From: a virus
Lineage: Duplodnaviria > Caudoviricetes
Length of the DNA: 64,000 nucleotides
IMG/VR virus record: IMGVR_UViG_3300027754_000035
Direction: 5' to 3' (one strand)
Shown here: positions 1 through 64,000 of the stretch, in pieces
How positions within the stretch are numbered: the first letter of the stretch is position 1
Layout of the letters: each line of letters begins with the position of its first letter
Translations under genes and position numbers: made by a program
The notes under the pieces: generated by a model
Seen by the model: the letters and a program-made list of their open reading frames with translations, nothing else
Told to the model about the DNA's origin: nothing
Databases searched by the model: none

Positions 1-1
1 T

Positions 2-250
2 GATGGTGTTGCAACCACCCACGCAATATTGTATTTATCTAACCGATATCTCGATCATATTTGCAACATCACTTTCAAACAATATCCTCAAAACACCGAC
101 CGATGTCTTGACTATTATATTGCTCAAGAACACAGTAAGTTTAACATTTATGCGTGTCGTAAACCCATGTTTTACCAAAACGACGGCGGCAATGTTTTTT
201 TAACTAGTTATAGTTTACAACAAGTTTATCAAGATAAGTATGGCACGTAG
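2..250 (+). CDS. C-terminal fragment of a glycosyltransferase-like protein (GT25-like), 5' truncated by the window edge
   Basis: Frame is open from base 2 (DGVATTHAILYLS...DYYIAQEHSKFNIYACRKPMFYQ), resembling GT25 C-termini; overlaps the next GT gene. Confidence 0.45.
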   Translation, partial: DGVATTHAILYLSNRYLDHICNITFKQYPQNTDRCLDYYIAQEHSKFNIYACRKPMFYQNDGGNVFLTSYSLQQVYQDKYGT

Positions 251-965
251 AAAATTATTTACATATTGGGAGGGTCCAAAACCTGAGTTCGTAACAATGT
301 GCGAGGAAATTATTGCGCACAGAGTTCAACACACATTTGATTATATACGCCTCACACCAGAAAATTTGTATGAGTACATACCATATGAAGAATTTCCCCC
401 AAATTATCATCTGATCAAAGTAATTGCTCATAAAGCAGACTACTTACGTTGTCTGTTGATGATACACCACGGTGGCATTTGGTTAGATGTAGATCAAATT
501 CTATTGAACGATTTGTCTTGTATCGGTGAGTTGTTGAACACCCACGATTATGTATCTTATGAATGGGCACCACAATGCCCGTCAATAGGGTTTATAGCTG
601 CCAACCCACAAAACATATTTTTTGAACAATGGCGAGATAGTATGCGTGAACAACTGTCGGCTGACTACCAATTTCCATGGGTAGGATTAAGTTATGATCT
701 TATGTGGCCGATGTTGCAGCAGCTATTACGAGAAGATAAACTTAAATATTATGCATTTCCAGCAACAAGTAGTTTTGCACCACTGAGTCATGAACAGTTA
801 GATTGTTATTTTGAACCCAACAATTGCAGCATAAATACTCAAGGATTATACTCAGTAAAATTGTACAATTCTCAATTTCCACAATGGTTCAAAAATGCAT
901 CACGACAAGAGATACTACAAAGAGATTGTTGGATATCACATCTTTTTAGAGAGAATTTACCATAG
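240..965 (+). CDS. DXD-motif glycosyltransferase (GT32 / capsular polysaccharide synthesis family)
   Basis: HKADYLRCLLMIHHGGIWLDVD matches the (K/R)SDxxR...GGIYLDxD signature. Confidence 0.85.
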   Translation: MARRKLFTYWEGPKPEFVTMCEEIIAHRVQHTFDYIRLTPENLYEYIPYEEFPPNYHLIKVIAHKADYLRCLLMIHHGGIWLDVDQILLNDLSCIGELLNTHDYVSYEWAPQCPSIGFIAANPQNIFFEQWRDSMREQLSADYQFPWVGLSYDLMWPMLQQLLREDKLKYYAFPATSSFAPLSHEQLDCYFEPNNCSINTQGLYSVKLYNSQFPQWFKNASRQEILQRDCWISHLFRENLP

Positions 966-983
966 ATCATCATATTTATATTT

Positions 984-1484
984 ATGCCAAACCTTAAAGA
1001 ATTGGGTGATCTAGGTGATAGAATGATGCAAGGACTTCCTTTTGGTCAAGGAGGTGCTGTTAGTGGTACATCAAATCTGGATACATTCAGCAGCCCAGAT
1101 GTTACCCAAGACCCCAGTAAATTCGGTACTTTATCCGACAAAAGTAATCTTACAGCCGCTGATACACAGGCTGCGGTTACTCCATTTGGACCTTTTACTG
1201 GTCAAAATCCATGGGACTATGTTCGTGATGTAGAACAAATTAAGTACAAAGTCACTCCAGATGAAGTTATTACTGGTATGGATTACGAAATGAAAAAGTT
1301 GGTTTTGAAAGATCGTCAGGTTGCCAGAACCAATGTGGTCAAAAATCTAAAGAAAGATCCCAAATACTATAGTAAGTTGCATATGTTGGGAGTATTTCCC
1401 GACGAAAAAGATGAGGCTTTGATGGAAGTGATGGTCACGCTCAAAGCACAAAAATACGCAATCCATAGAAGAGAATACTTCTGA
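984..1484 (+). CDS. Hypothetical protein with a DUF5661-like motif
   Basis: GMDYEM...KNLKKDPKYYSKL parallels GIQIEMEH...DHLTEDPEYYTKL of 2322..3614; TATTTATA lies 3 nt before the ATG. Confidence 0.6.
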   Translation: MPNLKELGDLGDRMMQGLPFGQGGAVSGTSNLDTFSSPDVTQDPSKFGTLSDKSNLTAADTQAAVTPFGPFTGQNPWDYVRDVEQIKYKVTPDEVITGMDYEMKKLVLKDRQVARTNVVKNLKKDPKYYSKLHMLGVFPDEKDEALMEVMVTLKAQKYAIHRREYF

Positions 1485-1485
1485 T

Positions 1486-1689
1486 ATGAGTAATAATTTT
1501 GCAAATAGTCAAAAGCCACAGTACCGTACCCCAAAAAATCTACCAGGTAACTGGGATTATGTGGGTGATGGTAAATTGCACGACCCAACCATAAATAATC
1601 CAGCTATGCATGGTCGTAGATGGATGATTGACTATGGCTACAATAGTGGCAAAACTTATGACAAGTTTGTACAAGGACTAAAGAAGTAG
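1486..1689 (+). CDS. Hypothetical protein (67 aa)
   Basis: Tight operon packing, ATG start. Confidence 0.55.
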   Translation: MSNNFANSQKPQYRTPKNLPGNWDYVGDGKLHDPTINNPAMHGRRWMIDYGYNSGKTYDKFVQGLKK

Positions 1690-1691
1690 TC

Positions 1692-2279
1692 ATGGACTCT
1701 GTAAAAAGCATATTTGAAAACATTTATGTTAATAATGTTTGGGATGGTCCAGAGAGTCGGTCTGGAACTGGATCTAGTTTAGACCAAACACAAAATCTTC
1801 GTAGTTGGCTACCAAAAATAATTGACCGATATCAAATTACATCAATACTCGATGTTCCGTGTGGTGATTATTGGTGGATGCCACATGTTGACCTAAAAGG
1901 TGTACGATATGAAGGATGGGATATTGTGGATGATATTATTGCCCACAATTCTCAAAAATATAAGAATGTTACGTTTCGAGTAAACAACATCATTGAGACT
2001 GTGCCATATGGTTTCGATTTGATATTGTGTCGTGATCTTCTCAGCCATTTGTGTTTCAATGATGCGCTGTGTGCATTGAACAATTTCAAAAACAGTGGTG
2101 CAAAATATTTGATGGCAAATACATATGGGACATCGGATGTTAACATTGATATTGTCACTGGCAAGTGGTTACCAATTAATTTGCTAAAGTCTCCATACAA
2201 TCTACCCCCGTATTTGGATTGCATTGCTGACTGTGCAAATGGTATAAGCGATAAACAGATAGCAATATGGAAGTTGTGA
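1692..2279 (+). CDS. Class I SAM-dependent methyltransferase (small-molecule/glycan type)
   Basis: SGTGS, ILDVPCGD motif I, DLILCRDLLSHL. Confidence 0.85.
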   Translation: MDSVKSIFENIYVNNVWDGPESRSGTGSSLDQTQNLRSWLPKIIDRYQITSILDVPCGDYWWMPHVDLKGVRYEGWDIVDDIIAHNSQKYKNVTFRVNNIIETVPYGFDLILCRDLLSHLCFNDALCALNNFKNSGAKYLMANTYGTSDVNIDIVTGKWLPINLLKSPYNLPPYLDCIADCANGISDKQIAIWKL

Positions 2280-2321
2280 AAGAAATTCACTCGTAATCAA
2301 AATATTGCAATATTTATCTAT

Positions 2322-3614
2322 ATGATCAACAATCTTACCAAAAATATTAAGTTGTCGGGTGGTGTTGGTGACAACACACCAACTGAACAGGTTGATCCAA
2401 ATCAATTGAGTATTGGTATTCAAATCGAAATGGAACATACCAACGATGTCGCTATTGCGCAAGAAATAGCCATGGACCATTTGACCGAAGACCCCGAATA
2501 CTATACCAAGTTGGTGAAGGCTGGTTTGGCAAAAGAATTTCAACCATCAACAAATAGTGGTTTTGGTGATCCAGATCAAAGCTTCAATGATGCTGCTCGT
2601 CTTGGCAAGTCTGTAACCGCAGGCCCTGGTAACAACATTGTTGGAACCATTGGCGGTACGCCAGATGGACACACAGATGGTCGCAACAGCGAACCGTTGG
2701 TCAATAAAACTATTGACATTGAATTGGAATCCAAGAAATCTAAGAAGAAATCTGTGCCGAACAACTCCAAATTGTGGAGTAGAGCAAAGGCATTAGCCAA
2801 AGCCAAGTTTGATGTATATCCATCAGCTTATGCAAATGCTTGGGTATCCAAGTGGTACGAACAACAAGGTGGTGACTGGCATATGAGTGAAATTGATGAT
2901 AGACTCAACAGAAATCCTATACAAGTTTTCGACGGTCCTGATCCCGCTGAAGTCAGTCCTGAAGGATCTGGTACTTTTGGTAGTGGATATGATTTTGTCG
3001 GATATGCAGAAAACAAGACTAATTCTATGAAACAACAAAAACTCAAGGAAATTATCAGACGCCTTGCCCTACAATATTTGAGGGAGCAAGAAGAAGTTGG
3101 TGCCACCGCTGCACCAGAAACCGAAACCCCAGATGTAGCCGCACCAGAGGCACCAGAGGCACCAGAGGCAAGTTCCGGTGAATCTGTCACTTTGACATTG
3201 GATCGTGACACTGCACAAAAATTACATGATTTGTTGATGCAACAATTGCAATCTGGCGAAAGCACACCACCAGTGGATGATGCCGACAGCGAAGTTGAAA
3301 CTGGCGGAAGTCAGACGGTTCAAACTCCAGGCTCGGGTGCTCCATTTGGTAGCGATGAGGGTTCAGATGAAACCGCAATCGGTGAAATCACACATGAAGA
3401 ATCCAAGGATATCGATGAAGCCAAGAAGAAATGGATTCAAAAGGCAATTCATAAGAGCAAAGAAGGTGCATTGCACAAGCAATTGGATGTACCACAAGGA
3501 GAAAAGATTCCAGTAGCCAAACTCGCAGCAGCAGCAAAAAAGGGTGGCAAGTTGGGTCAACGTGCTAGATTGGCACAAACCTTGAGCAAGCTGAAAAAGA
3601 AGAAGAATAAATAA
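2322..3614 (+). CDS. Modular, probably virion-associated protein: DUF5661-like domain, WSRAK...YPSAYANAW domain, acidic linker, basic C-terminal KKWIQKAI...RARLAQTL domain
   Basis: Small modules recurrent in large phages; TATTTAT motif upstream. Confidence 0.65.
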   Translation: MINNLTKNIKLSGGVGDNTPTEQVDPNQLSIGIQIEMEHTNDVAIAQEIAMDHLTEDPEYYTKLVKAGLAKEFQPSTNSGFGDPDQSFNDAARLGKSVTAGPGNNIVGTIGGTPDGHTDGRNSEPLVNKTIDIELESKKSKKKSVPNNSKLWSRAKALAKAKFDVYPSAYANAWVSKWYEQQGGDWHMSEIDDRLNRNPIQVFDGPDPAEVSPEGSGTFGSGYDFVGYAENKTNSMKQQKLKEIIRRLALQYLREQEEVGATAAPETETPDVAAPEAPEAPEASSGESVTLTLDRDTAQKLHDLLMQQLQSGESTPPVDDADSEVETGGSQTVQTPGSGAPFGSDEGSDETAIGEITHEESKDIDEAKKKWIQKAIHKSKEGALHKQLDVPQGEKIPVAKLAAAAKKGGKLGQRARLAQTLSKLKKKKNK

Positions 3615-3653
3615 TCCAGTATCTTGACCGCCGCATATCCGATCAAAATAGGG

Positions 3654-3688
3654 ATCTCCGAGCAGATGTTGATCATCTGCTCGGAGAT
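3654..3688 (+). terminator. Perfect 15-bp hairpin after 2322..3614, probable terminator
   Basis: ATCTCCGAGCAGATG-ttgat-CATCTGCTCGGAGAT followed by TTTAACTT. Confidence 0.6.
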
Positions 3689-3723
3689 TTAACTTAAAAA
3701 CATTTTATTTGAGTCTCAAAAAT

Positions 3724-4722
3724 ATGAACGAAATAAGCACAATGCCTGGGTATGCTAAATGGTATGACATGGCGAATAAAATAATTCCAAAGCTGCAAAA
3801 AATTAAAGCTGTTGGTAAAGCTAAAACCGCCGCAAAAGATATTGTAACGCAGAGTGCAGTCACCAATATTCTGGTTGCGATTGGTAAAACTGCACCAAAA
3901 ATTTCTAAACAGTTGGAAGATTTGTTGAAGTATACGTTCACTCACCAAGATTTAACTAAGTTACACCAAAACGGTCGCATAGACCTCCAGATTTGGAGAG
4001 ATCCATCCTACGACGGTGTTCTCAATAACAAAGAAGTTGAGGAGGCACTAGCTATGAGCGAAGGCTGGAAGGATTGGGTAGCTGCTGGTGCAATTGGTTT
4101 GGGAGCATTGGCTGGTAACGACGTTCAAGCTTCCAAGCTTAAACCCACAGCACCAATTGCGCATTCCACTGTAAAAAGTAGTGATGTATCGTTGTTGAAT
4201 CACAAAACCAGCGACTATGTTGGTCACTGGGAAGGTAAGAAACACTCGGTATACAAAGATAGTAACAATTTGGATACGATTGGTATTGGCCATTATATGA
4301 ACAATACTGCTCAAGATCGTCAATTATTTACCACACTGTTTGGTGATAAAGTAAACTACGACGATCTGTTGAGTGGCAAACAAAAACTCAGCGACGAGCA
4401 GATTGATAAATTGTTTAATGTTGATGTAAAAATCAAAGAGAAATTGGCCAGCAAGAAAATTAACAATTTTGGTAGTCTACCAACCAATGTTAAAAATGCT
4501 ATTATCAATGCTTTTTACAGAGGTGATATTGGACCCAAAACAATTGGGTTTATGAATGCTGGTAAATGGGGATCTGCCGCAAAAGAATATTTGAATCACC
4601 CCAATGCAAAAAGTGGCCCTGACCAAATTCAACGCAGAATGCGTACCAATGCTTTGGCACTTGCTCAATTTGCACAAAATCAAAAAGAGTATATAACGCA
4701 GAGTGATTACGTAATCGGATAA
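3724..4722 (+). CDS. T4-type (GH24) lysozyme with N-terminal extension, probably virion-associated
   Basis: WEGKKHSVYKDSNNLDTIGIGH gives E-x8-D-x5-T spacing as in T4L E11/D20/T26; ORF track starts at TTG 3709. Confidence 0.8.
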   Translation: MNEISTMPGYAKWYDMANKIIPKLQKIKAVGKAKTAAKDIVTQSAVTNILVAIGKTAPKISKQLEDLLKYTFTHQDLTKLHQNGRIDLQIWRDPSYDGVLNNKEVEEALAMSEGWKDWVAAGAIGLGALAGNDVQASKLKPTAPIAHSTVKSSDVSLLNHKTSDYVGHWEGKKHSVYKDSNNLDTIGIGHYMNNTAQDRQLFTTLFGDKVNYDDLLSGKQKLSDEQIDKLFNVDVKIKEKLASKKINNFGSLPTNVKNAIINAFYRGDIGPKTIGFMNAGKWGSAAKEYLNHPNAKSGPDQIQRRMRTNALALAQFAQNQKEYITQSDYVIG

Positions 4723-4724
4723 AT

Positions 4725-5093
4725 ATGAACGATTGGTCCACAATTGATTTGGGTCATCTTCAAACAATGACTCAAATGTCGGCACTACAATCTGGTGCTG
4801 GTATACGCCACCAAGCTGCACAAATCGACACAGATGGGTTTGATCCCTACGAAGTCATGCTGCGGCGTAAAAAACGTCAAGAAGACCCACAAGCGTTCCA
4901 AGAACCGGTGGTACAACAACATCATACCCAAGACATTGTTGCGCTTGAAGAGTTTTGCCAACAACATGGCATTCTTGGATTTAACTGTGGCACCATGAGT
5001 CCCCGAGCAGCATTACAATTTTTGAAATCAAAAATGGGTATACGAGAAGAACCCAAAGTTACAAACCTAAATAAAAGTGTATTATATGGATAA
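4725..5093 (+). CDS. Hypothetical protein
   Basis: Operon packing. Confidence 0.6.
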   Translation: MNDWSTIDLGHLQTMTQMSALQSGAGIRHQAAQIDTDGFDPYEVMLRRKKRQEDPQAFQEPVVQQHHTQDIVALEEFCQQHGILGFNCGTMSPRAALQFLKSKMGIREEPKVTNLNKSVLYG

Positions 5094-5754
5094 TTCAATT
5101 GATGCGTTGGCCTGTGAACATAATTTCATCACCGATAAAACGGTGCATGGTCACAACTACAACAAAACATATTGTCGTTATTTTGATCAATTGCGCAATA
5201 ATCCTGTTAAGCTACTAGAGATTGGAGTATCAGCGGGTCACTCAGTGCAAGTATGGACAAAATATTTTGCCAATGGAACTGTTGTTGGATTTGATCAAGA
5301 TATTCGCATCAATCAATATGGTGCAACTGACAGACTTACTTTGATTCAAGGTGATCAACAAGACTCTGAATTATTGACAAAAATTAGCAACGAACATGGC
5401 CCATTTGATATTATCATTGACGATGGTAGTCATATTGATGCTATTACAAAAAAGTCTTTTGACACACTATTTCCGTTGTTGGCACCCGGCGGTCTTTATA
5501 TTGTAGAAGATCTACACACGTCGTATCAACCAATTGTGCATGGTATACCAAATAGTTGTGTGTTTATTGATCACGTTAAAGAATTGATTGATTGTGTAAA
5601 CTCACACGGTTGTTGTAGTTCTGGTGATATGTTGCGATGCACACACACCAATCCAGAGTCTCAGTATTGTTCACACGACAAAATGCAAAAAATGGACAAA
5701 CTCATAGAATTTGTCCATGCTTACAAGAATCTTGTGTTTATTAAAAAGTATTGA
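5086..5754 (+). CDS. Class I SAM-dependent O-methyltransferase (sugar O-methyltransferase-like, MycE/TylE-type core)
   Basis: HGHNY..TY..YF, LLEIGV, GPFDIIIDDGSH, LAPGGLYIVEDLHTSY. Confidence 0.85.
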   Translation: MDNSIDALACEHNFITDKTVHGHNYNKTYCRYFDQLRNNPVKLLEIGVSAGHSVQVWTKYFANGTVVGFDQDIRINQYGATDRLTLIQGDQQDSELLTKISNEHGPFDIIIDDGSHIDAITKKSFDTLFPLLAPGGLYIVEDLHTSYQPIVHGIPNSCVFIDHVKELIDCVNSHGCCSSGDMLRCTHTNPESQYCSHDKMQKMDKLIEFVHAYKNLVFIKKY

Positions 5755-5755
5755 T

Positions 5756-6031
5756 TTATGCTGGATCAATAATGGTGATCTTGTTGCGACGCAACTCACT
5801 GGGCAACAATTCTTGTAGTGGTTCTAAACAATTAACACAGTATGGAACATTGATGGGTACCAATCCATCTTTGTCGGTGCCAGCCAAAATTTTGCTGACT
5901 TTTCTAAACATAACACCGTTTTGAAACACTGAGTTTTTACACTCCGGGCATTCAACAGAAGTTGTGTCCTTGATGCCAAAGTTTTGCTTGGTGGGTGGCA
6001 TATTCATGCCTTCGATTTTGTTGTTAAACAT
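5756..6031 (-). CDS. Small Zn-ribbon protein
   Basis: CPECKN and CVNC pairs. Confidence 0.6.
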   Translation of the reverse strand: MFNNKIEGMNMPPTKQNFGIKDTTSVECPECKNSVFQNGVMFRKVSKILAGTDKDGLVPINVPYCVNCLEPLQELLPSELRRNKITIIDPA

Positions 6032-6034
6032 AAT

Positions 6035-6436
6035 TTATTTTATTACTTTTCTTTTTTTGTAATCTTCCAATGCTGCATTAAGTGCCTCTGTGGCCAAAAC
6101 TGAACAATGAATTTTTACTGGGGGGAGGCCGCCCAACGCAGTAACAATATCATCATTGTTAAAATTTTTCTGAAGTTCTTCTATAGTTCTGCCTTTTATT
6201 AGTTCTGTAGCCATAGATGAAGCAGCAATTGCACTACCACAACCAAAAGTTTTGAAGCGGGCGTCAGTAATTGTTCCGGTACTTTCATCAATCTTAAGAC
6301 TGATTTTCATGATATCACCACAGGCTGCGGCACCTACTTCACCAACTGCATCAGCATCTTTCACATCACCCATATTACGTGGGTTAATAAAATGATCCAT
6401 TACCGTTTCGTTGTATAGTGTATAGCTTTCGATCAT
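6035..6436 (-). CDS. iscU: Fe-S cluster scaffold IscU/NifU-N
   Basis: HFINPRNMG, ACGD, FKTFGCGSAIAASS, LPPVKIHCS; all three Cys ligands present. Confidence 0.92.
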   Translation of the reverse strand: MIESYTLYNETVMDHFINPRNMGDVKDADAVGEVGAAACGDIMKISLKIDESTGTITDARFKTFGCGSAIAASSMATELIKGRTIEELQKNFNNDDIVTALGGLPPVKIHCSVLATEALNAALEDYKKRKVIK

Positions 6437-6446
6437 ATACCTATAA

Positions 6447-7586
6447 TTATACGGTCAAACCCAATAAACTCAAGTCATTTCTAATCATCTTTTCTACCAA
6501 CTGATTAAATGATGTCTTTGGTGACCATTGTAATTCTTGTCTGGCCAAGTTACTATTTCCCAACAATAGATCCACTTCGGCCGGGCGATAGAACTTGGGA
6601 TTGATCCGTATCAATACACTCGACGCAGCATCATACTTGTCAACGTCGGTCGGTGTGATACTAAACTCTTCTGATGTTCCATTACCATGCCAACAACCTT
6701 CAATACCCGCATACTTGAACGCAAGTTCCACAAACTCCTTGATGGTGTGAGTTTCATTACTACTCAACACATATTCTTGAAGCTTCATATTGCTGTCAAT
6801 GTCAACACGATACTTTTCTTGATTCAACATACGCCAAATACCATCAACGAAGTCTTCGGCATCACTCCAATCACGTTTGGCATATACGTTGCCAAGTTCA
6901 ATTGCCTCAAATGTCTTGCCATTGACCAAAGCCTGCTTGATACGAGCAATACCCTTGGTGATCTTACGAGTAACAAACTCTTCACCACGACGAGTTCCTT
7001 CATGATTAAACAACAGACCTTGCACGGCATACATATTGTAACTCTCTCTGTATACCTTTACCAACTGGCGAGCAGCACTCTTGCTTGCACCATAGGGACT
7101 GCGTGGTCGTGCTGGATGATTTTCATCTTGTGGTGTATAAGCAACATTACCATATTCTTCAGACGAGCCAGCGTTATAGAACCTACATGTTGGATTATGT
7201 TGACGAATAGCTTCTAGGATATGAATGATACCAGTTGTATTGCATTCCCAAGTCTGGGCTGGAAAGTCCCAACTTGATCCAACAAATGTTTGTGCAGCTA
7301 GGTTGATAAAATAGTCAGGCTTGATTTGTTCAATTGTTTTTGAGATACTATGCGCATCACTCAGATCAAAATTAATCAACTTGAAACGACTTTCATTTTC
7401 AAGATGGCGTAGATTTTCATGATTCTTAATACTTAAGCGTCTGGCTCCGCCAAAGATAGTGTAATCGGTGTTTTTAAGCAAGTAGTCAACCATGTGGCTA
7501 CCATCTTGACCGGTTACACCGGTAACAAATACGGTCTTTTTGTTATTCATAAATTGCTTTGAATCTGAAATGTTGTATATTTCCAT
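6447..7586 (-). CDS. gmd: GDP-mannose 4,6-dehydratase
   Basis: VTGVTGQDGS, NLAAQTFV, SSEEYG, SPYGASK, LFNHEG, RDWSDAEDFV, FYRPAEVDLLLG; alternative ATG at 7550. Confidence 0.95.
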   Translation of the reverse strand: MEIYNISDSKQFMNNKKTVFVTGVTGQDGSHMVDYLLKNTDYTIFGGARRLSIKNHENLRHLENESRFKLINFDLSDAHSISKTIEQIKPDYFINLAAQTFVGSSWDFPAQTWECNTTGIIHILEAIRQHNPTCRFYNAGSSEEYGNVAYTPQDENHPARPRSPYGASKSAARQLVKVYRESYNMYAVQGLLFNHEGTRRGEEFVTRKITKGIARIKQALVNGKTFEAIELGNVYAKRDWSDAEDFVDGIWRMLNQEKYRVDIDSNMKLQEYVLSSNETHTIKEFVELAFKYAGIEGCWHGNGTSEEFSITPTDVDKYDAASSVLIRINPKFYRPAEVDLLLGNSNLARQELQWSPKTSFNQLVEKMIRNDLSLLGLTV

Positions 7587-7597
7587 AAATTAGTGTG

Positions 7598-8119
7598 TTA
7601 TATATCGTCTTCGTCTTCGTCTTCGTCTTCGTCTTCGTCTTCGTCTTCGTCTTCGTCGTCTTCATCATCATTTACATAGTCTTGATTAGTAAGAGATGTT
7701 AATTTATATTTTTTGATGAACGACTTTACATCTATGTCGGTGATATTATTCTCCATCAATAATATCTGAATCAGTATCAAAGTCAATTCTTTATTTAGCT
7801 TTTCTTTTCGAATTATTTTATCGAATACCATGGCTATACCCACGAGCATTTGCTTGGTTTTTATTGGTATGTTTTTGAATTTATCTGGTTGTGCGTGTGG
7901 CTTATTGGTAACCAGACCTGGGATGACTGAGACATGAATAGAGTTGCGCATTTGCAACACAACCATCTGCCGCAATTTTTCTTCCATTTCAGTTTGATCT
8001 TTACATGTCTTTTTAAGCTCTTTACGCAATTTGCGAATGTCGGTTTGTTTGACACGTTTGGCGATATTAAATGCGGTTAACACTCCATGCTTTGCCAATA
8101 GATGTTGAAATATTTCCAT
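7598..8119 (-). CDS. Hypothetical protein, Lys-rich body with acidic DE tail
   Basis: ATG immediately after the upstream stop; C-terminal (DE)n. Confidence 0.65.
   Translation of the reverse strand: MEIFQHLLAKHGVLTAFNIAKRVKQTDIRKLRKELKKTCKDQTEMEEKLRQMVVLQMRNSIHVSVIPGLVTNKPHAQPDKFKNIPIKTKQMLVGIAMVFDKIIRKEKLNKELTLILIQILLMENNITDIDVKSFIKKYKLTSLTNQDYVNDDEDDEDEDEDEDEDEDEDEDDI
7607..7668 (-). repeat. Hexanucleotide microsatellite (TCTTCG)n encoding (Asp-Glu)n
   Basis: About 8-9 tandem tcttcg units visible. Confidence 0.9.
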
Positions 8120-8120
8120 A

Positions 8121-8882
8121 CTAAAACCTTTGTTGCAATATTTTTTTGCTGCCTTGCATTGTATCTGGATCAAAAAACTTTGGCCCTCGACTGATGTATC
8201 CTTTACCCACTGTGAATGTACAGTTGAAACACAACAGTCTCATATTTTCCAATTTATGGTTTTTATTATTACCATCTTCAAAATTAAGCAATAGTGGTAG
8301 TTTACCATCTGTTATTCTGCGTTCACTGTATCCACACTGTTCACATTCTGGTTTTTTGGTGCCGGATCGAATCAGTTTGTCCTTGAGGCGATGAACCGGA
8401 AATTCTGGGTACATACCTTGGATGATATCATTGAGTGGATATCTGCCTTTTTGTGGATCAATTGGTCCTCGACCTTTTTCAAGATCGGATTTCTTCATGA
8501 TAGGCCAACCAGGTGTTCTATGGACACCATATAGCTTGGCGTATTTTTTGAAAGTGGGATAGCAGACACCCAATCTTTTGGCTGCTTTGCGAGCACTGGT
8601 ACATTTGTCCAATGCTTCTTGTACTTCATGTTGCATCAAGGGCTTGTTTTTTGACCCATGATTTTCACGTTTTGGGTATAATGTATCGCTGAACTCTTTA
8701 TCTAGGTGTGGTATTTCCACACCACGCTCACGCAACATCTTGTATTGTTCCAACTCCTTGTTAACTTCACTACCAATATCACTGAGACTATACAGCTTTT
8801 CTACTTTGGCTTTCAACTCATCCAACTCTGCCAATTTTTTGGTGATTTCTGCGATATTAAATTTTTCAATATTGTTGTCCAT
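8121..8882 (-). CDS. HTH plus degenerate HNH/Zn-finger protein
   Basis: SARKAAKRLGVCYPTFKKYAK (HTH); CEQC...LNFEDGNNKNHKLENMRLLCFNC. Confidence 0.65.
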   Translation of the reverse strand: MDNNIEKFNIAEITKKLAELDELKAKVEKLYSLSDIGSEVNKELEQYKMLRERGVEIPHLDKEFSDTLYPKRENHGSKNKPLMQHEVQEALDKCTSARKAAKRLGVCYPTFKKYAKLYGVHRTPGWPIMKKSDLEKGRGPIDPQKGRYPLNDIIQGMYPEFPVHRLKDKLIRSGTKKPECEQCGYSERRITDGKLPLLLNFEDGNNKNHKLENMRLLCFNCTFTVGKGYISRGPKFFDPDTMQGSKKILQQRF

Positions 8883-8885
8883 AAA

Positions 8886-9239
8886 TTATCGTTTCAGAGA
8901 AGCGGACATGGGTTCCGAGGCAAGATCTATTTCAACATTTTTCATAAATGTTGATCGCAAATAATTGGCACGTTGTTGCATTCCAGCATTGAGCAATATC
9001 TTATAGGTGTTGATATAACGTTCTTTACTTGTAGGTTTATCCATATGTTTACACATCATGGCGGGATTCACCAACATATCTTCATAAGCAGCCATTTGTT
9101 TTACTCTAATTTCAATAGCTCTTGTACACGCTTCAATGTACCCATCGTCAAAAATATCGTTTTCAACTTGAACAACTGAATACCAGTCTCCGGTCAATAC
9201 TTTATAGGTATCGATGTTAGGGTTTTTCTTTTCGGGCAT
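8886..9239 (-). CDS. Hypothetical protein, distant paralog of 17785..18267
   Basis: IEACTRAIE versus IEAATRCVE. Confidence 0.6.
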   Translation of the reverse strand: MPEKKNPNIDTYKVLTGDWYSVVQVENDIFDDGYIEACTRAIEIRVKQMAAYEDMLVNPAMMCKHMDKPTSKERYINTYKILLNAGMQQRANYLRSTFMKNVEIDLASEPMSASLKR

Positions 9240-10845
9240 AAATTAAGTCTCCGTCGTTTAATAGATCTAGATTTTCTAATTTCTGATTTACACTTTTGCA
9301 TACTTCTTCTTCCACTGTATTCGCCACGAACACAATTTTTTGTATACTTTTCGTTTTTGCACTGTCACGCCAAACACGGCCTGTAGATTGACGCATCAAC
9401 ACCGCTGAGTACGATGGACATATTAACGCCAACCTTGGATATTTACCATTCAAATCGTGCAATGACAATCCAGCACCACCAGCTTGAATATTTACCAAAA
9501 TTACCCGTTCTTTGTCCGCTTGAAAATCATCAACGTTTTGTTGTCTTGCTTTGGCATACTTAGCTTCACCATTAACAACACACTTTGTATTCAATCTTTC
9601 TGATAGTGCAGTAATAGTTTCTGTGAAATTACAAAATACCACTATGCTCATACCGTTTTCAATACCTTCTTCAATCATTTCGATGAGCAATGGTACTTTG
9701 AACATTTCTACCTTTTGGCGAGCACGTAGAATTGCCACCATTTCGTTTTGCTTTTTGTCTTTACTCAATGTTTTTTCAATCTTGAGTAATTCCAATCGCA
9801 TTTCATCGTAGGCAGCATTAATTTTGTCTTGATCCGCTTTGTCCACAGCATAGCATTCGGCATCGATTTGGCTTTCTGGGAAATTTGGGATTGTGTCACG
9901 ACTCAGACGCACACCACGATTGATGAAAATATCTTCGTGTAGTTTCTTGAGTGCTTTTTTGTCGCCGGTAAATTCCATACCAAAACGACCTTTAATAACA
10001 CCGTGCTCATATGCCCAATCATAATATTGCTTGTTGGAGGAGAATAGTTTTATGCCTTGACCAACGGTTCGCAACTCCAAAGGATTGGTTGCCATAGTGG
10101 CAGAGCAAAACAACATCTTGTAGCCCGCTTTAAGCGCAGCCATACACATCTCACTATTTTTTGTTTTAGCGTTCTTTAACTTTTGAGCTTCATCCCATAC
10201 AATCAGAGTGTTCTTGGGTATCTTCCAAACGAATTCTTTTCTACGAGTGTCTCTGCGCTTAACATAACTTGCAATCAAACTATCGGTTTTACCAATACGA
10301 AGACTTTCATAATTTACGATATCAATGCACTTTCCCCACATCTTGAAATGATTCTTGATAACACGCTTCCAACTTTCTTTGACTGCTTTGGGACAAACCA
10401 CCAAAATATCCATATCAAGCTCACGGGCAACACCACATGCCGTGTATGTCTTGCCCACACCCACGTCACTACCATCGACGCCTGCTCCCCATTTTTTAAT
10501 TGATGCACAAAGCTTTGAAACCGCAGTTACTTGCCAAGGGCGTAATCCATCTGTACACTGCACTGTATATTCTGGTAGTGGTTCTGTTTTGGATGATTTT
10601 TTACCACCAGCCGTGGTTTTTGCGCTAAACTCCTCGGCTGTGTTTTTTGTTTCAATCAATACCCAATCTTCGGCTCGTTTTGTAACAACAAAGCCTTTTT
10701 CTTTCATTGGAAATTTGTTGACTTTCCACCACGAAAAGAAATGTGGTCGGTATTGAATTGGTATGACCCACTCACGCACGTAATAGACGTTACCATCAGC
10801 TTCGTACTTGATTGGATCTGACCACTTGATGTCCAAGTTGATCAT
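9217..10845 (-). CDS. Superfamily II (SNF2-like) helicase/ATPase
   Basis: DVGVGKTY Walker A, WDEAQ, SAT, GGAGLSL, QSTGRVWR. Confidence 0.88.
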   Translation of the reverse strand: MINLDIKWSDPIKYEADGNVYYVREWVIPIQYRPHFFSWWKVNKFPMKEKGFVVTKRAEDWVLIETKNTAEEFSAKTTAGGKKSSKTEPLPEYTVQCTDGLRPWQVTAVSKLCASIKKWGAGVDGSDVGVGKTYTACGVARELDMDILVVCPKAVKESWKRVIKNHFKMWGKCIDIVNYESLRIGKTDSLIASYVKRRDTRRKEFVWKIPKNTLIVWDEAQKLKNAKTKNSEMCMAALKAGYKMLFCSATMATNPLELRTVGQGIKLFSSNKQYYDWAYEHGVIKGRFGMEFTGDKKALKKLHEDIFINRGVRLSRDTIPNFPESQIDAECYAVDKADQDKINAAYDEMRLELLKIEKTLSKDKKQNEMVAILRARQKVEMFKVPLLIEMIEEGIENGMSIVVFCNFTETITALSERLNTKCVVNGEAKYAKARQQNVDDFQADKERVILVNIQAGGAGLSLHDLNGKYPRLALICPSYSAVLMRQSTGRVWRDSAKTKSIQKIVFVANTVEEEVCKSVNQKLENLDLLNDGDLIYARKEKP

Positions 10846-10853
10846 ACAACAGC

Positions 10854-11156
10854 TTAATCACCCATCACATCACGATACTTGGTATTACGTGCGTGTTCAT
10901 GCACGTTGCAACGCTTGAATCTGCCATCTTTACCAACAAGGCCAAGCTCCACCTTTTCAGCCATCAGTTCGGTGAAATAGGCACCATTCGTATCATCATA
11001 GCCATGGCCCAGACTCACCATTTCCAACATAAAGTTGGTGCGGTTTTGGCCAGTTAGTTTCTTACACAATGTTTCCAGATAAGCCACCACTTCGGGTACG
11101 GTTTCTCTGTATACTATGGTATTGGTTGTAGTATCTTTGATGTAGTAACGATTCAT
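10854..11156 (-). CDS. Hypothetical protein
   Basis: ORF track; probable start MNRYY. Confidence 0.6.
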   Translation of the reverse strand: MNRYYIKDTTTNTIVYRETVPEVVAYLETLCKKLTGQNRTNFMLEMVSLGHGYDDTNGAYFTELMAEKVELGLVGKDGRFKRCNVHEHARNTKYRDVMGD

Positions 11157-11235
11157 AATTGATCTATGTTTACCATATAAATAGGCAATACACAAGTACA
11201 ATTATATTTATATTTGCAGGCTTGATGACCGATCC

Positions 11236-11598
11236 TTAGTCTGTTTCAAGTGGAACTGATGAATCCATGTCTCGTTCGGTCTGACTACGAATCGTATCAA
11301 AGTACTGAACCAACTTATTAACTAGATTATCTGCCATGGGTTCAATCCAATCTTGTGATTTGTATTCGGTGGTGCTTAAACCAGCATGAATTGGTCGAAT
11401 ATTACCTTTTTCAAATTCTTGTGTCAGAAACCCAATTAGATCTTGTCGCAACGCAGATGCATGATCGATTTGAAAAATTTCACACAAAGACTTTTTGTTT
11501 TTGTTGCGCAGCCACTTAACAATAGCATCACGAACTCCGGGTGAAGTTGCTTCAAATTGGGTTCGTAGTTGTTGCTCGTAGCGTAGATACACGTCCAT
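11236..11598 (-). CDS. Hypothetical protein
   Basis: Probable start MDVYLR, 6 nt after a TATTTATT motif. Confidence 0.6.
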   Translation of the reverse strand: MDVYLRYEQQLRTQFEATSPGVRDAIVKWLRNKNKKSLCEIFQIDHASALRQDLIGFLTQEFEKGNIRPIHAGLSTTEYKSQDWIEPMADNLVNKLVQYFDTIRSQTERDMDSSVPLETD

Positions 11599-11687
11599 AT
11601 CAACAATAAATATCATAATAGTTTGTTATCCACATTTAATTTCTCCAATTGTTGTTGTTGGTAATATTTATATACATAACGTGAAGT

Positions 11688-12374
11688 ATGCCTAAGAAAT
11701 ACGATATAGTAATTCCGCAACGTGATCCACAAAATACCAAATTTGTGGAGCGTATTATTTCTGGGTCCAATTTGTTTTTGGCTACAGATCCGCAAGGTAA
11801 ATTGATTGGTACCGATAATTTACCACCATTCAACATATCTGGAAGTAGTATCAGTGCATCAGCACTGTTTGTTCAGGGTAAAACAGATCTACGAGGACCG
11901 TTGGTAGCAACCAGTGGATCGTTTACCAATATAGTTTTTAATCCAGGCGCACCAGCACCAATCAACAGCAATTCGTATGGTATGCCTGGCGAATTAAGAA
12001 CCGACAATAATTTTTTGTATCTGTTTTTGAACAATAAATGGAGACGTGCGCCGTTCAATTTGGATTTTTATGATACACCAAGTGTAACTCCAAGTGTAAC
12101 TCCAAGTGTAACAGTTACACCAACTAGAACTGCAACACCAAGTGTAACACCAACTAGAACTGCAACACCAAGTGTAACTGCAACACCAACTAGAACTGCA
12201 ACACCAAGTGTAACTGCAACACCTAGCTTGACTGCAACACCAAGTGTAACACCAACTAGAACTGCAACTCCAAGTGTAACTGCAACTCCGAGCTTAACTG
12301 CAACTCCGAGCTTAACTGCAACTCCGAGCTTAACAGCTACTCCAAGTGTAACACCAAGCACATCTACTCCGTAA
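11688..12374 (+). CDS. Tail-fibre-like protein with C-terminal Thr/Pro/Ser mucin-like repeats
   Basis: GMPGELRTDNNFLYLFLNNKWRRAP resembles the fibre-associated G.PG...D.NYIYVC....W.R motif; about 95 aa of TATPSV repeats. Confidence 0.65.
   Translation: MPKKYDIVIPQRDPQNTKFVERIISGSNLFLATDPQGKLIGTDNLPPFNISGSSISASALFVQGKTDLRGPLVATSGSFTNIVFNPGAPAPINSNSYGMPGELRTDNNFLYLFLNNKWRRAPFNLDFYDTPSVTPSVTPSVTVTPTRTATPSVTPTRTATPSVTATPTRTATPSVTATPSLTATPSVTPTRTATPSVTATPSLTATPSLTATPSLTATPSVTPSTSTP
12077..12370 (+). repeat. 18-nt-based tandem repeats (TATPS[VL] / TPTRTA)
   Basis: acaccaagtgtaac / actgcaac units. Confidence 0.9.
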
Positions 12375-12392
12375 CACAAACAACAATTTATT

Positions 12393-12674
12393 ATGGATGA
12401 ATTTTTAGGCGCAATCAAAATCTTTGCTGGTAATTATGCTCCAGTTGGATATATGTTCTGTGAAGGTCAATCATTAAGTATTGGGAGCTACCAACGACTG
12501 TATTCAATTTTAGGACCAACATATGGTGGAGATGGCAAGACCACTTTTCAACTTCCTGATCTAAGAACCAGCACCTACAGCAAAAATGAGCTACCGTCGG
12601 TGACCAACAACACACCCACCGTGGCCATGAGATACATTATCTGTGTTGATGGTGTGTCTCCAGAGCGACCATAA
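12393..12674 (+). CDS. Phage tail-collar domain protein
   Basis: FLGAIKIFAGNYAPVGYMFCEGQSL...LYSILGPTYGGDGKTTFQLPDLR. Confidence 0.88.
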   Translation: MDEFLGAIKIFAGNYAPVGYMFCEGQSLSIGSYQRLYSILGPTYGGDGKTTFQLPDLRTSTYSKNELPSVTNNTPTVAMRYIICVDGVSPERP

Positions 12675-12704
12675 AAAAGGGTGATGGTTTTTATTCCATC
12701 ACCC
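12673..12704 (-). terminator. Rho-independent terminator between convergent genes
   Basis: GGGTGATGG/CCATCACCC stem with a 6-A tract (U-tract on minus strand). Confidence 0.7.
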
Positions 12705-12725
12705 CATCTGCATTTTGGATTTGTG

Positions 12726-12896
12726 TTATTTTTTTGTCAATAGAAATTGTACCACAAGATTGTTGAAGAACTTTTCTACTGCTTGTTTTTTAACCACACG
12801 TCTGCGAGTTTCTCTCAAATAAAACTGGACTAGATCCACCGTTAGTTCAATTTCTTGACCGTCTATTTGAATTGTTTGTGGAGAGCGCAATACCAT
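12726..12896 (-). CDS. Small hypothetical protein
   Basis: MVLRSPQ..., 56 aa. Confidence 0.5.
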   Translation of the reverse strand: MVLRSPQTIQIDGQEIELTVDLVQFYLRETRRRVVKKQAVEKFFNNLVVQFLLTKK

Positions 12897-12940
12897 ATAT
12901 TTATATATAATAGTACACACACACAAACATTTCAAAATCC

Positions 12941-13588
12941 TTATGATTTGATTAAAAAGTGATTCCAGTCAAAGTGACGAGCCTCACGAATGGTAGCATA
13001 TAGAGGAATTGGTGATGGAGCAACTGGATTACGTAGCAGCTTCAAACCAACTTCACTGTTGAGTTTATTACCCTTTTTGCTGTTGACATCCTTGCTACAC
13101 AGCACAAGATTTTCCCAACTGTCGTGGCCACCCTTGCTGCTAGGTATGATGTGGTCAATTGTGGCACTCTGTCGCTCAATCTTACGACCTGTGTATTGAC
13201 ACGTACCATTGTCACGGCGATAGATTGCATCCTTGCTAGGCTTGCCATTAAAACGCTTAACAGGCATCTTATTGAAGTTTGTAGCAATGATCACAGTTGG
13301 AGCACGCATCGTGAATCGAGCACTGTGAACCACAGGATCCCAACTACGAATCGGCAACGTCAACCACTCACTCCACGTCACAGGATTCATGCTCTTTGCT
13401 TCGGACGTAATTGGATCACCGTTATCATCGACTTCGTAATCAATGTCCAAGACCAAGCTGGTAGGCTTATCGTGGGAATCACCACTACAAAGATCAACGA
13501 TGGCGTCTTTCACAGTCTTGAAACCCACAGGCTGCCAATTGGCATTGAGGTTCAAGCAAATAGTCTTGTTGATGATACTGTTTTCCAT
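12941..13588 (-). CDS. HNH endonuclease
   Basis: CQYTG...TIDHIIPSSKGG..SWENLVLC...NSKKGN. Confidence 0.88.
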   Translation of the reverse strand: MENSIINKTICLNLNANWQPVGFKTVKDAIVDLCSGDSHDKPTSLVLDIDYEVDDNGDPITSEAKSMNPVTWSEWLTLPIRSWDPVVHSARFTMRAPTVIIATNFNKMPVKRFNGKPSKDAIYRRDNGTCQYTGRKIERQSATIDHIIPSSKGGHDSWENLVLCSKDVNSKKGNKLNSEVGLKLLRNPVAPSPIPLYATIREARHFDWNHFLIKS

Positions 13589-13598
13589 AACTTCCTCT

Positions 13599-13626
13599 AG
13601 TATAGACTCTTTTTATACAATGTCAA
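13599..13626 (-). promoter_or_regulatory. Sigma70-like promoter, 16-nt spacer
   Basis: TTGACA-N16-TATACT upstream of the HNH gene. Confidence 0.7.
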
Positions 13627-13933
13627 GAGGGAATTTTTCTTCCACCAGTGACTCGTCCAATCGGGTTTTTGCTATGTTTAGATCCACTCTAAACCATTCG
13701 TTTTTGATTTCCAATGCAAAATAACGCATATTTTTACGAATTTGTTGTTCTGCTTCGTAACAATTCGGGTGAAAAATGTAATATTCCATCTTGAAATTGC
13801 GATGGGGGCTACCTGTTTGGTATGTACGCAAACGACTGGAAATATCAGTAGTAACCCCGATTTTGTAGTAATCGGGGTAGTTGCTGTTGCTGATTATGTA
13901 AATAAACCCTTCTTTGGACCGTTGCTTACCCAT
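13613..13933 (-). CDS. GIY-YIG (T5orf172-like) domain protein
   Basis: GFIYII...YYKIGVTTD...RL..YQTGSP. Confidence 0.8.
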   Translation of the reverse strand: MGKQRSKEGFIYIISNSNYPDYYKIGVTTDISSRLRTYQTGSPHRNFKMEYYIFHPNCYEAEQQIRKNMRYFALEIKNEWFRVDLNIAKTRLDESLVEEKFPLDIV

Positions 13934-13976
13934 AGTAATAAGTAGTCAACCAACCAGCACGAAGGCTTTTGTCGAA

Positions 13977-14591
13977 TTATATTATTTCATCAACTAAACC
14001 GTATTTGACACACTCATTGGCATTCAAATAAATGTCATGCTTCAAAATTTCTTCAAGATCGGCTTTACTGAATTTGGTGTGTTCCAAATAAATCTGGGTC
14101 ACTTTTTCAGCCAACATATCAAGATTTTTGGCTTCATCTTTGAGATTTTCATGTGTACCACCACACCAACTGCGCAATTGATGTACCAACATTACACCAC
14201 TCTTACCAATATATCGTTTGCTACCACACACGCTGATCAATGTAGCGGCACTGGCAGCAATACCTTCTACATAGGTGTGAATAGGCACTTTGCTGCTGGT
14301 GATACGATCCACTGTTGTAAATGCGCTGAATATTTCGCCGCCGTCGCTATTGATGAATAGTTTGATGTGTGGTGGTTTTGACATACCCAATTGAATTTGG
14401 GTGATCAACATTTGTTTTTCCAGATCGGATATTGCCTTGTTCAAAGAAAAAACACTTCCAAGTGAGACATCACTGTAGAAGTATATTTCGTTGCCATGAA
14501 CTTGACTTTGCCCTCGACTGGGCTTGGTTATGATAATTTCTTCATCATCAATATCCGTCAACTGTGGTCTTGGGTTTTTGTATAGATGCAT
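13977..14591 (-). CDS. clpP: ClpP-like serine protease
   Basis: LFINSDGG, GIAASAATLI (Ser), MLVHQ (His), HDIYLNANEC..YGLVDEI (Asp). Confidence 0.82.
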   Translation of the reverse strand: MHLYKNPRPQLTDIDDEEIIITKPSRGQSQVHGNEIYFYSDVSLGSVFSLNKAISDLEKQMLITQIQLGMSKPPHIKLFINSDGGEIFSAFTTVDRITSSKVPIHTYVEGIAASAATLISVCGSKRYIGKSGVMLVHQLRSWCGGTHENLKDEAKNLDMLAEKVTQIYLEHTKFSKADLEEILKHDIYLNANECVKYGLVDEII

Positions 14592-14608
14592 AACTTACAC
14601 TATACATA

Positions 14609-15109
14609 TCATTTTTTTGGCGGTGAATCAAAGTTAAATTCCGTTTGATTGCTCAAAATTTGTTGCAATTCTGTGTCATCTACAACATAAAAGTCTTGTC
14701 CGTTTGCTAAACTTTTATGGTGTGTTTTAATCCATCCCTTTTTATTGTAACCCACATTCTCAGTTTGACCTGTAGTTTCACAAATGAATCCACTTATATA
14801 TTCCACAAATGAGATCACGGCTTGTGTGTGTTGATTACCACCATCAACATAAAATCTAAGTGTGCCAAACTTTTCTTTGACTTGTACCACCTTGATTTGC
14901 TTGACAGGCAGATATTGCTCGGGATATTTTTCAGCCGATTTATTTTGTTGATCGATGTAAGATTGAAGATATCTGCTCAACCACAGAATTGGTCTAAACC
15001 AACCATCTTGACATTCAAACCCAAATAACTCGAACGGATTATCTCGACCACACTCAGTATACAGTTTCGGAAATTTACTTTTTAGGTACGTTTGTAGTTC
15101 CGGCGTCAT
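14609..15109 (-). CDS. Conserved phage hypothetical protein
   Basis: GFEC.DGW...QVKEKFGTLRFY motif. Confidence 0.7.
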   Translation of the reverse strand: MTPELQTYLKSKFPKLYTECGRDNPFELFGFECQDGWFRPILWLSRYLQSYIDQQNKSAEKYPEQYLPVKQIKVVQVKEKFGTLRFYVDGGNQHTQAVISFVEYISGFICETTGQTENVGYNKKGWIKTHHKSLANGQDFYVVDDTELQQILSNQTEFNFDSPPKK

Positions 15110-15335
15110 TGTAGGTAATATTGAAATTGTGGTGTGGAACTTGTGGTAGCTCTGAGTACGTGTAACTTCGATCAGATAATACGTAACTTACTGTGCAAAT
15201 TTTATGAATATCTTGCACAAATTTTGCATAATCAATCGGATGTTCTGGTCGAAGATTATGCTTCTCAAAGATGCGTTGAACATCTTCGGTTTTGAAATAG
15301 TATTGTGGATTATCAAATGGTTGTATATTTGTCAT
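15075..15335 (-). CDS. Hypothetical protein
   Basis: Operon packing. Confidence 0.55.
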   Translation of the reverse strand: MTNIQPFDNPQYYFKTEDVQRIFEKHNLRPEHPIDYAKFVQDIHKICTVSYVLSDRSYTYSELPQVPHHNFNITYNDAGTTNVPKK

Positions 15336-15355
15336 ATATACAACATATTAACACA

Positions 15356-15742
15356 TCACTCTGCTTTGTCAAGTGGAAATTGTAATGAGTAAATCATCAA
15401 GTCGGGGTTTGCATACCCAAACTTTTTTACTAATTGGCCAGCGACAGAATTGGCTTCGTCTTCAACTTGTCCACCAACATCTGGATGTTGAACATTGAGT
15501 TGTTGGCGTTGATTTTGTAAATGATGCACCATTTCGTGTGCAATGCTACGCAACACATCTGCCAATCCACGACCATTGGTATAAACCTTCATATCGCCAC
15601 TCGTTTTGTCATAGTAAGCATATGTCTTGAGGTCACCATCTCGTACACTGGTGAGCTTTACTTTGAATGGAGCATTGATATCAAGTTGGTCGTGTATGAA
15701 CTTGAGGAACTTGACTACGGCGTATTTGAGGTTTTTCTCCAT
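15356..15742 (-). CDS. Zincin-like HEXXH protein
   Basis: LRSIAHEMVHHLQ...EDEAN; TATTTATA 3 nt before the ATG. Confidence 0.6.
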   Translation of the reverse strand: MEKNLKYAVVKFLKFIHDQLDINAPFKVKLTSVRDGDLKTYAYYDKTSGDMKVYTNGRGLADVLRSIAHEMVHHLQNQRQQLNVQHPDVGGQVEDEANSVAGQLVKKFGYANPDLMIYSLQFPLDKAE

Positions 15743-15779
15743 GGTTATAAATATCAACTACGATTGTGAATTGATGGTA

Positions 15780-16535
15780 TTATTGCCCAAATACTCGTTT
15801 CCAGAATCCCTGTTTCTTTTGAGATTTGGTCGTTATCACAACATTTTCTTTTTTTGGTTCTTCTGACTTTACTTCGTCAATGCTACCATCGTAAGAACTC
15901 ACCGTGATCAAATAATGAGATTTATTGGCTTCGCCCATGTTGTTTGGAAACTTGTAGCCCAATTTTTCCAAGTCTTGACGTTTCACCAATGCCAATTTAC
16001 CGTTTTCTTGCTTCAATTGTGTGATGGTGGTTTCGTATTCTTTCAACTTGATATACAGAGTGTCACGTTCTTGTGTTAGACTCTTGATCTTTCCCACCAT
16101 ATCATCCAACTGAGCGTTATTTGCGTGGTCTTCAGCGTCATGTAGTTTTTGATTGAGTGTGTTGATGTCGCCAGTCAGTTTTACCACCGTGTTGCGCAGA
16201 ACCTTGGCATCTGCTTCCAATGCTGTTTTTTCATTGAGTAGCTGCGTGATCTTGGTATCTTTGTCGGTGCTGTCTTTTTGCAATACTGTTACCATCGAAT
16301 TAAGTGATTGTAAACTGTTTTGCACTTCAGAAAATTTGGTATCATAACTTTTTACCAAATTGGATAATCCACCCACTTCATTATTGAGAGAATTGATACG
16401 GTTTGTAAGACTGTGATTTTGAATCACTTGTTGATTGTAGAGATTGGTCTGAGTTTTGTATTTATCGTAGTAAACACCCGAACCCATCAGAAGGGTCAGC
16501 ATCAGAACGCCTGTGATTGCAACAGTTTTTGTCAT
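15780..16535 (-). CDS. N-terminally membrane-anchored coiled-coil protein
   Basis: Hydrophobic residues 5-21 followed by long heptad-like helices. Confidence 0.65.
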   Translation of the reverse strand: MTKTVAITGVLMLTLLMGSGVYYDKYKTQTNLYNQQVIQNHSLTNRINSLNNEVGGLSNLVKSYDTKFSEVQNSLQSLNSMVTVLQKDSTDKDTKITQLLNEKTALEADAKVLRNTVVKLTGDINTLNQKLHDAEDHANNAQLDDMVGKIKSLTQERDTLYIKLKEYETTITQLKQENGKLALVKRQDLEKLGYKFPNNMGEANKSHYLITVSSYDGSIDEVKSEEPKKENVVITTKSQKKQGFWKRVFGQ

Positions 16536-16536
16536 A

Positions 16537-16911
16537 TTATTCTAGAGTTAGAAGGTACTTGAGTTTGTTTAGTTGTCCCAACATTTCATCACGGATGTTA
16601 AGCAAATCGGTATCATTCTCAACATTGAGTTCTTTTGGTAAAGCCACTGTCAAATATTCTACGTATTTATCGCAGAATTCCGTTGGAGAACTTTGACCTT
16701 CGTAATTAACCAATCTAATGGTAAATCCGTCCTTGCTCTTGATTCTACCATACTTTCCCATAAACACCTCAACAAAAGAATCGATTAGATCTGAGAATTC
16801 TCCGTATGCTTTATCCAACGCTTTGTGTTGGGCAAAACTACCTTTACCACGGGTTTGCCAATGGTAAATTTTGATTTGGTTTAGTATGGTCAACAGATTG
16901 GTTACTATCAT
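16537..16911 (-). CDS. Ferritin/Dps-like four-helix protein (DUF5856-like)
   Basis: IKIYHWQT...FAQHKALD..Y...IDSFVE...DLLNIRDEMLG.LNKLKYLLTLE. Confidence 0.7.
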   Translation of the reverse strand: MIVTNLLTILNQIKIYHWQTRGKGSFAQHKALDKAYGEFSDLIDSFVEVFMGKYGRIKSKDGFTIRLVNYEGQSSPTEFCDKYVEYLTVALPKELNVENDTDLLNIRDEMLGQLNKLKYLLTLE

Positions 16912-16981
16912 ATACCCAATAAATAGTAGCCGACTGATTAAAATAATCCAAAACAATCACTATGGGCTATGTATATTTGTT

Positions 16982-17782
16982 ATGTTGTTTACTAATAAGC
17001 CCAAGATGGAGGCCGTGATTCCGTGGCCCAATGAAAATGTGTTATCAGATGATATTAAGGCAAAAACTATTATTTTGGTACCGGTTGGTTCCCATATTGA
17101 ACCAGCGTGTGATGAAGCGTTGCGACAGTTGGAAAAAGACGGTATTAAAGTGTATCGTAAGTATGGATTTAGCGCAATTGATCAGGGTCGGTGTGTGATG
17201 GCACAACAAGCCATTGATGAAGACTACGAACATTTGTTTTGGATTGATAGCGACGTTGCTTTTTATCCAGGCGACGTTTATCGCACCATCAACAGAAACT
17301 GCGCTCTTAAAGGACAATATCCGTTTCAGACAGCAGCATACACAGTCAAGGGATGGCCTGCGTTAACAACCAAGTTTCATTCCGATTTTGATAAAGTATT
17401 TTTTGGTCGTCACGGTGCTTTGTATGAAGTAGAATATGCAGCGACTGGATTCATGTATACACATCTATCGGTGTATGAGGATATCAAACGAAAATTCAAC
17501 ATGAAACCAGTAAAAATTTGGGGTGGTCAATATACCGTACATCCTTGGTTTCTACCCATGATTATTGGTGAAGATTACGTTGGTGAAGATTTTGCGTTCT
17601 GTCATAGAGCAAAACAAGCTGGGCATACTATTTTATGCGATACCACAATTCGATTGGCACATATTGGCAAATATAGCTATAGTTTTGACTTTTTGACCAG
17701 ACCCGGCAAATTGCCAAGCGACGAACCAACATCTCTGGTTTATTATAATGATGGAAGTGGCAAACCCGCTGATAGTTATTAA
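16982..17782 (+). CDS. GT-A fold glycosyltransferase-like protein
   Basis: IDQGR, HLFWIDSD, ATGFM, GEDFAFCHRA, LAHIG. Confidence 0.75.
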   Translation: MLFTNKPKMEAVIPWPNENVLSDDIKAKTIILVPVGSHIEPACDEALRQLEKDGIKVYRKYGFSAIDQGRCVMAQQAIDEDYEHLFWIDSDVAFYPGDVYRTINRNCALKGQYPFQTAAYTVKGWPALTTKFHSDFDKVFFGRHGALYEVEYAATGFMYTHLSVYEDIKRKFNMKPVKIWGGQYTVHPWFLPMIIGEDYVGEDFAFCHRAKQAGHTILCDTTIRLAHIGKYSYSFDFLTRPGKLPSDEPTSLVYYNDGSGKPADSY

Positions 17783-17784
17783 GG

Positions 17785-18267
17785 ATGGCACTTGAACACT
17801 ACATAGTTGAAGGGTCAAATTGGAAATGTAAGGTTTCTTTAGAGAAGTCTAAAGACGTAGACGCTGAATATCAGCTTATTGAGGCAGCAACCAGATGTGT
17901 AGAACATCTATTCACAAATACAAGTCGAGAAGATTCTGTGGATATGCTTGAACTCAAAGATTCCAATGGTGTTGACTTTTTCTCAATGATGGATGGACCT
18001 GTAGACGATGTTCCTGATCCCGCATTTGGGTTGTTGATAAAGATCTACAAAACCAAGGACACCAACAAAGTTGACAACCACTATGTTATTCGCACAAAAG
18101 TATTGATGGAGAATGCCAGTGCATATGACGCAATCCCTCTGTCATTTGAACTTGAAAAGGAAATCAAAAAAAGTAATCCCCGTATGTACAAAACCATAAA
18201 CTTTTTGATGAAAAACAAAGTGGTTCTTAAATTTGGGGAAATCAAGAAGATAGAAGAAGATCTTTGA
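17785..18267 (+). CDS. Hypothetical protein
   Basis: Operon packing; paralog of 8886..9239. Confidence 0.6.
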   Translation: MALEHYIVEGSNWKCKVSLEKSKDVDAEYQLIEAATRCVEHLFTNTSREDSVDMLELKDSNGVDFFSMMDGPVDDVPDPAFGLLIKIYKTKDTNKVDNHYVIRTKVLMENASAYDAIPLSFELEKEIKKSNPRMYKTINFLMKNKVVLKFGEIKKIEEDL

Positions 18268-18754
18268 TGTAGTTTTGAGCATCTTTGTGATGTATCCAAC
18301 CTTTGATCTTGACTGGATTTGGCTTTCTGTTGACTTTCTTGTACAGTCTAAAGAAATCGCCACACACCGTTAAAAACATGGGATCTAGATCATCAATATC
18401 ATTGTAGTTATTTGGATTGTACAAAGGTACACCCAATATCTTATAGTCTTTTTTACCATGATCGTAAGTCATCAACGCACCTACGATTTTTACTTCCACC
18501 AACGATAATGGAACCAATGGTACGGTGTTGTATATCAATATATCCACAGGATCGCCGTCATCAGCAAGAGTGTTGGGTAAAAATCCATAGCTTGCAGGAT
18601 ATTGCAATGAACTGATTAAGCAACGATCCAATTTGACCAAACCACTTTCAGCATCATATTCATACTTGGTGTTGGTATCTTTTGGAATCTCAACAACCGC
18701 TTTGGCTATTTCTGGAAATTTTTTATGTTGAGGTAGATGTAACAAATTTGGCAT
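18242..18754 (-). CDS. ppa: Family I inorganic pyrophosphatase
   Basis: VEIPK...KYEYD...LDR, YPASYGFLPNTLADDGDPVDI, FFRLYK. Confidence 0.92.
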   Translation of the reverse strand: MPNLLHLPQHKKFPEIAKAVVEIPKDTNTKYEYDAESGLVKLDRCLISSLQYPASYGFLPNTLADDGDPVDILIYNTVPLVPLSLVEVKIVGALMTYDHGKKDYKILGVPLYNPNNYNDIDDLDPMFLTVCGDFFRLYKKVNRKPNPVKIKGWIHHKDAQNYIKDLLLSS

Positions 18755-18760
18755 ATTATT

Positions 18761-18949
18761 CTAAAACACAATTTCTACCTTGCACGACTTTTTGCTGTAA
18801 AAGCCTTCATCGATGATATATTTTACAACCAAATCACATTGGGGTCTGAAATCTTCCAGCGACATATCAGTGGGTTTCCAAATCCTGACGGTTTTTGCGT
18901 CTTTGATTAGGAAGCGAATGCCACGTATTGTTCCGCTAAAATTCTGCAT
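18761..18949 (-). CDS. Small hypothetical protein
   Basis: MQNFSG..., TATTTATT 9 nt upstream. Confidence 0.5.
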   Translation of the reverse strand: MQNFSGTIRGIRFLIKDAKTVRIWKPTDMSLEDFRPQCDLVVKYIIDEGFYSKKSCKVEIVF

Positions 18950-19005
18950 ATACTTGTCAATAAATAGTACCACACGTTTGACAAAGATCAAATCTAAACT
19001 TGTTC

Positions 19006-19033
19006 TTGACAATTTTTTACGATGTGTTATATT
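19006..19033 (+). promoter_or_regulatory. Sigma70-like promoter, 16-nt spacer
   Basis: TTGACA-N16-TATATT, ATG at 19041. Confidence 0.65.
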
Positions 19034-19040
19034 TGATGAT

Positions 19041-19712
19041 ATGACAGCATATCAATTGTGTTTTGATTTTCGTTTGCCAGAGCAGCAAAAACAAGAAAAC
19101 TTTACAACCCAACCCAGCGTATTGGCGACGCCTAGTGATGACACGGATTATACATGGTATCAAGTTAGTAAATTGTGGGACACAGTATTGGATAAAATTC
19201 CCTACGGTTGGCGAATACACTCCAAATTTTGTGATGCTCGTATGAACATCAAAGCAACATATCAGCGTTTGAGATATGGTGTTTGTGATCGTGACTGTTG
19301 GAGTCTACCAAACACATTCAGTGAGTATATACTGCGACATCTAAAGCATTTCAAAAAAATGAATCGTTATGGTGTTCCCTCACGATTGTGTGGTGATATG
19401 GATAACATCCAAGGATTGATGGACAGAGACTATACCGAACTTGGTAGCAAACGCTGGGAACAAATACTAGACGAAATTATTTGGGCGTTTGAGTATATGT
19501 GTGACGAGGATAAATTTAATCCGATGCCCGATGAATTGTTGTGTTCAAATCGTAAACCAGGTCAAGATATTTGTAATTGGATTGGTCGGGAAAAATCAGA
19601 TCGGGAGAAAATGTTGTGGAATGATTATTTCAGCAAGTCTGAAGAATTAAACAAACGCAAACAAAAAGGATTGTTGTTATTTGCCGAATATTACGATGAT
19701 TTGTGGGACTGA
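19041..19712 (+). CDS. Conserved phage hypothetical protein
   Basis: WEQILDEIIWAFE...GLLLFAEYYDDLWD motif. Confidence 0.7.
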   Translation: MTAYQLCFDFRLPEQQKQENFTTQPSVLATPSDDTDYTWYQVSKLWDTVLDKIPYGWRIHSKFCDARMNIKATYQRLRYGVCDRDCWSLPNTFSEYILRHLKHFKKMNRYGVPSRLCGDMDNIQGLMDRDYTELGSKRWEQILDEIIWAFEYMCDEDKFNPMPDELLCSNRKPGQDICNWIGREKSDREKMLWNDYFSKSEELNKRKQKGLLLFAEYYDDLWD

Positions 19713-19746
19713 ATAATATCATTAATTTACATCTAGCAACTAACAT

Positions 19747-19779
19747 AAAAAAACTCTGATGAACAGTCAGAGTTTTTTT
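19747..19779. terminator. Bidirectional Rho-independent terminator
   Basis: AAAAAAACTCTGA-tgaacag-TCAGAGTTTTTTT. Confidence 0.8.
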
Positions 19780-19814
19780 GTTTATGATATAATCGTTGAT
19801 ATTTATATCATCGT

Positions 19815-20462
19815 ATGGACTTAACTAATTCTGTCGAGTATGTTGAAAAATTAAGTAGAATGGGGCATTCTAACTGGCAAAATACATATGATTATTTTCA
19901 AATCATTATTGCTGCATCGGCAGCAATCGGGATCGTATACAAGATCTCAGAATTTGTTATCAAGAAGATCAAGAAAGAATACGATAACTTGACCAAGGTT
20001 CATACCATGATTGAAACCATATATTCAGAGATTACACCCAATCATGGTAGCAGCATCAAAGATAAAGTATTGGCAATAGAGTCTAAGTTGGAAGAAAATA
20101 CTAAGATGACCAAACAGATTAGTCATCGCCAACGTTGGATCTTGGATAATAGGGAGGAACCAATTTTTGAATCAGATCCGCTTGGTAATTGTACATGGGT
20201 CAATGATAAATATTGTAGATTAAGTGGTCACGACATCGGTTTCTTTTTGGGTAATGGTTGGCGCAACATTGTTCACGAAGATGATCGTGAACGAATTGTG
20301 AGCGAGTGGAACAGTGCTATAACTGATAAACGTGATTCACATATATCATTTAGATTGGTTACCCGAGACGGAAAAGTGTACAATGTACATTCAATAGCAA
20401 TCCGTAATGCTGAATCTGGTTATATTGGTAATATTGATATTGAACAAAATAATACACCTTGA
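19815..20462 (+). CDS. Single-TM, coiled-coil, PAS/PAC domain protein
   Basis: TM IIIAASAAIGIVY; IFESDPLGNCTWVNDKYCRLSG...GNGWRNIVHEDDRER. Confidence 0.8.
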   Translation: MDLTNSVEYVEKLSRMGHSNWQNTYDYFQIIIAASAAIGIVYKISEFVIKKIKKEYDNLTKVHTMIETIYSEITPNHGSSIKDKVLAIESKLEENTKMTKQISHRQRWILDNREEPIFESDPLGNCTWVNDKYCRLSGHDIGFFLGNGWRNIVHEDDRERIVSEWNSAITDKRDSHISFRLVTRDGKVYNVHSIAIRNAESGYIGNIDIEQNNTP

Positions 20463-20486
20463 CAGTCTGAGATTGTGTGTTATAGT
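20459..20486 (+). promoter_or_regulatory. Sigma70-like promoter with extended -10, 16-nt spacer
   Basis: TTGACA-N16(TGn)-TATAGT. Confidence 0.7.
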
Positions 20487-20494
20487 ATTTATGG

Positions 20495-20989
20495 ATGACC
20501 AAATACGAAGAACACATTTCCGACCTTTGCGATCTACATAAAATAAAGGTACAACATAGTAAGAGTAAGCCCATGGCTAATTTGTTGAATAAAAGTGTGT
20601 ATATAAATAAAGATATTCGATCCATTAAAACTTATTTTTCCGCATTGCATGAGATTGGTCATGTTCTCAACGAATCACATTTGATATTTCAAAATGTTAA
20701 TCGACTTTTGTGGAATCAAAACCGTGGTAAAAATTGTGTTTTTGTTAGCAAATACCGAATGCAAACTGAGACTGATGCATGGAAACGTGCGTTTGATCTT
20801 GCACAGTGGACCAATTTTGTTGCCGATAAAGAAACTGTTGTGTCATTACTAACATACGTTTATGGTTACAACGAATCACACAGAATTCCATACAAGGGCA
20901 TTGACAATAAAATGATAGCATCGGTTATGCGAGGCGGCAGCAACGATATTGACACAGTTTTATCACTCAAACACACATTATTTTCATGA
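20495..20989 (+). CDS. HEXXH metallopeptidase-like protein
   Basis: FSALHEIGH...ETDAW. Confidence 0.6.
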   Translation: MTKYEEHISDLCDLHKIKVQHSKSKPMANLLNKSVYINKDIRSIKTYFSALHEIGHVLNESHLIFQNVNRLLWNQNRGKNCVFVSKYRMQTETDAWKRAFDLAQWTNFVADKETVVSLLTYVYGYNESHRIPYKGIDNKMIASVMRGGSNDIDTVLSLKHTLFS

Positions 20990-21507
20990 ATTTCGACACC
21001 TATATTCCACCAGACTGGAACGAGTGGTTTTTACAAGGAGTTTATTGGGTAGCAAGCAAAAGCAAAGATCCCAAGACGAAAATTGGTGCAATCATCGTAA
21101 AAGACAAACGCATCATTTCCACTGGATATAATGGTATGCCGATAGGTGTAGACGATGGCATGGCGTGGCGACACGAACGTCCAGAAAAATACAAATGGTA
21201 CGAACACGGCGAGCGTAATGCCATTTACAGTGCCGCAAAATATGGTATTAGCACCGAAAACGCAACTTTATACACCAACGCCATGCCATGTGCAGATTGT
21301 GCCAGGGGTGTAATTCAGTCGGGTATAAAACATGTGTATATTCACAAGCAGTTTACTGACCTAACACACTCCATTGTGCGTGATCAATGGAAAGGACATC
21401 ATATTGCTACAACATCTATGCTCAATGAGGCTGGGGTGGAATTTTTCGAAGTAGATGCAACTTTGGGATGCAAAGCATACTTTGATGGTAAAGTCTTTGA
21501 TATATAA
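20986..21507 (+). CDS. dCMP deaminase
   Basis: SKDPKTKIGA, TGYNG, HGERNAI, PCADC. Confidence 0.9.
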   Translation: MNFDTYIPPDWNEWFLQGVYWVASKSKDPKTKIGAIIVKDKRIISTGYNGMPIGVDDGMAWRHERPEKYKWYEHGERNAIYSAAKYGISTENATLYTNAMPCADCARGVIQSGIKHVYIHKQFTDLTHSIVRDQWKGHHIATTSMLNEAGVEFFEVDATLGCKAYFDGKVFDI

Positions 21508-21512
21508 CACAT

Positions 21513-21779
21513 ATGGATTACAAACCAAAGTTACATTTTACGTGGTCGTGCATTCAACTAAATTTTGAAAAATCATGGTACAACTATTTCAGCGTTAACC
21601 TATTTGTTCCTTATTTTGAAGCAGGTAAGTTTATAGAGTTGGGAGATTCAGAAAAAACTACTAATTATTCGTTTAATGCTCCAACAACAGTTTCATTTGT
21701 TTCAACACACGCATATTGGGGTATCAAAACACAGCTATTGGGTTTTGGTATAGGATTTTTGCGACAAAACGGTTATTAA
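21513..21779 (+). CDS. Hypothetical protein
   Basis: ORF track. Confidence 0.5.
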   Translation: MDYKPKLHFTWSCIQLNFEKSWYNYFSVNLFVPYFEAGKFIELGDSEKTTNYSFNAPTTVSFVSTHAYWGIKTQLLGFGIGFLRQNGY

Positions 21780-22153
21780 TAGTGATTTCGCACAGCATCA
21801 AAAAATTTGGTGTTGATGTTACCGGTTCGGTACACCGTGATTTCTTTGTCTTTTAAGTGCATGTATTTCTTTGCACGATTATACAGCGTTGTACCTATAC
21901 CAAGCCGTCGATACGATTTCTTGACATACACCATGAACTGCCATTTGGCTTTTTTATCAAGTTTGATGATTGCCCATGCCACCACGACACCTCTCTCTTT
22001 TGCTAAAAATACACAATTACGTGGTGGTTTATCTGGGTGACAACATTCCACATACACATTGTAAATGGCACCACTACTCACCAGTTTTGCGCACGATTTT
22101 TCCTCTGCTAGTAGCAGATCCTTTGCTAATTTGGAATAAATCCTAATTGGCAC
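21776..22153 (-). CDS. GNAT acetyltransferase
   Basis: VYVKKSYRRLGIGTTLY acetyl-CoA motif. Confidence 0.72.
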   Translation of the reverse strand: MPIRIYSKLAKDLLLAEEKSCAKLVSSGAIYNVYVECCHPDKPPRNCVFLAKERGVVVAWAIIKLDKKAKWQFMVYVKKSYRRLGIGTTLYNRAKKYMHLKDKEITVYRTGNINTKFFDAVRNHY

Positions 22154-22156
22154 ATA

Positions 22157-23110
22157 TTATAAATATGATCTAATAGTTGCATCCAAAGCATCATTCCACG
22201 GAGTTAACTTAAATGTTGGAAACTCTAATTCAAAGTCTTTGGTGTCAATAGCATATCGTAAATCGTGACCTTTACGATCTTCAACATATTGAAACCAATT
22301 TTCGTTTACCTTTGTATTGGTAATATTTTCGTATGTCGATTTGAGACAATGAATCAAATCATAATTGGTTAGTTCCATATTACCACCAATCAAGTATTGT
22401 TTTCCAGATGTACCTTCCAGCAATACTTTTATCAATGCATTAACATGATCTTTTACGTAAATCCAATCTCTTATGTTCTGACCTGTACCATACAAAGGTA
22501 TTGGTTGATTATTCTTGAGACGTTGTATACACAACGGTATCATTTTTTCGGGAAACTGTCTTGGTCCAAAATTGTTGCTGCAATTGGTTATCACAGCTGG
22601 TAGTTTGTGAGTTTGCACATAACTACGCACCAACAAGTCACTGGCAGCTTTACTTGCTGCATATGGACTGTTGGGTCTATATGGACTATCCACACTGAAT
22701 GCCAGTTCTTTGTCGTTCAACGTACCATATACTTCGTCGGTCGAAACGTGTACAAATTTTCTGATGAGTTGCCGTGCGGATTTTATTGCCTCCAGAAGTT
22801 TGTGAGTGCCAACAATATTTGTATAAATGAACGGTGCTGAATCGTTTATACTGTTATCAACGTGACTTTCAGCAGCAAAGTGAACAATGTGATTGATAGA
22901 GTATGAATCAATAATTTTTTCTAATCGATCTTTACTGATATCCAGTTGCCAATGAATATAGCGAGGATCTTTTTCAAAACTTAAATTTCGATTGGCTGCA
23001 TATGTCATGGAATCGATATTGACCACGGTTTCAACATCGTTGCGTTTCAAAATTTCTTCTATGAAATGTGAACCTATAAATCCACAACCACCTGTTACTA
23101 GTAATCTCAT
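22157..23110 (-). CDS. rmlB: dTDP-glucose 4,6-dehydratase
   Basis: VTGGCGFIGS, HFAAESHVDNSI, VSTDEVYG, SPYAASK, NCSNNFGP.QFPEK, RKGHDLRYA. Confidence 0.95.
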   Translation of the reverse strand: MRLLVTGGCGFIGSHFIEEILKRNDVETVVNIDSMTYAANRNLSFEKDPRYIHWQLDISKDRLEKIIDSYSINHIVHFAAESHVDNSINDSAPFIYTNIVGTHKLLEAIKSARQLIRKFVHVSTDEVYGTLNDKELAFSVDSPYRPNSPYAASKAASDLLVRSYVQTHKLPAVITNCSNNFGPRQFPEKMIPLCIQRLKNNQPIPLYGTGQNIRDWIYVKDHVNALIKVLLEGTSGKQYLIGGNMELTNYDLIHCLKSTYENITNTKVNENWFQYVEDRKGHDLRYAIDTKDFELEFPTFKLTPWNDALDATIRSYL

Positions 23111-23976
23111 GTGGTTGTCCAATTCGTTAAACATTGATCTATAGCTTCATTTACACTTCGCATTTTGATGCCCGTGGCTAGTAGTTTGCTGTTGTCCATC
23201 ACACAATTGCTGCGTGGGGTTTTGGCAAAGTGCTGATACAGTTCGGCCTCGTCAATCAATTCAAATTTGTGATCTTTGGCAATGGTCTGTTGCAACTTCT
23301 TGACCAATGCGTCGGTGGTGATGTAGCCAGTGTTGGTCACGTTATAGATACCATATGGAACTTTCTTGTTGATGGTAGCAATACATGCCGATACAAACTC
23401 TTGTTTGTTTGAAATGCTATTTTCTGCTTGCAACAACTTCGGATATCGCAACATCTTGCTGATATAGTTTCGTGGACCATCGTTGTGGTCAAATGGAATT
23501 CTCAATCGCCAAATATAGCTCTTTTCCCACTTAGCCACAATTTTTTCCGCCATTGCTTTGGTGCCACTATAGAAACTACAATTGTTTTGTGTCCAACTAA
23601 AGTTTGGTACATCTTCTTCTGTGAATCCACTACCATCTGGTTTTTTACCAGCGTAAATACAACCACTGCTAACATGCCCCAATGGAATATCATTGAGGAT
23701 GCACCAATCAGTCAATATTGTGGGCCATACAATGTTGCCGTGTACAGCGGATTCTTTATCGAGTTCACAAGCATCCACATTGGGTTTGCCCGTGTATCCC
23801 GCCACGTTGATTGCTGCGTCAATAATTGGATAGCCTACACTTTCATACCACTTTTCCAAGTCAGCAAATGTGGTTTTGTGTGTATCAGGCCAGAAGAAGG
23901 CAAGAGTGCCAGCGTCTTTTAGTTGTTGTGCGAATTCGCTACCGATATAGCCGTTTGCACCGAATAATATAATCAT
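23107..23976 (-). CDS. NDP-4-keto-6-deoxyglucose 3,5-epimerase/4-reductase (UER1 / Mimivirus L780-type, RmlD superfamily)
   Basis: GYTGKPNVDACE, SSGCIY, EEDVPNF, SFYSGTK, RLRIP, PRNYISK, YNVTNTG match the plant UER1 pattern. Confidence 0.8.
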   Translation of the reverse strand: MIILFGANGYIGSEFAQQLKDAGTLAFFWPDTHKTTFADLEKWYESVGYPIIDAAINVAGYTGKPNVDACELDKESAVHGNIVWPTILTDWCILNDIPLGHVSSGCIYAGKKPDGSGFTEEDVPNFSWTQNNCSFYSGTKAMAEKIVAKWEKSYIWRLRIPFDHNDGPRNYISKMLRYPKLLQAENSISNKQEFVSACIATINKKVPYGIYNVTNTGYITTDALVKKLQQTIAKDHKFELIDEAELYQHFAKTPRSNCVMDNSKLLATGIKMRSVNEAIDQCLTNWTTT

Positions 23977-24818
23977 AGTATTAAATTTTGTAGATACGTT
24001 TTGTACTCACTTTTTGGTAAACTTTCAATTCTTTTTTGCAGCAGTTCATTGCTCATGAATCCTTTTCTGAGGCATTCTTCTTCAATACACCCCACTTTTA
24101 TGCCTTGCCTTTCTTGCACAGTTTGAATATATGCACCACTCTGATACAATGTTTCTGGCGTTCCAGCATCTAGCCAAGCAGTTCCTCTTGGAAACTTGAT
24201 GACATTGAGTTTCTTTTGTTGTAGGTATACGTTGTTGAGGTCTGTTATTTCCAGTTCTCCACGGGTGGATGGTTTGAGTTGACTTGCGTATTTCACGACA
24301 TTGTTGTCATAAAAATAAAGACCCGGCACAGCATATTTGCTTTTGGGCATTGATGGTTTTTCTTGGATGCTGATTGCGCACCCATCGGCATCAAACTCCA
24401 CAACTCCGTATGCACTGGGGTCGTTGACGTGGTAAGCGAAAATAACAGCACCATCCAGTACAGGTTTCATGTTGGCCATACCATGAAAGATGTTGTCGCC
24501 CAGAATCAACCCTACACTGTCATTTGCAATAAAGTCTTGAGCGATTAAAAATGCTTCGGCGATACCTCTGGGTTTGTATTGTATTTCGTATTTTATACTC
24601 AACCCAAACGCACTACCATCACCAAACAACTTTTCATATTTACCAATATCTTCTGGTGTACTGATGATACAAATCTCTCTGATACCGCACGTAATCAATG
24701 TGCTCAGAGGATAGTAAATCATTGGCTTATCGTACACAGGCAACAACTGTTTGTTGACGGTTTGTGTCAGTGGATATAAACGTGATCCTGTGCCGCCTGA
24801 TAGAATGATTCCTTTCAT
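23973..24818 (-). CDS. rmlA: Glucose-1-phosphate thymidylyltransferase
   Basis: GIILSGGTGSRLYPLT...KQLLPVYDKPMIYYPLS, LILGDNIF, RGELEITD, WLDAGT. Confidence 0.95.
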   Translation of the reverse strand: MKGIILSGGTGSRLYPLTQTVNKQLLPVYDKPMIYYPLSTLITCGIREICIISTPEDIGKYEKLFGDGSAFGLSIKYEIQYKPRGIAEAFLIAQDFIANDSVGLILGDNIFHGMANMKPVLDGAVIFAYHVNDPSAYGVVEFDADGCAISIQEKPSMPKSKYAVPGLYFYDNNVVKYASQLKPSTRGELEITDLNNVYLQQKKLNVIKFPRGTAWLDAGTPETLYQSGAYIQTVQERQGIKVGCIEEECLRKGFMSNELLQKRIESLPKSEYKTYLQNLIL

Positions 24819-24884
24819 AACTCTTTACTAATACATATCGGTTTATTATTACCGTTAGATTATTATAATTAGCTATATAAACGT

Positions 24885-25850
24885 GTGAATATTGAATATA
24901 TAGCACAGTATGGTACCAGTGGATATGCCACAGCGGCCAAAGGCAACATACTGTATTTGTCTAATCATGGACACAACGTGTGTTTTGCTCCGCTCAAGTT
25001 TGACGATTCCAATATTGATCAGAATTGTGAAGTGGATAAACTGGTTTGTGGTAAAATGAAACCTCTGAATAGTTATGATACCCAAATTTATCATACACTA
25101 CCCAATCTCTGGCCGTTGATAAAAAGTAAAGTTAAAAAAGACTACTACACCAAACAAATCGGATATTGTACTTGGGAAACTAAAAAACTACCTATGGGTT
25201 GGGCTGCTGAAATCAACAAGATGGATGAGTTGTGGGTACCCAGCACATTCAATCAAACATCATTTGTTGATTGTGGTGTGAACATACCAATACAGGTATT
25301 TCCTCACATATTTTTTGATCAAAAATTGAAGACTCGAAGTGATGTTGTGTTGTATGATTATCGCAACAGAATAATACCCAATAACGTATACACATTCTAT
25401 TGTGTGGCTGAGTTGGTTGATAGAAAAGGTGTGATTGATTTGTTGGAAACATACACACATTTCAATACCAAATACAGCCGGTGTCAATTGTTGCTCAAAC
25501 TACATCACAAAAATTATTCATCGGAAAATATTAAGTTGGTACAAGACACCATATCCAAATATGGTGATAGTGTGTACTTAATCAGTAAAAATGTGACTAA
25601 CCAAGAACTATTGGACATTCATAGCTTGGGTGATTGTTATATCAGCTTACATAGAGGCGAAGGATTTGGACTGAGCTTATACGATGCTGCGAACTATGGC
25701 AAAAAAATAATTGCTACCAACTATGGTGGACCAGTTGATTATTTGAATGAGACTCACCACACAATTCCATATGTTATTTCAGGTGATTGGGCCTATCCAG
25801 ATCTAGGAAAAGTAGCAGAGTCCATGGAAATTTTATTTTGGTGTAATTGA
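24885..25850 (+). CDS. GT4 (GT-B) glycosyltransferase
   Basis: SGYATAA, WETKKLP..W, DELWVPS, RKGVIDL, HRGEGFGLSLYDAA. Confidence 0.85.
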   Translation: MNIEYIAQYGTSGYATAAKGNILYLSNHGHNVCFAPLKFDDSNIDQNCEVDKLVCGKMKPLNSYDTQIYHTLPNLWPLIKSKVKKDYYTKQIGYCTWETKKLPMGWAAEINKMDELWVPSTFNQTSFVDCGVNIPIQVFPHIFFDQKLKTRSDVVLYDYRNRIIPNNVYTFYCVAELVDRKGVIDLLETYTHFNTKYSRCQLLLKLHHKNYSSENIKLVQDTISKYGDSVYLISKNVTNQELLDIHSLGDCYISLHRGEGFGLSLYDAANYGKKIIATNYGGPVDYLNETHHTIPYVISGDWAYPDLGKVAESMEILFWCN

Positions 25851-25859
25851 AAAGATTGC

Positions 25860-25887
25860 TTGACAACTGCGCCAGTGAGGCTATGAT
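25860..25887 (+). promoter_or_regulatory. Sigma70-like promoter, 16-nt spacer
   Basis: TTGACA-N16-TATGAT, ATG at 25894. Confidence 0.7.
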
Positions 25888-25893
25888 GTTAAT

Positions 25894-26109
25894 ATGAACG
25901 AAACTGTTGATACAATTGATGCCACAAACATCAGTGAGTTTGAGAGAAACAAACCAGTAGTTACAATGAAGAAACTCAACGATCTATTGGTTAGAATTGA
26001 CGAAGAAAGAATCAAAACCGAGATTCTTTACAAGGACAGAGTTAGAAGCCTTGACGAGATCAAGAATTTACTGTATAGTGTGAAAGATAGCTTCAAGAAA
26101 GGCGAATAA
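25894..26109 (+). CDS. Hypothetical protein
   Basis: Directly after the promoter. Confidence 0.55.
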   Translation: MNETVDTIDATNISEFERNKPVVTMKKLNDLLVRIDEERIKTEILYKDRVRSLDEIKNLLYSVKDSFKKGE

Positions 26110-26111
26110 AA

Positions 26112-26354
26112 ATGAAAAACAAGAACAAACTAGATAACGCAACAATTATCACTCGCAAGCATCCAGTTCTAAATTTTGGCCAAAACGGCGTAATACTTGG
26201 ATTCAATGAATTCAGCGATGAAGTAGTATTCAAGGCTCATGGCGACTCCAAAAAGTACAATTTGCATTATAAGCAAATCTGGCCCTACACCCAGGCTTAC
26301 AATTACGAAGATCGCAACAAAGCACTAGATTTTTTAGTTAAAAACAACCTATGA
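26112..26354 (+). CDS. Hypothetical protein
   Basis: Operon packing. Confidence 0.55.
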   Translation: MKNKNKLDNATIITRKHPVLNFGQNGVILGFNEFSDEVVFKAHGDSKKYNLHYKQIWPYTQAYNYEDRNKALDFLVKNNL

Positions 26355-26857
26355 ATAACAATACCATCACCAGATCCGCCATTCATTTGTACGCACACGC
26401 ACTGCGACAAAACCGAGCCACAATTATAGATGAATATACCCACCTTCTCGAAACTGAGTTGGGTAGAATGTTTCCTGCTCTTAAAGAAAAGAGTGAGGAT
26501 GGAGTCCAAGATTGGGCATGTGATATACTCAATTGTGATTCCAAACAAGAAGTTGATGCCACACTGGATCGCATCAACGATATATTGACGCAACAAGCCA
26601 AAAATGGATGGGTGTGTGCGTTTTGTGGCAAAAATACATACGACATGGACTCAGATTATCTTTTTGGTACAAATCACATTAATTGCGCTTTGGAAGAAGA
26701 TATCAAGAACAGAGCACATTCAGATCCTGATTATGTTCTTGATCCTCGCCGCAGAAAACTCTGTGAATTGGAAAAACAAATCGCAGAGTTGCAGAATACT
26801 CTGAATAATATCAAAGCCGAACATCACGAACCATATCATCACGAACCAACAAATTAA
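26351..26857 (+). CDS. Hypothetical protein
   Basis: Operon packing. Confidence 0.6.
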   Translation: MNNNTITRSAIHLYAHALRQNRATIIDEYTHLLETELGRMFPALKEKSEDGVQDWACDILNCDSKQEVDATLDRINDILTQQAKNGWVCAFCGKNTYDMDSDYLFGTNHINCALEEDIKNRAHSDPDYVLDPRRRKLCELEKQIAELQNTLNNIKAEHHEPYHHEPTN

Positions 26858-27222
26858 TGTTGCACATGCTCGGCAAACACAAACCGTTTCGTGCTGCATT
26901 ACATAAGCGTAATGATCCCAAATCTAGGAAAGTCGTCAAAGAATATCTCAAAAAAACGATGTATTATTGTTATATTCTAAAATGTAGTGATAATACGCTA
27001 TATTGCGGCTATACTAACAATATAGAAAAGCGTGTTTGTGTACATAATTCTGGTAAAGGTGCCAAATATACACAAAAAAGATTGCCGGTTCAATTGGTAT
27101 ATAATGAAGAATTTTTGACCAAATCTGACGCAATGAAGCGGGAATATCAGATTAAACAACTGACCCGAGAACAAAAGATACAGTTGATAAAAAATGGACA
27201 CAATACCAAATCTACCAATTAA
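26857..27222 (+). CDS. GIY-YIG nuclease (UPF0213-like)
   Basis: YCYILKCSDNTLYCGYTNNIEKR...HNSGKGAKYT; alternative start 26959. Confidence 0.85.
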   Translation: MLHMLGKHKPFRAALHKRNDPKSRKVVKEYLKKTMYYCYILKCSDNTLYCGYTNNIEKRVCVHNSGKGAKYTQKRLPVQLVYNEEFLTKSDAMKREYQIKQLTREQKIQLIKNGHNTKSTN

Positions 27223-27451
27223 ACGTTGGGTATTCGGACTACACACAGTTGGATTAACCACCGGCTCCGAATGGCTATATTTTTGTAGTGTTCATAGTTT
27301 TGACACACGCAATGAAGCTGTACACTATTTACAAAATAATCGTGACTGGTGCGATCCAGATGCACACCCACACAGTGGTATATGTGAACTCAGCGACGAA
27401 GAATTGATATTTTACAACGATTACTACACATCTTATGAACCTACTAGATAA
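27194..27451 (+). CDS. Hypothetical protein
   Basis: ORF track. Confidence 0.45.
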   Translation: MDTIPNLPIKRWVFGLHTVGLTTGSEWLYFCSVHSFDTRNEAVHYLQNNRDWCDPDAHPHSGICELSDEELIFYNDYYTSYEPTR

Positions 27452-27520
27452 AATTAAAGACAACTTTGTGAGTGCAGATATTACTGAGTTTTTTTCTAAC
27501 TAACTACTTATGTATATAAT

Positions 27521-27799
27521 ATGAGTGGCAACAAACCCGACAAAAAAGTAACGGAACAATCAGAGCTTATTGCAACCCGCATACCCCCTGGAGATAGATG
27601 GACTCTCAAAAGTGATAGTCGCAAGATTATTCACAATAGTCTCACCGAGGTGTTGGAAGCATTCTATACAGAAACTCACTTCAAAGGCGACTATAGATTG
27701 TCGCCCGTGGGTAGTAAATTATACACTATTAAGTCGGTAGAAGAAGAAATTGTACCTGAGCCTCTCAAGACATTCAATATTTATGGTGATCCTGTATAG
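27521..27799 (+). CDS. Hypothetical protein
   Basis: ORF track, AT-rich leader. Confidence 0.6.
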   Translation: MSGNKPDKKVTEQSELIATRIPPGDRWTLKSDSRKIIHNSLTEVLEAFYTETHFKGDYRLSPVGSKLYTIKSVEEEIVPEPLKTFNIYGDPV

Positions 27800-27817
27800 T
27801 GCCCTCTATTTATAGGC

Positions 27818-30265
27818 ATGGCCGACGTAGATTATAACGATTTACTAATTAAAGACAACTTTGTTGATTGGATGGATATCATTTCTAAAAATGATCCAGA
27901 TCCTATTATTAGACAATCAGCAAAAGAGGTGGGATGGGCAGTAAATGGTAATTCACAAGTTAGTCCAAAACCATCATACAAATCGTTGTATGCGAAATAT
28001 TCGTTTATAGTAGTTCCCATTAAAACAGAAAATGGCCTAAAATCACAACTTTATTCTTATAACGGCCCGACCCGACAAAAATTCATTGGCATAATTTATG
28101 CCCCCGGCGTAGTATATGATTCCAATTGCTGTGGACCATTACCAACACCCAGTGTAACCCCAACACCCAGTGTCACACCCACACCAAGTGTAACTCTGAC
28201 CCCAACATCCAGTGTTACTCCTACTGTTACACCAAGTTTGACACCAACAGCCAGTGTTACACCAAGCTCGACAGCCACACCAAGCTTGACACCAACGGCC
28301 AGTGTTACACCCACAGTAACCAGAACCGTAACACCCAGCGTAACAGCTACTCCAAGTGTGACGGCAACACCCAGCGTAACAAAAACACCAAGTGTAACGC
28401 CAACAGTCACAAATACCGCAACACCAACTGGAACAGCAACGCCCAGTGTAACTAAAACTCCAAGTGTGACGGCAACTCCTAGTCATACTGTGACGCCAAC
28501 ACATACCGCTACAGCAACTCAAACTCCTAGTGTAACTCCAACCAAAACAATTACACCTAGTACCACAACAACTCCAAGCGTCACGCCTAGTCGCACAACT
28601 ACACCAAGTTTAACACCAACACCATCAATTACAAGATCGACTAGTGTAACACCAACTAAAACAGTAACACCAACCAGAACAACAACAGCTACTCCAAGCA
28701 TCACAGCTACTCCAAGCATCACAGCTACACCAAGCGCAACTGGTAGTGGTACTCCAGGTTCCAGTGTGACACCAACACCAAGCATCACAGCTACTCCAAG
28801 CATCACAGCTACACCAAGCGCAACTGGTAGTGGTACTCCAGGTTCCAGTGTGACACCAACACCAAGCATCACAGCTACACCTAGTGAAACACCAACACCA
28901 AGCATCACAGCTACTCCAAGCATCACAGCTACACCAAGCGCAACTGGTAGTGGTACTCCAGGTTCCAGTGTGACACCAACACCAAGCATCACAGCTACAC
29001 CTAGTGAAACACCAACACCAAGCATCACAGCTACTCCAAGCATCACAGCTACACCAAGCGCAACTGGTAGTGGTACTCCAGGTTCCAGTGTGACACCAAC
29101 ACCAAGCATCACAGCTACACCTAGTGAAACACCAACACCAAGCATCACAGCTACTCCAAGCATCACAGCTACGCCAAGCGCAACTGGTAGTGGTACTCCA
29201 GGTTCCAGTGTGACACCAACACCAAGCATCACAGCTACACCTAGTGAAACACCAACACCAAGCATCACAGCTACTCCAAGCATCACAGCTACACCTAGTG
29301 AAACACCAACACCAAGCATCACAGCTACTCCTAGTGAAACACCAACACCAAGCATCACAGCTACACCTAGTGTGACAGCAACTAGAACAGCTACACCTAG
29401 TGAAACACCAACACCAAGCATCACAGCTACTCCAAGCATCACAGCTACTCCAAGCATCACAGCTACACCAAGCATCACAGCTACTCCAAGCATCACAGCT
29501 ACTCCAAGCATCACAGCTACACCAAGCATCACAGCTACACCAAGCATCACAGCTACACCTAGTGTGACAGCTACACCTAGTGTGACAGCAACTAGAACAG
29601 CGACGCCAAGCGCAACTGGTAGTGGTACTCCGGGTTCCAGTGTGACACCAACTAGAACAGCGACGCCAAGCGCAACTGGTAGTGGTACTCCGGGTTCCAG
29701 TGTGACACCAACTAGAACAACAACACCTAGCTTGACAGCTACACCCAGTGTAACTGCAACTCCAAGCTTGACACCGAGCAGTTCGGATACAACAACCGGA
29801 TTATTTTATGTTGTTATTGCTGATTTGCCTAGCACACAGAGTTTTTGTGTGACTCAACCTTCATGTGTAGACTTCCCAGACTGCACACCATGCTCCGATG
29901 CTGACCCTGTGCCTTATTGCCCAGGTAACATAACATACGCTTCGACTGTCAATGTTTATGGATCGTTGCCGGGGGCATATATGAATCTTGATCATGTTAT
30001 TGATACATCAGCATCTTGTGGTAGTACAGCTACCAACACAGTAATGATTAAATTCAACAATAATTTCTTAACGGCGGCATCTGGTGACACTAACATAGCT
30101 TATCAATGCCATCGTACATTCCCAACTTACAATATAAACGGTTGTTGTGATATTGGGGCGGACGATGTATACAAGACTTACGATGGTTTAAGTAGTCAAA
30201 TCCAAAATGCTCAGACCTTTGGGCCTGGAACTGGAACGGTGGGCGACCCATATATCATCAATTAA
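27818..30265 (+). CDS. Mucin-like protein A: shared N-terminal domain, about 545-aa Thr/Pro/Ser stalk, Cys-rich C-terminal domain
   Basis: 815-aa ORF; TATTTATA 3 nt before the ATG; 9 Cys in the last ~165 aa. Confidence 0.8.
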   Translation: MADVDYNDLLIKDNFVDWMDIISKNDPDPIIRQSAKEVGWAVNGNSQVSPKPSYKSLYAKYSFIVVPIKTENGLKSQLYSYNGPTRQKFIGIIYAPGVVYDSNCCGPLPTPSVTPTPSVTPTPSVTLTPTSSVTPTVTPSLTPTASVTPSSTATPSLTPTASVTPTVTRTVTPSVTATPSVTATPSVTKTPSVTPTVTNTATPTGTATPSVTKTPSVTATPSHTVTPTHTATATQTPSVTPTKTITPSTTTTPSVTPSRTTTPSLTPTPSITRSTSVTPTKTVTPTRTTTATPSITATPSITATPSATGSGTPGSSVTPTPSITATPSITATPSATGSGTPGSSVTPTPSITATPSETPTPSITATPSITATPSATGSGTPGSSVTPTPSITATPSETPTPSITATPSITATPSATGSGTPGSSVTPTPSITATPSETPTPSITATPSITATPSATGSGTPGSSVTPTPSITATPSETPTPSITATPSITATPSETPTPSITATPSETPTPSITATPSVTATRTATPSETPTPSITATPSITATPSITATPSITATPSITATPSITATPSITATPSITATPSVTATPSVTATRTATPSATGSGTPGSSVTPTRTATPSATGSGTPGSSVTPTRTTTPSLTATPSVTATPSLTPSSSDTTTGLFYVVIADLPSTQSFCVTQPSCVDFPDCTPCSDADPVPYCPGNITYASTVNVYGSLPGAYMNLDHVIDTSASCGSTATNTVMIKFNNNFLTAASGDTNIAYQCHRTFPTYNINGCCDIGADDVYKTYDGLSSQIQNAQTFGPGTGTVGDPYIIN
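28144..29780 (+). repeat. Nested tandem repeats: 18-nt TATPSI units and a 120-nt unit repeated about 4 times (28801-29280)
   Basis: Identical 60-nt lines at 28861, 28981, 29101, 29221. Confidence 0.95.
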
Positions 30266-30297
30266 TAAACAACTGATACCAAATACTATTTATTGAT

Positions 30298-33200
30298 ATG
30301 GCTAAAATGGATTATAACAGTCTTTTGAACAAGCAAAACTTTGTTGCTTGGATGTTGAGTATTGCGAGTGATGATCCAAATCCAACAATTAGACAGGCAG
30401 CCAAAGAAATTGGGTACGAAGCAAATGGCAACAGTATTATTGGTCCAAAGCCTTATTACAATGCTTTGTATCTGAAATACAAATTCAAAGTTGCGCCAAT
30501 TCAAACCGATAATGGTATACAAACACAACTGTTTGAATTGGTCGGAATAAATTATAGATCGGTAGGTATTATACGTACACCCACCATTATAAAGACTTTT
30601 GTTGCACCAGCACCTACACCATCAAGTTCGACTCCAGATCCTTCAGTAACACCGACAACCTCGCTAGATGTGTCAGCTACTCCAAGCGTCACAGTCACTC
30701 CAAGCGTCACAGTCACTCCAAGCACTACAGCTACTCCAAACGCAACTGGCAGTGGTACTCCAGGTTCCAGTGTGACACCAACACCAAGCATCACAGCTAC
30801 TCCAAGCATTACAGCCACACCAAGCTCGACAGCCACACCAAGCATCACAGCTACACCTAGCTTAACAGCAACTCCAAGCTTAACAGCAACACCTAGTGAA
30901 ACTGCTACACCAAGCTTGACTGCAACTCCAAGTGAAACAGCAACTCCAAGCTTGACAGCAACACCAAGTGAAACAGCAACAGCAAGCTTGACTGCAACTC
31001 CTAGCTTGACTGCAACTCCTAGCTTGACTGCAACTCCAAGCTTAACAGCAACTCCAAGCTTGACTGCAACTCCAAGCTTGACTGCAACACCAAGCTTGAC
31101 TGCTACACCTAGTGAAACAGCAACTCCAAGTGAAACAACAACAGCAAGCTTGACTGCTACACCAAGTGAAACAGTAACTCCAAGCTTGACTGCAACACCA
31201 AGCTTGACTGCTACACCTAGTGTGACTGCTACACCTAGTGTGACTGCAACTCCAAGCTTGACTGCTACACCAAGCTTAACAGCAACTCCAAGTGAAACAG
31301 CAACTCCAAGCTTGACTGCTACTCCAAGTGAAACAGCAACTCCAAGCTTGACAGCAACTCCAAGCTTGACTGCTACACCAAGCTCGACAGTCACTCCAAG
31401 CTTGACACCAACTCCAAGCATTACAGCTACACCAAGCATCACAGCCACACCAAGCATCACAGCTACACCAAGCACTACAGTCACACCAAGCTCGACAGCG
31501 ACGCCAAGCTCGACAGTCACTCCAAGTCCAACTGTAACAGCAGTACCAGATTGGGGTCCAGTGTTCTTTGGTGGAGCGGCTTATGGCACAAACAGTACAT
31601 CATTTGTTAAATCCTCCGGCACCGAAGGCTGGAACAGCAAAGTTTATTCCACTGTAGGTTACATAGACGGAGTGTCGGTTACGGCGCAATGTAATACTAC
31701 TACTAATGCAGACGTGATGTTTGGTCTTAGTGTTGATCCAGCATCAACAGCACACGTTGATAATGAATATGTAAATCTTGATTATGCGTGGTGCTTCCTT
31801 GGCGGCACGTTGCAAATTTTTGAAAGCGGTGAGAATGCGTACAGCTACGGTGCTTATACCGCCAGCACAGTTCTTAACATTACTTATGATGGTACAAATG
31901 TAAAATACTACAAAGATGGTACATTAGCTAGAACTGTGCAACGTGACGATCTACGTTTAACACCACTGTATTTCAGCACTGCTTTCCACTATATCAATAC
32001 AAGCATTGCATTAACAAATGTGGCGTTTGTTTCAGCACCCGGTGTGACACCAACACCAACACCCAGCGTCACCGCAACAGCAACAGCAACACCAACACCA
32101 AGTTTAACAGCAACTCCAACAGTTACTCCAACAATCTCAGTTACACCAAGTGTGACACCAAGCTTAACAGCAACACCAAGTGTAACAGCAACAATCTCAG
32201 TCACACCAAGCTTAACAGCAACCCCAAGTGTAACAGCAACAACCTCAGTTACACCAAGCTCAACAGCAACACCAAGCTCAACACCAGACCCAAGCTTAAC
32301 AGCAACACCTAGTGTGACAGCAACACCTAGTGTGACTGCTACACCTAGTGTGACTATTACTCCAAGCTCGACAGTCACTCCAAGCTTGACACCAACAGTA
32401 TCAGTTACTCCAAGCTTGACACCAACAGCATCAGTTACTCCAAGCTTAACAGCAACAGCATCAGTTACTCCAAGCTTAACAGCAACACCAAGCTCAACAC
32501 CAGAACCAAGCTTAACAGCAACACCAAGCTTGACAGCTACGCCGAGCTTGACACCAAGTCCAACTGTGACAGCGGTACCAGATTGGGGTCCAGTGTTCTT
32601 TGGTGGAGCGGCTTATGGCACAAACAGTACATCGTTTACTAAAACCAGCGGAACGAATGGTTGGAACAGCAAAGTTTATTCAACGTTGGCTTACACAGGT
32701 GGAGCGTCGGTTACGGCGCAAACGAATACCACTGCTGGTATCTCGATGTTTGGTCTTAGTGTTGATCCAGCATCAACAGCACATGTCAACAGTGAATATG
32801 CTAATATTGATTATGGATGGTACCTCGAGCCCGCCGGCGGCGATGGTCTGTACATTTGGGAAAGCGGTGTGTACGTGGGTAGCTTCGGTGCTTATACAGT
32901 CAACACAATTCTTAATGTTATTTATGATGGTGCTAATGTAAGATATTACAAAGACGGTGTATTAGCTAGAACTGTGCAACGTGACGATCTAAGGTCAACA
33001 CCACTGTATTTCATTGCTACTTCCTATTATGTGGACGCAACCAGAGCAATAACAGATGTGACGTTTGTTTCAGCACCAAGTGTGACACCAACACCAACAC
33101 CCAGCGTCACCGCAACAGCAACAGCAACACCAACACCAAGCGTCACAGCCACACCAAGCGTCACAGCCACACCAAGCTTGACACCAACTCCAAGCACTAC

Positions 33201-34962
33201 AGCCACACCAAGCACTACAGTCACACCGAGCGTCACAGCCACACCAAGCACTACAGTCACACCAAGCGTCACAGCCACACCAAGCTTGACACCAACCCCA
33301 AGTCCAACTGTGACAGCGGTACCAAGTTGGGGACCAGTGTTCTTTGGTGGGGCCGCTTATGGTGCAAATAGTACATCATTTACTAAATCCTCCGGCACCG
33401 AAGGCTGGAACAGCAAAGTTTATTCCACTGTGGCTTACACAGGTGGAGTATCAATCACAGCACAAGCTACTGGAACCTATACTACGTTTATGTTTGGTCT
33501 TAGTGTTGATCCAGCATCAACAGCACACGTTGATGAATATGCTAATATTGATTATGCTTGGTTCTTGCCCGGAAGCAGTGGTTACAGCGCACGAATTTAT
33601 GAAAGCGGCATCGACGTTGGCGTTGACTTCGGCATTTATACATCCAGTACAGTTTTTAATGTTACGTATGATGGTGCTAATGTAAGATATTACAAAGATG
33701 GTGTATTAGCTAGAACTGTGCTACGTGACGATCTAAGGTCAACACCACTGTATTTCATATTCACGCCTTATCATATCAATACAAGCATTGCATTAACAGA
33801 TGTGGCATTTGTTTCAGTACCAAGTGTGACACCAACACCAACAGTTACACCTAGTGTGACTGCAACTCCAAGCTTGACACCAACAGTTACTCCAAGCTCA
33901 ACAGCAACTCCAAGCTTGACACCAACAGCATCAGTCACACCAAGCTTGACGGCCACACCAAGCTTAACAGCAACTCCAAGTGAAACAGCAACTCCAAGCT
34001 TGACTGCTACTCCAAGTGAAACAGCAACTCCAAGTGAAACAGCAACAGCAAGCTTGACTGCTACACCTAGCTTGACTGCAACACCAACAGTATCAGTTAC
34101 TCCAAGCTTGACACCAACAGCATCAGTTACACCTAGTGTGACACCAACAAAGACAGTTACACCTAGCTTGACACCAACACCTCCAGCACCAAGTGTGACA
34201 CCAACAAAGACAGTTACACCTAGCTTGACACCAACAAAGACTGCAACTCCAACAGTTACACCAACCCCAAGTCCAACTGTGACAGCGGTACCAAGTTGGG
34301 GACCAGTGTTCTTTGGTGGTGCTGCTTATGGTACAAACAGCACATCGTTTGCTAAACCCAGCGGCACCCAGGGCAGCAACAGCAAAGTTTATTCCACGGT
34401 GGCTTACACAGGCGGAGCATCAACCACAGCACAACTTGCTGGCGTACTCGGCGCGGCCTTTGGTCTTAGTGTCAATCCAGCATCAACAGCACACGTTAAC
34501 CTTGAATATGCTAATATGGATTATGGTTGGTACTGCAACGGCACCTACGCGGGCGGGATGTTGATGATGGAAAGTGGCAACAACCAAGGTGGCGTTACTT
34601 GGACAGCCGGCGCTGTTTTTAACATTACTTATGATGGTGCCAACGTAAGATACTACAAAGACGGTGTATTACAAAGAACTGTGCTACGTACCGATCTACG
34701 CTCAACACCATTGTATTTCATGTGTACTTCATATGGAGTTGACGCAACCAATTTACAAACGGATGTGGCATTTGTATCGATACCAAGTGTGACACCAACT
34801 CCAACAGTTACTCCAAGCATCACGGCAACACCTAGTGTGACACCAACAAAGACAGCCACACCTAGTGTGACACCAACAAAGACAGCTACTCCAAGCTTGA
34901 CACCAACAGTCACTCCAAGCTTGACACCAACACCAAGTGTGACGCCAACACCAGGTATTTGA
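30298..34962 (+). CDS. Mucin-like protein B: shared N-terminal domain and TP/S stalks separating four ~167-aa ConA/SPRY-like beta-sandwich domains
   Basis: 1554-aa ORF; domains at 31543-32040, 32575-33078, 33319-33822, 34288-34785 with NITYDG.NV.YYKDG.L.RTV. Confidence 0.8.
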
Positions 34963-35064
34963 TGTTGGGTGATGTGGTGACAACAGATTCTGCGGCAATT
35001 CAAACTGTGACCAACAACAATTCAGTACAACATAAAGTTGAAAAACCGTTCTAATCGTTATAAA

Positions 35065-35349
35065 ATGAAACAACCACGCAAAGTTATATTGCCAAAACTT
35101 AAACTTGATCGATGTCCAGATTGCAAAGTAAAGGCCGGTCAGCAACATAAATTGAATTGTGACATTGAACGGTGTTCGTGTTGTGGTAGCCAATATATTA
35201 CATGTGGTTGTAAAGATCATGATGGTGCATTTGCACGTTGGACTGGTTTTTGGCCTGGATATCTTGAGAGTAAAGAGTTGAATTTGGATCTCATTAGTTT
35301 CTACACTATGGAGCTACACAAAATTGTATTTGTAAAACCCACCAAATAA
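35065..35349 (+). CDS. Cys-rich small hypothetical protein
   Basis: CPDC...H..NCDIERCSCCGSQ.ITCGC. Confidence 0.65.
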   Translation: MKQPRKVILPKLKLDRCPDCKVKAGQQHKLNCDIERCSCCGSQYITCGCKDHDGAFARWTGFWPGYLESKELNLDLISFYTMELHKIVFVKPTK

Positions 35350-35360
35350 ACAATATAAAC

Positions 35361-35392
35361 AAAAAAGCCATCGGAACTGTCCGATGGCTTTT
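35361..35392. terminator. Bidirectional terminator between convergent genes
   Basis: AAAAGCCATCGGA-actg-TCCGATGGCTTTT. Confidence 0.85.
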
Positions 35393-35418
35393 GAATTTGG
35401 TGGGTTTGATAATTTATA

Positions 35419-35628
35419 TCACTTGAAAGGCACAGCCCACTTTTTTGAGTCTACGTTTGACTCTGCTACCTTAGCAATAAAGTTGTCAACCTTTTGTTGA
35501 CGAGCTTGAGCCTTTTGCTCAACAGCTTGTTGTGCTGCCTGAACTTGTGCATTACTCATACCCGGATTGTTGGATACGATACCACCGATTGGTTTAAGAC
35601 TTACGATTCCACCTGCTACGATTGCCAT
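35419..35628 (-). CDS. Small hypothetical protein
   Basis: ORF ends at the terminator. Confidence 0.6.
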   Translation of the reverse strand: MAIVAGGIVSLKPIGGIVSNNPGMSNAQVQAAQQAVEQKAQARQQKVDNFIAKVAESNVDSKKWAVPFK

Positions 35629-35693
35629 AATATTTCCTTTGGTTAGTGTTTCTATGTATAACTATCACACAAAGTTTGTAACAATTGTAATTT

Positions 35694-36632
35694 TCATATA
35701 AATTCAAAGTTTCGAATCATATGTGGATTGTAGCGTGGATAATAGTCCGAAACAATTTTCTTGAATGGTTCAAACAAGTTATAATTGTTGATATCAATTT
35801 CTTGGTTCATTGCGTCGATATATCTTATAAACATGTCGTGTGGATCATTATGTAATGTTAGATTCCGCAAATGACCATAGTATCGTGTGCTCATACCACG
35901 CAAATGTGCATATTTTACATTTGCATGATTGATCACGTAAGTTTTGTTGCTATAAAGATGTGACTGCATTAAAACCCGCTGGTATTGATCATAAACTCTG
36001 GTGGTATCAGCTGAAAATACATCTTTATGGTTATCAACTATACAGTATGGTTGCGATGTTGCATTGGCATACTCACCATTGTTACAGTTTGCGCCAAAAT
36101 GAATCTGTGGTTTTTCAATTTCTAAAAAATGAATATCAGGTAGACTCAACAAGTAGTCTTTGCGCCATACCATGAACGATATATCACCACAATCTCGGTG
36201 AAATGCGCCATTACTGATAAAATCGAAATCTTCGTTGAATACACTCTGAATTTTGTCCCACTCAAAAGTTATGTAATCGGTTTCGATTCGTGCCACATAA
36301 TCCACTTCACAACGATCAACCACGTATTCAAATGGATACCCATACCCATGCTTGTATGTTCCATCTGTTTGATTGCCTGACCACTTGGTTGTTAATGGTG
36401 CGTGATCATTATGAATTGATACCACGTTGGCATACCCACGCAAGTCATCACGCAACCATTCACCAAAATCACGGCTATCAGATTCACTGATTCCCAAAGC
36501 ATGTGGATACGGCGAAACGACCACATCAATTTGATGCATACATTTGCTCAATTTTTCCTTGATCAGCTTTCTGGCTAAAGGAAAATCACAATAATCAATC
36601 CACGGAATGCAACAGTGTATACGTTTGGTCAT
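35694..36632 (-). CDS. Putative GT-A glycosyltransferase-like protein, paralog of 53355..54209
   Basis: DFPLARK motif; VARIETDY at the DXD position; late His motif. Confidence 0.5.
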   Translation of the reverse strand: MTKRIHCCIPWIDYCDFPLARKLIKEKLSKCMHQIDVVVSPYPHALGISESDSRDFGEWLRDDLRGYANVVSIHNDHAPLTTKWSGNQTDGTYKHGYGYPFEYVVDRCEVDYVARIETDYITFEWDKIQSVFNEDFDFISNGAFHRDCGDISFMVWRKDYLLSLPDIHFLEIEKPQIHFGANCNNGEYANATSQPYCIVDNHKDVFSADTTRVYDQYQRVLMQSHLYSNKTYVINHANVKYAHLRGMSTRYYGHLRNLTLHNDPHDMFIRYIDAMNQEIDINNYNLFEPFKKIVSDYYPRYNPHMIRNFEFI

Positions 36633-36644
36633 CCCAAATACATA

Positions 36645-36863
36645 TTACCCACACGTTTGCAAATCGTTTTCGTTTTTGTCAAAAAAAGTAAACTCGCTGC
36701 TAAACATGGAGTATAATTTATCGGTAAAATACCCATATTTCAAATATTCTTCCAACTTATAGTAGCGTGTTTCATCGTCGCACATACACCGCATACCTAT
36801 AAATCCATTTTTGATGGTTGTGGGCGTGTCACAATGTTGACAATGTATTTGAATGTTTTTCAT
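36645..36863 (-). CDS. Small Cys-containing hypothetical protein
   Basis: CQHC, CMC. Confidence 0.45.
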   Translation of the reverse strand: MKNIQIHCQHCDTPTTIKNGFIGMRCMCDDETRYYKLEEYLKYGYFTDKLYSMFSSEFTFFDKNENDLQTCG

Positions 36864-36948
36864 GCATATTAAAATATCATAGGTTTGTCAAAAAACAAGG
36901 GCCGTCACAGTATTGTAACAGCCCTTTTCACAATTGTAATATTTGGAC

Positions 36949-37695
36949 TTACATATCGCCAATCCACTTGACAGAAACCATGTGATCATTGTTGCTGTCG
37001 TGAATAACGTAGTAATTGCAATGGCTTACATCCAAACACAGATTTTGGCTATAATCATTGCTCAAGGAAGATCCACTGTTGATCCAACGAGGTTTTGTCT
37101 GAGGAGTATGACCAAAAATTTGGTTAACACCTGTAACCGGCTTAAACTCGGTGGCATCACACCAATTAATGCCACCACGCAATTCATCGCCACCACGGCT
37201 TCTTCCAGCACGTAGAATAGGCAAAGCTGCCTTGGCATCAAATGCGTGTTGCAATGCTTCGGTGCAAGTATTTTTCAACCAAGACTTGAACTCGGTATCT
37301 TTGCCATATTTATCATAGAAATAGGGATGTACACCAGCATGACTACACAACCAACTACCAACCCAAGTGTAAAGAGGCAACTTTCGCCAGTCAGATTCAC
37401 TCAACACGGCATTAATAGCATAATCTTTTGAGGATTCATAACCACTGCATTTGTAGCTTCTATGGTTGAAAGCATAGTTGGTATCATGATTTCCCATGAT
37501 ATGGATACGATTCTTTTGCTCAAGACTAGCAGCAAGCCACTGTGCGGTATCTTTGGCAATGCGCCAATCATCGCCGAAGTCGTCAAAGTAATCGCCTAGA
37601 AAAACAATTTGATCGGCAGATTCATGCTTGATGATTTTTTCTGCTTTGTCCCATTTGTTATGAATATCCGCAAGGATGAGAGTTCTAACGTTCAT
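36949..37695 (-). CDS. Calcineurin-like metallophosphoesterase
   Basis: DIH, GDYFD, GNHD, SHAG, GHT motifs. Confidence 0.88.
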   Translation of the reverse strand: MNVRTLILADIHNKWDKAEKIIKHESADQIVFLGDYFDDFGDDWRIAKDTAQWLAASLEQKNRIHIMGNHDTNYAFNHRSYKCSGYESSKDYAINAVLSESDWRKLPLYTWVGSWLCSHAGVHPYFYDKYGKDTEFKSWLKNTCTEALQHAFDAKAALPILRAGRSRGGDELRGGINWCDATEFKPVTGVNQIFGHTPQTKPRWINSGSSLSNDYSQNLCLDVSHCNYYVIHDSNNDHMVSVKWIGDM

Positions 37696-37701
37696 TCACC
37701 T

Positions 37702-37730
37702 AATATACCATGGCAGTGGAAAAAAGTCAA
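37702..37730 (-). promoter_or_regulatory. Sigma70-like promoter, 17-nt spacer
   Basis: TTGACT-N17-TATATT. Confidence 0.65.
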
Positions 37731-37960
37731 CCTTTTTTGATTTTCTTTTTTAGATTACTCCAAGATTGTGTTTCAATTTCTTGTTGTTTCTTGAGATTCT
37801 CTTGAAAAGTACCATCTGGATTACCACAAAAATCGTCGATGGTTTGTAGTCGCAACTTTTTGGATCTGATGCCCCAATTTATGTCATCAAAATTGGAGTT
37901 ATAAACTTTTTTATTGACTGGCCTGGGTTTGCTCCCCTTGCCGTTCTGATGATTGCTCAT
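37727..37960 (-). CDS. Small conserved phage protein
   Basis: NGKGSKPRPVNKKVYNSNFDDINW motif. Confidence 0.6.
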   Translation of the reverse strand: MSNHQNGKGSKPRPVNKKVYNSNFDDINWGIRSKKLRLQTIDDFCGNPDGTFQENLKKQQEIETQSWSNLKKKIKKG

Positions 37961-38309
37961 AAATTTTTTGATATCCTTGCTCAATGATTGGGAAAAACTG
38001 CTCTTGATGATATAAATCTTGGGCAATCAGTGTTGCGCTTCTGATAAAGTGGGCATTTTCACACGGTTGTAGCCAAAATCCACCATTTTCATCTTTTTCA
38101 TAATTGACAAAAATAACATGTAGCAGTTTTTCCTCCAACGAATCATACAACTCTTTGACGGGGCTGTCAACATAAACTGTGTCTGCCTCACTCCACGCTC
38201 CATCGACACGGGGACAAATACACAATTTGTATTCTTCATTGATAAGCACTTTGAATACAAAGGCGTTTGGTTTTGGTTTGTCAGTATTATTGATAATTGT
38301 TTGGCTCAT
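37911..38309 (-). CDS. Hypothetical protein
   Basis: ORF track. Confidence 0.55.
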   Translation of the reverse strand: MSQTIINNTDKPKPNAFVFKVLINEEYKLCICPRVDGAWSEADTVYVDSPVKELYDSLEEKLLHVIFVNYEKDENGGFWLQPCENAHFIRSATLIAQDLYHQEQFFPIIEQGYQKIYEQSSERQGEQTQASQ

Positions 38310-38312
38310 AAT

Positions 38313-38501
38313 TTAACAGCAGTGACCCTGCTTTTTTATTTCTGGTTGTGGACATCTGACACCTATACCGGGTTTAACCTTATATAGTTCCAGATATAGT
38401 TCTTGTGTAAGTTTGTCGATTGTTTTTACCACCTTTGGTACACCAATACTGGTATCAATCTCGTGTATTTTGCTTAAATAATTTTTAATGATATTATTCA
38501 T
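38313..38501 (-). CDS. Small hypothetical protein
   Basis: MNNIIK... start overlaps the upstream stop. Confidence 0.45.
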   Translation of the reverse strand: MNNIIKNYLSKIHEIDTSIGVPKVVKTIDKLTQELYLELYKVKPGIGVRCPQPEIKKQGHCC

Positions 38502-39825
38502 CGTCCCAGATTTTGATTTTGCTCCAACTACTATCTTTGAAGAAAAGATCGGGATCGCCAAAGTGGTCCATTGCTGCCTGCACAACATTACCGTTACCCC
38601 AATAATTACCAGTAATGAATCCATCTGGCTTTATTTTTGGCAACCAAGTCGCCAACAATCTCCAGTTGTGTTGGTAACTCCGATGTTCATTTATGTAGAT
38701 CAGATCAATACTGTTGTTTTCAAATTGATCAGCAGCTTCCAATGCATCCACATCATCAATCACTTTGACGAACGGATATGGTTCAGTACGTAGTTTGAAA
38801 TTGTTACGCACATCTTCCAACGCAATATTCTTGGGCCAGCTATCATCAATAGCATCAAATTGATCTATCACAAACAGTTCTTCGGGTTGTAGATACTTGG
38901 CAATCAATGATGTGGCTTCGCCTTGATAACAATTGATTTCAACAATACGTTTTACTTTGAAATCACGTTCGTCTTGATTCTTCTTGATGTAATTCAAAAA
39001 GTCAATAAAGCCAGTCAAATAGACTTTCGCGGGATTGTCCAAACCACTCAAAAACTTGATGTCGTTGTCGGTACCAAAAAATTGTTCTTGCACACCAATA
39101 CCCAAACGACTGTTTTGAATCATGCGCAACTTGTTTTTGGCGTTGGCAAGCTTTTTCTTACTGATACGCTTTGCCCAACTATGGTCCTCGAAATGGGCAT
39201 CTATGTTGCTAACAGTGTCAGTAATTGTTTTGACAACCACATCACTACCCCATTCACCACCCGCAATGATTCCACCATCACGCAACTTTGGAAGATACAG
39301 ATCCAACAACTGTCGTAGTTTGCTTGCGGAATTGTTGCTGCCCAGATAAATAAAATCAAAACTACCATCATCAAACAAATGTACGGCGTCAATGATATCA
39401 ACATCGTGAAGATTGACACATGGAAAATGTTTGGCTCTCAAAAAGAAGTTGTGTTTTACATCGTCCCACTTATGCAAGAAAATTGATTCATCGTTATTTT
39501 GAACGTCGAGTGGCTTACGACTTTCAAAAGACTCAACAGCATGAATGCTATTGGGATTTAGTTTGTGTGCAAATATTGTGGTCAATTCACCTTGGAAACA
39601 GTTGAGTTCCAATGCATTTTTTACTTGAATCTTGCTATTGACATACTCGCACAAATCCAAAGCACCTTTAAGAGGATCTGGTAGAAAATATGTAGTATCC
39701 AGAATAAATTCGATGCTCTGTGAACTAACATAAAACTGATTGCTTACACCAGCGTCGGATGCAGGCACACCCAGTCGAAACTTTTTTACTGTATTGATCA
39801 GTGGTATATTTGTGTTTGTTGCCAT
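38494..39825 (-). CDS. Tandem two-domain class I methyltransferase-like protein (Methyltransf_24-like)
   Basis: Two repeats: E.NC[FY]QGE...FDFIY/IDLIY...LPK..DG. Confidence 0.75.
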   Translation of the reverse strand: MATNTNIPLINTVKKFRLGVPASDAGVSNQFYVSSQSIEFILDTTYFLPDPLKGALDLCEYVNSKIQVKNALELNCFQGELTTIFAHKLNPNSIHAVESFESRKPLDVQNNDESIFLHKWDDVKHNFFLRAKHFPCVNLHDVDIIDAVHLFDDGSFDFIYLGSNNSASKLRQLLDLYLPKLRDGGIIAGGEWGSDVVVKTITDTVSNIDAHFEDHSWAKRISKKKLANAKNKLRMIQNSRLGIGVQEQFFGTDNDIKFLSGLDNPAKVYLTGFIDFLNYIKKNQDERDFKVKRIVEINCYQGEATSLIAKYLQPEELFVIDQFDAIDDSWPKNIALEDVRNNFKLRTEPYPFVKVIDDVDALEAADQFENNSIDLIYINEHRSYQHNWRLLATWLPKIKPDGFITGNYWGNGNVVQAAMDHFGDPDLFFKDSSWSKIKIWDDE

Positions 39826-39868
39826 ATTACTATATAGATTTTTTGGACACCGGGTGTGTAATTATATT

Positions 39869-40144
39869 TTACTTCTGTAGTAGAAACTCAGCGAGTTGTT
39901 GTTGCTTTTGTTTGTCAAAAACAAATTCGTCGGTAAATGGATATCCTTTGAACACGATGTGGTATATCCACCTTAGTTTTTGTCGCCAATCCATTTTACG
40001 TCCTACCAAACCTCGTTCAAATATACTGAGGTATACTTCTGATTCGTCGGTGAATCGTTCAACCACCAAACCATGGCTATAACAATCACACATGATGAAC
40101 ATTTGACTGTTGTTTAGATCGTTAGTTTTCTTTCCAATTTCCAT
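39869..40144 (-). CDS. Hypothetical protein
   Basis: CDCYSHGL motif. Confidence 0.55.
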   Translation of the reverse strand: MEIGKKTNDLNNSQMFIMCDCYSHGLVVERFTDESEVYLSIFERGLVGRKMDWRQKLRWIYHIVFKGYPFTDEFVFDKQKQQQLAEFLLQK

Positions 40145-40674
40145 AAATTATTATACAAGTAACGGTTGGCTCGACACAGATGTTTGAAAACAAAACGGAT
40201 AATTTCGTTGTATGGTCTAAATATAATTCGATACACCAACGTGCTTTCAAATACCCAACGCTGCTTCATAAGCTCAGTATGAACTCTTTGTTGTTCAAGT
40301 CTGTATGAATTATCACGGGCCACAAACTGCGTCAAATCCACTTTTTGTACTTTACCATCAATTATTGTAATTTGGTATTCTATGCTATAGTCCAAGCCCT
40401 TTTTAGTGGAACTGATATAGTCATGAATTTCTATGGTCTGTGTAATATTGTGCGGCACCCAATGCGTATCTTTGATTTTGAATGGCAACATTTGGTCGTC
40501 CGTAGTTTCATACGTCACATTCAAAATCCACAATGTACCATCTTCTCGGATTTCAAATTTATCCAATGCATTGTTCAAAGACTTTGTTTGAAAATCTACA
40601 GATCCAGTATAGCCTTGCGCATCCGCAGGCATTGGTAATGGATACTTACAATTGATATCGTCGAACATTCCCAT
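40114..40674 (-). CDS. Conserved phage hypothetical protein
   Basis: MGMFDDINCKYPLP...FQTKSL motif. Confidence 0.65.
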   Translation of the reverse strand: MGMFDDINCKYPLPMPADAQGYTGSVDFQTKSLNNALDKFEIREDGTLWILNVTYETTDDQMLPFKIKDTHWVPHNITQTIEIHDYISSTKKGLDYSIEYQITIIDGKVQKVDLTQFVARDNSYRLEQQRVHTELMKQRWVFESTLVYRIIFRPYNEIIRFVFKHLCRANRYLYNNLWKLERKLTI

Positions 40675-40687
40675 ATAGTTGTATCTA

Positions 40688-41950
40688 TTACTTTTTGATT
40701 TTTACTTGTTTAATCCAACTACTATCTTTGAAATAGATGTTTGGTTCACCAATGGTTGCAAGACATGTTTGTACAACATCGCCGCTGCCCCATCCAATAC
40801 CACATATGTATCCACCTGGTTTTATCTTTGGTAGTGCTTTTTCAATAATGGTTTGTAAATACGTTCTATTGTCATGTTCATTGATATAGAGCATATCAAT
40901 ACTATCATCTTCAAACAAATCATCCAACACAACAATAGGATTGTGCGGCAGTAGACGAACACAATCAAATGGCTTGGTACGAAACTCGAAATTTTGCCGG
41001 ATCTTGTTTATATCGTTTGCACCCAAAATATATGATGGTAGCTTGTCAAACGCATCAATGACGTACAAAGTCTTGGGTTTTAGATAATTAGCAAATAGTT
41101 CGGTTGTTTCACCTTGATAGCAGTTCACTTCCACAATTGTTTGTATATTTTTTGGTTTAATATACTCTAAAAATTCAAAGATTGAATCAAGGTATGCCGA
41201 TTTATGTTTGGTTTGCAATTCCAAAATATCGTCGGGGTGTGTTGTGAATTGCCGATGTAAACCCTGACCCAATCGTGTGTTTGGTAGTTGATGCATTTTT
41301 GCCAAACGCTTCAACTTTGGTGTCACTTTAACCAACCAACTACTATCTTCAAAATAGATGTCTACGTCACCAAACATTTCGATCAGAGCGGCGGTGACTC
41401 CACCTTTGCCCAAATCGTGTCCACCGAGGTATCCATTTACTTTTACTTTTTGTAGATACAACTTGATGTCACGCAATACACCTTCATACGTATGTTCACC
41501 GTCAATGTAAACGAAGTCTAGACTATCATCTTCAAATTTATCGGCTACATTTTGACTAAAGTCTTTGATGTGTTTAATACACGGAAACTGCTCGGTTCGC
41601 AATTTGAAGTTGTAACTCACATCGTCAAAATTAGCAAACGAACTATCATCGTTTGAATCGTAACCATTTACAAACGGATCCATAGCAAACAATTCCTTTG
41701 GCTTCAAATACAATGCGAACAAACTGGTACTTTCGCCTTGGTAGCTACCAATCTCAACCATGCGTTGCACATCAACTTCTTTTTTTACATGGTTGATACA
41801 CGCAATGAGTCCACGCAACCAATTGTTTTGAAACAAATCGTCATGACTCAATATGTAGGCAATATTTTCGTCAGTGGCAAAAAATTGTTGTTCGCCAAGG
41901 CCTGTGCCCAACCGCATACATGGTAGTTTACGTAACAGAGTATTATCCAT
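40688..41950 (-). CDS. Tandem two-domain class I methyltransferase (Methyltransf_24-like)
   Basis: Domain 1 is canonical: VEIGSYQGES, LDFVYIDGEHTYEGV..DI, GYLGGHD; domain 2 is degenerate. Confidence 0.82.
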   Translation of the reverse strand: MDNTLLRKLPCMRLGTGLGEQQFFATDENIAYILSHDDLFQNNWLRGLIACINHVKKEVDVQRMVEIGSYQGESTSLFALYLKPKELFAMDPFVNGYDSNDDSSFANFDDVSYNFKLRTEQFPCIKHIKDFSQNVADKFEDDSLDFVYIDGEHTYEGVLRDIKLYLQKVKVNGYLGGHDLGKGGVTAALIEMFGDVDIYFEDSSWLVKVTPKLKRLAKMHQLPNTRLGQGLHRQFTTHPDDILELQTKHKSAYLDSIFEFLEYIKPKNIQTIVEVNCYQGETTELFANYLKPKTLYVIDAFDKLPSYILGANDINKIRQNFEFRTKPFDCVRLLPHNPIVVLDDLFEDDSIDMLYINEHDNRTYLQTIIEKALPKIKPGGYICGIGWGSGDVVQTCLATIGEPNIYFKDSSWIKQVKIKK

Positions 41951-41954
41951 AAAT

Positions 41955-42155
41955 TTATTCTTTGATGTACTTTAGTGTTTTTGTATAACAATCAAAACAT
42001 AGTTGACCAGCACCATCCACGTAATTGTTTCTAAAATCTACGTGCATTGACTTTGGAACATTGGTGTCGATACTACACATTACACACGTTTCAAACTGTG
42101 GTTGTTCAACGACAAAATCATCGTTTCTGGCATTTTTGATAATATTATTATGCAT
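41955..42155 (-). CDS. Small Zn-finger-like protein
   Basis: CVMC...YVDGAGQLCFDC. Confidence 0.6.
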   Translation of the reverse strand: MHNNIIKNARNDDFVVEQPQFETCVMCSIDTNVPKSMHVDFRNNYVDGAGQLCFDCYTKTLKYIKE

Positions 42156-42158
42156 AAC

Positions 42159-42425
42159 TTATTTAGTAACTTGTTTAGTTTCGTAGACAGCACCATCCAC
42201 TGAATAGTACGCTCTATAAGTATTTGTTTGAATAGTTGTTATTGCAATATTATTGGTTTTTACTCTATAATATTCAATGTACTCGTTGGTGACCCTCTGA
42301 ATCTTGACATCCTTGGGAATTTGATTCAATGCTTCTTCAAATTTGTATCTGAGCAGCGATGAACAACCAGATTGCAATAGCAGTGCGGCAGATAAAAGTA
42401 TCGTGGTTATAAACTTAGGTTTCAT
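42159..42425 (-). CDS. Putative lipoprotein
   Basis: MKPK, hydrophobic stretch, LQSGC lipobox. Confidence 0.6.
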   Translation of the reverse strand: MKPKFITTILLSAALLLQSGCSSLLRYKFEEALNQIPKDVKIQRVTNEYIEYYRVKTNNIAITTIQTNTYRAYYSVDGAVYETKQVTK

Positions 42426-42798
42426 GATGTTTGTGGTAAGCCGCAACGTACCGAATAATATTATTTTTGCCCACTGGATTCATGCTGTGAACCACAAACT
42501 CAGGGTGTTTTACGCCCAACTTCATACACTCGTTGCACAGCAACTTAGCACAATCATAACCAGTCTTTTCGGTCAGATTATCATAGTCAATAGCACCACC
42601 ATGATTCATGCTATCATAATGTGTGTCAGCCAAATCGTGATCATAGGCAACAAACTCAGGAATGCCCTTGTTCAAAATAGTTGTACGAAATTCTTTATAT
42701 GAGCGCACAATTGTCCAAGGCACAGCTGGCAGTTTGACCCAAGTAACGTCGGTAGGTTCTCGGATGTCGTCTAAAAACAGATAATATTTTTGGTTCAT
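42415..42798 (-). CDS. Cyclic-phosphate-processing receiver-like domain protein
   Basis: LFLDDIREP...VRSYKEF...DHDL...TGYDCAK.L...HSMNPVG. Confidence 0.75.
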   Translation of the reverse strand: MNQKYYLFLDDIREPTDVTWVKLPAVPWTIVRSYKEFRTTILNKGIPEFVAYDHDLADTHYDSMNHGGAIDYDNLTEKTGYDCAKLLCNECMKLGVKHPEFVVHSMNPVGKNNIIRYVAAYHKHHET

Positions 42799-42983
42799 GC
42801 TTTTTTAAGTTTCTGTTCCAAGTATAGCACATACTTACGCATTGGCAAGCCATTTACAAACACAGATCCTAGATCATCTATTTTTGTGGTACGTATTGCA
42901 TCTGAACCGTATTTGTTTAATATCGTTTCAAGTTCAGCATAATCAACGACGGTATGTATTTTTATTGTGTATTTATATTTCAT
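42795..42983 (-). CDS. Small hypothetical protein
   Basis: Operon packing. Confidence 0.5.
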   Translation of the reverse strand: MKYKYTIKIHTVVDYAELETILNKYGSDAIRTTKIDDLGSVFVNGLPMRKYVLYLEQKLKKA

Positions 42984-42987
42984 AATT

Positions 42988-43326
42988 TTACTTCCACAGA
43001 ACTTGCAGTATTACAATCAATAGTGCCAATCCAATGAGGGTTAGTGTTTTGAGTCCCAGTTTTTCGTTGAAATGACAGTACGATAGTATGGTGAACATAA
43101 TCAATCCGATACCGAATGTCAAGATTCTATTCGGCCAAACTTGTCCTTGAAAGTGATCACTGATTATTTTTATTGCACGTATAGAGACATATGTGTTTGG
43201 TATGCTTAGAAATATCAATAGATACTCGTATTTCTTGAACCATGGACTTATGAATTGACCGTGTAGTTGATACCATCCGGTGATGTATACACAAACCAGT
43301 AGACTTACGCCAATAAGTAATTTCAT
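42988..43326 (-). CDS. Four-TM small membrane protein (SMR/EamA half-like)
   Basis: Four hydrophobic segments in 112 aa. Confidence 0.6.
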   Translation of the reverse strand: MKLLIGVSLLVCVYITGWYQLHGQFISPWFKKYEYLLIFLSIPNTYVSIRAIKIISDHFQGQVWPNRILTFGIGLIMFTILSYCHFNEKLGLKTLTLIGLALLIVILQVLWK

Positions 43327-43526
43327 ACTGCATTATTTTCTCTTAAAATAACATTATACTTATTCATTGGATTTTTACACACCAAGCTTTCTTTGGATAA
43401 TTTGGCATATGTAGTGTCATATAAATGAACAAAATCGTCGCCTTTTATTTTCTCACCCTCTTTTAATTTTATATATTTTTTCAAGGAAGTTTCCGCTATT
43501 TCTACGATGTTGGATGCACTTTTCAT
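43323..43526 (-). CDS. Small hypothetical protein
   Basis: Operon packing. Confidence 0.5.
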   Translation of the reverse strand: MKSASNIVEIAETSLKKYIKLKEGEKIKGDDFVHLYDTTYAKLSKESLVCKNPMNKYNVILRENNAV

Positions 43527-43535
43527 AATTTTTTA

Positions 43536-44645
43536 TTAAACAGCTACATCAAACTTAATTGTCGGGTGAAACTCGTAATCAAGTAGTTTGATATCATCAT
43601 ATTTGAAATCAAACAATGATTTGACTTCTGGATTCAACCACAACTTCGGCAATTTTTTAGGTTCTCTCGTAAGTTGTAGTTTCAATCCATCAAGATGATT
43701 CACATAAATGTGCGTATCTCCGGTTGAATGTGTGAATGTACCTGTAGTCATATTGACCGTCTGTGCAATCATGGCAGTTAATAGTGAATAACTAGCTACG
43801 TTAAATGGATTTCCGAGTGCCGTGTCTTGCGATCTTTGGTACAACAAACAATTCAAACGACGGCTTGGAATATTTTCCTCGGCTAATTTTTGAATAACCC
43901 ACATTTCCGATTTAGGAAGATTTACAGGACCAACTTGTTTTTGTAAAATTTCAATTCTCTCTTCCAATGTCAATTCTTCTGTATGGAACTGGAATAAGCA
44001 ATGACAGGGCGGCAAAGCACAATGATCTACCCAATATGGATGCCATGCACTTACGATCATACGTCTGTCGTCTGGATAGAACTTGAGTTTCTCAATGACT
44101 TTCCTCAGCTGATCTACAGTGTCTAGGGTTTCTTTGCCCTCTGAGGGTGCCACTGTATCATAGTCATTGTAAAATGGAAATGCTCGCCACATTCCACCAT
44201 AAGTTCCTTCACCAAGTTCACCCCATCTATTTGCAAACGATTCGTCAAATTTAATTTTTTCAACAAATTCTTCTTGTGTCAATTTGTTCTCTTGCACCGC
44301 TGGAATTTCTTTCTCCAGATTTTCTGGAGAAGTATAGAATTTTGCTCTATTTTCCCACCAATCAGAATATTTCTTGTATGCCCATTCGTTCCAAATACGA
44401 ACATTGTTATCAACCAGATATTTGATATTGGTGTCGCCACTGATGAACCACAATAGTTCATGAACAATAGCTGGCCAATGAACTTTCTTGGTTGTTAGAA
44501 TTGGAAATGCGTTGAGGTCAACGTCGTATTTGGCTTGAGCACCAAAAATACCGATTGTATCAATGCCGGTACGATTTTTCTTAACTTTTCCGTTTGTCAA
44601 AATATCATTGACAATTCTGAAATATTCTGTGTCTACTTTGTTCAT
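43536..44645 (-). CDS. thyA: Thymidylate synthase
   Basis: NRTGIDT, FPILTTKK, HELLWF, ALPPCH, YQRSQD, PFNVASY, GDTHIY. Confidence 0.95.
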   Translation of the reverse strand: MNKVDTEYFRIVNDILTNGKVKKNRTGIDTIGIFGAQAKYDVDLNAFPILTTKKVHWPAIVHELLWFISGDTNIKYLVDNNVRIWNEWAYKKYSDWWENRAKFYTSPENLEKEIPAVQENKLTQEEFVEKIKFDESFANRWGELGEGTYGGMWRAFPFYNDYDTVAPSEGKETLDTVDQLRKVIEKLKFYPDDRRMIVSAWHPYWVDHCALPPCHCLFQFHTEELTLEERIEILQKQVGPVNLPKSEMWVIQKLAEENIPSRRLNCLLYQRSQDTALGNPFNVASYSLLTAMIAQTVNMTTGTFTHSTGDTHIYVNHLDGLKLQLTREPKKLPKLWLNPEVKSLFDFKYDDIKLLDYEFHPTIKFDVAV

Positions 44646-44652
44646 AATTTAC
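44625..44652. repeat. 28-bp direct repeat, copy 1 (thyA start region)
   Basis: ttctgtgtctactttgttcataatttac, identical to 45415-45442. Confidence 0.95.
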
Positions 44653-45052
44653 GACGCATGTTTTTTGAGTTATTTGTTGCTATAGCCATCAATCTTTCTT
44701 CAGTAAGAGGTATTACGGGGTCTGGTTCTACAATCTTTGGTTTTAGTTCAGGATCATCTTTGTGTAGTTCGTAATATTGTTTTGATGATGTTGTTAGTCC
44801 GATATCATCATAGTCGTCGTCACTAGAATAGGCAAGTTTATTTTCTTTTAGATTCCACACCTCTTTTATGTTGGAATAACACTGTGGATCTATTTCTTCA
44901 TATCCTTTAGCACGAACCAACTTCTCAAATGTAGTGTAGTATTCATAGAATATACTCATATGACCACTACTCACTTGAACGGTAACATATTGTTCATCCA
45001 ATGGGGCATTTTCAATACCGGCGTCTAAAACTGATTGATAGTGTTTGTCCAT
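44642..45052 (-). CDS. Hypothetical protein (gene 2 of inserted cassette)
   Basis: Stop overlaps the thyA ATG inside the repeat. Confidence 0.6.
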   Translation of the reverse strand: MDKHYQSVLDAGIENAPLDEQYVTVQVSSGHMSIFYEYYTTFEKLVRAKGYEEIDPQCYSNIKEVWNLKENKLAYSSDDDYDDIGLTTSSKQYYELHKDDPELKPKIVEPDPVIPLTEERLMAIATNNSKNMRRKL

Positions 45053-45060
45053 ATTAGTTT

Positions 45061-45435
45061 TTATTTGATAGCTTTTAGTCGTGTAACTACATCATCCACA
45101 TAATACGCAGTAAATTCTGCTTCTGCGTCTATTTTATTGATTGCAGTTTCATGCCATTCTTCTCGCACTTGTTTTTTGTCGGTGTAGAATTGTTTGAAGT
45201 CATTGTGCAACCACTCGGTTGGTAAAGTCGGATGGATATTGTCATACAATCTACGAACAATTGGCAGAATCATGCCAGCGAATCTTTCGGAGTCGGGTGT
45301 ATATGGAGGAACATCTTTTAGTAGACGGTGTGCCATATTGTCCAATGCAAGTGCTAGTTCATCACAACTAGTTTCGTTTTCAATACCTTCTAACAATCCA
45401 GTTTTTCTCCACTTTTCTGTGTCTACTTTGTTCAT
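45061..45435 (-). CDS. Protein resembling the N-terminal segment of gp23-type major capsid proteins (gene 1 of inserted cassette)
   Basis: KWRKTGLLEG...LDN.A..LL...FAGMILPIVRRLY; starts with the same 7 codons as thyA. Confidence 0.5.
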   Translation of the reverse strand: MNKVDTEKWRKTGLLEGIENETSCDELALALDNMAHRLLKDVPPYTPDSERFAGMILPIVRRLYDNIHPTLPTEWLHNDFKQFYTDKKQVREEWHETAINKIDAEAEFTAYYVDDVVTRLKAIK

Positions 45436-45442
45436 AATTTAC
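45415..45442. repeat. 28-bp direct repeat, copy 2 (folA stop plus start)
   Basis: Identical to 44625-44652. Confidence 0.95.
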
Positions 45443-45912
45443 TTAGTATACTTGATAACTCTATGACCGTCAAATTCTTTTATCACTTCTTGTTTATTAT
45501 AAAGATGTTCAAACGGAATCATATAGGTATCAGCGTCATATGTGCCTTTGATGTGAGTCACGTAGAACTCGGTTATGTATGGAAGAAACAGTTCATATGT
45601 TTTTGCTCCACCAATTACTATAAGTTCTCCCTTGTGCGAGGAATCTAAATTAACAATATTATCTTTGTCTCTATAACAAAATGCCATATTGTTTATTGGA
45701 TCATACGTGTCTGGATATACCATTCTCGTCAATACGATAAGATTTCTATTTTTAAGTGTTGGTAAAGTAGTAAATGTTGTATGACCAACAATTAATATTT
45801 TACCCATAGTGAATTCTTTGAACCACTTGAAGTCTTCCTTTATAGATGGCCAGGGCAAAGCACCATTTTTGCCTATGGCTCTATTTTCCGACATTGCGAG
45901 TATTGCTTTCAT
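45439..45912 (-). CDS. folA: Dihydrofolate reductase
   Basis: AMSENRAIGKNGALPWP..KEDFKWFKEFTMGK, LKNR, VIGGA..Y, YDADTY. Confidence 0.9.
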   Translation of the reverse strand: MKAILAMSENRAIGKNGALPWPSIKEDFKWFKEFTMGKILIVGHTTFTTLPTLKNRNLIVLTRMVYPDTYDPINNMAFCYRDKDNIVNLDSSHKGELIVIGGAKTYELFLPYITEFYVTHIKGTYDADTYMIPFEHLYNKQEVIKEFDGHRVIKYTK

Positions 45913-46083
45913 TTTTTTATAAATCAAAACTTCTGGAATAACCATCCAATGCTTCATTATATCCACTAAGCCAATAATTATGTTGATCCGAATCTTCTGG
46001 GTATGGACATTGTGTTCCGTCATCATTATATCCAGCTTTGTATCCCACATCAAATGCTTGTTGTTGTTCTGGTGACGGTTTAC

Positions 46084-46512
46084 TCATATTACATTTGCTA
46101 TCGGAGATTCTAGTATTCGTTCATAACGCAACTCAGTTGGTTTAACTTCGACGAATAGAAATATGCCAGTATATATATTTTCTTTGATTTCTGCTTCTTT
46201 GATTTCTGCTTCTGTTATTCCATTCGGATACCGTTGCGCGAATTGTGTAGGAGTATATATTTTCAGGCTGTCTACAAATGAATTCACGTTGTCAAGTGAC
46301 TTAATTGCTACACATTTTCCGTCCGGCAATTTTTTATACCAACTAAAAGCAAAAATTTTATCATTATATTTCAATATACTACTTTCATTATTTGAAGCTC
46401 GAAAATTTTCAATCTGAACTAACTTCTGTTTAATAATGGGAGCATTGATAGTGATGTGCGGAGTATTGTCCGCATATGGTTGACAATAACTTAATAATGC
46501 TTGAATTATCAT
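46084..46512 (-). CDS. Hypothetical protein
   Basis: ORF track. Confidence 0.5.
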   Translation of the reverse strand: MIIQALLSYCQPYADNTPHITINAPIIKQKLVQIENFRASNNESSILKYNDKIFAFSWYKKLPDGKCVAIKSLDNVNSFVDSLKIYTPTQFAQRYPNGITEAEIKEAEIKENIYTGIFLFVEVKPTELRYERILESPIANVI

Positions 46513-46658
46513 ATCATTATTTCATAAATGCGGTCAAGTCAAACTTATTGTTTGGTAACAGCGATTTTGCATAAGCCTCAGTCTTAGACATTTTGGCAAA
46601 ATTAAATGTTTAAGTAACCACGCATAAAATCTATGTTCTCTTGTTTGTCGTATCATAT

Positions 46659-46883
46659 TCAATCTATATTAGCTTTAATTCTATATGCTTTTTTTGCGGA
46701 TTCTCGTTCTTCAATCGGATTTCCAGTATTATAATCTATTTCTTCACATATAGCATTATATAGTTCTATTCTATCTTCTAATTTGTCTGGAAAAGTATTA
46801 TAACTCACTGCTAAAAATATAGAATCTCGTATTGTCCATTTATATTTTGAATTTCCACCAGTGTTATTGTGATCAGTATCCAT
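46659..46883 (-). CDS. Hypothetical protein
   Basis: ORF track. Confidence 0.5.
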   Translation of the reverse strand: MDTDHNNTGGNSKYKWTIRDSIFLAVSYNTFPDKLEDRIELYNAICEEIDYNTGNPIEERESAKKAYRIKANID

Positions 46884-47478
46884 ACTTCTTAGGGTAAATT
46901 AGATCACCATCTTTGTCAACTTCTACTACTTGTAATTTTCCACCCACCGTTTTCCAATCTGGTCGTTTTACTCCACGAACACCATAACACACATACTTTC
47001 TTCCATATGGATCTATAATTGGACATGGGCTTTTAACGAATGAATATAGATGTGTAATTCCAGTTCTCTTCGCTTCATTCAACAACTCTTCATTGGTGTA
47101 ATATGTTTGTGGGTGTTGATCCGATTCAAAATCCTGTCGGTCTTGGACTCCAATCACATCAGCCACACGATTGGGTCTAGGATATACAAATCTGCCACTT
47201 ACAGACGCTGTGTTCTTGGTGAAAGTTTCTTGTGTAAGATCAACATCAACATCTGATATTACTTTTAACCTCCACATCTTTATTACTACCGGCTTACACA
47301 CTGCCGTTCGTTTACCATCACAATCTTCTATTCTAAATAACATTGACGCTGGGTGAGTAAGCCAATCAAACTGTTTGTATAGTGGCACTTCGGCAGTTAC
47401 ACCAAGTGCAATTGTGGGTGCCAACATTGTGGCACCAAGTCCCAATGTTGTGGTTTTGAAAAAGTTTCGTCTGTTCAT
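46873..47478 (-). CDS. Twin-arginine (Tat) signal peptide protein
   Basis: MNRRNFFK followed by a hydrophobic h-region. Confidence 0.65.
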   Translation of the reverse strand: MNRRNFFKTTTLGLGATMLAPTIALGVTAEVPLYKQFDWLTHPASMLFRIEDCDGKRTAVCKPVVIKMWRLKVISDVDVDLTQETFTKNTASVSGRFVYPRPNRVADVIGVQDRQDFESDQHPQTYYTNEELLNEAKRTGITHLYSFVKSPCPIIDPYGRKYVCYGVRGVKRPDWKTVGGKLQVVEVDKDGDLIYPKKYGY

Positions 47479-47484
47479 ATTATT

Positions 47485-47700
47485 TTAATATCCTAATGTT
47501 TTGAGTGATGCCAATAACATTGCAGCGGCTTTCTTCATCTTTTTTCGTTTAACCTTTATTACAGACAGTTGTTTTTCTGTATAACAACTATCTCCCCTCC
47601 AAACAAGATCTTGTGATGCAAGATCTTTAGATGTTCGCTTCAAATCAGAAACAACAAGTTTAACAATTTCAACGTAATTACTATTTTGATCAGTATTCAT
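47485..47700 (-). CDS. Hypothetical protein (cassette array)
   Basis: Start lies in the 23-bp junction repeat. Confidence 0.55.
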   Translation of the reverse strand: MNTDQNSNYVEIVKLVVSDLKRTSKDLASQDLVWRGDSCYTEKQLSVIKVKRKKMKKAAAMLLASLKTLGY

Positions 47701-47724
47701 ATCAACTCTTTTTCTTTATATTGT

Positions 47725-48186
47725 TCATACGAATGGAATCAAATTCTCTTGGTTTCTTACATATCTATGGATATTAGAAACATCATCTGGCATTTTAATG
47801 CGATCAAAAAGATGGCTCAACCAATTTCTCATTTGGATGTGGGTATAAAAATGAGCATAATTTTCTTCGTCCCACCAAATATCATAACTCATCAAATTCT
47901 TTTCTTTTGCATCTTTATCAAACTGATCGTAACCTACTTGACCGCCGACGGAAACTGTGCGGTCAGATTTCTCTATTGTTGTAGAAAAAGTTACACTGGA
48001 TGTTTCTTTCGTAACGGGATCACAACATTCATCAATTGTAAACTCTTTGGTCAATTTTCGTAGATGGTCCATGATAGGAACGAAATTGTTTCGTATCTTG
48101 TTTTCGTTGATGAATGCGTTGTATTCATCCAATGTGATTTCATCCTTTGCAGCCAATATTGTTGCCAAATCATTTGTAGTGTTCAT
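47725..48186 (-). CDS. Hypothetical protein (cassette array)
   Basis: Start lies in the junction repeat. Confidence 0.6.
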   Translation of the reverse strand: MNTTNDLATILAAKDEITLDEYNAFINENKIRNNFVPIMDHLRKLTKEFTIDECCDPVTKETSSVTFSTTIEKSDRTVSVGGQVGYDQFDKDAKEKNLMSYDIWWDEENYAHFYTHIQMRNWLSHLFDRIKMPDDVSNIHRYVRNQENLIPFV

Positions 48187-48425
48187 ATCAATCCTTTTTC
48201 TTTATATTGTTTATTTTCTTGTTCTCTGATGTATAGGTAAGTTTCCCACCAAGCATCTTTTGCTGCTTGAATTCCCTCAAGATCTTTAATATCTTCAATT
48301 GTATCAAAAGATAAATTACCATCTATATTGGCAACAACATTGCATTGACAATCATAGATTTTAACATTGAATTTGGGTCGGGTCAACAAATGATAATCAT
48401 TTGGATGTTTAGCTGTACAAATCAT
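48183..48425 (-). CDS. Hypothetical protein (cassette array)
   Basis: Both ends lie in junction repeats. Confidence 0.55.
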   Translation of the reverse strand: MICTAKHPNDYHLLTRPKFNVKIYDCQCNVVANIDGNLSFDTIEDIKDLEGIQAAKDAWWETYLYIREQENKQYKEKGLI

Positions 48426-48461
48426 ATCAACTCTTTTTCTTTATAATCGCCGTTCAATTCA

Positions 48462-48926
48462 TTATAGTTTCCATCCTGATTCAATTGCTTTTTGTTTAAT
48501 ACGATAGTCAAAATCTTTTACGGCATAGTTACGATCAATCCTAGATTTTCGTACATACAATTCGTCTTCCGAAAAAGGAGTGTGCCCACTTATCATAACC
48601 CATTGATCCAAATGTGCGGATTTCAGTGACATATACCACTCCAACAAAGATGCATCCGATTTCAAATCAAAAAAGAAAATATTGTTGACATACTTGTATC
48701 TAACCTCCAACGCAATGTCATTCTTTATTTGTTCCTCGGTATAATCATGCGTATATTGTTTATAGTAAGCCTTGGCATCACCATCATGAATATCCATGCT
48801 TCCCCAATGATAATGCATTGTGCTCAATTTGCAACTTTTTTCGTCTGGCTCGTATTCAAAGCCATACAATTTACCATAGTGTTCAATATCCTCAAGGGAA
48901 AATATAGAGATTTTAGTTTGGGCCAT
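48462..48926 (-). CDS. Hypothetical protein (cassette array)
   Basis: Start lies in the junction repeat. Confidence 0.6.
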   Translation of the reverse strand: MAQTKISIFSLEDIEHYGKLYGFEYEPDEKSCKLSTMHYHWGSMDIHDGDAKAYYKQYTHDYTEEQIKNDIALEVRYKYVNNIFFFDLKSDASLLEWYMSLKSAHLDQWVMISGHTPFSEDELYVRKSRIDRNYAVKDFDYRIKQKAIESGWKL

Positions 48927-48927
48927 A

Positions 48928-49167
48928 TCAACTCTTTTTCTTTATAATTGGATCAAAGAATATATCTTCGTATCCTTTGTTCCAACATTCTTCAATGTCC
49001 TCATCAAAGTGAATCATACGTAATTTGCAACTATAATGCAAACTGAACCATTGATGTATATCTTCATTTTTGTTACCCAAATAGTGTGCGGTGGTCAGTG
49101 GATTGTTGCAAAAACAATCAATCATTGATTTGTGTTCGTCACAAACTGCTCTATACCATGTTTTCAT
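48928..49167 (-). CDS. Hypothetical protein
   Basis: C-terminus is encoded by the junction repeat. Confidence 0.55.
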   Translation of the reverse strand: MKTWYRAVCDEHKSMIDCFCNNPLTTAHYLGNKNEDIHQWFSLHYSCKLRMIHFDEDIEECWNKGYEDIFFDPIIKKKS

Positions 49168-49448
49168 TGAAATATAATTTTTTCATATTCATTATTCTGA
49201 TTAGTTTTTATGGACACGTTTATTTTGCTGCCACATTTGAAACAACCAGAGTTTGGTCTATATCTAAGCGAACAAATTGCCAAAGAGAAGTGCGATGAAT
49301 AATTACACACATCACATTGATCGTTGCTACATTTGAACTCCAAATACTGTTTTGATTCATCAAATTGTTTCAACTCATTGTTCAATAAAGAATGATATGT
49401 TTCAATCATCCGACGATTATTTTCGTCATCTATATGTTCGGTTGTCAT
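49164..49448 (-). CDS. Cys-rich (Zn-ribbon-like) hypothetical protein
   Basis: Start MTTEH within a 17-bp repeat shared with 49828-49844; C..C pairs. Confidence 0.55.
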   Translation of the reverse strand: MTTEHIDDENNRRMIETYHSLLNNELKQFDESKQYLEFKCSNDQCDVCNYSSHFSLAICSLRYRPNSGCFKCGSKINVSIKTNQNNEYEKIIFQ

Positions 49449-49476
49449 ATCAATCTTTTTAATTTCCGTTAACCAA

Positions 49477-49632
49477 TTATCGCCGTTGAGATTGCTTGTG
49501 GAAGAATTCCCAACCCTTCCAGCACCAGCGAGTTCCAAATCCTCCGAAGCCTCCGAATTTCAAGCGGCAGTACCGGCGAGTCAATGATTGGCGTTGGATG
49601 CCGTAGGTCTTTCCGTAGATTGTGATGGTCAT
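49477..49632 (-). CDS. 51-aa Arg/Gly/Trp-rich ORF absent from the track
   Basis: MTITIYGKTYGIQRQSLTRRYCRLKFGGFGGFGTRWCWKGWEFFHKQSQRR; ATGA overlap with the upstream stop. Confidence 0.5.
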   Translation of the reverse strand: MTITIYGKTYGIQRQSLTRRYCRLKFGGFGGFGTRWCWKGWEFFHKQSQRR

Positions 49633-49838
49633 ATTCTGCTATTTTCCAATCCAGATGTTAATGTTGACACTGTTTCTTTGTCACCACACGATTCGTTAAC
49701 AATACTTACGGCAGTGTCCAAACCATTATTGTATATGCCCTTCAACTTTTTAGCAAGACATAATTTGTCCTTGTCACTTGTTTTATCATAGTGATTGAGT
49801 ATATAGTCTGCCAGTTGGTAATATCTGTCGGTTGTCAT
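49629..49838 (-). CDS. Hypothetical protein
   Basis: Operon packing. Confidence 0.55.
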   Translation of the reverse strand: MTTDRYYQLADYILNHYDKTSDKDKLCLAKKLKGIYNNGLDTAVSIVNESCGDKETVSTLTSGLENSRI

Positions 49839-49839
49839 A

Positions 49840-50139
49840 TCAATTTTTATTGTCTTTCAATTCAGCAAATACTTTTTTAACTAAATCAAGTGCTACATTT
49901 CCAATTTCTGAGTAATCTGCATCAGGATCAAGTGGTTGTTTGGCAATACTTTCTGGAATCTGTGTCATATGTAATTTCCAATTATACTCTCCAACATAAT
50001 AATTGTCTGTATTATACCCATATTTTTCTCCAGCACTTTGAGCTTCTTCCTTTGTGTTATAACTACCAAGTATTACACCGTTGGGTTTGCTACCATGAGC
50101 AGGCACTTTTTCAAATACTGCATATTGTTTATTATTCAT
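49840..50139 (-). CDS. Hypothetical protein
   Basis: Operon packing. Confidence 0.55.
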   Translation of the reverse strand: MNNKQYAVFEKVPAHGSKPNGVILGSYNTKEEAQSAGEKYGYNTDNYYVGEYNWKLHMTQIPESIAKQPLDPDADYSEIGNVALDLVKKVFAELKDNKN

Positions 50140-50348
50140 TTGACATCAATGTTGTATTTTTCCTTGATTAACTGTCTGAAATCTGCCGGTCTCCACTGAT
50201 CAAAATGTTCCTCACCTGTTTCTTTATCTATTTTTGTGACAAAACTACGTGATGTCTCCTCGTCATATCGAATAACATGGGTACAGTGTTCTTTTTTATT
50301 CCACTCTCGTTCGTGTTCGGATGTGACGAAGATTGGTTTATTATTCAT
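50136..50348 (-). CDS. Hypothetical protein
   Basis: Operon packing; shares a 13-bp start with 49840..50139. Confidence 0.55.
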   Translation of the reverse strand: MNNKPIFVTSEHEREWNKKEHCTHVIRYDEETSRSFVTKIDKETGEEHFDQWRPADFRQLIKEKYNIDVK

Positions 50349-50556
50349 ATTCAGATGGAAACTTTATTTTTCTTCGCTCGTCGCTCGTTAGGGCACGACC
50401 CAAAGAAATCTTTAGGGCAAGATCACTAGATGGGTGCAGATCTATCCAAGCACCTTGCCCGTCATAATGGCTATTGTAACAAAGATACACGTCTTTATCA
50501 TATTTATTTACAGTCATGGGCTGAAAACATTTGGGGCAATATTGTGTCATATCCAA
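50341..50556 (-). CDS. Small Zn-ribbon protein
   Basis: CPKC...C..H. Confidence 0.5.
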   Translation of the reverse strand: MDMTQYCPKCFQPMTVNKYDKDVYLCYNSHYDGQGAWIDLHPSSDLALKISLGRALTSDERRKIKFPSEYE

Positions 50557-50804
50557 TATTCACAATCCAATTTATATTCTCTATAAATCATAAACTCCAT
50601 ATTAAACTGCCGCATAATATCTTGACACCTGGATTCTTCCAAATCATCTTGAACTTCTTTTTTGAATGCGTGTTCTAAATCGTCATTCTCAATAAATAAC
50701 AAATCATCAATTGATTCAAGACGTGTTTTTATGTGATGTGATAGTGTTTTTCTTCGTGTCTTGATTTCTTTAAGCGTTAGATCTAAATTTGGTTGTTCAT
50801 TCAT
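50547..50804 (-). CDS. Hypothetical protein
   Basis: Operon packing. Confidence 0.55.
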   Translation of the reverse strand: MNEQPNLDLTLKEIKTRRKTLSHHIKTRLESIDDLLFIENDDLEHAFKKEVQDDLEESRCQDIMRQFNMEFMIYREYKLDCEYWI

Positions 50805-50805
50805 A

Positions 50806-51270
50806 TTACTCCTTAAAATACTCTCTTACAGTATTTTCAAATATGGTCCTCAACTGTGGACTCATATTGTACTTGCCACTATTGATTTCAATGCTCTTAC
50901 GAATATTACCATCCTTGTTTCGCTCAGTAGCAGCTTTCCAGTCCGCCAACATTTCAATCAAATCTACAAGAGTCATGTCCTCAACTCCATTGGGCCAATG
51001 TTCTGGATGATGCCGGTTCTTGCTATAATGATGATCAATTGCCGGTTTCACTTCAACCAACAACTGTTTATACTCAGAACTACCATATACCGTCTGTCCC
51101 AACTTAGAAGTATTTTCAGCAAAAATACTCAGTTCAGGCTCTTCAAACTTGCTGTTGTCATGATTCTCTCCACGATGAATCAAATCAGCAACGAACAAAT
51201 TGAGGTTGTGCTGAACCTTACGAACATGCTTGTGGGTTTCTGCTAAACAGTAGTTTATTTTATCATTCAT
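50806..51270 (-). CDS. DUF5662-like His/Asp-rich (HD-like) protein
   Basis: THKHV...HDNSKF...HHYSKNRHHPEHW...IEMLADW. Confidence 0.72.
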   Translation of the reverse strand: MNDKINYCLAETHKHVRKVQHNLNLFVADLIHRGENHDNSKFEEPELSIFAENTSKLGQTVYGSSEYKQLLVEVKPAIDHHYSKNRHHPEHWPNGVEDMTLVDLIEMLADWKAATERNKDGNIRKSIEINSGKYNMSPQLRTIFENTVREYFKE

Positions 51271-51272
51271 AA

Positions 51273-51695
51273 TTAATTACTTCCTTCATCACGCATTTTC
51301 TTTGCAATAGCACAATCCTCCAACAACTCGGGATTATCAAAGATGTTGCCAATGATTTCCAAATCACAACTACCACAATTAACATAATTGCTCAATTCAT
51401 CGCCACCTACATACGATTGACAAATACAAAATCCTTCTCGTAACCACGTTACCACCCCCCTAGTGTAAATGCAACTACCAAATACTGATGACATTGTAGG
51501 TTCAGATTGTGTACGAACAATATCACCCTCATATAGATCAATATTACCTTTGGCTTTCACACCAGTCCACCATTGAATAGTATGACCTTGTTTGACAATC
51601 GGTTCACCTGGATAAATCACCAACGGTCCTTTAACCCATGTACGATACTTTTCATCGTAGATACGACATTTACTGATTGTTTTTCGGTTGATCAT
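51273..51695 (-). CDS. YopX family protein
   Basis: QWWTGVK...LYEGDIV...IIGNIFDNPELL. Confidence 0.8.
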   Translation of the reverse strand: MINRKTISKCRIYDEKYRTWVKGPLVIYPGEPIVKQGHTIQWWTGVKAKGNIDLYEGDIVRTQSEPTMSSVFGSCIYTRGVVTWLREGFCICQSYVGGDELSNYVNCGSCDLEIIGNIFDNPELLEDCAIAKKMRDEGSN

Positions 51696-52114
51696 TTTAA
51701 TAGTTCTGGATTCTTAAAAATGTTGCCTATATTAGAAGATTCATACGCCACATCACATGTTAGATTCACATAGTTTTGTTCATGGCTTGAATACTCCCAT
51801 TCCAATACAAATCCAGCTCGGTCGGTGTTATAGTACACAGTTCCTATTTTTCCGTTATGTGATAAAATATCTCCTTCGTAGATGTTGTTTCCTTTGCCGT
51901 CGGTCAAGCCTGTGTATTGCTGAACAACGTAATCTTGTTGATTGACTATATCTTTGGTAGCATCATCTTGATTACCGCCAATAGTAGTGATAAAGTCAAC
52001 AATATTACCATCACTATCTAGGTAATAGTTTGATGCGCAATGTAGTGATGAACCTGGATAGCAAGGTTCGTGTGTATAGCAATTTGATAATTTGCTCCAA
52101 ATTCTGTATTTCAT
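51692..52114 (-). CDS. YopX family protein
   Basis: KYRIW...QQYTGLTD.KG..IYEGDI...IGNIFKNPELL. Confidence 0.85.
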   Translation of the reverse strand: MKYRIWSKLSNCYTHEPCYPGSSLHCASNYYLDSDGNIVDFITTIGGNQDDATKDIVNQQDYVVQQYTGLTDGKGNNIYEGDILSHNGKIGTVYYNTDRAGFVLEWEYSSHEQNYVNLTCDVAYESSNIGNIFKNPELLK

Positions 52115-52120
52115 ATTTTC

Positions 52121-52690
52121 TTAAACACGTTTCACAAAATCCCACTTGTCAGCGTCATTCATTCTTGCACTGATACCATCACACAAATGCAACAACCATG
52201 CTGCCTTGGTCTTTGGCATCACTGGACTTCCCCACTCACGCTGTCCGTGATGTGACAAAATGTTGTGGGTAACACTATCAGCATACTTATTACCATATTT
52301 GAAACTATGTTGTGTACACGCACTGTTCCACACCAAAGCACTACGACTGATGTGATGAATCAATCGCTTGTGTTCATTACCGTTCCATTCCTTGTATGAA
52401 TTATCCGTTGGTTCATAATCCCACATTTTACCACAGTCATGAAACAATGCACTCAAATATACTTCAACTGGGTCAAGATTGAGTTGCAATGCAGCAATGT
52501 TGGCAAAGCATAGATCAACTACTTCGTGTGTATGTTGAACCAATCCACCTTTACCATAATGGTGTTGATGGGATTTACTGCTACCACTCCACAACTCAAA
52601 CCGAGGATCCGCAATTACAACTGACGCAATATCATATACACCAAGAATATTTGCTCGGACAATTAGTTGTTGTTTATAGTTATAGTTCAT
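52121..52690 (-). CDS. HD-domain phosphohydrolase (YhaM-like HD domain)
   Basis: HH...GGLVQHT, LFHDCGK, HNILSHHG..EWGSP..P...AWLLHLCD. Confidence 0.85.
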   Translation of the reverse strand: MNYNYKQQLIVRANILGVYDIASVVIADPRFELWSGSSKSHQHHYGKGGLVQHTHEVVDLCFANIAALQLNLDPVEVYLSALFHDCGKMWDYEPTDNSYKEWNGNEHKRLIHHISRSALVWNSACTQHSFKYGNKYADSVTHNILSHHGQREWGSPVMPKTKAAWLLHLCDGISARMNDADKWDFVKRV

Positions 52691-52692
52691 AA

Positions 52693-52944
52693 TTACCCGT
52701 TCAATTGATTTTTTTGAATACTATGACAGTTTTTGCTCAAAGCCAGAATTTCATCAAGACTTTCTTTGACCCTAATCGGATGAATCTGATTGTTTTTGGT
52801 AAAAATCAAGCTATGAACAATACTTGGTTCAATGTTGATCACCATATCAAGATTGATAAGGTTGGGAATGTATTTTCGATTGGTTTTGTTTTCGGTGGTA
52901 TCGTGTCCAAGATCCAAAACGTTTAGTTTGATAAAATGTGCCAT
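52693..52944 (-). CDS. Hypothetical protein
   Basis: First gene after the promoter. Confidence 0.55.
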   Translation of the reverse strand: MAHFIKLNVLDLGHDTTENKTNRKYIPNLINLDMVINIEPSIVHSLIFTKNNQIHPIRVKESLDEILALSKNCHSIQKNQLNG

Positions 52945-52967
52945 AAAATATTGATGTCGTTGTAATC

Positions 52968-52995
52968 AGTATACCACACGATCAAACATTGTCAA
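52968..52995 (-). promoter_or_regulatory. Sigma70-like promoter with extended -10, 16-nt spacer
   Basis: TTGACA-N16(TGTGG)-TATACT. Confidence 0.75.
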
Positions 52996-53031
52996 CAACA
53001 GAGTTAGCTACAAGAGGTTATTAACTGAAAG

Positions 53032-53108
53032 TGGTGGGCCCTGTCGGATTTGAACCGACAACCAGTTTTTTATGAGAAAACCGCTCTAACCAATTGAGCT
53101 AAGGGCCC
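53032..53108 (-). tRNA. tRNA-Ile2 (CAT, lysidine type)
   Basis: Cloverleaf GGGCCCT...GGGCCC-A-CCA; loop CTCATAA; close to E. coli ileX architecture. Confidence 0.85.
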
Positions 53109-53113
53109 TGAAA

Positions 53114-53188
53114 TGGGGAGCGGGTCCGAACTTTGCATTTCGCCTTCTGATCTGGACGACCAGCGTGCTCTCTTTACACTTGACCCGC
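53114..53188 (-). ncRNA. Degenerate tRNA-Gly(TCC)-like RNA
   Basis: Acceptor GCGGGTC/GACCCGC, U73, D and anticodon stems intact; loop CGTCCAG (G33) and no TTC T-loop. Confidence 0.6.
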
Positions 53189-53296
53189 ATTAAAAATTTG
53201 CAAGACTTACGAGTATCTTGCTGCCCTTTGAAAACTGAAGCCTAGTTGATCATTTCCAGACTGGGGTACTATGAGGTAGCTATCCTCAACAACCTC

Positions 53297-53324
53297 ACTA
53301 TATACCACAATTCGGAACTGTCAA
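53297..53324 (-). promoter_or_regulatory. Sigma70-like promoter, 16-nt spacer
   Basis: TTGACA-N16-TATAGT. Confidence 0.7.
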
Positions 53325-53354
53325 CAACAATAATAACTATGTATATGTAGAACT

Positions 53355-54209
53355 ATGAATTTCAAAAATACTGATATAATCGTGGTAAATCTTGTGAATC
53401 ATGATTTTCCACTGTTTCGCAAATTTTTGATCAATAATCATCAACATTTCAACAAAATTCATTATGTTGTGAATGGACCAGGATATCAGTTTAATAATAC
53501 CGAATCATACAATTATTTGGATGTGGTCAAAAGAAGCTTACCATTCGCAGATATTGTGTATGCATACCACGAAGATATTGATCATAGCAAACCCACAGAT
53601 CCCAGATCTTATTCAACAAATTTAGCACTGGATCGCAGCACCAGTGAATCTGTGTTGTTTCTGGAACCAGACGTGATCATTGGCAACATGGACTACCTTT
53701 TGAATTTGCCTGATACGTTTGACTACGTGGCACATTGTGAGGATAGTACGTATAGACTGTCACCATCTTTGATTTGGGCAAAACGTCATTTGATTGATGC
53801 CACATCTCGACAGTTTTTGTATGGTCACAATTTCCCATTTATTCGTAAATTGGTTGAACCACCTGAAAGCAGCACTCCAATTGCTGATCGAATTCGATAT
53901 TTCCCTGGACCAATTGGTGCCGATCACTTTGATTTTTTCACGGGTGAATTGTTGGGATTGAGCACCAATGCACATTTTATCAACCATCGATCATTTGATT
54001 TTTGGCATATGGGTGCAGTCATTCAAACAATGCATCTATTTAGATGTGGCGTATATGAATCAAATGGTGTACCCATATACAATTATCCCATGATGATTAA
54101 TTATCTACAACGCACATTGGATTGTGGTGTTGAACTGGACGATAGATATATAAAAGAATGTACCGCACATATTCAAAATATGAATGCGGTACTACAAGCT
54201 TTGGCTTGA
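53355..54209 (+). CDS. Putative GT-A glycosyltransferase-like protein within the tRNA cluster, opposite strand
   Basis: DFPLFRK; VLFLEPDV at the DXD position; paralog of 35694..36632. Confidence 0.55.
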   Translation: MNFKNTDIIVVNLVNHDFPLFRKFLINNHQHFNKIHYVVNGPGYQFNNTESYNYLDVVKRSLPFADIVYAYHEDIDHSKPTDPRSYSTNLALDRSTSESVLFLEPDVIIGNMDYLLNLPDTFDYVAHCEDSTYRLSPSLIWAKRHLIDATSRQFLYGHNFPFIRKLVEPPESSTPIADRIRYFPGPIGADHFDFFTGELLGLSTNAHFINHRSFDFWHMGAVIQTMHLFRCGVYESNGVPIYNYPMMINYLQRTLDCGVELDDRYIKECTAHIQNMNAVLQALA

Positions 54210-54215
54210 TTAAAA

Positions 54216-54300
54216 TGGTAGCCGCAGAGGGACTTGAACCCCCAAGCTGTTAAGCGACAGATTTTGAATCTGTAGTGTTTGCCAATTCCACCATGCGGCC
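54216..54300 (-). tRNA. tRNA-Leu (CAA)
   Basis: Class II cloverleaf, ACAGA-TTCAAAA-TCTGT, A73, CCA. Confidence 0.9.
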
Positions 54301-54331
54301 ATTAAAAGTCAAAAAACAACTAAAAAATTTG

Positions 54332-54414
54332 TGGGTATTGAAAGATTCGAACTTTCAATGCGGATATAAAGTGACCTGTTATATTCCGCTACTACTCCAA
54401 GTAGACACATACCC
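54332..54414 (-). ncRNA. tRNA-like RNA with an extended 10-bp anticodon arm and 9-nt loop
   Basis: Acceptor GGGTAT/ATACCC; perfect T-arm GAAAG-TTCGAAT-CTTTC; arm GCGGA(A)TATAA/TTATATCCGC. Confidence 0.65.
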
Positions 54415-54424
54415 ATAAAATTGT

Positions 54425-54589
54425 AGACCGTGGTGGGATTGGATCACCCACAACTAGTTTCAAGGCTGGTCAAGCTATATCTAGCACCCGTCTGACAGAC
54501 ACGATTTGATTCAACTACACTTGGAAACCACTCCAAGTAACGTACTTCGTGCGGCCCATCATCCGTATGTCTAATTCCATTACACGGTC
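54425..54589 (-). ncRNA. 165-nt tRNA-like RNA with a large structured insert
   Basis: 7-bp acceptor GACCGTG/CACGGTC, D-like ATG-GAATTAGA-CAT, T-like GTGGG/CCCAC, internal hairpins. Confidence 0.6.
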
Positions 54590-54593
54590 AAAG

Positions 54594-54685
54594 TGGTAGT
54601 CTCATGCAGAATCGAACTGCCCAGCACCCCAATCTAGGGATTATAGTCGTTATAAGCGACCCCATGCACCTTACATCTTGAGACT
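54594..54685 (-). tRNA. tRNA with TAT (Ile AUA) anticodon and long variable arm
   Basis: AGTCTCA/TGAGACT-A-CCA; GGTCG-CTTATAA-CGACT; ~20-nt variable region. Confidence 0.78.
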
Positions 54686-54693
54686 ATTAAAAT

Positions 54694-54780
54694 TGGTAGC
54701 GGGAGAGGGATTTGAACCCCCGAGGCACTAAGGCACCACGTTATGAGCGTGGCCAGATACCGGACTTCTGACATCCCGCA
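54694..54780 (-). tRNA. tRNA (CAT) with 1:72 mismatch and long variable region
   Basis: TGCGGGA/TCCCGCT-A-CCA; CCACG-CTCATAA-CGTGG; canonical T-arm. Confidence 0.78.
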
Positions 54781-54909
54781 GTCCATAAATTTTCAAAAAA
54801 AACAGTGATTAGGTTAACCCCAACATCCATATGTTACGTTCTATATTTCGTCCACAAAGAATGCCTTCTTTGTATCGCCGATTTATATCTTTGTTGGCTA
54901 ATCAAAAAT

Positions 54910-54983
54910 TGGTTGCGGATGGAGGAATTGAACCTCCAGCTTCAGCTTATGAAACTGACGAGTTACCGTTACTCTAACCCGCA
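54910..54983 (-). tRNA. tRNA-Met (CAT)
   Basis: TGCGGGT/ATCCGCA-A-CCA; TCAGT-TTCATAA-GCTGA. Confidence 0.85.
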
Positions 54984-55003
54984 ATTGTAAAAGAACAAAA
55001 AAT

Positions 55004-55158
55004 TGGTCCGACTGTTTTTTATTGAATCCTAATCCAGTCGGACGATTAGGATACCATGACTCATCCCCGCAACCAAGAAGTTTTTTAAGAGAACTTCCAA
55101 CTCTAGGGGCATTTTGGTTATTAACCCTCCACCAGACCGTTTCTTTTAAGCAACGGAC
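55004..55158 (-). ncRNA. Structured ~155-nt RNA ending in ACCA with interlocked 9-bp stems
   Basis: a-b-a'-linker-b' arrangement at 55006-55052; two upstream hairpins with CTTAAAA loops. Confidence 0.5.
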
Positions 55159-55166
55159 AAACAAAA

Positions 55167-55241
55167 TGGTAGTCCATAGGAGAATCGAACTCCTCTCTCC
55201 GCCTTGAAAGGGCAGCGTCCTAACCGATAGACGAATAGACC
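55167..55241 (-). tRNA. tRNA-Glu (TTC)
   Basis: CTGCC-CTTTCAA-GGCGG; CCA encoded. Confidence 0.9.
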
Positions 55242-55248
55242 ATTAAAT

Positions 55249-55326
55249 TGGTGGATCGGGTGGGACTTGAACCCACGACCAATCGGTTAAAAGCCGATTG
55301 CTCTAAACCAACTGAGCTACCGATCC
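55249..55326 (-). tRNA. tRNA-Lys (TTT)
   Basis: GGATCGG/CCGATCC-A-CCA; ATCGG-CTTTTAA-CCGAT. Confidence 0.92.
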
Positions 55327-55338
55327 ATTATAAATTGT

Positions 55339-55449
55339 TCAAAGATCACTATCTTTTTCTTCACTTGACAATCCGCAAAATCTTGCGATCATCCAAGCAA
55401 TGATTAGGTAGATAGTCAAACCTATTGTTATGTACACCACCGTCTTCAT
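55339..55449 (-). CDS. 36-aa single-TM peptide heading the tRNA transcript
   Basis: MKTVVYITIGLTIYLIIAWMIARFCGLSSEEKDSDL; ATG 6 nt after the -10 box. Confidence 0.55.
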   Translation of the reverse strand: MKTVVYITIGLTIYLIIAWMIARFCGLSSEEKDSDL

Positions 55450-55455
55450 ATTTCA

Positions 55456-55483
55456 ACTATACCACAACTTTTCACACTGTCAA
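55456..55483 (-). promoter_or_regulatory. Sigma70-like promoter of the tRNA cluster, 16-nt spacer
   Basis: TTGACA-N16(TGTGG)-TATAGT. Confidence 0.78.
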
Positions 55484-55661
55484 CTGTTCTTTTTTGACGA
55501 CCGCCTTCGATTGTGAGTCGCTGCGATTCCTACATACTTTGATGCTTTAGAGGGGAGCACCCCCCGCCATGCATAAAAGAACAATCACTGACAACACAAT
55601 CATCTTAGCACCACATCTTGAAAAAGCAACTACTTTTTTCTGAACTTGTAAACTATACATA

Positions 55662-55991
55662 TTACGACTGTTCTGAAATGATGCGAGAATCTACAACTTT
55701 TTGGTCAATTAATGCATTGTACCATTTTCTGCCTTCGGGTGTGAAACTGTAATCCCACTCTAAACAATACTTGGTTTGTAATTCTTCTACAAATTGAGTT
55801 GCATAACCTTTGCGTCGTTGATTGGCGTGTATGTGAATGTATTCAATAAATACCACGTCTGTTGTGGGATCAAGCGAATAGTATTTACAGAACCCAACAG
55901 ACTCTCCAGTATTCAAAACACCGTTGCAACAATAATTGTCACGGTCTCTATCGAAATCCATATATACATGCGAAAACAACGTGGTAGCCAT
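55662..55991 (-). CDS. GNAT-like acetyltransferase
   Basis: IEYIHIHANQRRKGYAT. Confidence 0.65.
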   Translation of the reverse strand: MATTLFSHVYMDFDRDRDNYCCNGVLNTGESVGFCKYYSLDPTTDVVFIEYIHIHANQRRKGYATQFVEELQTKYCLEWDYSFTPEGRKWYNALIDQKVVDSRIISEQS

Positions 55992-56003
55992 ACTCAATGT
56001 AGT

Positions 56004-56465
56004 TCATAGGTTTTCTTCAACCATTCGCTTTTGCTTGACCGTGAGCGGCTGCTTTGAATTGGTCAATACCTCGTAAATTTCCTTCCAATCGTTGTGTGGA
56101 TCAAAACCAGCTTTGTCATCCAACAGAAAATTGAAATACAACTTTTTTTTGAAATCACATAGATCATTCGATGGACAACCTGGATTGACATTGAAATGGT
56201 GAAATTTCAATCCAAATCTATTTGTAATGTCCATAATGGCATCATAATAACTGCTGGTCCACAGTGTGATGACATTATCGTTGCTATTGTACAAAAAGTC
56301 AAGAGTTTCCTTTGCATAAGGAAAAATTGTGGCACCCTCATTGAATTTGTTGTATTTGCCAGTGATGATGGTGTCGTGCAAGTCAATGCACCAATACAAC
56401 TTCGTCCAATTACGTTCAATCTTTTGACGGTTAACGTCTGAAATAATTTGAGTCCAAGTTTTCAT
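56004..56465 (-). CDS. HAD-like phosphatase-fold protein
   Basis: CIDLHDTII, LWTS, K..F..LLDDKAGF. Confidence 0.65.
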   Translation of the reverse strand: MKTWTQIISDVNRQKIERNWTKLYWCIDLHDTIITGKYNKFNEGATIFPYAKETLDFLYNSNDNVITLWTSSYYDAIMDITNRFGLKFHHFNVNPGCPSNDLCDFKKKLYFNFLLDDKAGFDPHNDWKEIYEVLTNSKQPLTVKQKRMVEENL

Positions 56466-56573
56466 TCTTGTGTTTCCTTCCACCATTCGGTGTGTTCAAT
56501 ACCTTGTTCAATTCTGCCAAGTTCTATCAATCCGTCAAGGAATTCTTGCATCTCCAAGACGGGTTTAATTTCT

Positions 56574-57038
56574 TCAACCCAATGTAGATTCATATTCTTC
56601 CAGAGTTAATCCCTTTTTGGGCCACTTGTTTTCGGAAATCATACGAATTCGACGTTCGTTGGCAATTTTAATTGCACCTTCTGCTCCTTTATCGGTACAA
56701 ATGAAAAAATTGTAGTAACCTGTGGTAATATATTTACCATCACCGGGAGAATCCAATACAAAGTCGATGTCAGCATATGAGTTTTCATCGGTGGTTCTGC
56801 CAACTTCATCGTTTTCCACTTCATCGGTATTACCGTCAACATCCATTTTTATCGAATAACCACGATAGCCAATTGGTGCAATCAACTCGGTCATGATTTG
56901 CCAAGTAACAACCCTTGCAGCCTCATATTTGGTGGAGATTTGAGCAGCATATTCTGTTGCAAGATCTTTGTCTGCAAATACACCACGAACTCCGTAGTCG
57001 CTGTAATTACCCTGCGTTACTAAATAGATTTCTTTCAT
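56574..57038 (-). CDS. Hypothetical protein
   Basis: IYLVTQGNYSDYGVRGVF motif common in phages. Confidence 0.6.
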   Translation of the reverse strand: MKEIYLVTQGNYSDYGVRGVFADKDLATEYAAQISTKYEAARVVTWQIMTELIAPIGYRGYSIKMDVDGNTDEVENDEVGRTTDENSYADIDFVLDSPGDGKYITTGYYNFFICTDKGAEGAIKIANERRIRMISENKWPKKGLTLEEYESTLG

Positions 57039-57466
57039 AGTGTGTCCAACACGTCACGGGTGCTTACCATCAACGGCAGATTCTTAGCGGCGGGCAACGT
57101 ATACAGTGTCCAAGGAGAATGTTTGTGTGGTTCAGTGTCTATTGGAGTCTCTTTTAACTCGTCGGATAGTTGTAAAACAAACCATTGGGTAACATCACTT
57201 TTACCACCATTATGGTATGACACAATGCTTCTTTTGAATCGGTCCAAGTCCGTGACGTTGATTCCAGTTTCCTCTAACAGTTCACGTTGCATGGCATGTA
57301 CATCACTGGCATCAGTATCCTCAACCATACCGCCAGGACATGCATATTTGCCAGTTTGATATAAACCAAGTCGTTGACTCAACCAAATTTGTTTTTCAAC
57401 AATTGATTGATCAAATCCGTCAATCAATACACACGCTACACCAATTTTAATTTTTGTAGTATTCAT
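57035..57466 (-). CDS. Nudix hydrolase
   Basis: PGGMVE...AMQRELLEETG Nudix box. Confidence 0.85.
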   Translation of the reverse strand: MNTTKIKIGVACVLIDGFDQSIVEKQIWLSQRLGLYQTGKYACPGGMVEDTDASDVHAMQRELLEETGINVTDLDRFKRSIVSYHNGGKSDVTQWFVLQLSDELKETPIDTEPHKHSPWTLYTLPAAKNLPLMVSTRDVLDTL

Positions 57467-57470
57467 ATTA

Positions 57471-57689
57471 TTACTGAGGAAGTGTTTTTTTGTAATTGTA
57501 TTTTATATCTAGATTGATACTACACACAATTAGTCCAAAAGTCAAGAGCGAACTGGTATAGGTATGTCTAGAAGCAAATGCTTCACTATCATAAATGCTT
57601 GTGGGAAAATGCAATCGTATTCCCAAAAACAACCCACCAGCTTTTTTACAATGCCATTTGGGATAAATATCTAGATATTTTGTGGTCAT
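57471..57689 (-). CDS. Small hypothetical protein
   Basis: ORF track. Confidence 0.45.
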   Translation of the reverse strand: MTTKYLDIYPKWHCKKAGGLFLGIRLHFPTSIYDSEAFASRHTYTSSLLTFGLIVCSINLDIKYNYKKTLPQ

Positions 57690-57691
57690 AT

Positions 57692-58243
57692 TTACTTATA
57701 GTTTTGGTTGTAATAGTTTCTGTAAAACGCCATCACGATACCGCTAGTGGTTCCTACATTCAGTGATCGCACACTACCATATGCTTCAATGGTAACAATC
57801 TTCTTGCAGTTGTCAAGAATATACTTGCTCAAACCACACTGTTCTTCGCCAAAAACAAACAAAGGCTTGTTGTTAAGACCATAAAAAACATCGGGTTGAA
57901 ACAAATCAGCGGTCTTGTGACTATATTCTGGAATATTGTTCTCCACAGCAATCAATTCATACCCATTATCATCAATATACTCCATCAACTGCTCTTCTGT
58001 CTTAATATGCATTAAATTGGTGTAATGGTGAGTACCCACACTTCCCCTTCGATCCCAATTTTTACTGCCACCAACATACATCACTTGAGCGAAACCAAAA
58101 AAATTGGCATTGCGTACAAGTGTACTCAAATTGAAATCGCCATTTACATGCAACATAGCAACACCGGCACCAATACAAGTGGTGCTGCAATAATCCTTGA
58201 TTTGTTCAACCGTTTGTGTCTTCAAATGATCCAATACATTCAT
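57692..58243 (-). CDS. SpoU/TrmH-family RNA 2'-O-methyltransferase
   Basis: N..TLVRNA..FG, FVFGEEQCGL, RSLNV SPOUT motifs. Confidence 0.85.
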   Translation of the reverse strand: MNVLDHLKTQTVEQIKDYCSTTCIGAGVAMLHVNGDFNLSTLVRNANFFGFAQVMYVGGSKNWDRRGSVGTHHYTNLMHIKTEEQLMEYIDDNGYELIAVENNIPEYSHKTADLFQPDVFYGLNNKPLFVFGEEQCGLSKYILDNCKKIVTIEAYGSVRSLNVGTTSGIVMAFYRNYYNQNYK

Positions 58244-58249
58244 GATGTA

Positions 58250-58277
58250 ACTGTATCACCATTTTAGAGAAAGTCAA
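58250..58277 (-). promoter_or_regulatory. Sigma70-like promoter, 16-nt spacer
   Basis: TTGACT-N16-TACAGT. Confidence 0.55.
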
Positions 58278-58284
58278 CAAACAA

Positions 58285-58371
58285 TCTAATTGTATGAAAA
58301 TTAACATCTTTTGATTCTAATCCTATGAAAATTAACATACTGAGCAAAATTTTGGTTCTAATCCTATGAAA
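58285..58371. repeat. Three phased intergenic direct repeats, tctaat(cc/tg)tatgaaa(attaacat)
   Basis: Copies at 58285, 58316, 58357; spacing 31 and 41 bp. Confidence 0.85.
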
Positions 58372-58404
58372 TTCTGTTTTTGTATCGTGGCGTTGGACAC
58401 TACG

Positions 58405-58965
58405 TTATGCCGTCAACCATTTCTTTTTTCTTGCTTCGGTTTTCTTGATCAATTTATCGTAGAACACCACAGCTTCGCTTTTGAGTTTGGCAATCCATTT
58501 GTCCTGGGACAGCTTTGTATTGCAAGCCTGCATAAAGTTTTGCATGTTCTTGATCTGGAGTTGACCCACGCCAAGGTTTTGAATCTGTAGGTGGTCCCAA
58601 TTCAATTCGTAGACATTCAATACACTGATGCTGGTAATCTGCTTGGTTTCACTGTTGTAGCCTACAAACACGTAATACAACGGTTTGTCAAGCTTAATCA
58701 AGCGATCAATACTGATCAAATTGGGCATTTTGAACTTTAATGCGGCGTCGCTGGTCTTTACGTCAACATAACAACCATCAACCGTCACGTCTTCAATGCT
58801 TCTGCGACTGCGAGCGGGTTTGACGTTATTGAAATTGGATTTGATGATTTCAACACAGTCAGCCTCAATCTTGTCGGCAATACCACGCTGTTGCAGTCCA
58901 GACGATTCAGGAAATGCTAGATTTGTGGATAGACACCGTTGAATTTTATTTTTGATGTCACTCAC
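58405..58965 (-). CDS. PD-(D/E)XK nuclease, type II restriction endonuclease-like
   Basis: SIEDVTV...VDVKT...MPNLISIDRL...QLQI. Confidence 0.55.
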   Translation of the reverse strand: MSDIKNKIQRCLSTNLAFPESSGLQQRGIADKIEADCVEIIKSNFNNVKPARSRRSIEDVTVDGCYVDVKTSDAALKFKMPNLISIDRLIKLDKPLYYVFVGYNSETKQITSISVLNVYELNWDHLQIQNLGVGQLQIKNMQNFMQACNTKLSQDKWIAKLKSEAVVFYDKLIKKTEARKKKWLTA

Positions 58966-59942
58966 ACAAACAATTCGCTGACACTTTCGTTGTTGTGAAT
59001 ACTGTTGATAGCCTTGGCAAACAAATTGCTAACGTCCAATGACTTGATGTTGGTCGGCTTGTACGCCAATTTCCACCAGTGATTCACCGTGGAACTATGT
59101 ACAAATTCATCAATAGACGCATTTTGCTCAATCACATTGGGTCGGGGCATAGCGTTGGAAAGACGTTCCATGCCAGTGTCAGTGAAACATCCATGCGTCA
59201 CAGCACAAACTACCTTTGTTGCACCGTTCTTCTTACATGCGTCAGCGGCCTGGATGAGGGTGCCACACGATTCTGTTAGGTCATCAATGATAAACACCGT
59301 CTTGCCAGATACATCACCTGAAATGCTTTGCAATTCAACTTTGTCATCACCCACACGTTTCTTTGAAATGAATCCAAAGTCACACTTCAAATAGGAAGCA
59401 TACTTCTCTGCTCGTTTGACTGCACCAACGTCAGGAGCCATGATAATTATGTCTTTTGCGTCAAGTTGAAGAGACTTGATATATTCAATCAACACGGGTT
59501 CAAACGTCAAATGGTCAAACGGAAGGTTGGTGAATCCACCCACCTGAGGACTGTGCAAATCCATCGTCACCACTCGGTCAATGCCACTGGCTTCAAATAG
59601 ATCCAATACGAGCTTGGCACTAATCGGTACCCTGCTTTTGTCTTTACGGTCCTGCCGGGCATAACCAAAATAAGGAACAACAGCGGTGATACGATCAGCA
59701 CTGGCACGACGTGCTGCGTCTGCCATGACCAACAGTTGCATCAGGTTTTCGTTGGCAGGTTGAGTGATTCCCTGAATGAGGAACACGTCGCTACCACGAA
59801 TGTTTTCCTTGAACTGACAGTATGATTCGCCGGAGGGAAAATTGTGATGATAAATCTCGCCCAACTTGGTGAACAGATTGTCTGCAACTCGTTGTGCGAG
59901 AGGAAGATTGCTGGTTCCACTAAAGATTTTTAGGTTGCTCAT
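58962..59942 (-). CDS. prs: Ribose-phosphate pyrophosphokinase
   Basis: ENIRGSDVF, PYFGYARQDRK, TMDLHS, APDVGA, IIDDLTESCGT. Confidence 0.95.
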   Translation of the reverse strand: MSNLKIFSGTSNLPLAQRVADNLFTKLGEIYHHNFPSGESYCQFKENIRGSDVFLIQGITQPANENLMQLLVMADAARRASADRITAVVPYFGYARQDRKDKSRVPISAKLVLDLFEASGIDRVVTMDLHSPQVGGFTNLPFDHLTFEPVLIEYIKSLQLDAKDIIIMAPDVGAVKRAEKYASYLKCDFGFISKKRVGDDKVELQSISGDVSGKTVFIIDDLTESCGTLIQAADACKKNGATKVVCAVTHGCFTDTGMERLSNAMPRPNVIEQNASIDEFVHSSTVNHWWKLAYKPTNIKSLDVSNLFAKAINSIHNNESVSELFV

Positions 59943-59953
59943 ATGTTCAAATA

Positions 59954-60259
59954 CTATGACTCACTACGATTTTTCAATCGCTCGTCGGAGATCGGAACCA
60001 CACCTTTGCCATTGGTGATCCATTGAATCAACTGATAAACACCAAATGCTAACAACATGAGTGGAATCATAACCCACCACAACACAAAGAACATACAGAC
60101 TGCGAACCAAAAAATTACCTTATCAATTGGCAGGTTATTTTTGGTCCAATACGTATCTTTATTATAGGATTTAGCGGTTAGCCAATGGCGTTTGGTGTTG
60201 AATTTGACCAACGTAAGAAAAATGACGGTTGGAACGAGAAAGTATAAAAGAAAGCTCAT
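59954..60259 (-). CDS. Membrane hypothetical protein
   Basis: Two to three hydrophobic segments. Confidence 0.6.
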   Translation of the reverse strand: MSFLLYFLVPTVIFLTLVKFNTKRHWLTAKSYNKDTYWTKNNLPIDKVIFWFAVCMFFVLWWVMIPLMLLAFGVYQLIQWITNGKGVVPISDERLKNRSES

Positions 60260-60289
60260 AGTGTTATTCTAATCGGTTTTGTTAAAATG

Positions 60290-60538
60290 TCAATCTTTTT
60301 TTGAATTGTCTTTGTGGGCGGAACTCTTGAAAATAAATCCACACAGCACGTTGAGACCCCATGCGTGTAGAAAATCAATTTCCTTGAGACCAAACTGGTA
60401 TGGAACCACATAGTTCCACAACCACATGACTGGCAGTGCAAGCAACGCACTGATTCCAATAATCAACATCGCAATACCAATCAGTGTGCCAATCAGAGTT
60501 ATAATAATTTTCGCCACGTCCAGAATAATTTTCATCAT
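60290..60538 (-). CDS. Membrane hypothetical protein
   Basis: LPVMWLWNYVVP.QFGL.EIDF..AWGL motif. Confidence 0.65.
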   Translation of the reverse strand: MMKIILDVAKIIITLIGTLIGIAMLIIGISALLALPVMWLWNYVVPYQFGLKEIDFLHAWGLNVLCGFIFKSSAHKDNSKKD

Positions 60539-60621
60539 ATATTTACAACAGTTTTAGGTTTTTTGCCTTTCCTCATGTTGAGGTCTTTACGAATTACGAT
60601 AATTTGTTTGGCTTTGTTCAT
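60535..60621 (-). pseudogene. Truncated peptidyl-tRNA hydrolase 2 (Pth2) remnant, 28 codons
   Basis: MNKAKQIIVIRKDLNMRKGK is the Pth2 N-terminal signature; the frame then stops. Confidence 0.65.
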
Positions 60622-60713
60622 GACTCAATCTCTGTTATATAGATTAATAATGTATATTGTTGCTATATATAGCCAATATTATAAACATTGCCATTTCAAT
60701 TACTTCTTTGGTA

Positions 60714-61064
60714 TTATTGTCCATATGTTTCCCGCCAGTGTTTGTTTGGAACGCCTCGTTTATCTGCTACAAATTGTGCAACACCATCATACTTTCGTTG
60801 TTTATACAATTCATACAAAATTGGCAATTCACCGTAGGTTACAGATTCAGCATCTGAACAGGGTACTAAATAATCATTTATATTTATACACAACCCCAAA
60901 CATTCTTTACCATCGTGTTTGCTAACTTCCGAGGTTACGCCCAATATGCATTCATCCAGTAGATATGCTGCCATGTTCTCATGATCAGCAACTATTTTGC
61001 CATTGATATTGTACCAATATGTACGTTCAATTGTCGTCGTTTCTGTAACATCGTTGTTTATCAT
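60714..61064 (-). CDS. Hypothetical protein
   Basis: ORF track. Confidence 0.55.
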   Translation of the reverse strand: MINNDVTETTTIERTYWYNINGKIVADHENMAAYLLDECILGVTSEVSKHDGKECLGLCININDYLVPCSDAESVTYGELPILYELYKQRKYDGVAQFVADKRGVPNKHWRETYGQ

Positions 61065-61074
61065 AATTTAATTA

Positions 61075-61302
61075 TTGATTAAAAAACCAACTAAAAGTCT
61101 GCTTGATGATAACCATATTGACTTCATGGTAAATCAACCATTTTACCCATGTGATAGGAGCAAAGAAATAATCCACGATGCTCCAGAAGAGGCTGTTATG
61201 AATGGTATAACCAATCATTGCGGTTGCGAGTGTGAAAAGAAAATAAATGATTCGTCCAAGTGTGTTCATAACTCCGAGTGTCTTCATATTTTTACCAATT
61301 AA
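61075..61302 (-). CDS. Membrane hypothetical protein
   Basis: Two hydrophobic segments. Confidence 0.6.
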
Positions 61303-61549
61303 TATACAATTTATCCCAACTATCATTGTCTCGTTGATCATATCCAGTATCACGTCTAACAACATATCCGTCATTTTTGAGTTGGACCATAACAGACTCA
61401 ACAAGATTTTCTGCTGGGCACTTAACATTTACTCCATTAATTCCTCTCTTTGCTGCTTGTTCAATAGTTTTGTATAGATTTTTGAGATATGTAATTTTTT
61501 CCGAAGAAAAAGCAGTGTCAGTAAGTTTACGTGCGTCAGATGCTTTCAT
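61292..61549 (-). CDS. Hypothetical protein
   Basis: After TTGACT-N16-TACTAT (61556-61583). Confidence 0.6.
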   Translation of the reverse strand: MKASDARKLTDTAFSSEKITYLKNLYKTIEQAAKRGINGVNVKCPAENLVESVMVQLKNDGYVVRRDTGYDQRDNDSWDKLYINW

Positions 61550-61627
61550 AGATTTATAGTACCCTAGTTTTTCAGAAAGTCAAGAGCGGTTTTTTGAAAA
61601 GGATTACCGCAAACCAGTTTGTGTAAC

Positions 61628-63025
61628 TTACAGAGCAGCATTCGTGCGAATGGTGGCAAAATCAATTTCCTTGACCAACACACCATTCGTAAACACAACC
61701 TTCAAATAATCCTCGCCGGGATCATTCTCACCAACAGTGACGAACTTGCCATCAACCTTGGTCAACTTGAGCTTGCCCTTCTTGGATGCCTTGCTCTGAT
61801 CCTTGGGATTCTTGAAAATATCGTACCACTGTCCATTACGATACTGTGCCGAACTCTTGAAAGCACACCGCTGAGTATCACGATTCACCTTCTGCAACAA
61901 CCCGCCACCCATACCGAAACAAGCAATATTCTCAGTGGCAAATTTAGCCTTGGTAACAGCAAACAAAATCTTCTTGATACCATCCAAGTCAATTCCATCA
62001 CCCCACAACACTCGCACAGCCGGATTGATCAACTTATATCCCTTGCTGTTCACGGTGCCACCATAGTTGTCCCAAAGTGACTTCATAATCCAAACCATTT
62101 CCTCCTCTGGAGTCTGATGGGTAGGAGTGATACTGTCAGGACGTACAACGAATGGACCACCCTTGCGATTCAAAATACGATCCTTGAACACCTTACCAAC
62201 AATGTTGTCCACAAAGTTGTAGATGTCGTAACTGTCAGCCACACACGATAGAATACCAGTAGGATATTCATTCAACAAACTCTCAACAACCTGCTGTTCG
62301 CCGTCCACGCCAAGAGCCGTCATAACACTGTGTTCAGTAGCAGCCACACTGTATGCCAAACCATCAAGATTAGCATTGTAGTAGTTCATCGCCACTTCCA
62401 TAGCAACCACAGTGTCAGTTCCAAGGAAGTTAATCAAATGAGCAGCACCACCAATACCAGCCGTCTCATAAGAGCTTGCGCCCCTGAAACCAAAATCGTG
62501 GAGTCCGAAGTTGAGAAGTCCACCGTCACTTGTCAACTCAAGATATTCCTTGATATTCACCTTCACTTCACGGGAAAGTGCCGCCACCGTCAGTGGATAC
62601 CAAACCTGAGATAGTAGACTCTCAAGAAAATTAGTAAGCCAGAAACACTTACTGTCCGTGTTTTCAACAGTCATCAACACATTGTTGATAGGAACAACCG
62701 TACCCTCCTCAACAGCCTTGATAACAATGGGAAGCCTGCCTTCCAAACTATTGAGAATATACTCCCAACCTTCACGGTTGAAATACTTCTCGTCACCAAA
62801 ATGAGCCTTGCACAACTTGGCAGCGTTCTCAATCTTTTCACGGGTCACAACCACACCAATTAGATGGTTCTTAATAATATACTGAAGTCCAAAGAACGGA
62901 GTTTCAGCAAACTTGGAACCCTTGCGACACTCAAAATAACTATATACAATTTCGGTGTTCTTGGGATACTGATTCCAGTGATTCAACTTGTAACTATCGG
63001 TCGTCAAACAAATGTTCTTATTCAT
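61628..63025 (-). CDS. nadV: Nicotinamide phosphoribosyltransferase (NAMPT)
   Basis: TDSYK..H..QYP, SYFECR, LHDFGFRG, AATEHS, VADSYD, RPDS, GDG, GGGLLQ..NRDT, SKKG. Confidence 0.93.
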   Translation of the reverse strand: MNKNICLTTDSYKLNHWNQYPKNTEIVYSYFECRKGSKFAETPFFGLQYIIKNHLIGVVVTREKIENAAKLCKAHFGDEKYFNREGWEYILNSLEGRLPIVIKAVEEGTVVPINNVLMTVENTDSKCFWLTNFLESLLSQVWYPLTVAALSREVKVNIKEYLELTSDGGLLNFGLHDFGFRGASSYETAGIGGAAHLINFLGTDTVVAMEVAMNYYNANLDGLAYSVAATEHSVMTALGVDGEQQVVESLLNEYPTGILSCVADSYDIYNFVDNIVGKVFKDRILNRKGGPFVVRPDSITPTHQTPEEEMVWIMKSLWDNYGGTVNSKGYKLINPAVRVLWGDGIDLDGIKKILFAVTKAKFATENIACFGMGGGLLQKVNRDTQRCAFKSSAQYRNGQWYDIFKNPKDQSKASKKGKLKLTKVDGKFVTVGENDPGEDYLKVVFTNGVLVKEIDFATIRTNAAL

Positions 63026-63084
63026 AATCTTTTTCTTTCTGTTGTAATGATTTTTATCTGTACCTTAATCTTTACCACTTTTCT

Positions 63085-63113
63085 AGTTTACCTCAACTTT
63101 TACACAAAGTCAA
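63085..63113 (-). promoter_or_regulatory. Sigma70-like promoter for nadV, 17-nt spacer
   Basis: TTGACT-N17-TAAACT. Confidence 0.55.
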
Positions 63114-64000
63114 GGCATCTCTCCGTCCTTATTAAGTTGGAAAAACTTGTCTTGCAACTCACGATTTCCACCAAACTTATCATTGAACATATCCACCAAT
63201 ACATGATGCAGAGGTTCAATGTTGTCCTTGGTCAATCCAGTTCCAATAGGCACCCATTTAACCTCAGCAACATCGTCAGATCCTTCTGGCTTGCCGTAGA
63301 TATACTTTGCCAAAAACAACGCAGTCTTGATTTTGTCCTGTTCTCCACGATAACGCCAGTCATCAATCAATGTTGAACCAAGATACGTGATGTCATCAAC
63401 TTCTACGCTTGCCTCCTCCGTCACTTCACGTTTGGCATCAGCCTCAAGACTAGTGCTACGAGGATCACTGAATCCACCGATGAATCGCCACTTCTTTTCT
63501 TCTGGCTTACGTGCCAACAGAATCTCACCCTTGTCATTTACAACAGCGATGTCAACTGTCTGAAATGCCGTAGGATAACGATATGCCGTTGCAGCAATCA
63601 TACCAGCACGATAGTCAGCAGTTGGAGGATAGTTGTTACACACACGACGGCGAACCTCAGTACCACTAATGAAGGTGGTAGCTTCAAGTTCACACACGTT
63701 GTACTTGCCACTGTATGCTTTGAGGAAACTGTCACGACTACCATACAAAGTAACCGATTGCATTGGTAGCAGTTGTTCACCGATTTGCTTGTCAAGACTT
63801 TTGCTCCAAGCAGCATCCGATGGATTGTCGTTGATGTAGTGAACCTCCACATTTGGAAACTTGTCGGCGATCATAGCACGACGTGCCCGATAGTCAAGAG
63901 GATTTGAAGTGGTGTTACGGATGATGCTGTTACCCAAGAAGAGAAGCACACGATCATGCTTTTGGATTACAGAGTTAATGAGGTCAATGTGTGCCTCATG
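63110..64000 (-). CDS. Bifunctional NMN adenylyltransferase / ADP-ribose Nudix hydrolase (NadM-Nudix, NatV-like), 5' truncated by the window edge
   Basis: Frame is open to 64000 with HEAH (HIGH-like), NPLDY..R, YGSRDSF, ISGT; Nudix GGF...LEADAKREVTEEA. Confidence 0.9.
   Translation of the reverse strand, partial: HEAHIDLINSVIQKHDRVLLFLGNSIIRNTTSNPLDYRARRAMIADKFPNVEVHYINDNPSDAAWSKSLDKQIGEQLLPMQSVTLYGSRDSFLKAYSGKYNVCELEATTFISGTEVRRRVCNNYPPTADYRAGMIAATAYRYPTAFQTVDIAVVNDKGEILLARKPEEKKWRFIGGFSDPRSTSLEADAKREVTEEASVEVDDITYLGSTLIDDWRYRGEQDKIKTALFLAKYIYGKPEGSDDVAEVKWVPIGTGLTKDNIEPLHHVLVDMFNDKFGGNRELQDKFFQLNKDGEMP

Follow-up and report, generated by a model that had tools for sequence, protein, structure and literature searches.

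The 64,000-nucleotide stretch of DNA analyzed here (the window), which belongs to a very large aquatic tailed phage with a genome of at least ~240 kb, is predicted to encode synthesis of sugar donors, soluble glycosyltransferases (GTs), several methyltransferases, and three proteins carrying TATPS repeats. Our leading explanation, held tentatively, is that virion proteins are glycosylated in the cytoplasm, with the TP linkers as probable, though not obligate, acceptors. Specifically, the lineage of this phage would possess its own cytoplasmic glycan-building toolkit, and the phage GTs and methyltransferases would modify virion proteins during assembly, as in mycobacteriophages. An N-terminal module would tether two of the repeat proteins, TP1 and TP2, to the virion, and the repeats would act as long extended stalks that keep lectin or Cys-rich heads off the particle, the Thr/Ser-rich stalks being favored acceptors here, neither sole nor obligate. 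A sugar-coated virion fiber is plausible in this phage. The glycan-related genes do not form a single operon-like system, as they are spread over 54 kb, interspersed with replication and nucleotide-metabolism genes (ThyA, dCMP deaminase, NAMPT, and PRPP synthetase).

Donor synthesis, glycosyltransferases, and methyltransferases

Our results uphold the earlier proposal that the phage makes its own donors, with L-rhamnose predicted to arise via a giant-virus/plant-type enzyme, alongside a GDP-6-deoxyhexose route. RmlA, glucose-1-phosphate thymidylyltransferase (23973-24818, minus strand), and RmlB, dTDP-glucose 4,6-dehydratase (22157-23134, minus strand), pass the curated cut-offs of TIGR01207 (395.7 bits versus 360.65) and TIGR01181 (366.4 bits versus 365.1), respectively. 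The putative epimerase-reductase (23107-23976, minus strand; 289 aa) is, judging by its sequence, a plant/Mimivirus-type bifunctional 4-keto-6-deoxyglucose 3,5-epimerase/4-reductase (NRS/ER, UGER type) for the L-rhamnose synthase step. Its top PDB match is the Arabidopsis 3,5-epimerase/4-reductase 4QQR (1.2e-28), it also matches 7JID (Mimivirus L780, a UDP-L-rhamnose synthase; 1.6e-14), its alignment keeps the GC(I)-motif Cys and the Lys of YxxxK, and it reaches only 62 bits on the bacterial RmlD model TIGR01214, against a cut-off of 224. The presence of this bifunctional enzyme accounts for the lack of any RmlC candidate among the ORFs scanned. Thus arranged, RmlA would yield dTDP-glucose, RmlB would yield the 4-keto-6-deoxy intermediate, and the bifunctional enzyme would stand in for RmlC and RmlD to give activated L-rhamnose, with Gmd starting the GDP-6-deoxyhexose branch. 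Gmd itself (GDP-mannose 4,6-dehydratase; 6447-7586, minus strand) matches PF16363 at 9.4e-104, though its TIGR01472 score (3e-96, 322.6 bits) falls under that model's cut-off of 415; its identity is 76-81% in four relatives, including the best long one (G001; 303 kb, 89% complete). A GNAT acetyltransferase gene (21776-22153, minus strand; PF00583 at 1.9e-08) ends the rhamnose cluster; six relatives have it next after RmlB, and a seventh (L014) has it 1.2 kb upstream of NRS/ER. The rml cluster has 47-78% amino-acid identity across ~15 IMG/VR phage contigs, and the sugar, GT, and methyltransferase genes are kept across ~15 related contigs.

Roughly six GT-like genes had been proposed; of these, sequence similarity supports at least two as bona fide GTs, the GT32-like and GT4 genes, and one as a probable GT-A enzyme. 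No TM segment is predicted in any GT or methyltransferase of the window, in line with the claim that the phage encodes soluble GTs. The GT32-like gene (240-965, plus strand), which has a DXD sugar-binding region, scores above the cut-offs of PF04488 (1e-08, 36.2 bits versus 23) and PF05704 (Caps_synth). The GT4 gene (24885-25850, plus strand), divergent from the rml cluster, matches PF00534 (6e-08, above cut-off) and phrog_2170 glycosyltransferase (1e-14), its top PDB match being a weak one to chlorovirus NY-2A B736L (1e-3); since NRS/ER adjoins it both in the window and in G001 (69% identity), it is the best candidate rhamnosyltransferase. The case is softer for the probable GT-A-type gene (16982-17782, plus strand), which combines a hydrophobic strand-DSD motif and an ED motif with matches to phrog_1574 (unknown function; 9e-20) and, weakly, to phrog_34859 glycosyltransferase (5e-4), no match in a Pfam search, and 70-71% identity in six relatives, G001 among them. 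The remaining three calls found no sequence-level support: an 82-aa fragment at 2-250; P0005 (35694-36632, minus strand), considered below; and the orphan protein P0006 (53355-54209, plus strand), which is GT-like by language-model features only, has no match in Pfam, PHROG, or PDB sequence searches, and has two tandem paralogues in G001, immediately following a Methyltransf_24 gene.

For the methyltransferases, the initial count of six domains in four genes held for five predicted Methyltransf_24 domains (TylF/CmcI clan) in three genes. One domain lies at 5077-5754 (plus strand; PF13578 at 4e-08, above cut-off; phrog_21658 methyltransferase at 1.6e-30), two at 38494-39825 (minus strand; PF13578 at 1.8e-16 in two stretches; 77% identity in G001), and two at 40688-41950 (minus strand; PF13578 at 2.2e-22 in two stretches). 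The last has phage Methyltransf_24 (MT24) proteins as its nearest Atlas clusters, some of which overlap families of sugar O-methyltransferases (TylF and RMNT_CmcI), as well as a weak match to TIGR04371 "putative sugar O-methyltransferase". The fourth gene (1692-2279, plus strand) is a possible class I SAM methyltransferase, with weak matches to Methyltransf_31/12/25/23 (E 5e-4 to 5e-3) that are all under the cut-offs.

TP-repeat proteins and their neighbors

The three TATPS-repeat proteins described initially are present, and no other ORF of the window reaches 60% T/S/P within a 40-aa stretch. They are TP1 (27818-30265, plus strand; 815 aa, 327 Ser+Thr), TP2 (30298-34962, plus strand; 1554 aa, 551 Ser+Thr), and TP3 (11688-12374, plus strand; 228 aa, 69 Ser+Thr). 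Their repeat unit is a TATPSx hexapeptide, with a base period of 18 nt and higher-order 120-nt units that are 99% identical. TP1, whose ATG is preceded at 3 nt by the motif CTATTTATA, consists of an N-terminal module (residues 1-100), a TATPS repeat of 560 aa, and a Cys-rich C-terminal domain with 38% identity to that of P0025. In TP2, the N-module precedes five TP linkers that separate four lectin domains of ConA-like type (aa 419-581, 763-927, 1011-1175, and 1334-1496), whose modeled fold (pLDDT 63) resembles the jelly rolls of GH16, legume lectins, and SPRY. TP2 also matches phrog_19691 "virion structural protein" (1e-16), and its lectin domain is 35% identical to Cellulophaga phage phiST gp021, a "structural protein" (E 2e-12). 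TP3 has a globular domain of ~130 aa followed by a TATPS tail of ~95 aa; its G001 orthologue (72% identity) stops right after the globular domain, without a TP tail.

New in our analysis are the four lectin domains of TP2 and the N-module of ~95 aa common to TP1 and TP2, a family of 29 representatives that other phages join to Ig-like repeats, phosphoesterase, or protease-like cargo through linkers ranging from ~10 aa to 560 aa. The confident AF2 model of this module (pLDDT 85) resembles none of the known domains that bind capsids or tails and suggests a novel fold. The TP proteins have the features expected of proteins displayed on the virion. The enzyme cargo (PhoD, metallophosphoesterase) on relatives' N-modules would also be compatible with release or injection instead of a place in fibers.

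Convergent with TP2 lies P0005, a member of a phage-specific family, without a match in Pfam, PHROG, or PDB sequence searches, whose ESM-Atlas model (pLDDT 0.55) resembles GT2/GT8 with TM scores of 0.5-0.59, possibly representing a divergent GT-A fold. A calcineurin-like metallophosphoesterase (36949-37695, minus strand; PF00149 at 4e-14) is a conserved component of an MT24-phosphoesterase-P0005 block, with synteny in five relatives including G001, which has neither P0005 nor long linkers. In relatives, the P0005 family occurs as two to three tandem copies in arrays beside PT-linker proteins, and it adjoins large opposite-strand PT-linker proteins in all three lineages with readable neighbors, the window's own included. 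If any genes modify the linkers specifically, this block near TP2 is the leading candidate.

Co-occurrence and competing explanations

Absence of co-occurrence between TP-repeat and enzyme genes had been set beforehand as evidence against the proposal, and the overall outcome was mixed. Strict co-occurrence fails, as G001 retains GT4, NRS/ER, Gmd, the GT-A gene, both double-methyltransferase genes, and 12 Methyltransf_24 domains, and has no TATPS protein in its 303 kb; the toolkit must therefore have a target besides the TP repeats. Nor was a TATPS ORF found in three fragmentary relatives (G002, G003, and G005), in a more distant complete one (G004; 184 kb), or in the 10-kb flanks of other relatives' loci. 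G001 also lacks RmlA, RmlB, the GT32-like gene, and P0005, all of which the window has.

That relatives keep these genes with or without TP repeats would also suit their remodeling the surface polysaccharide of the infected cell (LPS, capsule, or other glycan), for instance to block superinfection or raise precursor supply, with the TP proteins being unrelated, unglycosylated, modular proteins. Although rml, gmd, and GT genes are usually read this way when marine phages carry them, and their dispersal among nucleotide-metabolism genes recalls auxiliary metabolic genes, we consider it rather unlikely here: lipid-carrier machinery was not found, the window being devoid of an initiating phosphoglycosyl transferase, a flippase, a polymerase, a ligase, and (by TM prediction) any polytopic membrane protein, although the host could supply these steps; G001 has neither Bac_transf nor Wzy_C; and all of the GTs are without a predicted TM segment. 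Less likely again, in our judgment, is glycosylation confined to conserved structural proteins (capsid, tail tube, or other), with TATPS repeats as bare, semi-rigid spacers projecting lectin or Cys-rich heads. PT/TP linkers often function unglycosylated, and the enzyme set of G001, the dispensable add-on tail of TP3, the variable linker length in the N-module family, and the near-identical 120-nt units, which suggest that the repeats expanded recently by slippage rather than being conserved as an acceptor, all accord with such spacers. However, the P0005 family and MT24 genes adjoin PT-linker proteins in three lineages, in the single window-G001 comparison the repeats go together with RmlA, RmlB, the GT32-like gene, and P0005, and with promiscuous GTs nearby in the cytoplasm, hundreds of exposed Thr/Ser would presumably not stay unmodified easily.

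It is improbable that the GTs and methyltransferases instead act on the phage DNA, hypermodifying it with methyl groups and glycans. Methyltransferases of the TylF/CmcI clan, like L-rhamnose and GDP-6-deoxyhexose, typify glycan rather than DNA chemistry, the ThyA homologue aligns with canonical thymidylate synthases (256 bits), a dCMP deaminase is encoded, and neither a hydroxymethylase nor a hydroxymethyl-base route was seen within the window. Pointing the other way, phage GTs are classically DNA-directed, the methyltransferase at 38494 has as its nearest PHROG family phrog_2675, labeled "DNA methyltransferase", and diverse DNA glycans are on record, as cited in PMC12619734.

Comparison with known systems

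One set of parallels to cytoplasmic virion glycosylation comes from viruses. Mycobacteriophages Che8, Corndog, and Myrna O-glycosylate their virions (Freeman et al. 2023, as cited in PMC12619734), the acceptors being short C-terminal stretches of the capsid and tail-tube subunits and the GT genes adjoining structural genes. Soluble phage GTs, a proposed cytoplasmic modification of virion proteins, and a tailed phage coated with surface glycans would be shared features; in contrast, the candidate acceptors here, judged from genes alone, are dedicated fiber-like proteins with TATPS repeats of up to 560 aa, and this phage encodes its own donor synthesis and many methyltransferases. Among giant viruses, Mimivirus R141/L780 form a UDP-L-rhamnose pathway accompanying glycosylated fibrils, and chlorovirus PBCV-1 (A064R/A061L), which has N-linked glycans on its capsid protein, methylates terminal L-Rha at O-2 and O-3 (PMC9614988). 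The plant/L780-type bifunctional enzyme, the combination of rhamnose with several SAM methyltransferase domains, and the weak chlorovirus match of GT4 recall these systems, and virus-encoded donors, GTs, and methyltransferases would likewise work autonomously. Unlike them, this is a tailed bacterial phage whose first steps are of the bacterial RmlA/RmlB (dTDP) type, rather than a UDP-glucose dehydratase.

Cellular glycoproteins offer a second comparison. BclA of the Bacillus anthracis exosporium nap bears a rhamnose oligosaccharide with an O-methylated anthrose cap, and serine-rich-repeat adhesins are glycosylated in the cytoplasm by the GT4 enzymes GtfA/B. Long Thr/Ser stalks with a terminal binding domain, Rml genes with methyltransferases, GT4 as a possible initiator, and, as proposed, O-linked cytoplasmic modification ahead of display would be common ground, whereas TATPSx hexapeptides replace their GXX collagen triplets or SxSx dipeptides. 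The head-decoration adhesins T4 Hoc and T5 pb10, to which the N-module has no sequence or fold similarity, pair a small anchoring module, a role the N-module may fill here, with displayed Ig-like or binding domains, and the N-module family includes Big_13 Ig-like repeats. Finally, secreted bacterial carbohydrate-active enzymes have Pro/Thr-rich interdomain linkers, usually of 20-100 aa, some natively O-glycosylated by host enzymes. The TP proteins and their relatives similarly place PT/TP-rich extended spacers between globular modules (lectin/CBM-like domains, PhoD), but these spacers reach 560 aa, are phage-encoded, and adjoin phage GT and methyltransferase genes.

Nucleotide-sugar synthesis genes across the phage lineage

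The genes of the window are those of a typical large tailed phage (NAMPT, PRPP synthetase, Nudix hydrolase, ClpP-like prohead protease, HNH, SNF2, dCMP deaminase, thymidylate synthase and lysozyme), the G+C is ~38%, and a megablast search with 7 kb of the window returned no close DNA relative among GenBank phages. In IMG/VR, genes for RmlA (23973-24818, minus strand in the window), a 289-aa epimerase-reductase (23107-23976, minus) and RmlB (22157-23134, minus), often joined by a GNAT gene, cluster in 14 contigs at 47-75% amino-acid identity, many of which also share SNF2, HNH, protease, Gmd, GT-A and dCMP-deaminase neighbors. The closest long relative, G001 (303,564 bp, estimated 89% complete), is syntenic with most of the window at 60-85% identity. 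The 642-kb LR756502.1, which gave the best NAMPT match, was dropped as a relative, since it carries neither the N-terminal module of the repeat proteins nor Methyltransf_24 domains. Separately, a 430-aa protein (2322-3614, plus) that combines an N-terminal DUF5661 with long acidic and Lys-rich low-complexity stretches is 46-53% conserved and adjoins the lysozyme gene in G001 and in two related fragments, G002 and G003.

The initial annotation had named RmlA, RmlB, an epimerase-reductase and Gmd, and all four calls held. Specifically, RmlA and RmlB exceed their NCBIfam equivalog cut-offs, Gmd (6447-7586, minus) is clear by Pfam, though below its NCBIfam equivalog cut-off, and the PDB relatives of the 289-aa SDR are NRS/ER-type enzymes, the only matches being 4QQR (the Arabidopsis 3,5-epimerase/4-reductase, 1.2e-28) and 7JID (Mimivirus L780, 1.6e-14). 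Bacterial RmlD was rejected as its identity (62 bits against a TIGR01214 equivalog cut-off of 224), and by homology the SDR is closer to the NRS/ER (UGER) enzymes. Further, its ‘sGCIya’ aligns with ‘tGCIfe’ in both structures, and its ‘YsgtK’ aligns with ‘YsktK’ and ‘YsvvK’, such that a Cys in the GC(I) motif and the Lys of YxxxK are kept. L780 is reported to be bifunctional, to take both UDP- and dTDP-linked substrates and to rely on the catalytic residues Cys108 and Lys175 (PMC9614988). From these motifs, we infer that the aligned Cys and Lys columns are the published Cys108 and Lys175, the chain numbering being offset by a few residues. No RmlC-like match was found among the scanned window ORFs (Pfam, NCBIfam, PHROGs), which would be explained by the 289-aa enzyme being of the bifunctional 3,5-epimerase/4-reductase type, with a predicted conversion of NDP-4-keto-6-deoxyglucose to NDP-L-rhamnose. 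The gene order RmlA-NRS/ER-RmlB is kept in relatives with no extra gene between, and the rhamnose synthase, which homology places with the giant-virus/plant type, is a conserved feature of a phage lineage. G001 keeps the NRS/ER gene (192518-193375), but neither RmlA nor RmlB was found by tblastn of its genome; the 4-keto-6-deoxyglucose intermediate would therefore come from the host, or the two genes lie in the missing 11%.

Predicted glycan transfer and modification

About six GT-like genes had been proposed. Two of these phage-encoded GTs are firm, a GT32-like gene (240-965, plus) and a GT4 gene (24885-25850, plus), both above Pfam cut-offs; the GT-A gene (16982-17782, plus) is probable, with a DSD motif, a weak GT PHROG match and ~70% conservation in relatives. 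P0005 (35694-36632, minus) and P0006 (53355-54209, plus) are weak candidates whose one basis is ESM-Atlas likeness to GT-A folds, and a GT-like fragment at 2-250 found no support. As single sequences, neither P0005 nor P0006 matches a GT family in Pfam, PHROG or PDB, and the P0005 family gave no GT match when 10 members were compared with Pfam and the family profile with PDB; a pattern scan of IMG/VR returned no P0005 relatives. Structurally, GT2/GT8 clusters align with the P0005 Atlas model (TM 0.47-0.59, model pLDDT 0.55), and its family holds an invariant A-R-x-E-T-D after a hydrophobic strand. For P0006, the ESM-Atlas likeness to GT-A is by features only, and no relatedness between P0005 and P0006 was detectable.

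Of the six methyltransferase domains reported initially, five are firm Methyltransf_24 domains and the sixth is sub-threshold. Two genes are double-domain (38494-39825 and 40688-41950, both minus). The protein encoded at 40688 clusters most closely with Methyltransf_24 families from phages, and since several of these overlap TylF and rhamnosyl-O-methyltransferase/CmcI, ‘sugar O-methyltransferase’ is a reasonable lead rather than a result. Between the two double-domain genes lies a 186-aa protein (40114-40674, minus; phrog_1615, of unknown function), for which a methyltransferase identity was rejected. Its homologue sits directly beside, or within ~1.5 kb of, RmlA in eight relatives (L006, L007, L009, L010, L013, L017, G003 and G005), and it is a conserved, uncharacterized companion of the sugar genes.

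Glycans made by this set could be destined for lipid-linked polymers, DNA or proteins. In contrast to Wzx/Wzy or ABC lipid-carrier pathways, no initiating transferase, flippase, polymerase or ligase accompanies the GTs: no TM segment is predicted in the GTs or methyltransferases of the window, which has no polytopic membrane protein, and G001 has neither PF02397 (the Bac_transf-type phosphoglycosyl transferase) nor PF04932 (Wzy/ligase). Host genes could complement such a pathway, so that host-complemented lipid-linked synthesis is possible. DNA targets are possible as well, although, unlike in the T-even phages with their glycosylated hydroxymethyl-base DNA, no dCMP/dUMP hydroxymethylase was found in the window. 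Here, the ThyA homologue matches canonical thymidylate synthases (6e-75), with no hydroxymethylase structures among the ThyA matches listed for the window, and a dCMP deaminase is present, which together argue against a hydroxymethyl-base route to DNA glycosylation in the window. The lack of membrane-spanning transferases, of lipid-carrier genes and of a hydroxymethyl-base route thus favors a soluble, cytoplasmic transfer onto proteins. Taking all of the evidence together, cytoplasmic glycosylation of virion proteins is the best explanation that we can offer, one held tentatively and at somewhat short of an even chance.

Compared with most solved TS chains and with the Pfam model of 266 positions, the thymidylate synthase (43536-44645, minus) has ~40-100 aa inserted, and its Pfam match is split into two stretches around query residues 224-261.

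Repeat proteins, their heads and their start sites

Three TATPS-repeat proteins had been singled out as mucin-like acceptors, and TP1 (27818-30265, plus), TP2 (30298-34962, plus) and TP3 (11688-12374, plus) indeed carry such repeats and are the sole T/S/P-rich ORFs of the window. The base period of the repeats is 18 nt, and a recent expansion is indicated by 120-nt units, some of them 99% identical; locally, they lift the G+C to 0.44-0.48 and take the GC skew to -0.32. Antisense ORFs at 28519-29550 and 30552-31520 were set aside as repeat artefacts, given that both termini encoded by the sense frame are conserved domains, and a TonB_2 match in TP2 was dismissed as low-complexity noise. The repeat genes are flanked by mobile nucleases, with a GIY-YIG-like ORF (26857-27222, plus; a probable nuclease from its sequence motif) just upstream of TP1 and an HNH endonuclease (12941-13588, minus) adjoining TP3.

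TP1 and TP2 share an N-terminal module of ~95 aa that has just 29 matching sequences in 1.8 billion representative proteins, with none recovered from IMG/VR by exact-pattern or single-protein scans or from GenBank phages by tblastn. Its model (pLDDT 85) packs three helices on a three-stranded sheet and has no structural match in PDB or BFVD. In the proteins that carry it, a PT/TP linker connects the module to varied cargo: a Cys-rich domain resembling the one in TP1 (38% identity), Big_13 Ig-like repeats, a metallophosphoesterase or protease-like domains. The metallophosphoesterase cargo was seen on the N-module protein of G001 and on P0027, another N-module protein. Contigs with N-module homologues are <=5 kb and hence unusable for a co-occurrence test. 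Neither the N-domain of TP3 nor the C-domain of TP1 matched anything in Pfam, PHROG or PDB.

TP2 contains four copies of a 165-aa domain (31525-34787) that are 63-72% identical. The domain model (pLDDT 63) returned 205 PDB matches at E<=1e-3 (Foldseek: GH16, legume lectins, SPRY) with TM 0.4-0.55, and, as modeled, the domain is a ConA-like beta-jelly-roll for which carbohydrate binding is predicted and SPRY-type protein binding is an alternative. When the copies are aligned, their frameworks are nearly invariant and three or four loops differ almost completely; these could be diversified ligand-binding loops. The domain also matches phrog_19691, ‘virion structural protein’ (1e-16), and shares 35% identity with a segment of Cellulophaga phage phiST gp021, a protein encoded amid structural genes and annotated as structural by similarity to phi13:1 gp15; presumably, these structural annotations rest on virion proteomics. 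The homology to phrog_19691 and phiST gp021 is the best evidence for a putative display of TP2 on the particle. With an anchor module, a spacer and a swappable binding or enzymatic head, the architecture works like that of a decoration or fibre protein, the attachment being putative.

The TP1 and TP2 genes also share a start-proximal motif, [ACT]TATTTAT[AT], which lies 3-10 nt before the ATG of eight window genes, namely, TP1, TP2 and six others (motif sites in the window are 27806-27817, 30286-30297, 16926, 15753 and 11665). On the plus strand, CTATTTAT occurs only twice, at TP1 and TP2, and TP3 has TATTTATA 15 nt upstream of its ATG. In G001, 44 of 93 motif copies are likewise placed 3-10 nt before an ATG, and behind the motif are, among others, the gene of the N-module protein, the orthologue of TP3, a gene resembling head-tail adaptors and several large ORFs. 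Such spacing leaves no room for a Shine-Dalgarno sequence, and the motif resembles a promoter or leaderless-start element that lies close to the start codon and is specific to the lineage; as a promoter, it may give leaderless or very short-leader mRNAs. The T4 late -10 box, TATAAATA, is its reverse complement. PHROGs assigned no ‘late’ class to the genes behind the motif.

Enzymes, repeats and the proposed glycocalyx

Co-occurrence of the enzymes with the repeat proteins across relatives gave a mixed picture, in which the strict form of the association fails. G001 keeps the GT4 (69%), NRS/ER (78%), Gmd (78%) and GT-A (71%) genes and both double-domain methyltransferase genes (64-77%), its GT4 again adjoins NRS/ER, and it totals 3 GT2 matches, 3-6 GT4 matches and 12 Methyltransf_24 domains. 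Yet TATPS-type proteins are missing from G001. The PT linker in its N-module protein is 15 aa long and leads to a phosphoesterase head, and the G001 orthologue of TP3 (72% identity) ends where the TP tail would start. TATPS ORFs are also absent from the fragments G002, G003 and G005, from the complete, more distant G004 and from the 10-kb flanks of the remaining loci. Given that relatives keep the enzymes without TATPS proteins, the enzyme set would have a TP-independent target. A different Ser/Thr-rich repeat protein occupies the same neighborhood in G003, where a collagen-like protein of 1028 aa (G003:66070-69153, minus; equivalent to L014:3196-6279), in which GSS/GTS/GSA triplets form long repeats, lies 3.7 kb from NRS/ER.

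A looser association is suggested around P0005. In the window, TP1 begins 2 kb downstream of the GT4 gene, and P0005, which is convergent with TP2, is 0.7 kb away from the TP2 end, in a neighborhood that is otherwise non-structural (the probable GIY-YIG nuclease, a phosphoesterase and ThyA). In relatives, the P0005 family forms two or three tandem paralogues within a conserved block, ordered as the double-domain methyltransferase, a metallophosphoesterase, the P0005 copies and then a 71-aa ORF. Large PT-linker proteins come next, on the opposite strand, in all three lineages with a readable flank (the window, L058/L059 and L060-62); those of the relatives have PhoD phosphatase and beta-sandwich domains connected by the linkers. 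G001, which is without P0005, RmlA, RmlB and the GT32-like gene, is also without long linkers. With lineages few and non-randomly sampled, we treat this association as a lead only. At the position held by TP1 and TP2 in the window, the relatives, from estuary and other metagenomes, carry 760-1070-aa proteins (L058:5977-11828 and L060:5234-7510, both minus) composed of a PhoD-type alkaline phosphatase, PT linkers and a C-terminal beta-sandwich. These and the metallophosphoesterase proteins with the N-module could be virion-displayed or released phosphatases.

In a further-reaching version of the glycocalyx proposed initially, the TP stalks would receive dense O-linked L-rhamnose and 6-deoxyhexoses while in the cytoplasm, with O-methylation as the cap. 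All of the enzymes would be phage-encoded, including the giant-virus/plant-type rhamnose synthase and a previously unrecognized GT family (P0005), and the product would be a bottle-brush ‘glycocalyx’ tipped with lectin heads. The gene inventory behind this proposal is real and, in the type of rhamnose synthase and its lineage-wide conservation, stronger than first read; the closest relative indicates that the enzymes do not need the TP repeats. A putative glycocalyx is plausible, and we consider it unlikely that the TATPS stalks of TP1, TP2 and TP3 are themselves glycosylated as mucin-like fibres built by a tailed phage. Whether or not the TP repeats are glycosylated, three findings are testable in their own right: the N-terminal module, swappable and putatively for display; the conservation of the RmlA-NRS/ER-RmlB cluster; and the block of methyltransferase, phosphoesterase and P0005 genes.

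The ability to make glycans autonomously is considered a hallmark of the giant viruses of eukaryotes, and, to our knowledge, virion glycosylation in tailed phages has so far been documented only for some mycobacteriophages. Virus-made glycans would reach far more widely into the bacteriophages if a lineage of large aquatic phages had a rhamnose pathway of its own, through a bifunctional enzyme of the plant/Mimivirus type, together with a dozen sugar-type methyltransferase domains, numerous soluble GTs and, in one member or more, mucin-like stalks with lectins at their tips. Such a lineage would also be relevant to how phages adhere to mucus or polysaccharide matrices, how they evade immunity or defenses and how genes move between phages and giant viruses. 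Phage-encoded GTs are common to the mycobacteriophages and the lineage described here, in which virion glycans are putative, and the proposed glycocalyx would be a functional analogue, in a bacteriophage, of the Mimivirus fibrils.

Follow-up and report, generated by a model that had tools for sequence, protein, structure and literature searches.

A repeated 23-nt linker at gene starts, probably a coupling signal and recombination joint, in a small-gene array of a lake phage

Integrons consist of the integrase IntI, an attI site and gene cassettes with attC sites, which are imperfect inverted repeats that fold into hairpins. In T4, RegA is a translational repressor of early mRNAs, acting at their start regions. 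Short conserved boundary sequences have been proposed for the mosaicism of lambdoid phages and mycobacteriophages. It is a long-standing question whether the joints of phage mosaics, which lie at gene boundaries, are due to such linkers or to breaks at random with selection afterwards. As a rule, no conserved linker is seen at these joints, and Island3 gene 68 is flanked by a duplicated gene end of about 50 bp (PMC3029335). The start-associated sequences (SAS) of Cluster K mycobacteriophages have a length of 13 bp, are present in about 10–19 copies per genome and accompany the same gene families across subclusters (PMC3203893). In T4-type phages, PeSL (promoter-early stem-loop) elements of about 100 bp contain a sigma-70 promoter and a terminator stem-loop; RB49 ORF192 lies between two of them, a single element being found in phi1, and mini-circles have been shown (PMC2839356, PMC4122927).

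The linker J and the gene array

The window, a 64-kb stretch of a genome of about 200 kb, contains on its minus strand four copies of a 23-mer, which we call J. Three copies are exact, one has two mismatches, and they are spaced by 486, 239 and 501 nt, which confirms the original prediction (Table 1). All four have the same orientation, and each ends in the ATG of one minus-strand ORF, these ORFs being the consecutive g1, g2, g3 and g4. A scan for further copies, which had been recommended, was run on the 64 kb of the window and, with up to five mismatches allowed, gave none beyond the four (0 expected in shuffles). The repeat extends to 25 exact nt in the case of J3 and J4, and to 37 nt with 89% identity in the case of J1 and J2.

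Table 1. Positions of the junctions, genes, scars and promoter matches in the window
Feature	Position	Strand	Description
J1	47698..47720	(-)	Exact 23-mer; terminates in g1 ATG; 5' part inside a 9-codon remnant ORF
J2	48184..48206	(-)	2 mismatches, GGAT allele; g3 3' coding end (...YKEKGLI), stop overlaps g2 ATG as ATGA
J3	48423..48447	(-)	23-mer at 48423-48445 exact; 25-nt exact repeat of J4; terminates in g3 ATG
J4	48924..48948	(-)	23-mer at 48924-48946 exact; encodes g5 tail (...IIKKKS), stop, one base, g4 ATG
g1	47485..47700	(-)	71 aa; no known family; non-J leader in L123, L142
Mini-ORF scar at J1	47702..47728	(-)	MNNIKKKS, stop; begins as ATGA on g2 stop, ends one base before g1 ATG
g2	47725..48186	(-)	153 aa; no known family; 37-nt repeat on both sides
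g3	48183..48425	(-)	80 aa; conserved small protein family
Scar of 66-aa gene	48454..48474	(-)	METIMN, stop; by comparison with L206, L208
g4	48462..48926	(-)	154 aa; no known family; between J4 and J3
g5	48928..49167	(-)	79 aa; conserved Cys/His-rich small protein, variable Lys-rich tail
g6	49164..49448	(-)	94 aa; body 97.7% identical to L206
J-like junction, g6	49438..49458	(-)	Includes first g6 codons (MTTE); 21-nt repeat (95%) with 49828-49848
g7	49477..49632	(-)	51 aa; doubtful ORF, overlaps open upstream extension of g6
g8	49629..49838	(-)	69 aa; L206 has only a 17-codon in-frame remnant
J-like junction, g8	49828..49848	(-)	Includes first g8 codons (MTTD); partner of 49438-49458
g9 + g10	49840..50348	(-)	99 aa + 70 aa; no known family; share first four codons alone
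Promoter matches	52968..53324	(-)	Two strong sigma-70-like matches (11/12) by consensus scan only; head operon with array

The 23-mer had been said to be read in two coding frames, which is correct, since YKEKGLI is the end of g3 and IIKKKS that of g5. There is indeed one ORF per interval, but J1 and J3, the two copies described as non-coding, are located within short remnant ORFs and are not plain spacers. The claim that conservation operates at the DNA/RNA level only was not supported. J2 is the native, long-conserved 3' coding end of g3: the final 31 nt are identical in a g3 homolog with 85% nucleotide identity (contig L211), and the protein tail encoded by J2 is retained down to 55% identity. 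The g5 tail, read through J4, is partly native too.

J is A-rich and consists of a purine-rich Shine-Dalgarno-like tract, an upstream TGA stop, one base, and the ATG. The tract is AAGGA in J2 and AAGAG in the other three copies, and its match to a Shine-Dalgarno sequence is weak in three of the four. The upstream stop is contained in two of the four copies; stop and start are arranged as TGA, one base and ATG at J4 and at the scar at J1, and as ATGA at J2. As far as can be judged from the sequence, stop and start overlap or nearly do so, and a putative ribosome-binding tract lies in the end of the upstream gene. Because J provides a tract, a stop and a nearby ATG, a ribosome ending one gene could restart on the next, and J probably acts in translation, as a coupling linker. 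No inverted repeat was found at or around J. The four 80-nt J contexts had no predicted fold in common, one of them being essentially devoid of structure, and the idea of an RNA structure at J was dropped for this reason; the purine-rich tract was mostly unpaired in the predicted folds.

The array belongs to a long minus-strand operon, which extends between about 52.9 kb and thyA at 43.5 kb. Adjacent genes of this operon are separated by -4 to +8 nt, i.e., they overlap by 4 nt or are 1–8 nt apart, except at the J copies and g6, where remnant ORFs occupy the space. A consensus scan gave 51 promoter-like sites, none of which involved J, and no match comparable to the pair at about 53 kb was present at any J; the same type of scan showed no terminator-like site on the minus strand between 47.4 and 50.0 kb. 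The TATAAA at the 5' end of J was rejected as a -10 element, as no -35 partner was found for it and the J-like junctions seen in relatives do not conserve this segment. The source of the window is a large uncultured freshwater (lake) phage, and the four genes that follow J are unrelated and lie in a tightly packed, promoter-free stretch of the operon.

The array comprises ten small minus-strand ORFs (g1–g10), for which searches of Pfam and PHROGs gave nothing significant. That these might simply be diverged tandem paralogs, an objection raised with the original prediction, was rejected, the ORFs being mutually unrelated (best pairwise E = 0.11). The dN/dS ratios (0.25–0.30 for g2, 0.14 for g3 versus its L211 homolog, 0.23 for g4), which fall between 0.14 and 0.30, indicate purifying selection on at least three of the ORFs. 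In distant relatives, g5 is found between a primase-like gene and a Mre11/Rad50-like gene.

Two weaker repeats had been proposed to continue the pattern. The 17-mer at 49438 and 49828 is real, lying at the starts of g6 (49448) and g8 (49838) and extending to 21 nt with 95% identity, when only 0.25 repeated 17-mers were expected in shuffles; the pair flanks the unit formed by g8 and g7. The 13-mer, found where g9 and g10 start, is real as well, but it spans just the first four codons (MNNK) and does not exceed chance, since shuffles were expected to contain about 65 repeated 13-mers. Two mini-ORFs lie next to J1 and J3. The first 8 nt of the one at J1 match the start of a 60-aa gene that follows g2 in L198, and the other retains 13 nt from the start, and the terminal bases, of a 66-aa gene that follows g4 in L206 and L208. 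Deleted genes leave mini-ORF scars, by which the stop-restart chain is preserved.

Gene order and single-J variants in relatives

A metagenome scan with a 19-nt J pattern gave at least 120 matches, of which 9 were checked further and 7 were informative. Among the matches listed, most were single hits that arose by chance in unrelated DNA, an example being L079/L167, a contig made up of large genes. Elsewhere, the region gave no blastn match against 50,697 phage records. In IMG/VR, the 201-aa flanking protein gave only a match at the level of its signal peptide, and the single 23-mer match was inside a coding region of an unrelated contig and was taken as chance. The DUF5662 neighbours gave 65 loci in IMG/VR; even in the closest of them (82–84% amino acid identity), no array ORF was found at a distance of up to 10 kb, nor was J when 4 mismatches were allowed. 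Five large relatives (123–212 kb) had essentially no J-like core.

Metagenome contigs that are 85–99% identical contain the same genes in other orders and contexts, with g2, g3, g4, g5 and g6 recurring at 80–99% nucleotide identity in differing orders and neighbourhoods. A gene order fixed in relatives would have spoken against the original prediction; the order was found to differ among the contigs. Homologs of g2 are present in other contexts (97% nucleotide identity in L198–L203, 69% amino acid identity in L204), as is g4 in L206 and L208, and the N-terminus of g6 has four alternative forms among the variants. The ends of homology blocks were within 15 nt of a gene boundary in 59 of 84 cases, compared to 9.2 expected and a maximum of 22 in 10,000 simulations.

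There are variants in which one J stands in the place of at least two. In L086 and L123, two matches to the window overlap by exactly the 25-nt J, so that g5 is linked by J to g3 and g4 is missing. In L136, the matches overlap by the 23-nt J, which leads from g5 to the start of g1, and g4, g3 and g2 (1.2 kb) are absent. In three further assemblies (L088/L157/L160), a 7-nt microhomology joins g5 and J to an internal site of DHFR, and L142, which has the left flank of J1, continues with the other J allele and then another downstream gene. One left flank plus J was found to lead into four different right flanks, and both J alleles occur after the same left flank. At least 11 further J-like junctions occur in contigs of the clade.

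The orthologs of g1, g2 and g4 in L123, L142, L198, L204, L206 and L208 have leaders other than J, indicating that J is not intrinsic to these genes; g3 alone keeps it across relatives, as its own coding end. Breakpoints had been predicted to fall in the repeat. Some joints do, but they are not confined to it, many being at gene boundaries of another sort or a few codons into a gene, at microhomologies of 5–12 nt, and DUF5662, g6 and DHFR have variable neighbours too, with no J. The parallel drawn with the thyA insertion holds, L142 representing an empty site in which DHFR directly adjoins ThyA. The central idea, namely that recombination at the junctions adds, removes and shuffles genes as units ready for translation, is borne out by the single-J variants and the varying gene order.

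The main caveat is that all variants are contigs assembled from short metagenome reads. An assembler may join co-occurring genotypes at a repeat of 23–25 nt, and the two flanks of a J joint are then possibly on separate molecules; even so, some genome must contain J next to each of the flanks. The J variants were found by searching for J, and are therefore no proof that it is used more than other junctions.

Explanations for the repeated junction

In our opinion, J probably acts both as a translational coupling linker and as a joint for recombination, within a hyperplastic region made up of small accessory genes. It began as ordinary coding DNA, the 3' end of g3; the tail of g5 is similar, and the phage clade has a whole family of such linkers. 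General recombination between co-infecting genomes, dependent on homology or microhomology, would have linked other genes to J, and staggered crossovers would have duplicated it to the four copies of the window genotype. Direct repeats of 23–25 nt could then serve as substrates for unequal or intramolecular recombination, through which whole genes would be removed, added or re-ordered, each product keeping a working stop-restart signal. That the crossovers behind the joints took place inside J and not next to it is inferred, as are whether a given event was a deletion or an insertion and which recombination enzymes were involved. A homology of 23–25 nt is short for classical homologous recombination. 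It is also conceivable, though in our view doubtful, that near-identical translational linkers form a universal adaptor, the genes between two of them looping out, possibly as a circle, and re-inserting at any other linker in a co-infecting genome. If true, the phages would have a cassette system that needs no recombinase and operates on translation instead of transcription, the mini-ORF scars being its footprints, and a re-inserted gene would already be coupled to the translation of the operon on arrival.

It could also be that breaks occur anywhere by illegitimate recombination and that the survivors are those that keep their genes and their coupling, the J copies being passive by-products of staggered or unequal crossovers and no preferred sites of recombination. 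The many joints that lie outside J or a few codons into genes, at 5–12 nt microhomologies, agree with this, the enrichment of breakpoints at gene boundaries would be expected here too, and the mini-ORF scars resemble survivors of a selection for intact coupling. We nevertheless consider it rather unlikely, because two different variants have their joints exactly inside the repeat (J4/J3 and J4/J1), and because of the four right flanks joined to one left flank and the two alleles after the same left flank; such joints in J would be an unlikely coincidence unless J served as homology. Selection on J as a regulatory site, such as the operator of a translational repressor of the T4 RegA kind or a start-associated sequence like SAS, with recombination being incidental, appeared less likely still. 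Three exactly identical copies at four consecutive starts in different coding contexts, a purine-rich tract mostly free of pairing in the predicted folds, and a position in the ribosome-binding region that is the same as in SAS elements (PMC3203893) are what this explanation has in its favour. SAS and ESAS, however, remain tied to their gene families from one related phage to another, whereas J is lacking in orthologs of g1, g2 and g4 with 87–97% identity; moreover, there are only four copies in 64 kb, J2 is an old coding sequence, and no candidate binding protein was identified.

The array had been called integron-like, a label that fails, as no integrase, attC-like hairpin, promoter or terminator was found with J. 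The array does share with integrons promoterless units made of a single gene, in one orientation, with a repeated site between them and (by consensus scans only) an upstream promoter, and units are present or absent across variants; a site-specific cassette system whose dedicated recombinase, encoded in another part of the genome, uses J as its attachment site would account for this. Such a system is nonetheless highly improbable. When about 40 window proteins were scanned for a recombinase, as had been recommended (Pfam and PHROGs; all array ORFs and most ORFs of at least 200 aa), none of the tyrosine or serine type was found, and the only HNH endonuclease was 34 kb away. In addition, J has neither inverted-repeat symmetry nor a shared hairpin and is partly ordinary coding sequence, and other joints are at unrelated microhomologies. 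Exchange at J is best explained by general recombination at short homology.

The stop-restart nature of J suggests why such exchanges are tolerated within an operon, since the downstream genes stay translated. In this wild lake phage population, an exact linker of 23–25 nt repeated four times is accompanied by co-existing genotypes whose differences start and end in the linker. The lesson for annotation is not to dismiss as noise the short remnant ORFs and the repeated start regions of phage ORFan arrays, which are footprints of gene turnover.

Comparison with described systems

With integrons, the array has in common the promoterless single-gene units, their single orientation, the repeated site, and the gain and loss of units; it differs from them in that no integrase, attC hairpin, attI or Pc was found in the window. 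SAS and ESAS resemble J in being short, asymmetric repeats of one orientation, located a few bases from the ATG of non-structural genes, overlapping the ribosome-binding site and sometimes an upstream stop. J is longer, is clustered at four adjacent genes and is missing from the orthologs of relatives, and it is a proposed recombination joint, whereas no link to recombination was made for SAS. The case of Island3 gene 68 is similar to that of g2 and g4, an inserted gene lying between two copies of the 3' end of its upstream neighbour and mosaic joints falling at gene boundaries. It differs in that J is an exact repeat, present four times, with several alternative joints in one natural population.

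The closest known system is the modular shuffling of T4-type phages mediated by PeSLs. In both cases, short repeated regulatory elements lie directly upstream of ORFans in a hyperplastic region of a large lytic phage, the recombinants retain their expression signals, and where one genome has an ORFan between two elements, a close relative has just one element in its place (RB49 ORF192 and phi1, compared to g4 and L086 or L123). Unlike PeSLs, J measures 23–25 nt, lies within a polycistronic operon, overlaps coding sequence and, to judge from its sequence, has translational signals only, no promoter or stem-loop terminator having been found. J is a shorter, purely translational variant of the PeSL, and its array is a minimal version of the gene shuffling already known from T4-like phages rather than an integron.

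The repeated junction and its operon

A 23-mer in four copies at the starts of successive small ORFs, as claimed in the original prediction, is indeed present. Three copies of this junction (J) are exact and one has two mismatches. The number expected by chance is zero, and no further copy was found in the 64-kb window when up to five mismatches were allowed. The last bases of every copy are the ATG of one of the four successive ORFs g1-g4. Copies 1 and 2, which bracket g2, are similar over 37 nt (89%), and copies 3 and 4, which bracket g4, share 25 identical nt. The proposed continuation of the pattern held for a 17-mer at the g6 and g8 starts (21 nt at 95%; significant), while a 13-mer shared by the starts of g9 and g10 was non-significant, being confined to four common first codons.

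J consists of an A-rich tract, its core being AAGGA or AAGAG, followed by TTGAT, which contains a TGA stop, and by ATG. This layout is that of a stop-restart (translational coupling) junction and points to a role in translation. Neither a common RNA fold nor an inverted repeat was found at the four J contexts, and the promoter and terminator scan gave no match involving J. The gene block that runs from about 52.9 kb down to thyA is entirely minus-strand, and its neighbouring genes overlap by 4 nt or are spaced by 1-8 nt, with three exceptions: larger gaps of 24, 28 and 36 nt occur at J1, in front of g6 and at J3, respectively. The scan placed two strong sigma-70-like promoter matches at about 53.0 and 53.3 kb.

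The J1 gap holds a 9-codon remnant ORF, which opens with an ATGA overlapping the g2 stop and whose end is one base ahead of the g1 ATG. In the J3 gap, what remains of a 66-aa gene, positioned after g4 in relatives, is a 7-codon ORF that retains its first 13 nt together with its last bases. Loss of the gene body with retention of first codons and last bases is a recurrent pattern (table). Such scars would be expected if only rearrangements preserving the stop-restart chain survive.

Features of the window and of related contigs (L-numbers)
Feature	Position	Strand	Remark
J1	47698-47720	minus	exact; 23-mer search of window
J2	48184-48206	minus	2 mismatches (GGAT allele); 23-mer search of window
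J3	48423-48447	minus	exact; 23-mer search of window
J4	48924-48948	minus	exact; 23-mer search of window
g5	48928-49167; L209 10001-10252	minus in window	conserved family
g6, N-terminal forms	49164-49538; L206 5792-6196; L123, L136	minus in window	four alternatives
HNH endonuclease gene	12941-13588	minus	free-standing
120-nt tandem repeats	28769-29295, on to about 31300		long, exact
TATTTAT-type motif	e.g. 27818, 30298, 984, 15742	both	4-17 nt before starts
38-nt repeat (89%)	44615-44652, 45405-45442		both sides of two-gene unit
Empty site	L142, about 1380-2280	reverse	28-nt repeat
56-aa ORF	45917-46087	minus	overlaps DHFR start
g2 homolog	L204 4475-5898		after clamp-loader gene
g5-J/DHFR joint	L088 13019-13200; L157, L160		7-nt microhomology
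Scar, 66-aa gene	window
Scar, 60-aa gene start	window
Scar, g8	L206		17 codons
Scar, g5	L202, L206
Scar, g3	L123
Scar, g1	L136		in-frame fusion
Scar, g2	L142		chimera

Array genes and the surrounding phage genome

None of the ten array ORFs (g1-g10) has a Pfam or PHROGs match. Homologs of g2, g3, g4 and g5 were found in metagenomes; at the larger divergences, dN/dS was 0.14-0.30 for g2, g3 and g4, and Cys/His positions are invariant among g5 homologs, which form a conserved family of about 80 aa. One form of g6 (134 aa) has an additional Cys-rich N-terminal segment, and another has codons 1-11 of g5 at its start.

The source of the window is a large freshwater phage that has not been cultured; contigs nearly identical to the window come from lake metagenomes. 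Encoded in the window are NAMPT, PRPP synthase, a helicase, ThyA, DHFR, YopX-like, HD and DUF5662 proteins, sugar-nucleotide enzymes and long repeat-rich proteins; the HNH endonuclease is the sole nuclease/recombinase-type protein found in it. Most repeated 23-mers of the window come from the 120-nt tandem repeats, which sit in G+C-rich genes for proteins of 815 and 1554 aa. Many starts are preceded by the TATTTAT-type motif, and other starts by TTGACA/TATAAT-type promoters ending just 7-14 nt ahead. This placement points to late promoters of a separate class and to early leaders that are very short. Between DHFR and thyA lies a two-gene unit flanked by the 38-nt repeat; at the empty site the DHFR and ThyA matches overlap by a 28-nt repeat, and in other variants a 69-aa gene replaces the 124-aa gene. 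Just upstream of DHFR, the 56-aa ORF has a match to ribosome modulation factor (PF04957) among the precomputed Pfam results of the contig gene tables; an RMF-like protein encoded by a phage would be unusual.

Gene order and joints in related contigs

Nine contigs from several samples match the window collinearly at 99.7-100% identity and represent the same genotype. Intermediate relatives differ gene by gene. The order in L198-L203 is DUF5662, 60 aa, g2 (97% nt identity), 60 aa, 80 aa, DHFR, and g12 and DUF5662 are swapped in L198 relative to the window. In L206, g4 (97% nt identity) precedes g6, the opposite of the window order; in L208, g4 is part of a further, different row of small genes, which ends at thyA; and in L211 a phosphatase gene comes after g3. 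Distant relatives have g5 between a primase-like and an Mre11/Rad50-like gene. In L204, a g2 homolog (69% aa identity) directly follows the clamp-loader (AAA) gene, overlapping its stop, near DNA polymerase B. In T4 the corresponding position is occupied by gene 62, the clamp-loader small subunit; for g2, which has no family match, this may serve as a positional hint alone. Homology blocks start and stop at gene starts and stops: 59 of 84 block ends (contig ends excluded; partly non-independent, some contigs being related) fall no more than 15 nt from a gene boundary, where 9.2 would be expected and 10,000 simulations gave at most 22.

The matches listed in a metagenome pattern scan for J were mostly due to chance, but at least seven contigs belong to the phage group of the window. 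The deletion-type junctions that had been predicted exist among them. In L086 and L123, the g6-g5 match (99.2%) and the J3-g3 match (100%) overlap by exactly the 25-nt J, giving the order g5, one J, g3, with g4 and the scar missing; g3 breaks off after codon 18 and gives way to 1.8 kb of other genes. In L136, the g5 and J1-g1 matches overlap by the 23-nt J, 1204 bp (g4, g3, g2) are missing, and codons 1-5 of g1 continue in frame into the 201-aa gene. Three assemblies of one genotype join g5-J to the 3'-terminal ~160 nt of DHFR; the first two thirds of that gene and eight other genes are lost. L142 combines the J1 left flank (g2 end and 8-nt scar) with the GGAT allele and a different downstream ORF; its g1 lies upstream behind a non-J leader. 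Among the matches listed, J preceded on the left by the g5 tail has four different right flanks, J has four different left flanks, and one left flank is shared by both alleles. Each event may have been either a deletion or an insertion. All variants are short-read assemblies, in which a repeat of 23-25 nt can yield chimeric joins of co-occurring genotypes. As J itself was the search target, the J-bearing variants do not tell whether J is hotter than other junctions, several of which vary too.

Origin of J and comparison with known systems

At 84% identity, members of the g3 family keep the tail YKEKGL(I/M), and at 55% the tail EKGxL. The final 31 nt of L211 g3 (85% DNA identity) are the same as J2 plus its left flank, which makes J2 the native coding end of g3. 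Tails in the g5 family are Lys-rich and variable, a member at 76% identity having nearly the same tail as in the window, with similar DNA. Contigs of the clade contain at least 11 more gene junctions with an A-rich tract, GAGGA/AAGGA/AAGAA and the TTGAT-ATG core, where the upstream gene stops at the TGA of TTGAT. This core is unused in more distant relatives of 123-212 kb. J thus belongs to a clade-specific family of coupling linkers, of which it is a recently multiplied member.

The array is not a set of diverged tandem paralogs: its ORFs show no similarity to each other (best pairwise E = 0.11); these genes are real and mutually unrelated. Nor is their order fixed, as the intermediate relatives show. 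Despite the integron-like label first proposed, the array is not an integron: about 40 proteins scanned from the 64-kb window included no recombinase, no attC-like structure was present, and J is partly ordinary coding sequence. The best reading is that J is a translational linker that would have been duplicated by recombination, and whose copies may now act as short homology for gene gain, loss and re-ordering.

The closest known process is the modular shuffling mediated by promoter-early stem-loop elements (PeSLs) in T4-type phages, where likewise an ORFan lies between two elements in one phage and a single element takes its place in a relative. J differs in being four times shorter, in having neither promoter nor terminator, and in probably acting on translation. 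Its position resembles that of the start-associated sequences of Cluster K mycobacteriophages, which, unlike J, remain with their genes.

Follow-up and report, generated by a model that had tools for sequence, protein, structure and literature searches.

An unannotated tRNA-shaped gene in a freshwater phage

What is an RNA gene that has the cloverleaf of a tRNA and an anticodon arm of twice the normal length, and what could it do for the phages that carry it? The question is raised by a locus, here called E83, in a 64,000-nt stretch of viral DNA (the window; IMG/VR record IMGVR_UViG_3300027754_000035) from a large freshwater phage genome with NAD-salvage genes, a helicase and virion proteins, to which records of up to 296-356 kb are related. 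E83 lies inside a minus-strand tRNA array (~53030-55330), between a 168-nt tRNA-ended RNA (E168) and tRNA-Leu(CAA), and overlaps no ORF of at least 60 aa (Table 1). ARAGORN does not call it at default settings, and an Rfam scan gave no match over it even at E <= 10, RF00005 included; at a lowered threshold (90%) ARAGORN calls a tRNA with a 13-nt intron and the anticodon UUA. E83 is a real element of this jumbo-phage tRNA array, and illustrates how standard tools miss such tRNA look-alike genes.

Table 1. Positions of E83, its parts and the adjoining features (window coordinates)
Feature	Position	Strand	Remarks
E83, tRNA-shaped RNA gene	54332..54414	-	83 nt, first G to discriminator N73; fold z = -4.13
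E83 acceptor stem, 5' strand (6 nt)	54409..54414	-	pair probabilities 0.68-1.0
E83 D hairpin, 4 bp and 5-nt loop with elbow GG	54392..54404	-	pair probabilities 0.84-0.86
E83 doubled anticodon arm	54360..54389	-	10 bp, one bulged A; 9-nt loop 54378-54370, CAGGUCACU
E83 T-arm, canonical 7-nt T-loop	54339..54357	-	stem 5 bp, or 6 bp in the preferred register
E83 3' acceptor strand (54338-54333), N73 at 54332 (A here), CAA tail	54329..54338	-	
E168, tRNA-ended RNA with long insert, upstream of E83	54422..54589	-	168 nt
tRNA-Leu(CAA), downstream of E83	54216..54300	-	
Sigma-70-type promoter-like site ahead of the tRNA array	55456..55483	-	11/12, extended -10; consensus match only

The predicted cloverleaf has a minimum free energy of -25.8 kcal/mol, matched by none of 200 shuffled sequences, and a significant fold is retained with the flanks included (z = -3.72). 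An earlier, sequence-only reading of the locus had described the middle arm as ten base pairs with a bulge and a 9-nt loop, which is borne out by the pairing of 54389-54379 with 54369-54360 and by the fold of this arm alone (z = -3.61). In the energy model two further pairs form inside the loop (probability 0.93-0.96), probably closing it to a GUCA tetraloop on a 12-bp arm. Just 2-3 nt separate the arm from the T-stem, leaving no variable arm, and the base of the D-stem is weak. The same reading had also called the acceptor and T-arm canonical; this holds for the T-loop but only in part for the acceptor, which in the 7/5 register carries a G7.A66 mismatch, otherwise enters a 6/6 helix, and is not followed by an encoded CCA. 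A 6-bp acceptor with a 6-bp T-stem is preferred by the energy model (-22.6 versus -21.5 kcal/mol for 7/5), and still gives a 12-bp top helix. The T-stem is common in ordinary phage tRNAs, and the idea that the 6/6 division defines a new cloverleaf class is weakened by the many ordinary tRNAs with U48 and A66 that can form the same extra pair. Given that all true homologues of E83 are identical, covariation, which had been proposed as a check, is unavailable, and it is folding energy and tRNA motifs that support the modelled fold.

Distribution and exchange between phages

Exact-pattern scans of viral and metagenome sequences identified 11 other contigs carrying E83, which together with the window were divided into lineages A (the window, L071), B (L033, L067, L085, L086) and C (L077, L079, L081, L087, L090, L091). 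All 82 positions up to C72 are identical in these 11 contigs, with variation confined to N73 and the flanks. Since nearby proteins of lineages A and C are 35-63% identical, such identity of E83 indicates recent exchange. E83 follows E168 in lineages A and B and is the first gene in lineage C, 41 nt after a promoter-like site; in the window, the promoter-like site ahead of the array is on sequence grounds the likely source of a transcript including E83. In every carrier a tRNA-Leu gene follows directly, represented by five different alleles, and the E83 block common to lineage C ends within a few bases of the two ends of this gene. Both sites also exist as empty alleles: E168 is joined straight to Leu(CAA) in L077, L091 and the complete relative G003, and the promoter leader straight to Leu(UAA) in G003 and L145, the latter two being devoid of E83. 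The two sites, their empty alleles and the absence from G003 therefore identify E83 as an accessory, gene-sized, mobile unit, which may be passed from phage to phage through recombination where the 5' ends of tRNA-Leu genes look alike. Alleles of tRNA genes are freely exchanged among these arrays, and lineages B and C share a protein at 98% identity.

Invariance was also compared with that of neighbouring genes. Variable sites in the same carriers number 11 of 164 in E168 versus 0 of 82 in E83 (Fisher p = 0.018), or p = 0.037 once the 17 positions fixed by the search pattern are removed (65 free nt), and at ~5% within-lineage divergence the chance of no change in these 65 nt in both lineage pairs is ~0.001, all of which are rough values because contigs of one lineage are not independent. 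A lake DNA contig of run X5, found independently, differs from the window at 15 positions over 54211-54597, none of them in E83. The long-armed CAU tRNA of the array is 99-100% identical between lineages A and B. Together, these findings point to a recently exchanged gene unit under selection. A very recent sweep would give the same picture of invariance, and either reading favours a selected unit; recent transfer could also come from hitch-hiking or a selfish cassette. The sequence-only reading had likewise proposed selection, on the strength of the perfect pairing. Its conclusion is supported, by the invariance and the gene-sized exchange, but its argument is not, since perfect pairing by itself does not demonstrate selection among invariant homologues.

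Other roles were considered and rejected. For an antisense role, no complement of the loop or D-loop was found in the arrays beyond chance 7-mers. A minus-strand reading frame is open across E83, but would encode 31-35 aa with no ribosome-binding site seen, and a small peptide would leave the invariant third positions unexplained. A link to the ORF at 53355-54209 was also dismissed, as one carrier lacks this ORF, which has no family.

The 3' end and possible ancestry

E83 does not encode CCA, N73 being followed by CAA or CAG; among the ordinary tRNAs of these arrays 129 of 132 encode it. N73 itself is A in the window and G in lineage B. Over both ends of the acceptor, E83 matches the clade's tRNA-Leu(CAA) at 16 of 17 positions, and its four best matches among 998 tRNAs are all Leu. 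This suggests that E83 is a remodelled tRNA with a Leu-type acceptor, which may have arisen from, or recombined with, tRNA-Leu genes. The Leu-like acceptor may in turn explain the fixed position before tRNA-Leu.

Resemblances to tRNA-Asp were also observed. The D-loop octamer of E83 occurs in one of 1060 tRNAs, a phage tRNA-Asp that is also the top match of the E83 covariance model R3 among 100 loci, and the long arm has at its tip the GUC-A-C of tRNA-Asp loops (a loop present in 20 tRNA-Asp among the tRNAs collected), but with A32 and G33. Among 998 tRNAs the best match to the D-arm is likewise a phage tRNA-Asp. Because this match extends to 13 of 19 positions and eight other tRNAs reach 12 of 19, the statistically weak link to tRNA-Asp through the D-loop, the tip and G73 of lineage B is treated as a lead, not a result. 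The tip pattern, which might have suggested a mobile tip, was not found in other tRNA frames.

Search for a wider family

Model R3 was run on 100 loci, ten virus records and 151 genomes of the phylum of G011, and recovered nothing above ordinary tRNAs (at most 36.5 bits, versus ~122 for true E83 copies). Within the scope of these searches and the pattern scans, no member of the E83 sequence family was found outside the carriers of lineages A, B and C. One stand-alone cloverleaf (z = -3.95) was identified in the Chitinophagaceae MAG UBA4407 (L120:6683-6778, plus strand), with a Leu-type acceptor similar to that of E83 and the T-arm of E83; its long arm is another one, with UAA in the terminal loop, and CCA is missing. 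It was not counted as a family member, given that the T-arm was fixed by the search pattern and is common in ordinary tRNAs, and that its score of 33.5 bits is in their range. With no copy in 400 related genomes it is a singleton among 401, and may possibly be either a relative of E83 or a parallel case.

Other elements of the array

The neighbourhood of E83 contains further unusual RNA genes. E168 has a Leu-like D-arm in which the usual GG is missing, carries a long structured insert and lacks CCA; it is conserved across lineages A, B and C and in G003, with changes that preserve the pairs. It occurs without E83, and the two are therefore not one unit; a 10-nt stretch in common between E168 and the E83 D-loop is probably due to chance. 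A tRNA-like element missed by ARAGORN (~53126-53190, minus strand) has an odd loop (C-G-UCC-A-G) and T-arm. It is 88-89% identical in lineage C and G003, with variable loops, scores weakly against YrlA (E 1.6), and folds no better than shuffled sequences over the part tested. Three different CAU tRNAs are present in the array, including one (54694-54780, minus strand) with a U1.U72 mismatch and a long variable arm, while a tRNA-Ile(UAU) with a long variable arm is encoded at 54594-54685 (minus strand); both types recur in relatives. A sub-threshold match to the wcaG RNA motif (55059-55166, minus strand; 31.7 bits versus a gathering score of 42) is conserved at 88-95% in lineages B, C and G003, and likely represents a further structured RNA. 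Elsewhere, sets of tRNA-Leu genes with short variable loops and either GGAAGGAG or GGGAGGAG in common as their D-loop were found in L058 (4930-6118) and L062 (6465-6717), both on the minus strand, alongside ordinary long-armed tRNA-Leu.

Protein genes were also noted. The ORF at 53355-54209 (plus strand) lies antisense inside the array and encodes a 284-aa protein of no known family; it is accessory (absent in run X5), with 18 homologues and a faint glycosyltransferase lead. About 2.4 kb upstream of the array, a SpoU/TrmH-family RNA methyltransferase (57692-58243, minus strand) could modify phage tRNAs. The NAD-salvage cluster (57035-63949, minus strand) comprises nicotinamide phosphoribosyltransferase, ribose-phosphate pyrophosphokinase and two NUDIX proteins.

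Alternative explanations

The sequence-only reading had also offered E83 as a tRNA with a tiny intron, i.e. a pre-tRNA from which 13 nt would be removed by a phage or host nuclease and ligase to leave a working tRNA. The relaxed ARAGORN call fits this explanation, as do the published tRNA introns of Lak phages (PMC6784885) and the related phage G003, which encodes a T4-type RNA ligase and has tRNAs with loop inserts of 30-51 nt, one with an empty allele in L145. These inserts, of 35, 51 and 30 nt, lie in the anticodon loops of the genes at L057:4333-4444 (plus strand), L056:9097-9222 and L056:8895-8997 (both minus strand), ~7 kb from the ligase gene. The first gene, which ARAGORN labels Lys, is read here as a CAU tRNA whose positions 34 and 35 are separated by a hairpin, and its empty allele occupies the same array place in L145. 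Removal of the 35- and 51-nt inserts restores textbook loops, and judged by sequence these genes are better tiny-intron candidates than E83. When all contiguous deletions in the E83 arm were enumerated, none gave Y32, U33 and R37 together on a 5-bp stem; the sole product with this combination needs a 4-bp stem and a 2-nt variable loop, and the intron called by ARAGORN leaves U37. Furthermore, no bulge-helix-bulge motif was seen in E83 by inspection, viral and metagenome scans gave no intron-less allele, and the spliced product would still be without CCA. Evidence of splicing was also sought in metatranscriptomes, where assembled RNA contigs of three studies cover E83 and cross the arm without a joint; such contigs include flanks and may represent precursor or DNA, are silent on processing and level, drop rare forms, and sample tRNA-sized RNA poorly. 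Two further observations in the RNA data, a shallow contig whose end falls exactly at 54333 and a lack of coverage over 53324-54133, are too weak to use. Neither a CCA-adding enzyme nor RtcB was found in five related records (two of them complete). We consider an intron in E83 very unlikely.

A more serious competitor, to which we give a limited but appreciable chance, is that E83 is a degenerate, functionless pseudo-tRNA which recently hitch-hiked with tRNA-Leu cassettes, its stems being explained by tRNA ancestry and by template-switch correction of near-palindromes. The lack of CCA, the G7.A66 mismatch, the weak D-stem base, the absence from G003 and L145 and the failure to find a distant family member would all be expected, as would the free exchange of tRNA alleles and the protein nearly identical between lineages B and C. 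Against this, the downstream tRNA-Leu varies where E83 does not, so that E83 is not riding on one Leu allele; E83 varies no more than a real tRNA does (the long-armed CAU tRNA), and less than E168; and the block shared between lineages is gene-sized. The constant position directly upstream of tRNA-Leu, combined with an intact top half and no CCA, could instead reflect a processing spacer, in which tRNA-shaped punctuation supplies an extra RNase P/RNase Z site that helps to release the downstream tRNA-Leu. Such a spacer has no need of an invariant 30-nt arm and tip, and the same tRNA-Leu positions exist without E83, making this improbable. The Leu-type acceptor, the GUC-A-C tip, the Asp-like D-loop and G73 in one lineage would be consistent with a charged carrier or sensor RNA, to which the host adds CCA and which LeuRS (A73, anticodon-blind) or AspRS (GUC tip, G73 in lineage B) charges for non-ribosomal use, and irregular tRNAs that are charged but unused in translation have been published (PMC5389517). 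N73, however, differs between lineages, the longer arm places GUC at a greater distance from the acceptor end, and the Asp resemblance is statistically weak. LeuRS and AspRS identity should not tolerate a change of N73, and of the explanations weighed here we regard this one as the most remote.

Comparison with known RNAs

With canonical tRNA (RF00005), E83 has in common the cloverleaf, the 12-bp top helix, the T-loop, the D-loop GG and a place in a tRNA operon. It differs in its 10-12-bp arm, the missing U33, the G7.A66 mismatch or 6/6 division, the 2-3-nt variable region and the lack of CCA, and a canonical 5-bp anticodon stem and 7-nt loop with Y32, U33 and R37 was not found (A32/G33 in the best register). 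Its nearest ordinary tRNAs are the clade's tRNA-Leu(CAA) and phage-type tRNA-Asp. In allo-tRNAs (Mukai et al. 2017, PMC5389517) the acceptor branch is divided 8/4 or 9/3 and the variable arm is long. They and irregular polycistronic tRNAs, some of which are not used in translation, resemble E83 in their re-divided 12-bp acceptor branch and short D-loop (PMC5389517); allo-tRNAs, however, have a usable anticodon loop, whereas E83 has none, nor a variable arm, and is divided 6/6 or mismatched 7/5. The intron tRNAs of Lak phages (PMC6784885) and the G003 insert genes similarly carry extra, strongly conserved sequence in the anticodon arm of jumbo-phage tRNAs, but in the G003 Asn and CAU tRNAs, which have CCA, a textbook loop returns once the insert is taken out. 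YrlA (RF02553) is also a non-decoding RNA that keeps D, T and acceptor features, but its model gave no match to E83 at E <= 10 and no Ro60-binding stem was seen. On the features tested, E83 thus does not qualify as a canonical tRNA, an allo-tRNA, a YrlA RNA or an intron-containing pre-tRNA.

Closest in kind are RNA C and RNA D, which are encoded within the tRNA cluster of phage T4 and whose ends resemble those of a tRNA. RNA C and RNA D are stable and, like E83, small, non-coding phage RNAs of unknown function (PMC9697503), and E83 is likewise a non-decoding RNA gene inside a phage tRNA cluster, a likeness of kind and not of sequence family. E83 differs in being near tRNA size, with a full cloverleaf in which only the anticodon arm is doubled, and a search of 50,697 annotated phage records at E <= 10 gave no match, annotated RNA C and D included. 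The nearest counterparts of E83 are therefore the unexplained small RNAs found in phage tRNA clusters, to which it has no sequence homology: the kind is long known, and the example is unusually small and clean.

A proposed role for E83

Among the readings considered we favour, as reasonably probable, that E83 is a selected, non-decoding tRNA mimic that is probably uncharged. An anticodon arm that is at least five pairs too long and without U33 cannot place a triplet in the decoding centre. The view of the sequence-only reading that the arm is too long for the ribosomal A site is in keeping with this, decoding being implausible for an RNA with an arm of twice the normal length, no U33 and no CCA, and E83 would thus stay off the ribosome. 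That it is probably not charged is suggested by the lack of CCA and the variable N73. RNase P can measure a 12-bp helix from the elbow and release a 5' G. Given that the 12-bp acceptor/T helix and the D/T elbow are kept, E83 may be co-transcribed with the tRNAs of the array and excised from the transcript by the host's RNase P and 3' nucleases. The proposal that it mimics both elbow and acceptor holds in part: the elbow (D-loop GG, T-loop) is intact and invariant, but the acceptor end is the sole variable part (N73 A or G, no CCA). Conservation of the body and arm, and not of the acceptor end, points to a partner that reads elbow and arm, and E83 could bind a tRNA-handling protein of the host, competing as an RNA that is uncleavable or unusable.

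As to the identity of this partner, a tRNA-targeting defence nuclease, for which E83 would act as an anti-defence decoy, is our leading guess from context, tentatively held; it leads because phage tRNA counter-measures are often directed at such systems. The sponge for tRNA-sensing defences offered by the sequence-only reading is likewise possible. A slightly weaker candidate is a synthetase or modifying enzyme, and another partner might be involved. A PEP-CTERM-like protein in L033 and cytochrome c-like genes in G004 may hint at a Verrucomicrobiota host. That viral tRNAs might act by competition has been suggested (PMC12409363), but in the cases tested phage tRNAs overcame nucleases through replacement of the cut tRNA and not as decoys (PMC12445682), and no paper on such an RNA decoy was found in the open-access literature. 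In its fullest and rather doubtful form, E83 would be a dedicated RNA anti-defence factor, an uncharged decoy whose doubled arm keeps an anticodon-like tip from a host anticodon nuclease while the enzyme is engaged by its body, and whose recent sweep reached distant freshwater jumbo phages. If true, this would provide a minimal, easily tested case of protection by competition and not by replacement of the cut tRNA. At 83 nt, E83 can be made and tested directly against PARIS, PrrC, retron PtuAB, OLD and Schlafen, as well as with RNase P, CCA enzyme and synthetases. A positive result would establish RNA decoys among the counter-defences of phages; E83 may otherwise simply add to the number of unannotated tRNA look-alikes.

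Follow-up and report, generated by a model that had tools for sequence, protein, structure and literature searches.

The window analyzed here is a 64,000-nt stretch of phage DNA, in which a helicase, a thymidylate synthase, NAMPT and Prs are encoded. On its minus strand, a run of tRNA genes extends from 55326 to 54216, adjoined by genes for a SpoU methylase and for NUDIX, GNAT and HD proteins. The order within this array is Lys, Glu, Met, a class II-like tRNA with a CAU anticodon, a class II-like tRNA with a UAU anticodon, the element considered in this study, an 83-nt tRNA-like RNA and, finally, Leu-CAA, with the element being spaced like a tRNA within a phage tRNA operon. An earlier sequence-only reading had delimited a 165-nt RNA at this place, and the limits it gave, 54425 and 54589, stand once the strand is specified as minus. 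The RNA begins with GACCGUG, the 5' G being at 54589, and finishes with CACGGUC-U, the last base, a U, being at 54425. We number the RNA from its 5' end (G1 = 54589), such that RNA position p equals 54590 minus the coordinate. A promoter predicted upstream of the array (Table 1) is the probable start of a polycistronic transcript containing the RNA, and no terminator-like sites were found inside the array. Among isolated phages, no close relatives were found, and in a blastn search against GenBank phages (50,697 records), only the canonical tRNA-Lys and tRNA-Glu genes gave matches.

Table 1 Coordinates of the RNA gene, its parts and the upstream promoter in the 64-kb window.
Feature	Position	Strand	Basis or remark
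165-nt tRNA-shaped RNA gene	54425..54589	-	33 homologues at 188-203 bits with covariance model R1; 42-pair structure, 11 compensated pairs
Sigma-70-like promoter (predicted), TTGACA + 16-nt spacer + TATAGT, with TG	55456..55483	-	Upstream of tRNA array; consensus scan only, 11/12 matches
171-nt unit: leader UUU + RNA + tail UACA; junction ...GGUCUACA joined to UUUGACCG...	54422..54592	-	RNA contig of run X18, depth 133.8
Acceptor stem, 5' strand GACCGUG	54583..54589	-	Pair 3:70 is C:G, U:A or U:G; 98.7% of cells paired
Acceptor stem, 3' strand CACGGUC	54426..54432	-	Abuts T stem directly, tRNA-like
D arm: 3-bp stem AUG/CAU and 8-nt loop GAAUUAGA	54567..54580	-	Invariant in 22/22 sequences
Long arm replacing the anticodon arm	54489..54565	-	Helices 3-5, 8 compensated pairs
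Apical hairpin, invariant loop GUGGUU (54526-54531)	54518..54539	-	Helix 5
Variable-arm hairpin GCUA-GAUA-UAGC, GNRA-type loop	54474..54485	-	Helix 6
22-nt mostly invariant single strand UUGACCAGCCUUGAAACUAGUU, between variable hairpin and T stem	54452..54473	-	No supported pairing
T arm: 5-bp stem, non-canonical variable 8-9-nt loop (UGAUCCAAU, UAUUCCAGU, UAGCCAAU, others)	54433..54451	-	Helix 7

Homologues were collected by scanning IMG/VR and JGI metagenome contigs for patterns and then searching with the covariance model R1. This yielded 33 copies, 22 of them distinct, in 33 loci on freshwater viral and metagenome contigs. Each locus carries exactly one copy (33/33), as does G001, a complete relative genome of 295.8 kb (estimated 100% complete), and the carriers, which are uncultured giant phages from fresh water, form one clade. 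The position of the gene within the tRNA array is constant, but its tRNA neighbours are not: the upstream neighbour is one of four different tRNAs or non-tRNA sequence, and at least three different genes are found downstream. The known clade is narrow, with all copies being at least 83% identical, and one should keep in mind that the invariant segments discussed below may partly reflect this short divergence time. A pattern scan of 185,579 prokaryote genomes gave 0 matches, a looser scan of viral contigs for the 3' motif revealed no loci beyond the same six, and a flanking-protein search with a 284-aa ORF returned no relatives. A copy of the RNA was likewise absent from the SpoU-anchored loci of more distant relatives. 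In the distant relative L059, which was found via its SpoU gene (66% identity), a tRNA-Ile(UAU) is followed by 14 nt and then by tRNA-Leu(CAA). As the first of these tRNA genes directly precedes the second, without the RNA, the RNA is dispensable for the L059 lineage.

For the secondary structure, RNAalifold was applied to six sequences, giving 47 pairs of which 11 were compensated, and a curated structure of 42 pairs was scored on the 22 distinct sequences. In the curated structure, 99.2% of the paired cells hold a pair, as compared to 33-47% when the partners are slid by 1-3 columns. Double changes are seen at 11 pairs, and none of 500 shuffles gave values as high as those observed. The fold of the single sequence is not significant alone (z = -1.46), and the structural case is one that rests on covariation. 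The sequence-only reading had proposed a covariance model from related phages as a check of its helices, and these are conserved in such a model, except for a GTCTG/CAGAC hairpin and an arm with a CCUUGAAA loop. The 7-bp acceptor stem covaries in the 22 homologues, with C3:G becoming U:A in 10 sequences, and so does the 5-bp T stem, in which GUGGG/CCCAC becomes AUAGG/CCUAU through two double changes. The D stem, AUG/CAU, fits what had been proposed, and its invariance leaves no covariation.

When read from its base, the long arm consists of C:G, G:C, tandem G.A/A.G, a 6-bp helix, a 3-nt bulge and a second 6-bp helix, above which lie a large conserved internal loop and then the apical hairpin. 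Two of the helices recognized earlier belong to this arm, namely, GCACGA/UCGUGU, which has 3 compensated pairs, and ACUUGGA/UCCAAGU, which is the apical hairpin and also has 3 compensated pairs, below an invariant loop. The bases assigned to the GTCTG/CAGAC hairpin, however, pair at long range with UGAUGG, supplying the 3' strand of a helix in which 2 pairs are compensated (U:A/C:G and G:C/A:U alternatives). Relatives read GUCCAUCAGAC at this stretch, and the local hairpin cannot form. The arm with the CCUUGAAA loop (the "CCTTGAAA-loop arm") is not upheld either, as its closing G:C becomes A.C or U.C in relatives. The GCUA-GAUA-UAGC hairpin, with a closing pair of G:C, G:U or G.A, agrees with the data but is mostly invariant and thus uninformative for covariation. 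A 10-mer, TACTTGGAGT, that was said to be shared with the neighbouring RNA is indeed present in the window but is not conserved (L006 has a covaried stem), and the sharing is probably due to chance. While the stems vary, long unpaired stretches remain invariant, with invariant unpaired segments of 14-25 nt. Three tertiary pairings could be drawn as candidates (AAUUAG/CUAGUU, UGGUU/RACCA and GGU/ACC), yet all of their bases are invariant, leaving no covariation for or against them.

The spacing of the RNA is that of a tRNA, with a 7-bp acceptor stem, U8 and A9, a 3-bp D stem, one base and then a stem at the position of the anticodon stem. This last stem (C:G, G:C, G.A, A.G, U:A) extends directly into an irregular rod of 77 nt. 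The earlier reading had treated the rod as an insert, but it is not a separate part, as it starts at the very position of the anticodon stem and is a continuation of that stem. A 4-bp hairpin with a GNRA-like loop occupies the variable-arm position and is followed by an extra 22-nt single strand, while the 5-bp T stem abuts the 3' strand of the acceptor; A14 is also present. The 7-nt anticodon loop is absent, the G18G19 elbow is lost, the T loop is non-canonical and a 3' CCA is not encoded. The tails are UACA, CACA, ACA, ACG, AUA or CAAA, whereas all true tRNAs of the cluster encode ACCA, and the discriminator position varies (U, C, A). Because a rod of ~77 nt replaces the anticodon loop, the RNA cannot decode. 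Because G18G19, a canonical T loop, CCA and a fixed discriminator have been lost, the RNA is probably neither a good substrate of RNase P or the CCA enzyme nor aminoacylated.

When the ends of the RNA were compared to 98 co-resident tRNAs, the best match was to the tRNA-Leu(CAA) genes. The D arms of the two, AUG-GAAUGGCAGA-CAU in tRNA-Leu(CAA) and AUG-GAAUUAGA-CAU in the element, differ by the replacement of GGC (G18, G19) by U. The tRNA-Leu(CAA) of the same phages shares with the element the acceptor stem followed by 2 nt, the 3-bp AUG/CAU D stem with a GAAU...AGA loop, the one base before the next stem, the 4-bp variable hairpin with a GNRA-like loop and the 5-bp T stem abutting the acceptor stem. 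The element, in contrast, lacks the anticodon loop and the CCA, has G18G19 replaced and presents a T loop of 8-9 nt and a variable discriminator. By this comparison of sequences, the RNA looks like a derivative of a class II (leucine-type) tRNA.

The array was found in many freshwater DNA runs and in six lake metatranscriptome runs, and four RNA runs were examined (X12, X16, X17 and X18). The contig that contains the element has a k-mer depth of 172 in X17 and of 134 (133.8) in X18, two runs from separate studies, as compared to 0-10 for the adjacent spacers and neighbouring tRNA-like genes, although contigs cannot give true RNA ends or levels. Because of this difference in depth between the element and its flanks, DNA carry-over does not explain the signal. 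The high-depth contig of X17 spans only RNA positions 10-124, the contig of X16 is colinear with the DNA of a relative, and in X12 the region has a depth of ~2.5, with a gap at 54490-54568. The notion that the insert might be removed from the RNA is not borne out, as RNA contigs from three lake metatranscriptomes keep the whole insert and none skips it. These runs are evidence of an RNA gene expressed in nature. In X17, an Illumina adapter is attached to the depth-172 contig precisely at 54580 (RNA position 10), so that many cDNAs end after copying position 10. Such ends could reflect reverse transcriptase stopping at U8 or A9, if one of these is modified, or could be just fragment ends.

Stable tRNA-like RNAs, namely, T4 RNA C and D, were recognized in phage tRNA clusters as early as the 1970s and, to our knowledge, no function has ever been found for either. 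In T4, rnaC (species 1 RNA, 139 nt) and rnaD are annotated at the end of the tRNA cluster. The fold of T4 RNA C comprises an acceptor-like terminal stem abutting a T arm, a long arm and a second hairpin, with no anticodon, and the role of this RNA is still unknown (PMC3014915; PMC9697503). The element resembles T4 RNA C in many respects: both lie inside a phage tRNA operon, both have a 7-bp acceptor-like terminal stem that directly abuts the T arm, both present a long irregular arm in place of an anticodon loop and a second hairpin in the variable position, and both have a 3' tail without CCA. The two nonetheless have no detectable similarity in sequence or by covariance model, with R1 scoring only 2.8 bits on rnaC. 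In T4 RNA C, a canonical T loop is kept, a D arm is absent and the acceptor stem contains two U.U mismatches, whereas the element has a D arm of the tRNA-Leu type, a perfect acceptor stem, a degenerate T loop and an extra invariant single strand of 22 nt. The two RNAs are of the same kind and are not demonstrable homologues.

The Rfam search that had been proposed as a check of novelty found no match on the element in Rfam 15, either at the gathering threshold or at E<=10, and ARAGORN called neither a tRNA nor a tmRNA at the element. The tRNA family itself (RF00005) was rejected as a candidate, since it gives no match at E<=10 and the 5-bp anticodon stem with a 7-nt loop is absent. The idea of a new class of tRNA-derived non-coding RNA holds in part. 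The RNA is tRNA-derived, non-coding and absent from Rfam, but its kind is already known from T4 RNA C, and 'new class' says too much. The element is a real, expressed and uncatalogued structured RNA whose closest known kind is T4 RNA C. tRNA-like phage RNAs seem to have been invented repeatedly by phages and not to be an oddity of T4, and the family described here adds a covariation-backed structure, a traceable tRNA-Leu origin, evidence of natural expression and separate 'chassis' and 'payload' parts. A man-made parallel can be seen in the engineered 'tRNA scaffold' RNAs of Ponchon and Dardel, in which a structured insert is said to replace the anticodon stem-loop, giving processing and stability in bacteria. 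The grafting site is the same, yet the element is natural and evolved, and its elbow and CCA are degenerate, whereas the scaffolds keep both.

The reading that we favour, with slightly better than even confidence, is that the product of the gene is a stable RNA with no decoding function, descended from a class II tRNA of the leucine type and using the tRNA body as its chassis. To a gene whose structure, conservation and presence in RNA assemblies are established, this reading adds a putative course of maturation and action. The RNA would be co-transcribed with the phage tRNAs from the 55483-55456 promoter and released from the polycistronic precursor by the same cleavages in the AU-rich spacers through which its neighbours are matured. 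Its 5' end may be made by an RNase E-type cut after the CCA of the upstream tRNA, between AC and UUU, and its 3' end may be left by trimming that proceeds from the downstream tRNA. Stacking of the 7-bp acceptor stem on the T stem, together with the D stem, is predicted to give a compact nuclease-resistant core, and the tRNA-Leu-derived body would permit both excision from the operon transcript and resistance to nucleases. The working parts would be the invariant elements, i.e., the 5' D region, the internal loop of the rod, the GUGGUU loop and the 22-nt single strand. Most likely, we infer, these elements bind a protein, with the RNA either acting on a host factor that binds tRNAs, as a mimic or decoy of these, or providing a scaffold for a phage protein. 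The invariant loops are concrete handles for pull-downs.

The X18 run offers a further observation that bears on the form of the RNA. A 201-nt contig of this run maps to 54460-54422 and then directly to 54592-54431, which is a closed cycle of 171 nt (201 = 171 + 30, with k = 31). The X18 library therefore contained molecules joining the tail UACA to the leader UUU, and the cycle could stem from a circular RNA, from RT template switching on an abundant linear RNA or from a strain with tandem genes. If read as a circle or as template switching, the cycle puts the ends of the RNA at U54592 and A54422, with the leader kept and no CCA. A 5' end after AC and before UUU fits what we take to be the preference of RNase E. 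The 171-nt form may be a precursor, and RNase P could still cleave at G1, because a U is present at position -1 and the acceptor and T stems make up a 12-bp stack.

An alternative that we regard as unlikely is that the functional form in infected cells is a covalently closed circle of 171 nt. The 5'-phosphate of the UUU leader and the 3'-OH of the UACA tail would be held by the acceptor stem, such that the ends resemble a nicked 7-nt hairpin loop, and would be sealed by a ligase, possibly a phage tRNA-repair ligase of the Rnl1 type or else a host enzyme. The product would be an exonuclease-proof tRNA mimic with its acceptor stem capped by the loop UACAUUU. The exactness of the 171-nt cycle at a depth of 134 speaks for this, as does the finding of a tandem copy or of the junction in 0 of 33 DNA loci. 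Moreover, the 3' ACA is found in 19 of the 22 variants and the 5' UUU is invariant, although UUU spacers precede every tRNA here, making the latter unspecific. G001 encodes an Rnl1-family RNA ligase (PF09511, 57 bits, 363 aa; L056:1369-2460, corresponding to 287.5-288.6 kb of G001) 8 kb from the RNA gene. Such a ligase was, however, absent from the 64-kb window and from four partial relatives, being found in G001 only, and the link between ligase and RNA is suggestive only. Neither RtcB nor a CCA-adding enzyme was found in the complete G001 genome. It should also be considered that the cycle comes from a single contig of a single run, with X17 and X16 showing none, that few reads suffice to produce the junction k-mers, and that such a cycle could come from RT template switching between abundant molecules or from a tandem gene copy in an unsampled strain. 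If the circle were true, a DNA phage would encode a tRNA mimic that is naturally circular, implying that circular RNA can arise in bacteria by a new route and that phage tRNA-repair ligases have an additional use.

For the stable non-decoding RNA on a tRNA chassis that we prefer, a role in protein binding has to be weighed against a role in base-pairing. In the latter case, which we consider rather improbable, a host or phage RNA would base-pair either with the GUGGUU loop or with the invariant single strands, namely, CCUUGAAACUAGUU or the 5' D region, the tRNA body providing stability only. The ACCA 3' ends of tRNAs could, for example, be the partner. The UGGN bulge of T-box RNAs pairs with the ACCA 3' end of tRNA, and here the UGGU of the apical loop is complementary to the ACCA that ends every tRNA of the cluster, as well as to the internal RACCA; the length of the invariant unpaired segments would also suit such a role. 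On the other hand, complementary sites for antisense pairing in the 64-kb window are not above chance (best E = 0.13), and the candidate pairings lie in invariant bases, without covariation.

That the RNA is instead trimmed, given a CCA and charged by LeuRS or SerRS, then serving in a non-ribosomal or tmRNA-like role, is very improbable. Its tRNA-Leu ancestry, with a class II variable hairpin and the equivalents of A15 and U48 kept, would be in line with charging, as LeuRS and SerRS do not read the anticodon, and a gene of the GNAT fold lies nearby. Against this stand the variable discriminator and the lack of an encoded CCA, in which the RNA differs from all of its neighbours, the loss of G18G19, and the X18 junction, where the RNA ends in UACA without CCA. 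The tRNA-like domain of tmRNA does resemble the element in having an acceptor stem, a T arm and a long helix leaving at the position of the anticodon stem. The sequence-only reading had nonetheless set tmRNA aside for want of G3:U70, and rightly so, as pair 3:70 is C:G, U:A or U:G, there is no ARAGORN tmRNA call and no reading frame is conserved. A tag frame was rejected as well, since ARAGORN finds none and a 1-nt indel in relatives breaks the only ORF. The element is about half the size of tmRNA and has neither pseudoknots nor a CCA.

Even less probable is a Y-RNA-like partner of a Ro60-type protein, in which the stem at the anticodon-arm position would dock the protein. The architecture is similar in spirit, being a tRNA-like body with a rod. 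In YrlA (RF02553), a tRNA-like module is likewise joined to a long helical protein-binding arm, and the acceptor stem of the element, if circularised, would resemble the YrlA tRNA-like domain. The segment UUGACCAGCC presumably resembles the 3' strands of vertebrate Y RNAs, UUGACUAGCC, which we take as a lead only. However, YrlA was rejected as a candidate family, as RF02553 has no match on the element, and the RNA has its termini at the acceptor stem rather than in a Ro-binding stem. The only YrlA match, a weak one, lies elsewhere, at 53052-53186. The Ro60/TROVE domain (PF05731) is absent from the complete 296-kb G001 genome even at E<=1, although a very divergent Ro60 fold could escape such a search.

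Least probable of all is that the element represents a tRNA pseudogene undergoing decay or that removal of an intron from it yields a decoder, for although neighbouring tRNA genes are reshuffled between relatives, showing an array in evolutionary flux, the 11 compensated pairs and invariant loops point to purifying selection on the whole 165 nt, the 'anticodon stem' has tandem G.A pairs, a 7-nt loop cannot be restored, the RNA contigs keep the insert and include no joint that skips it, and, as argued earlier, the insert of ~77 nt, which has no Rfam intron match, is too short for a group I intron, as such introns in tRNAs are of at least about 200 nt, possess a P3-P9 core, lie in the anticodon loop and are spliced out.

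Several other observations were made at this locus and its counterparts. In a small podophage (L011:2960-2980; also L007, L008, L012 and L014, from five metagenomes), a 21-nt segment, ATGGAATTAGACATACGGATG, exactly matches RNA positions 10-30 and is placed where a 99-aa membrane/coiled-coil ORF, located upstream of the terminase, has its start codon. These matches were rejected as homologues, as only the 21-mer accounts for the covariance model score of 18.8 bits and, downstream of it, the similarity lacks significance (172 of 2000 shuffles), and we treat the match as chance or a tiny transfer. Near-identical promoter-like sites (TTGACA, a 16-nt spacer and TATAGT or TATACT) are found three times on the minus strand of the window, at 55456-55483, 53297-53324 and 52968-52995, and every one of them precedes a group of tRNA or tRNA-like genes.

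The neighbouring RNAs also present unusual features. The 83-nt tRNA-like RNA (54332-54414, minus strand) has a 10-bp 'anticodon' arm, a fold z of -3.6 and a tail of ACAA with no CCA. It is present in part of the clade only (L002, L030, L034 and L047) and has the same acceptor stem as the tRNA-Leu(CAA) that fills this slot in the relatives L001 and L041. The class II-like tRNAs with UAU and CAU anticodons (54594-54685 and 54694-54780, respectively, minus strand) have long variable arms and are both conserved in relatives. The UAU tRNA has no Rfam tRNA match even at E<=10, while the CAU tRNA scores 38.9 bits and has a 1:72 mismatch. In one locus (L002:7054-7560), ~500 nt of extra tRNA-free sequence separates the RNA from the tRNA-Ile(UAU)-like gene. 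In two distant relatives (L063:7775-8127 and L064:9650-10000), a full tmRNA gene, with the tag GTNQLALAA, lies just 3' of the SpoU methylase gene. Finally, between tRNA-Glu and tRNA-Met, at 55059-55166 on the minus strand, a wcaG RNA motif scores below threshold (31.7 bits, with a gathering threshold of 42), and this wcaG-like region is covered by RNA contigs at a depth of 10-24.
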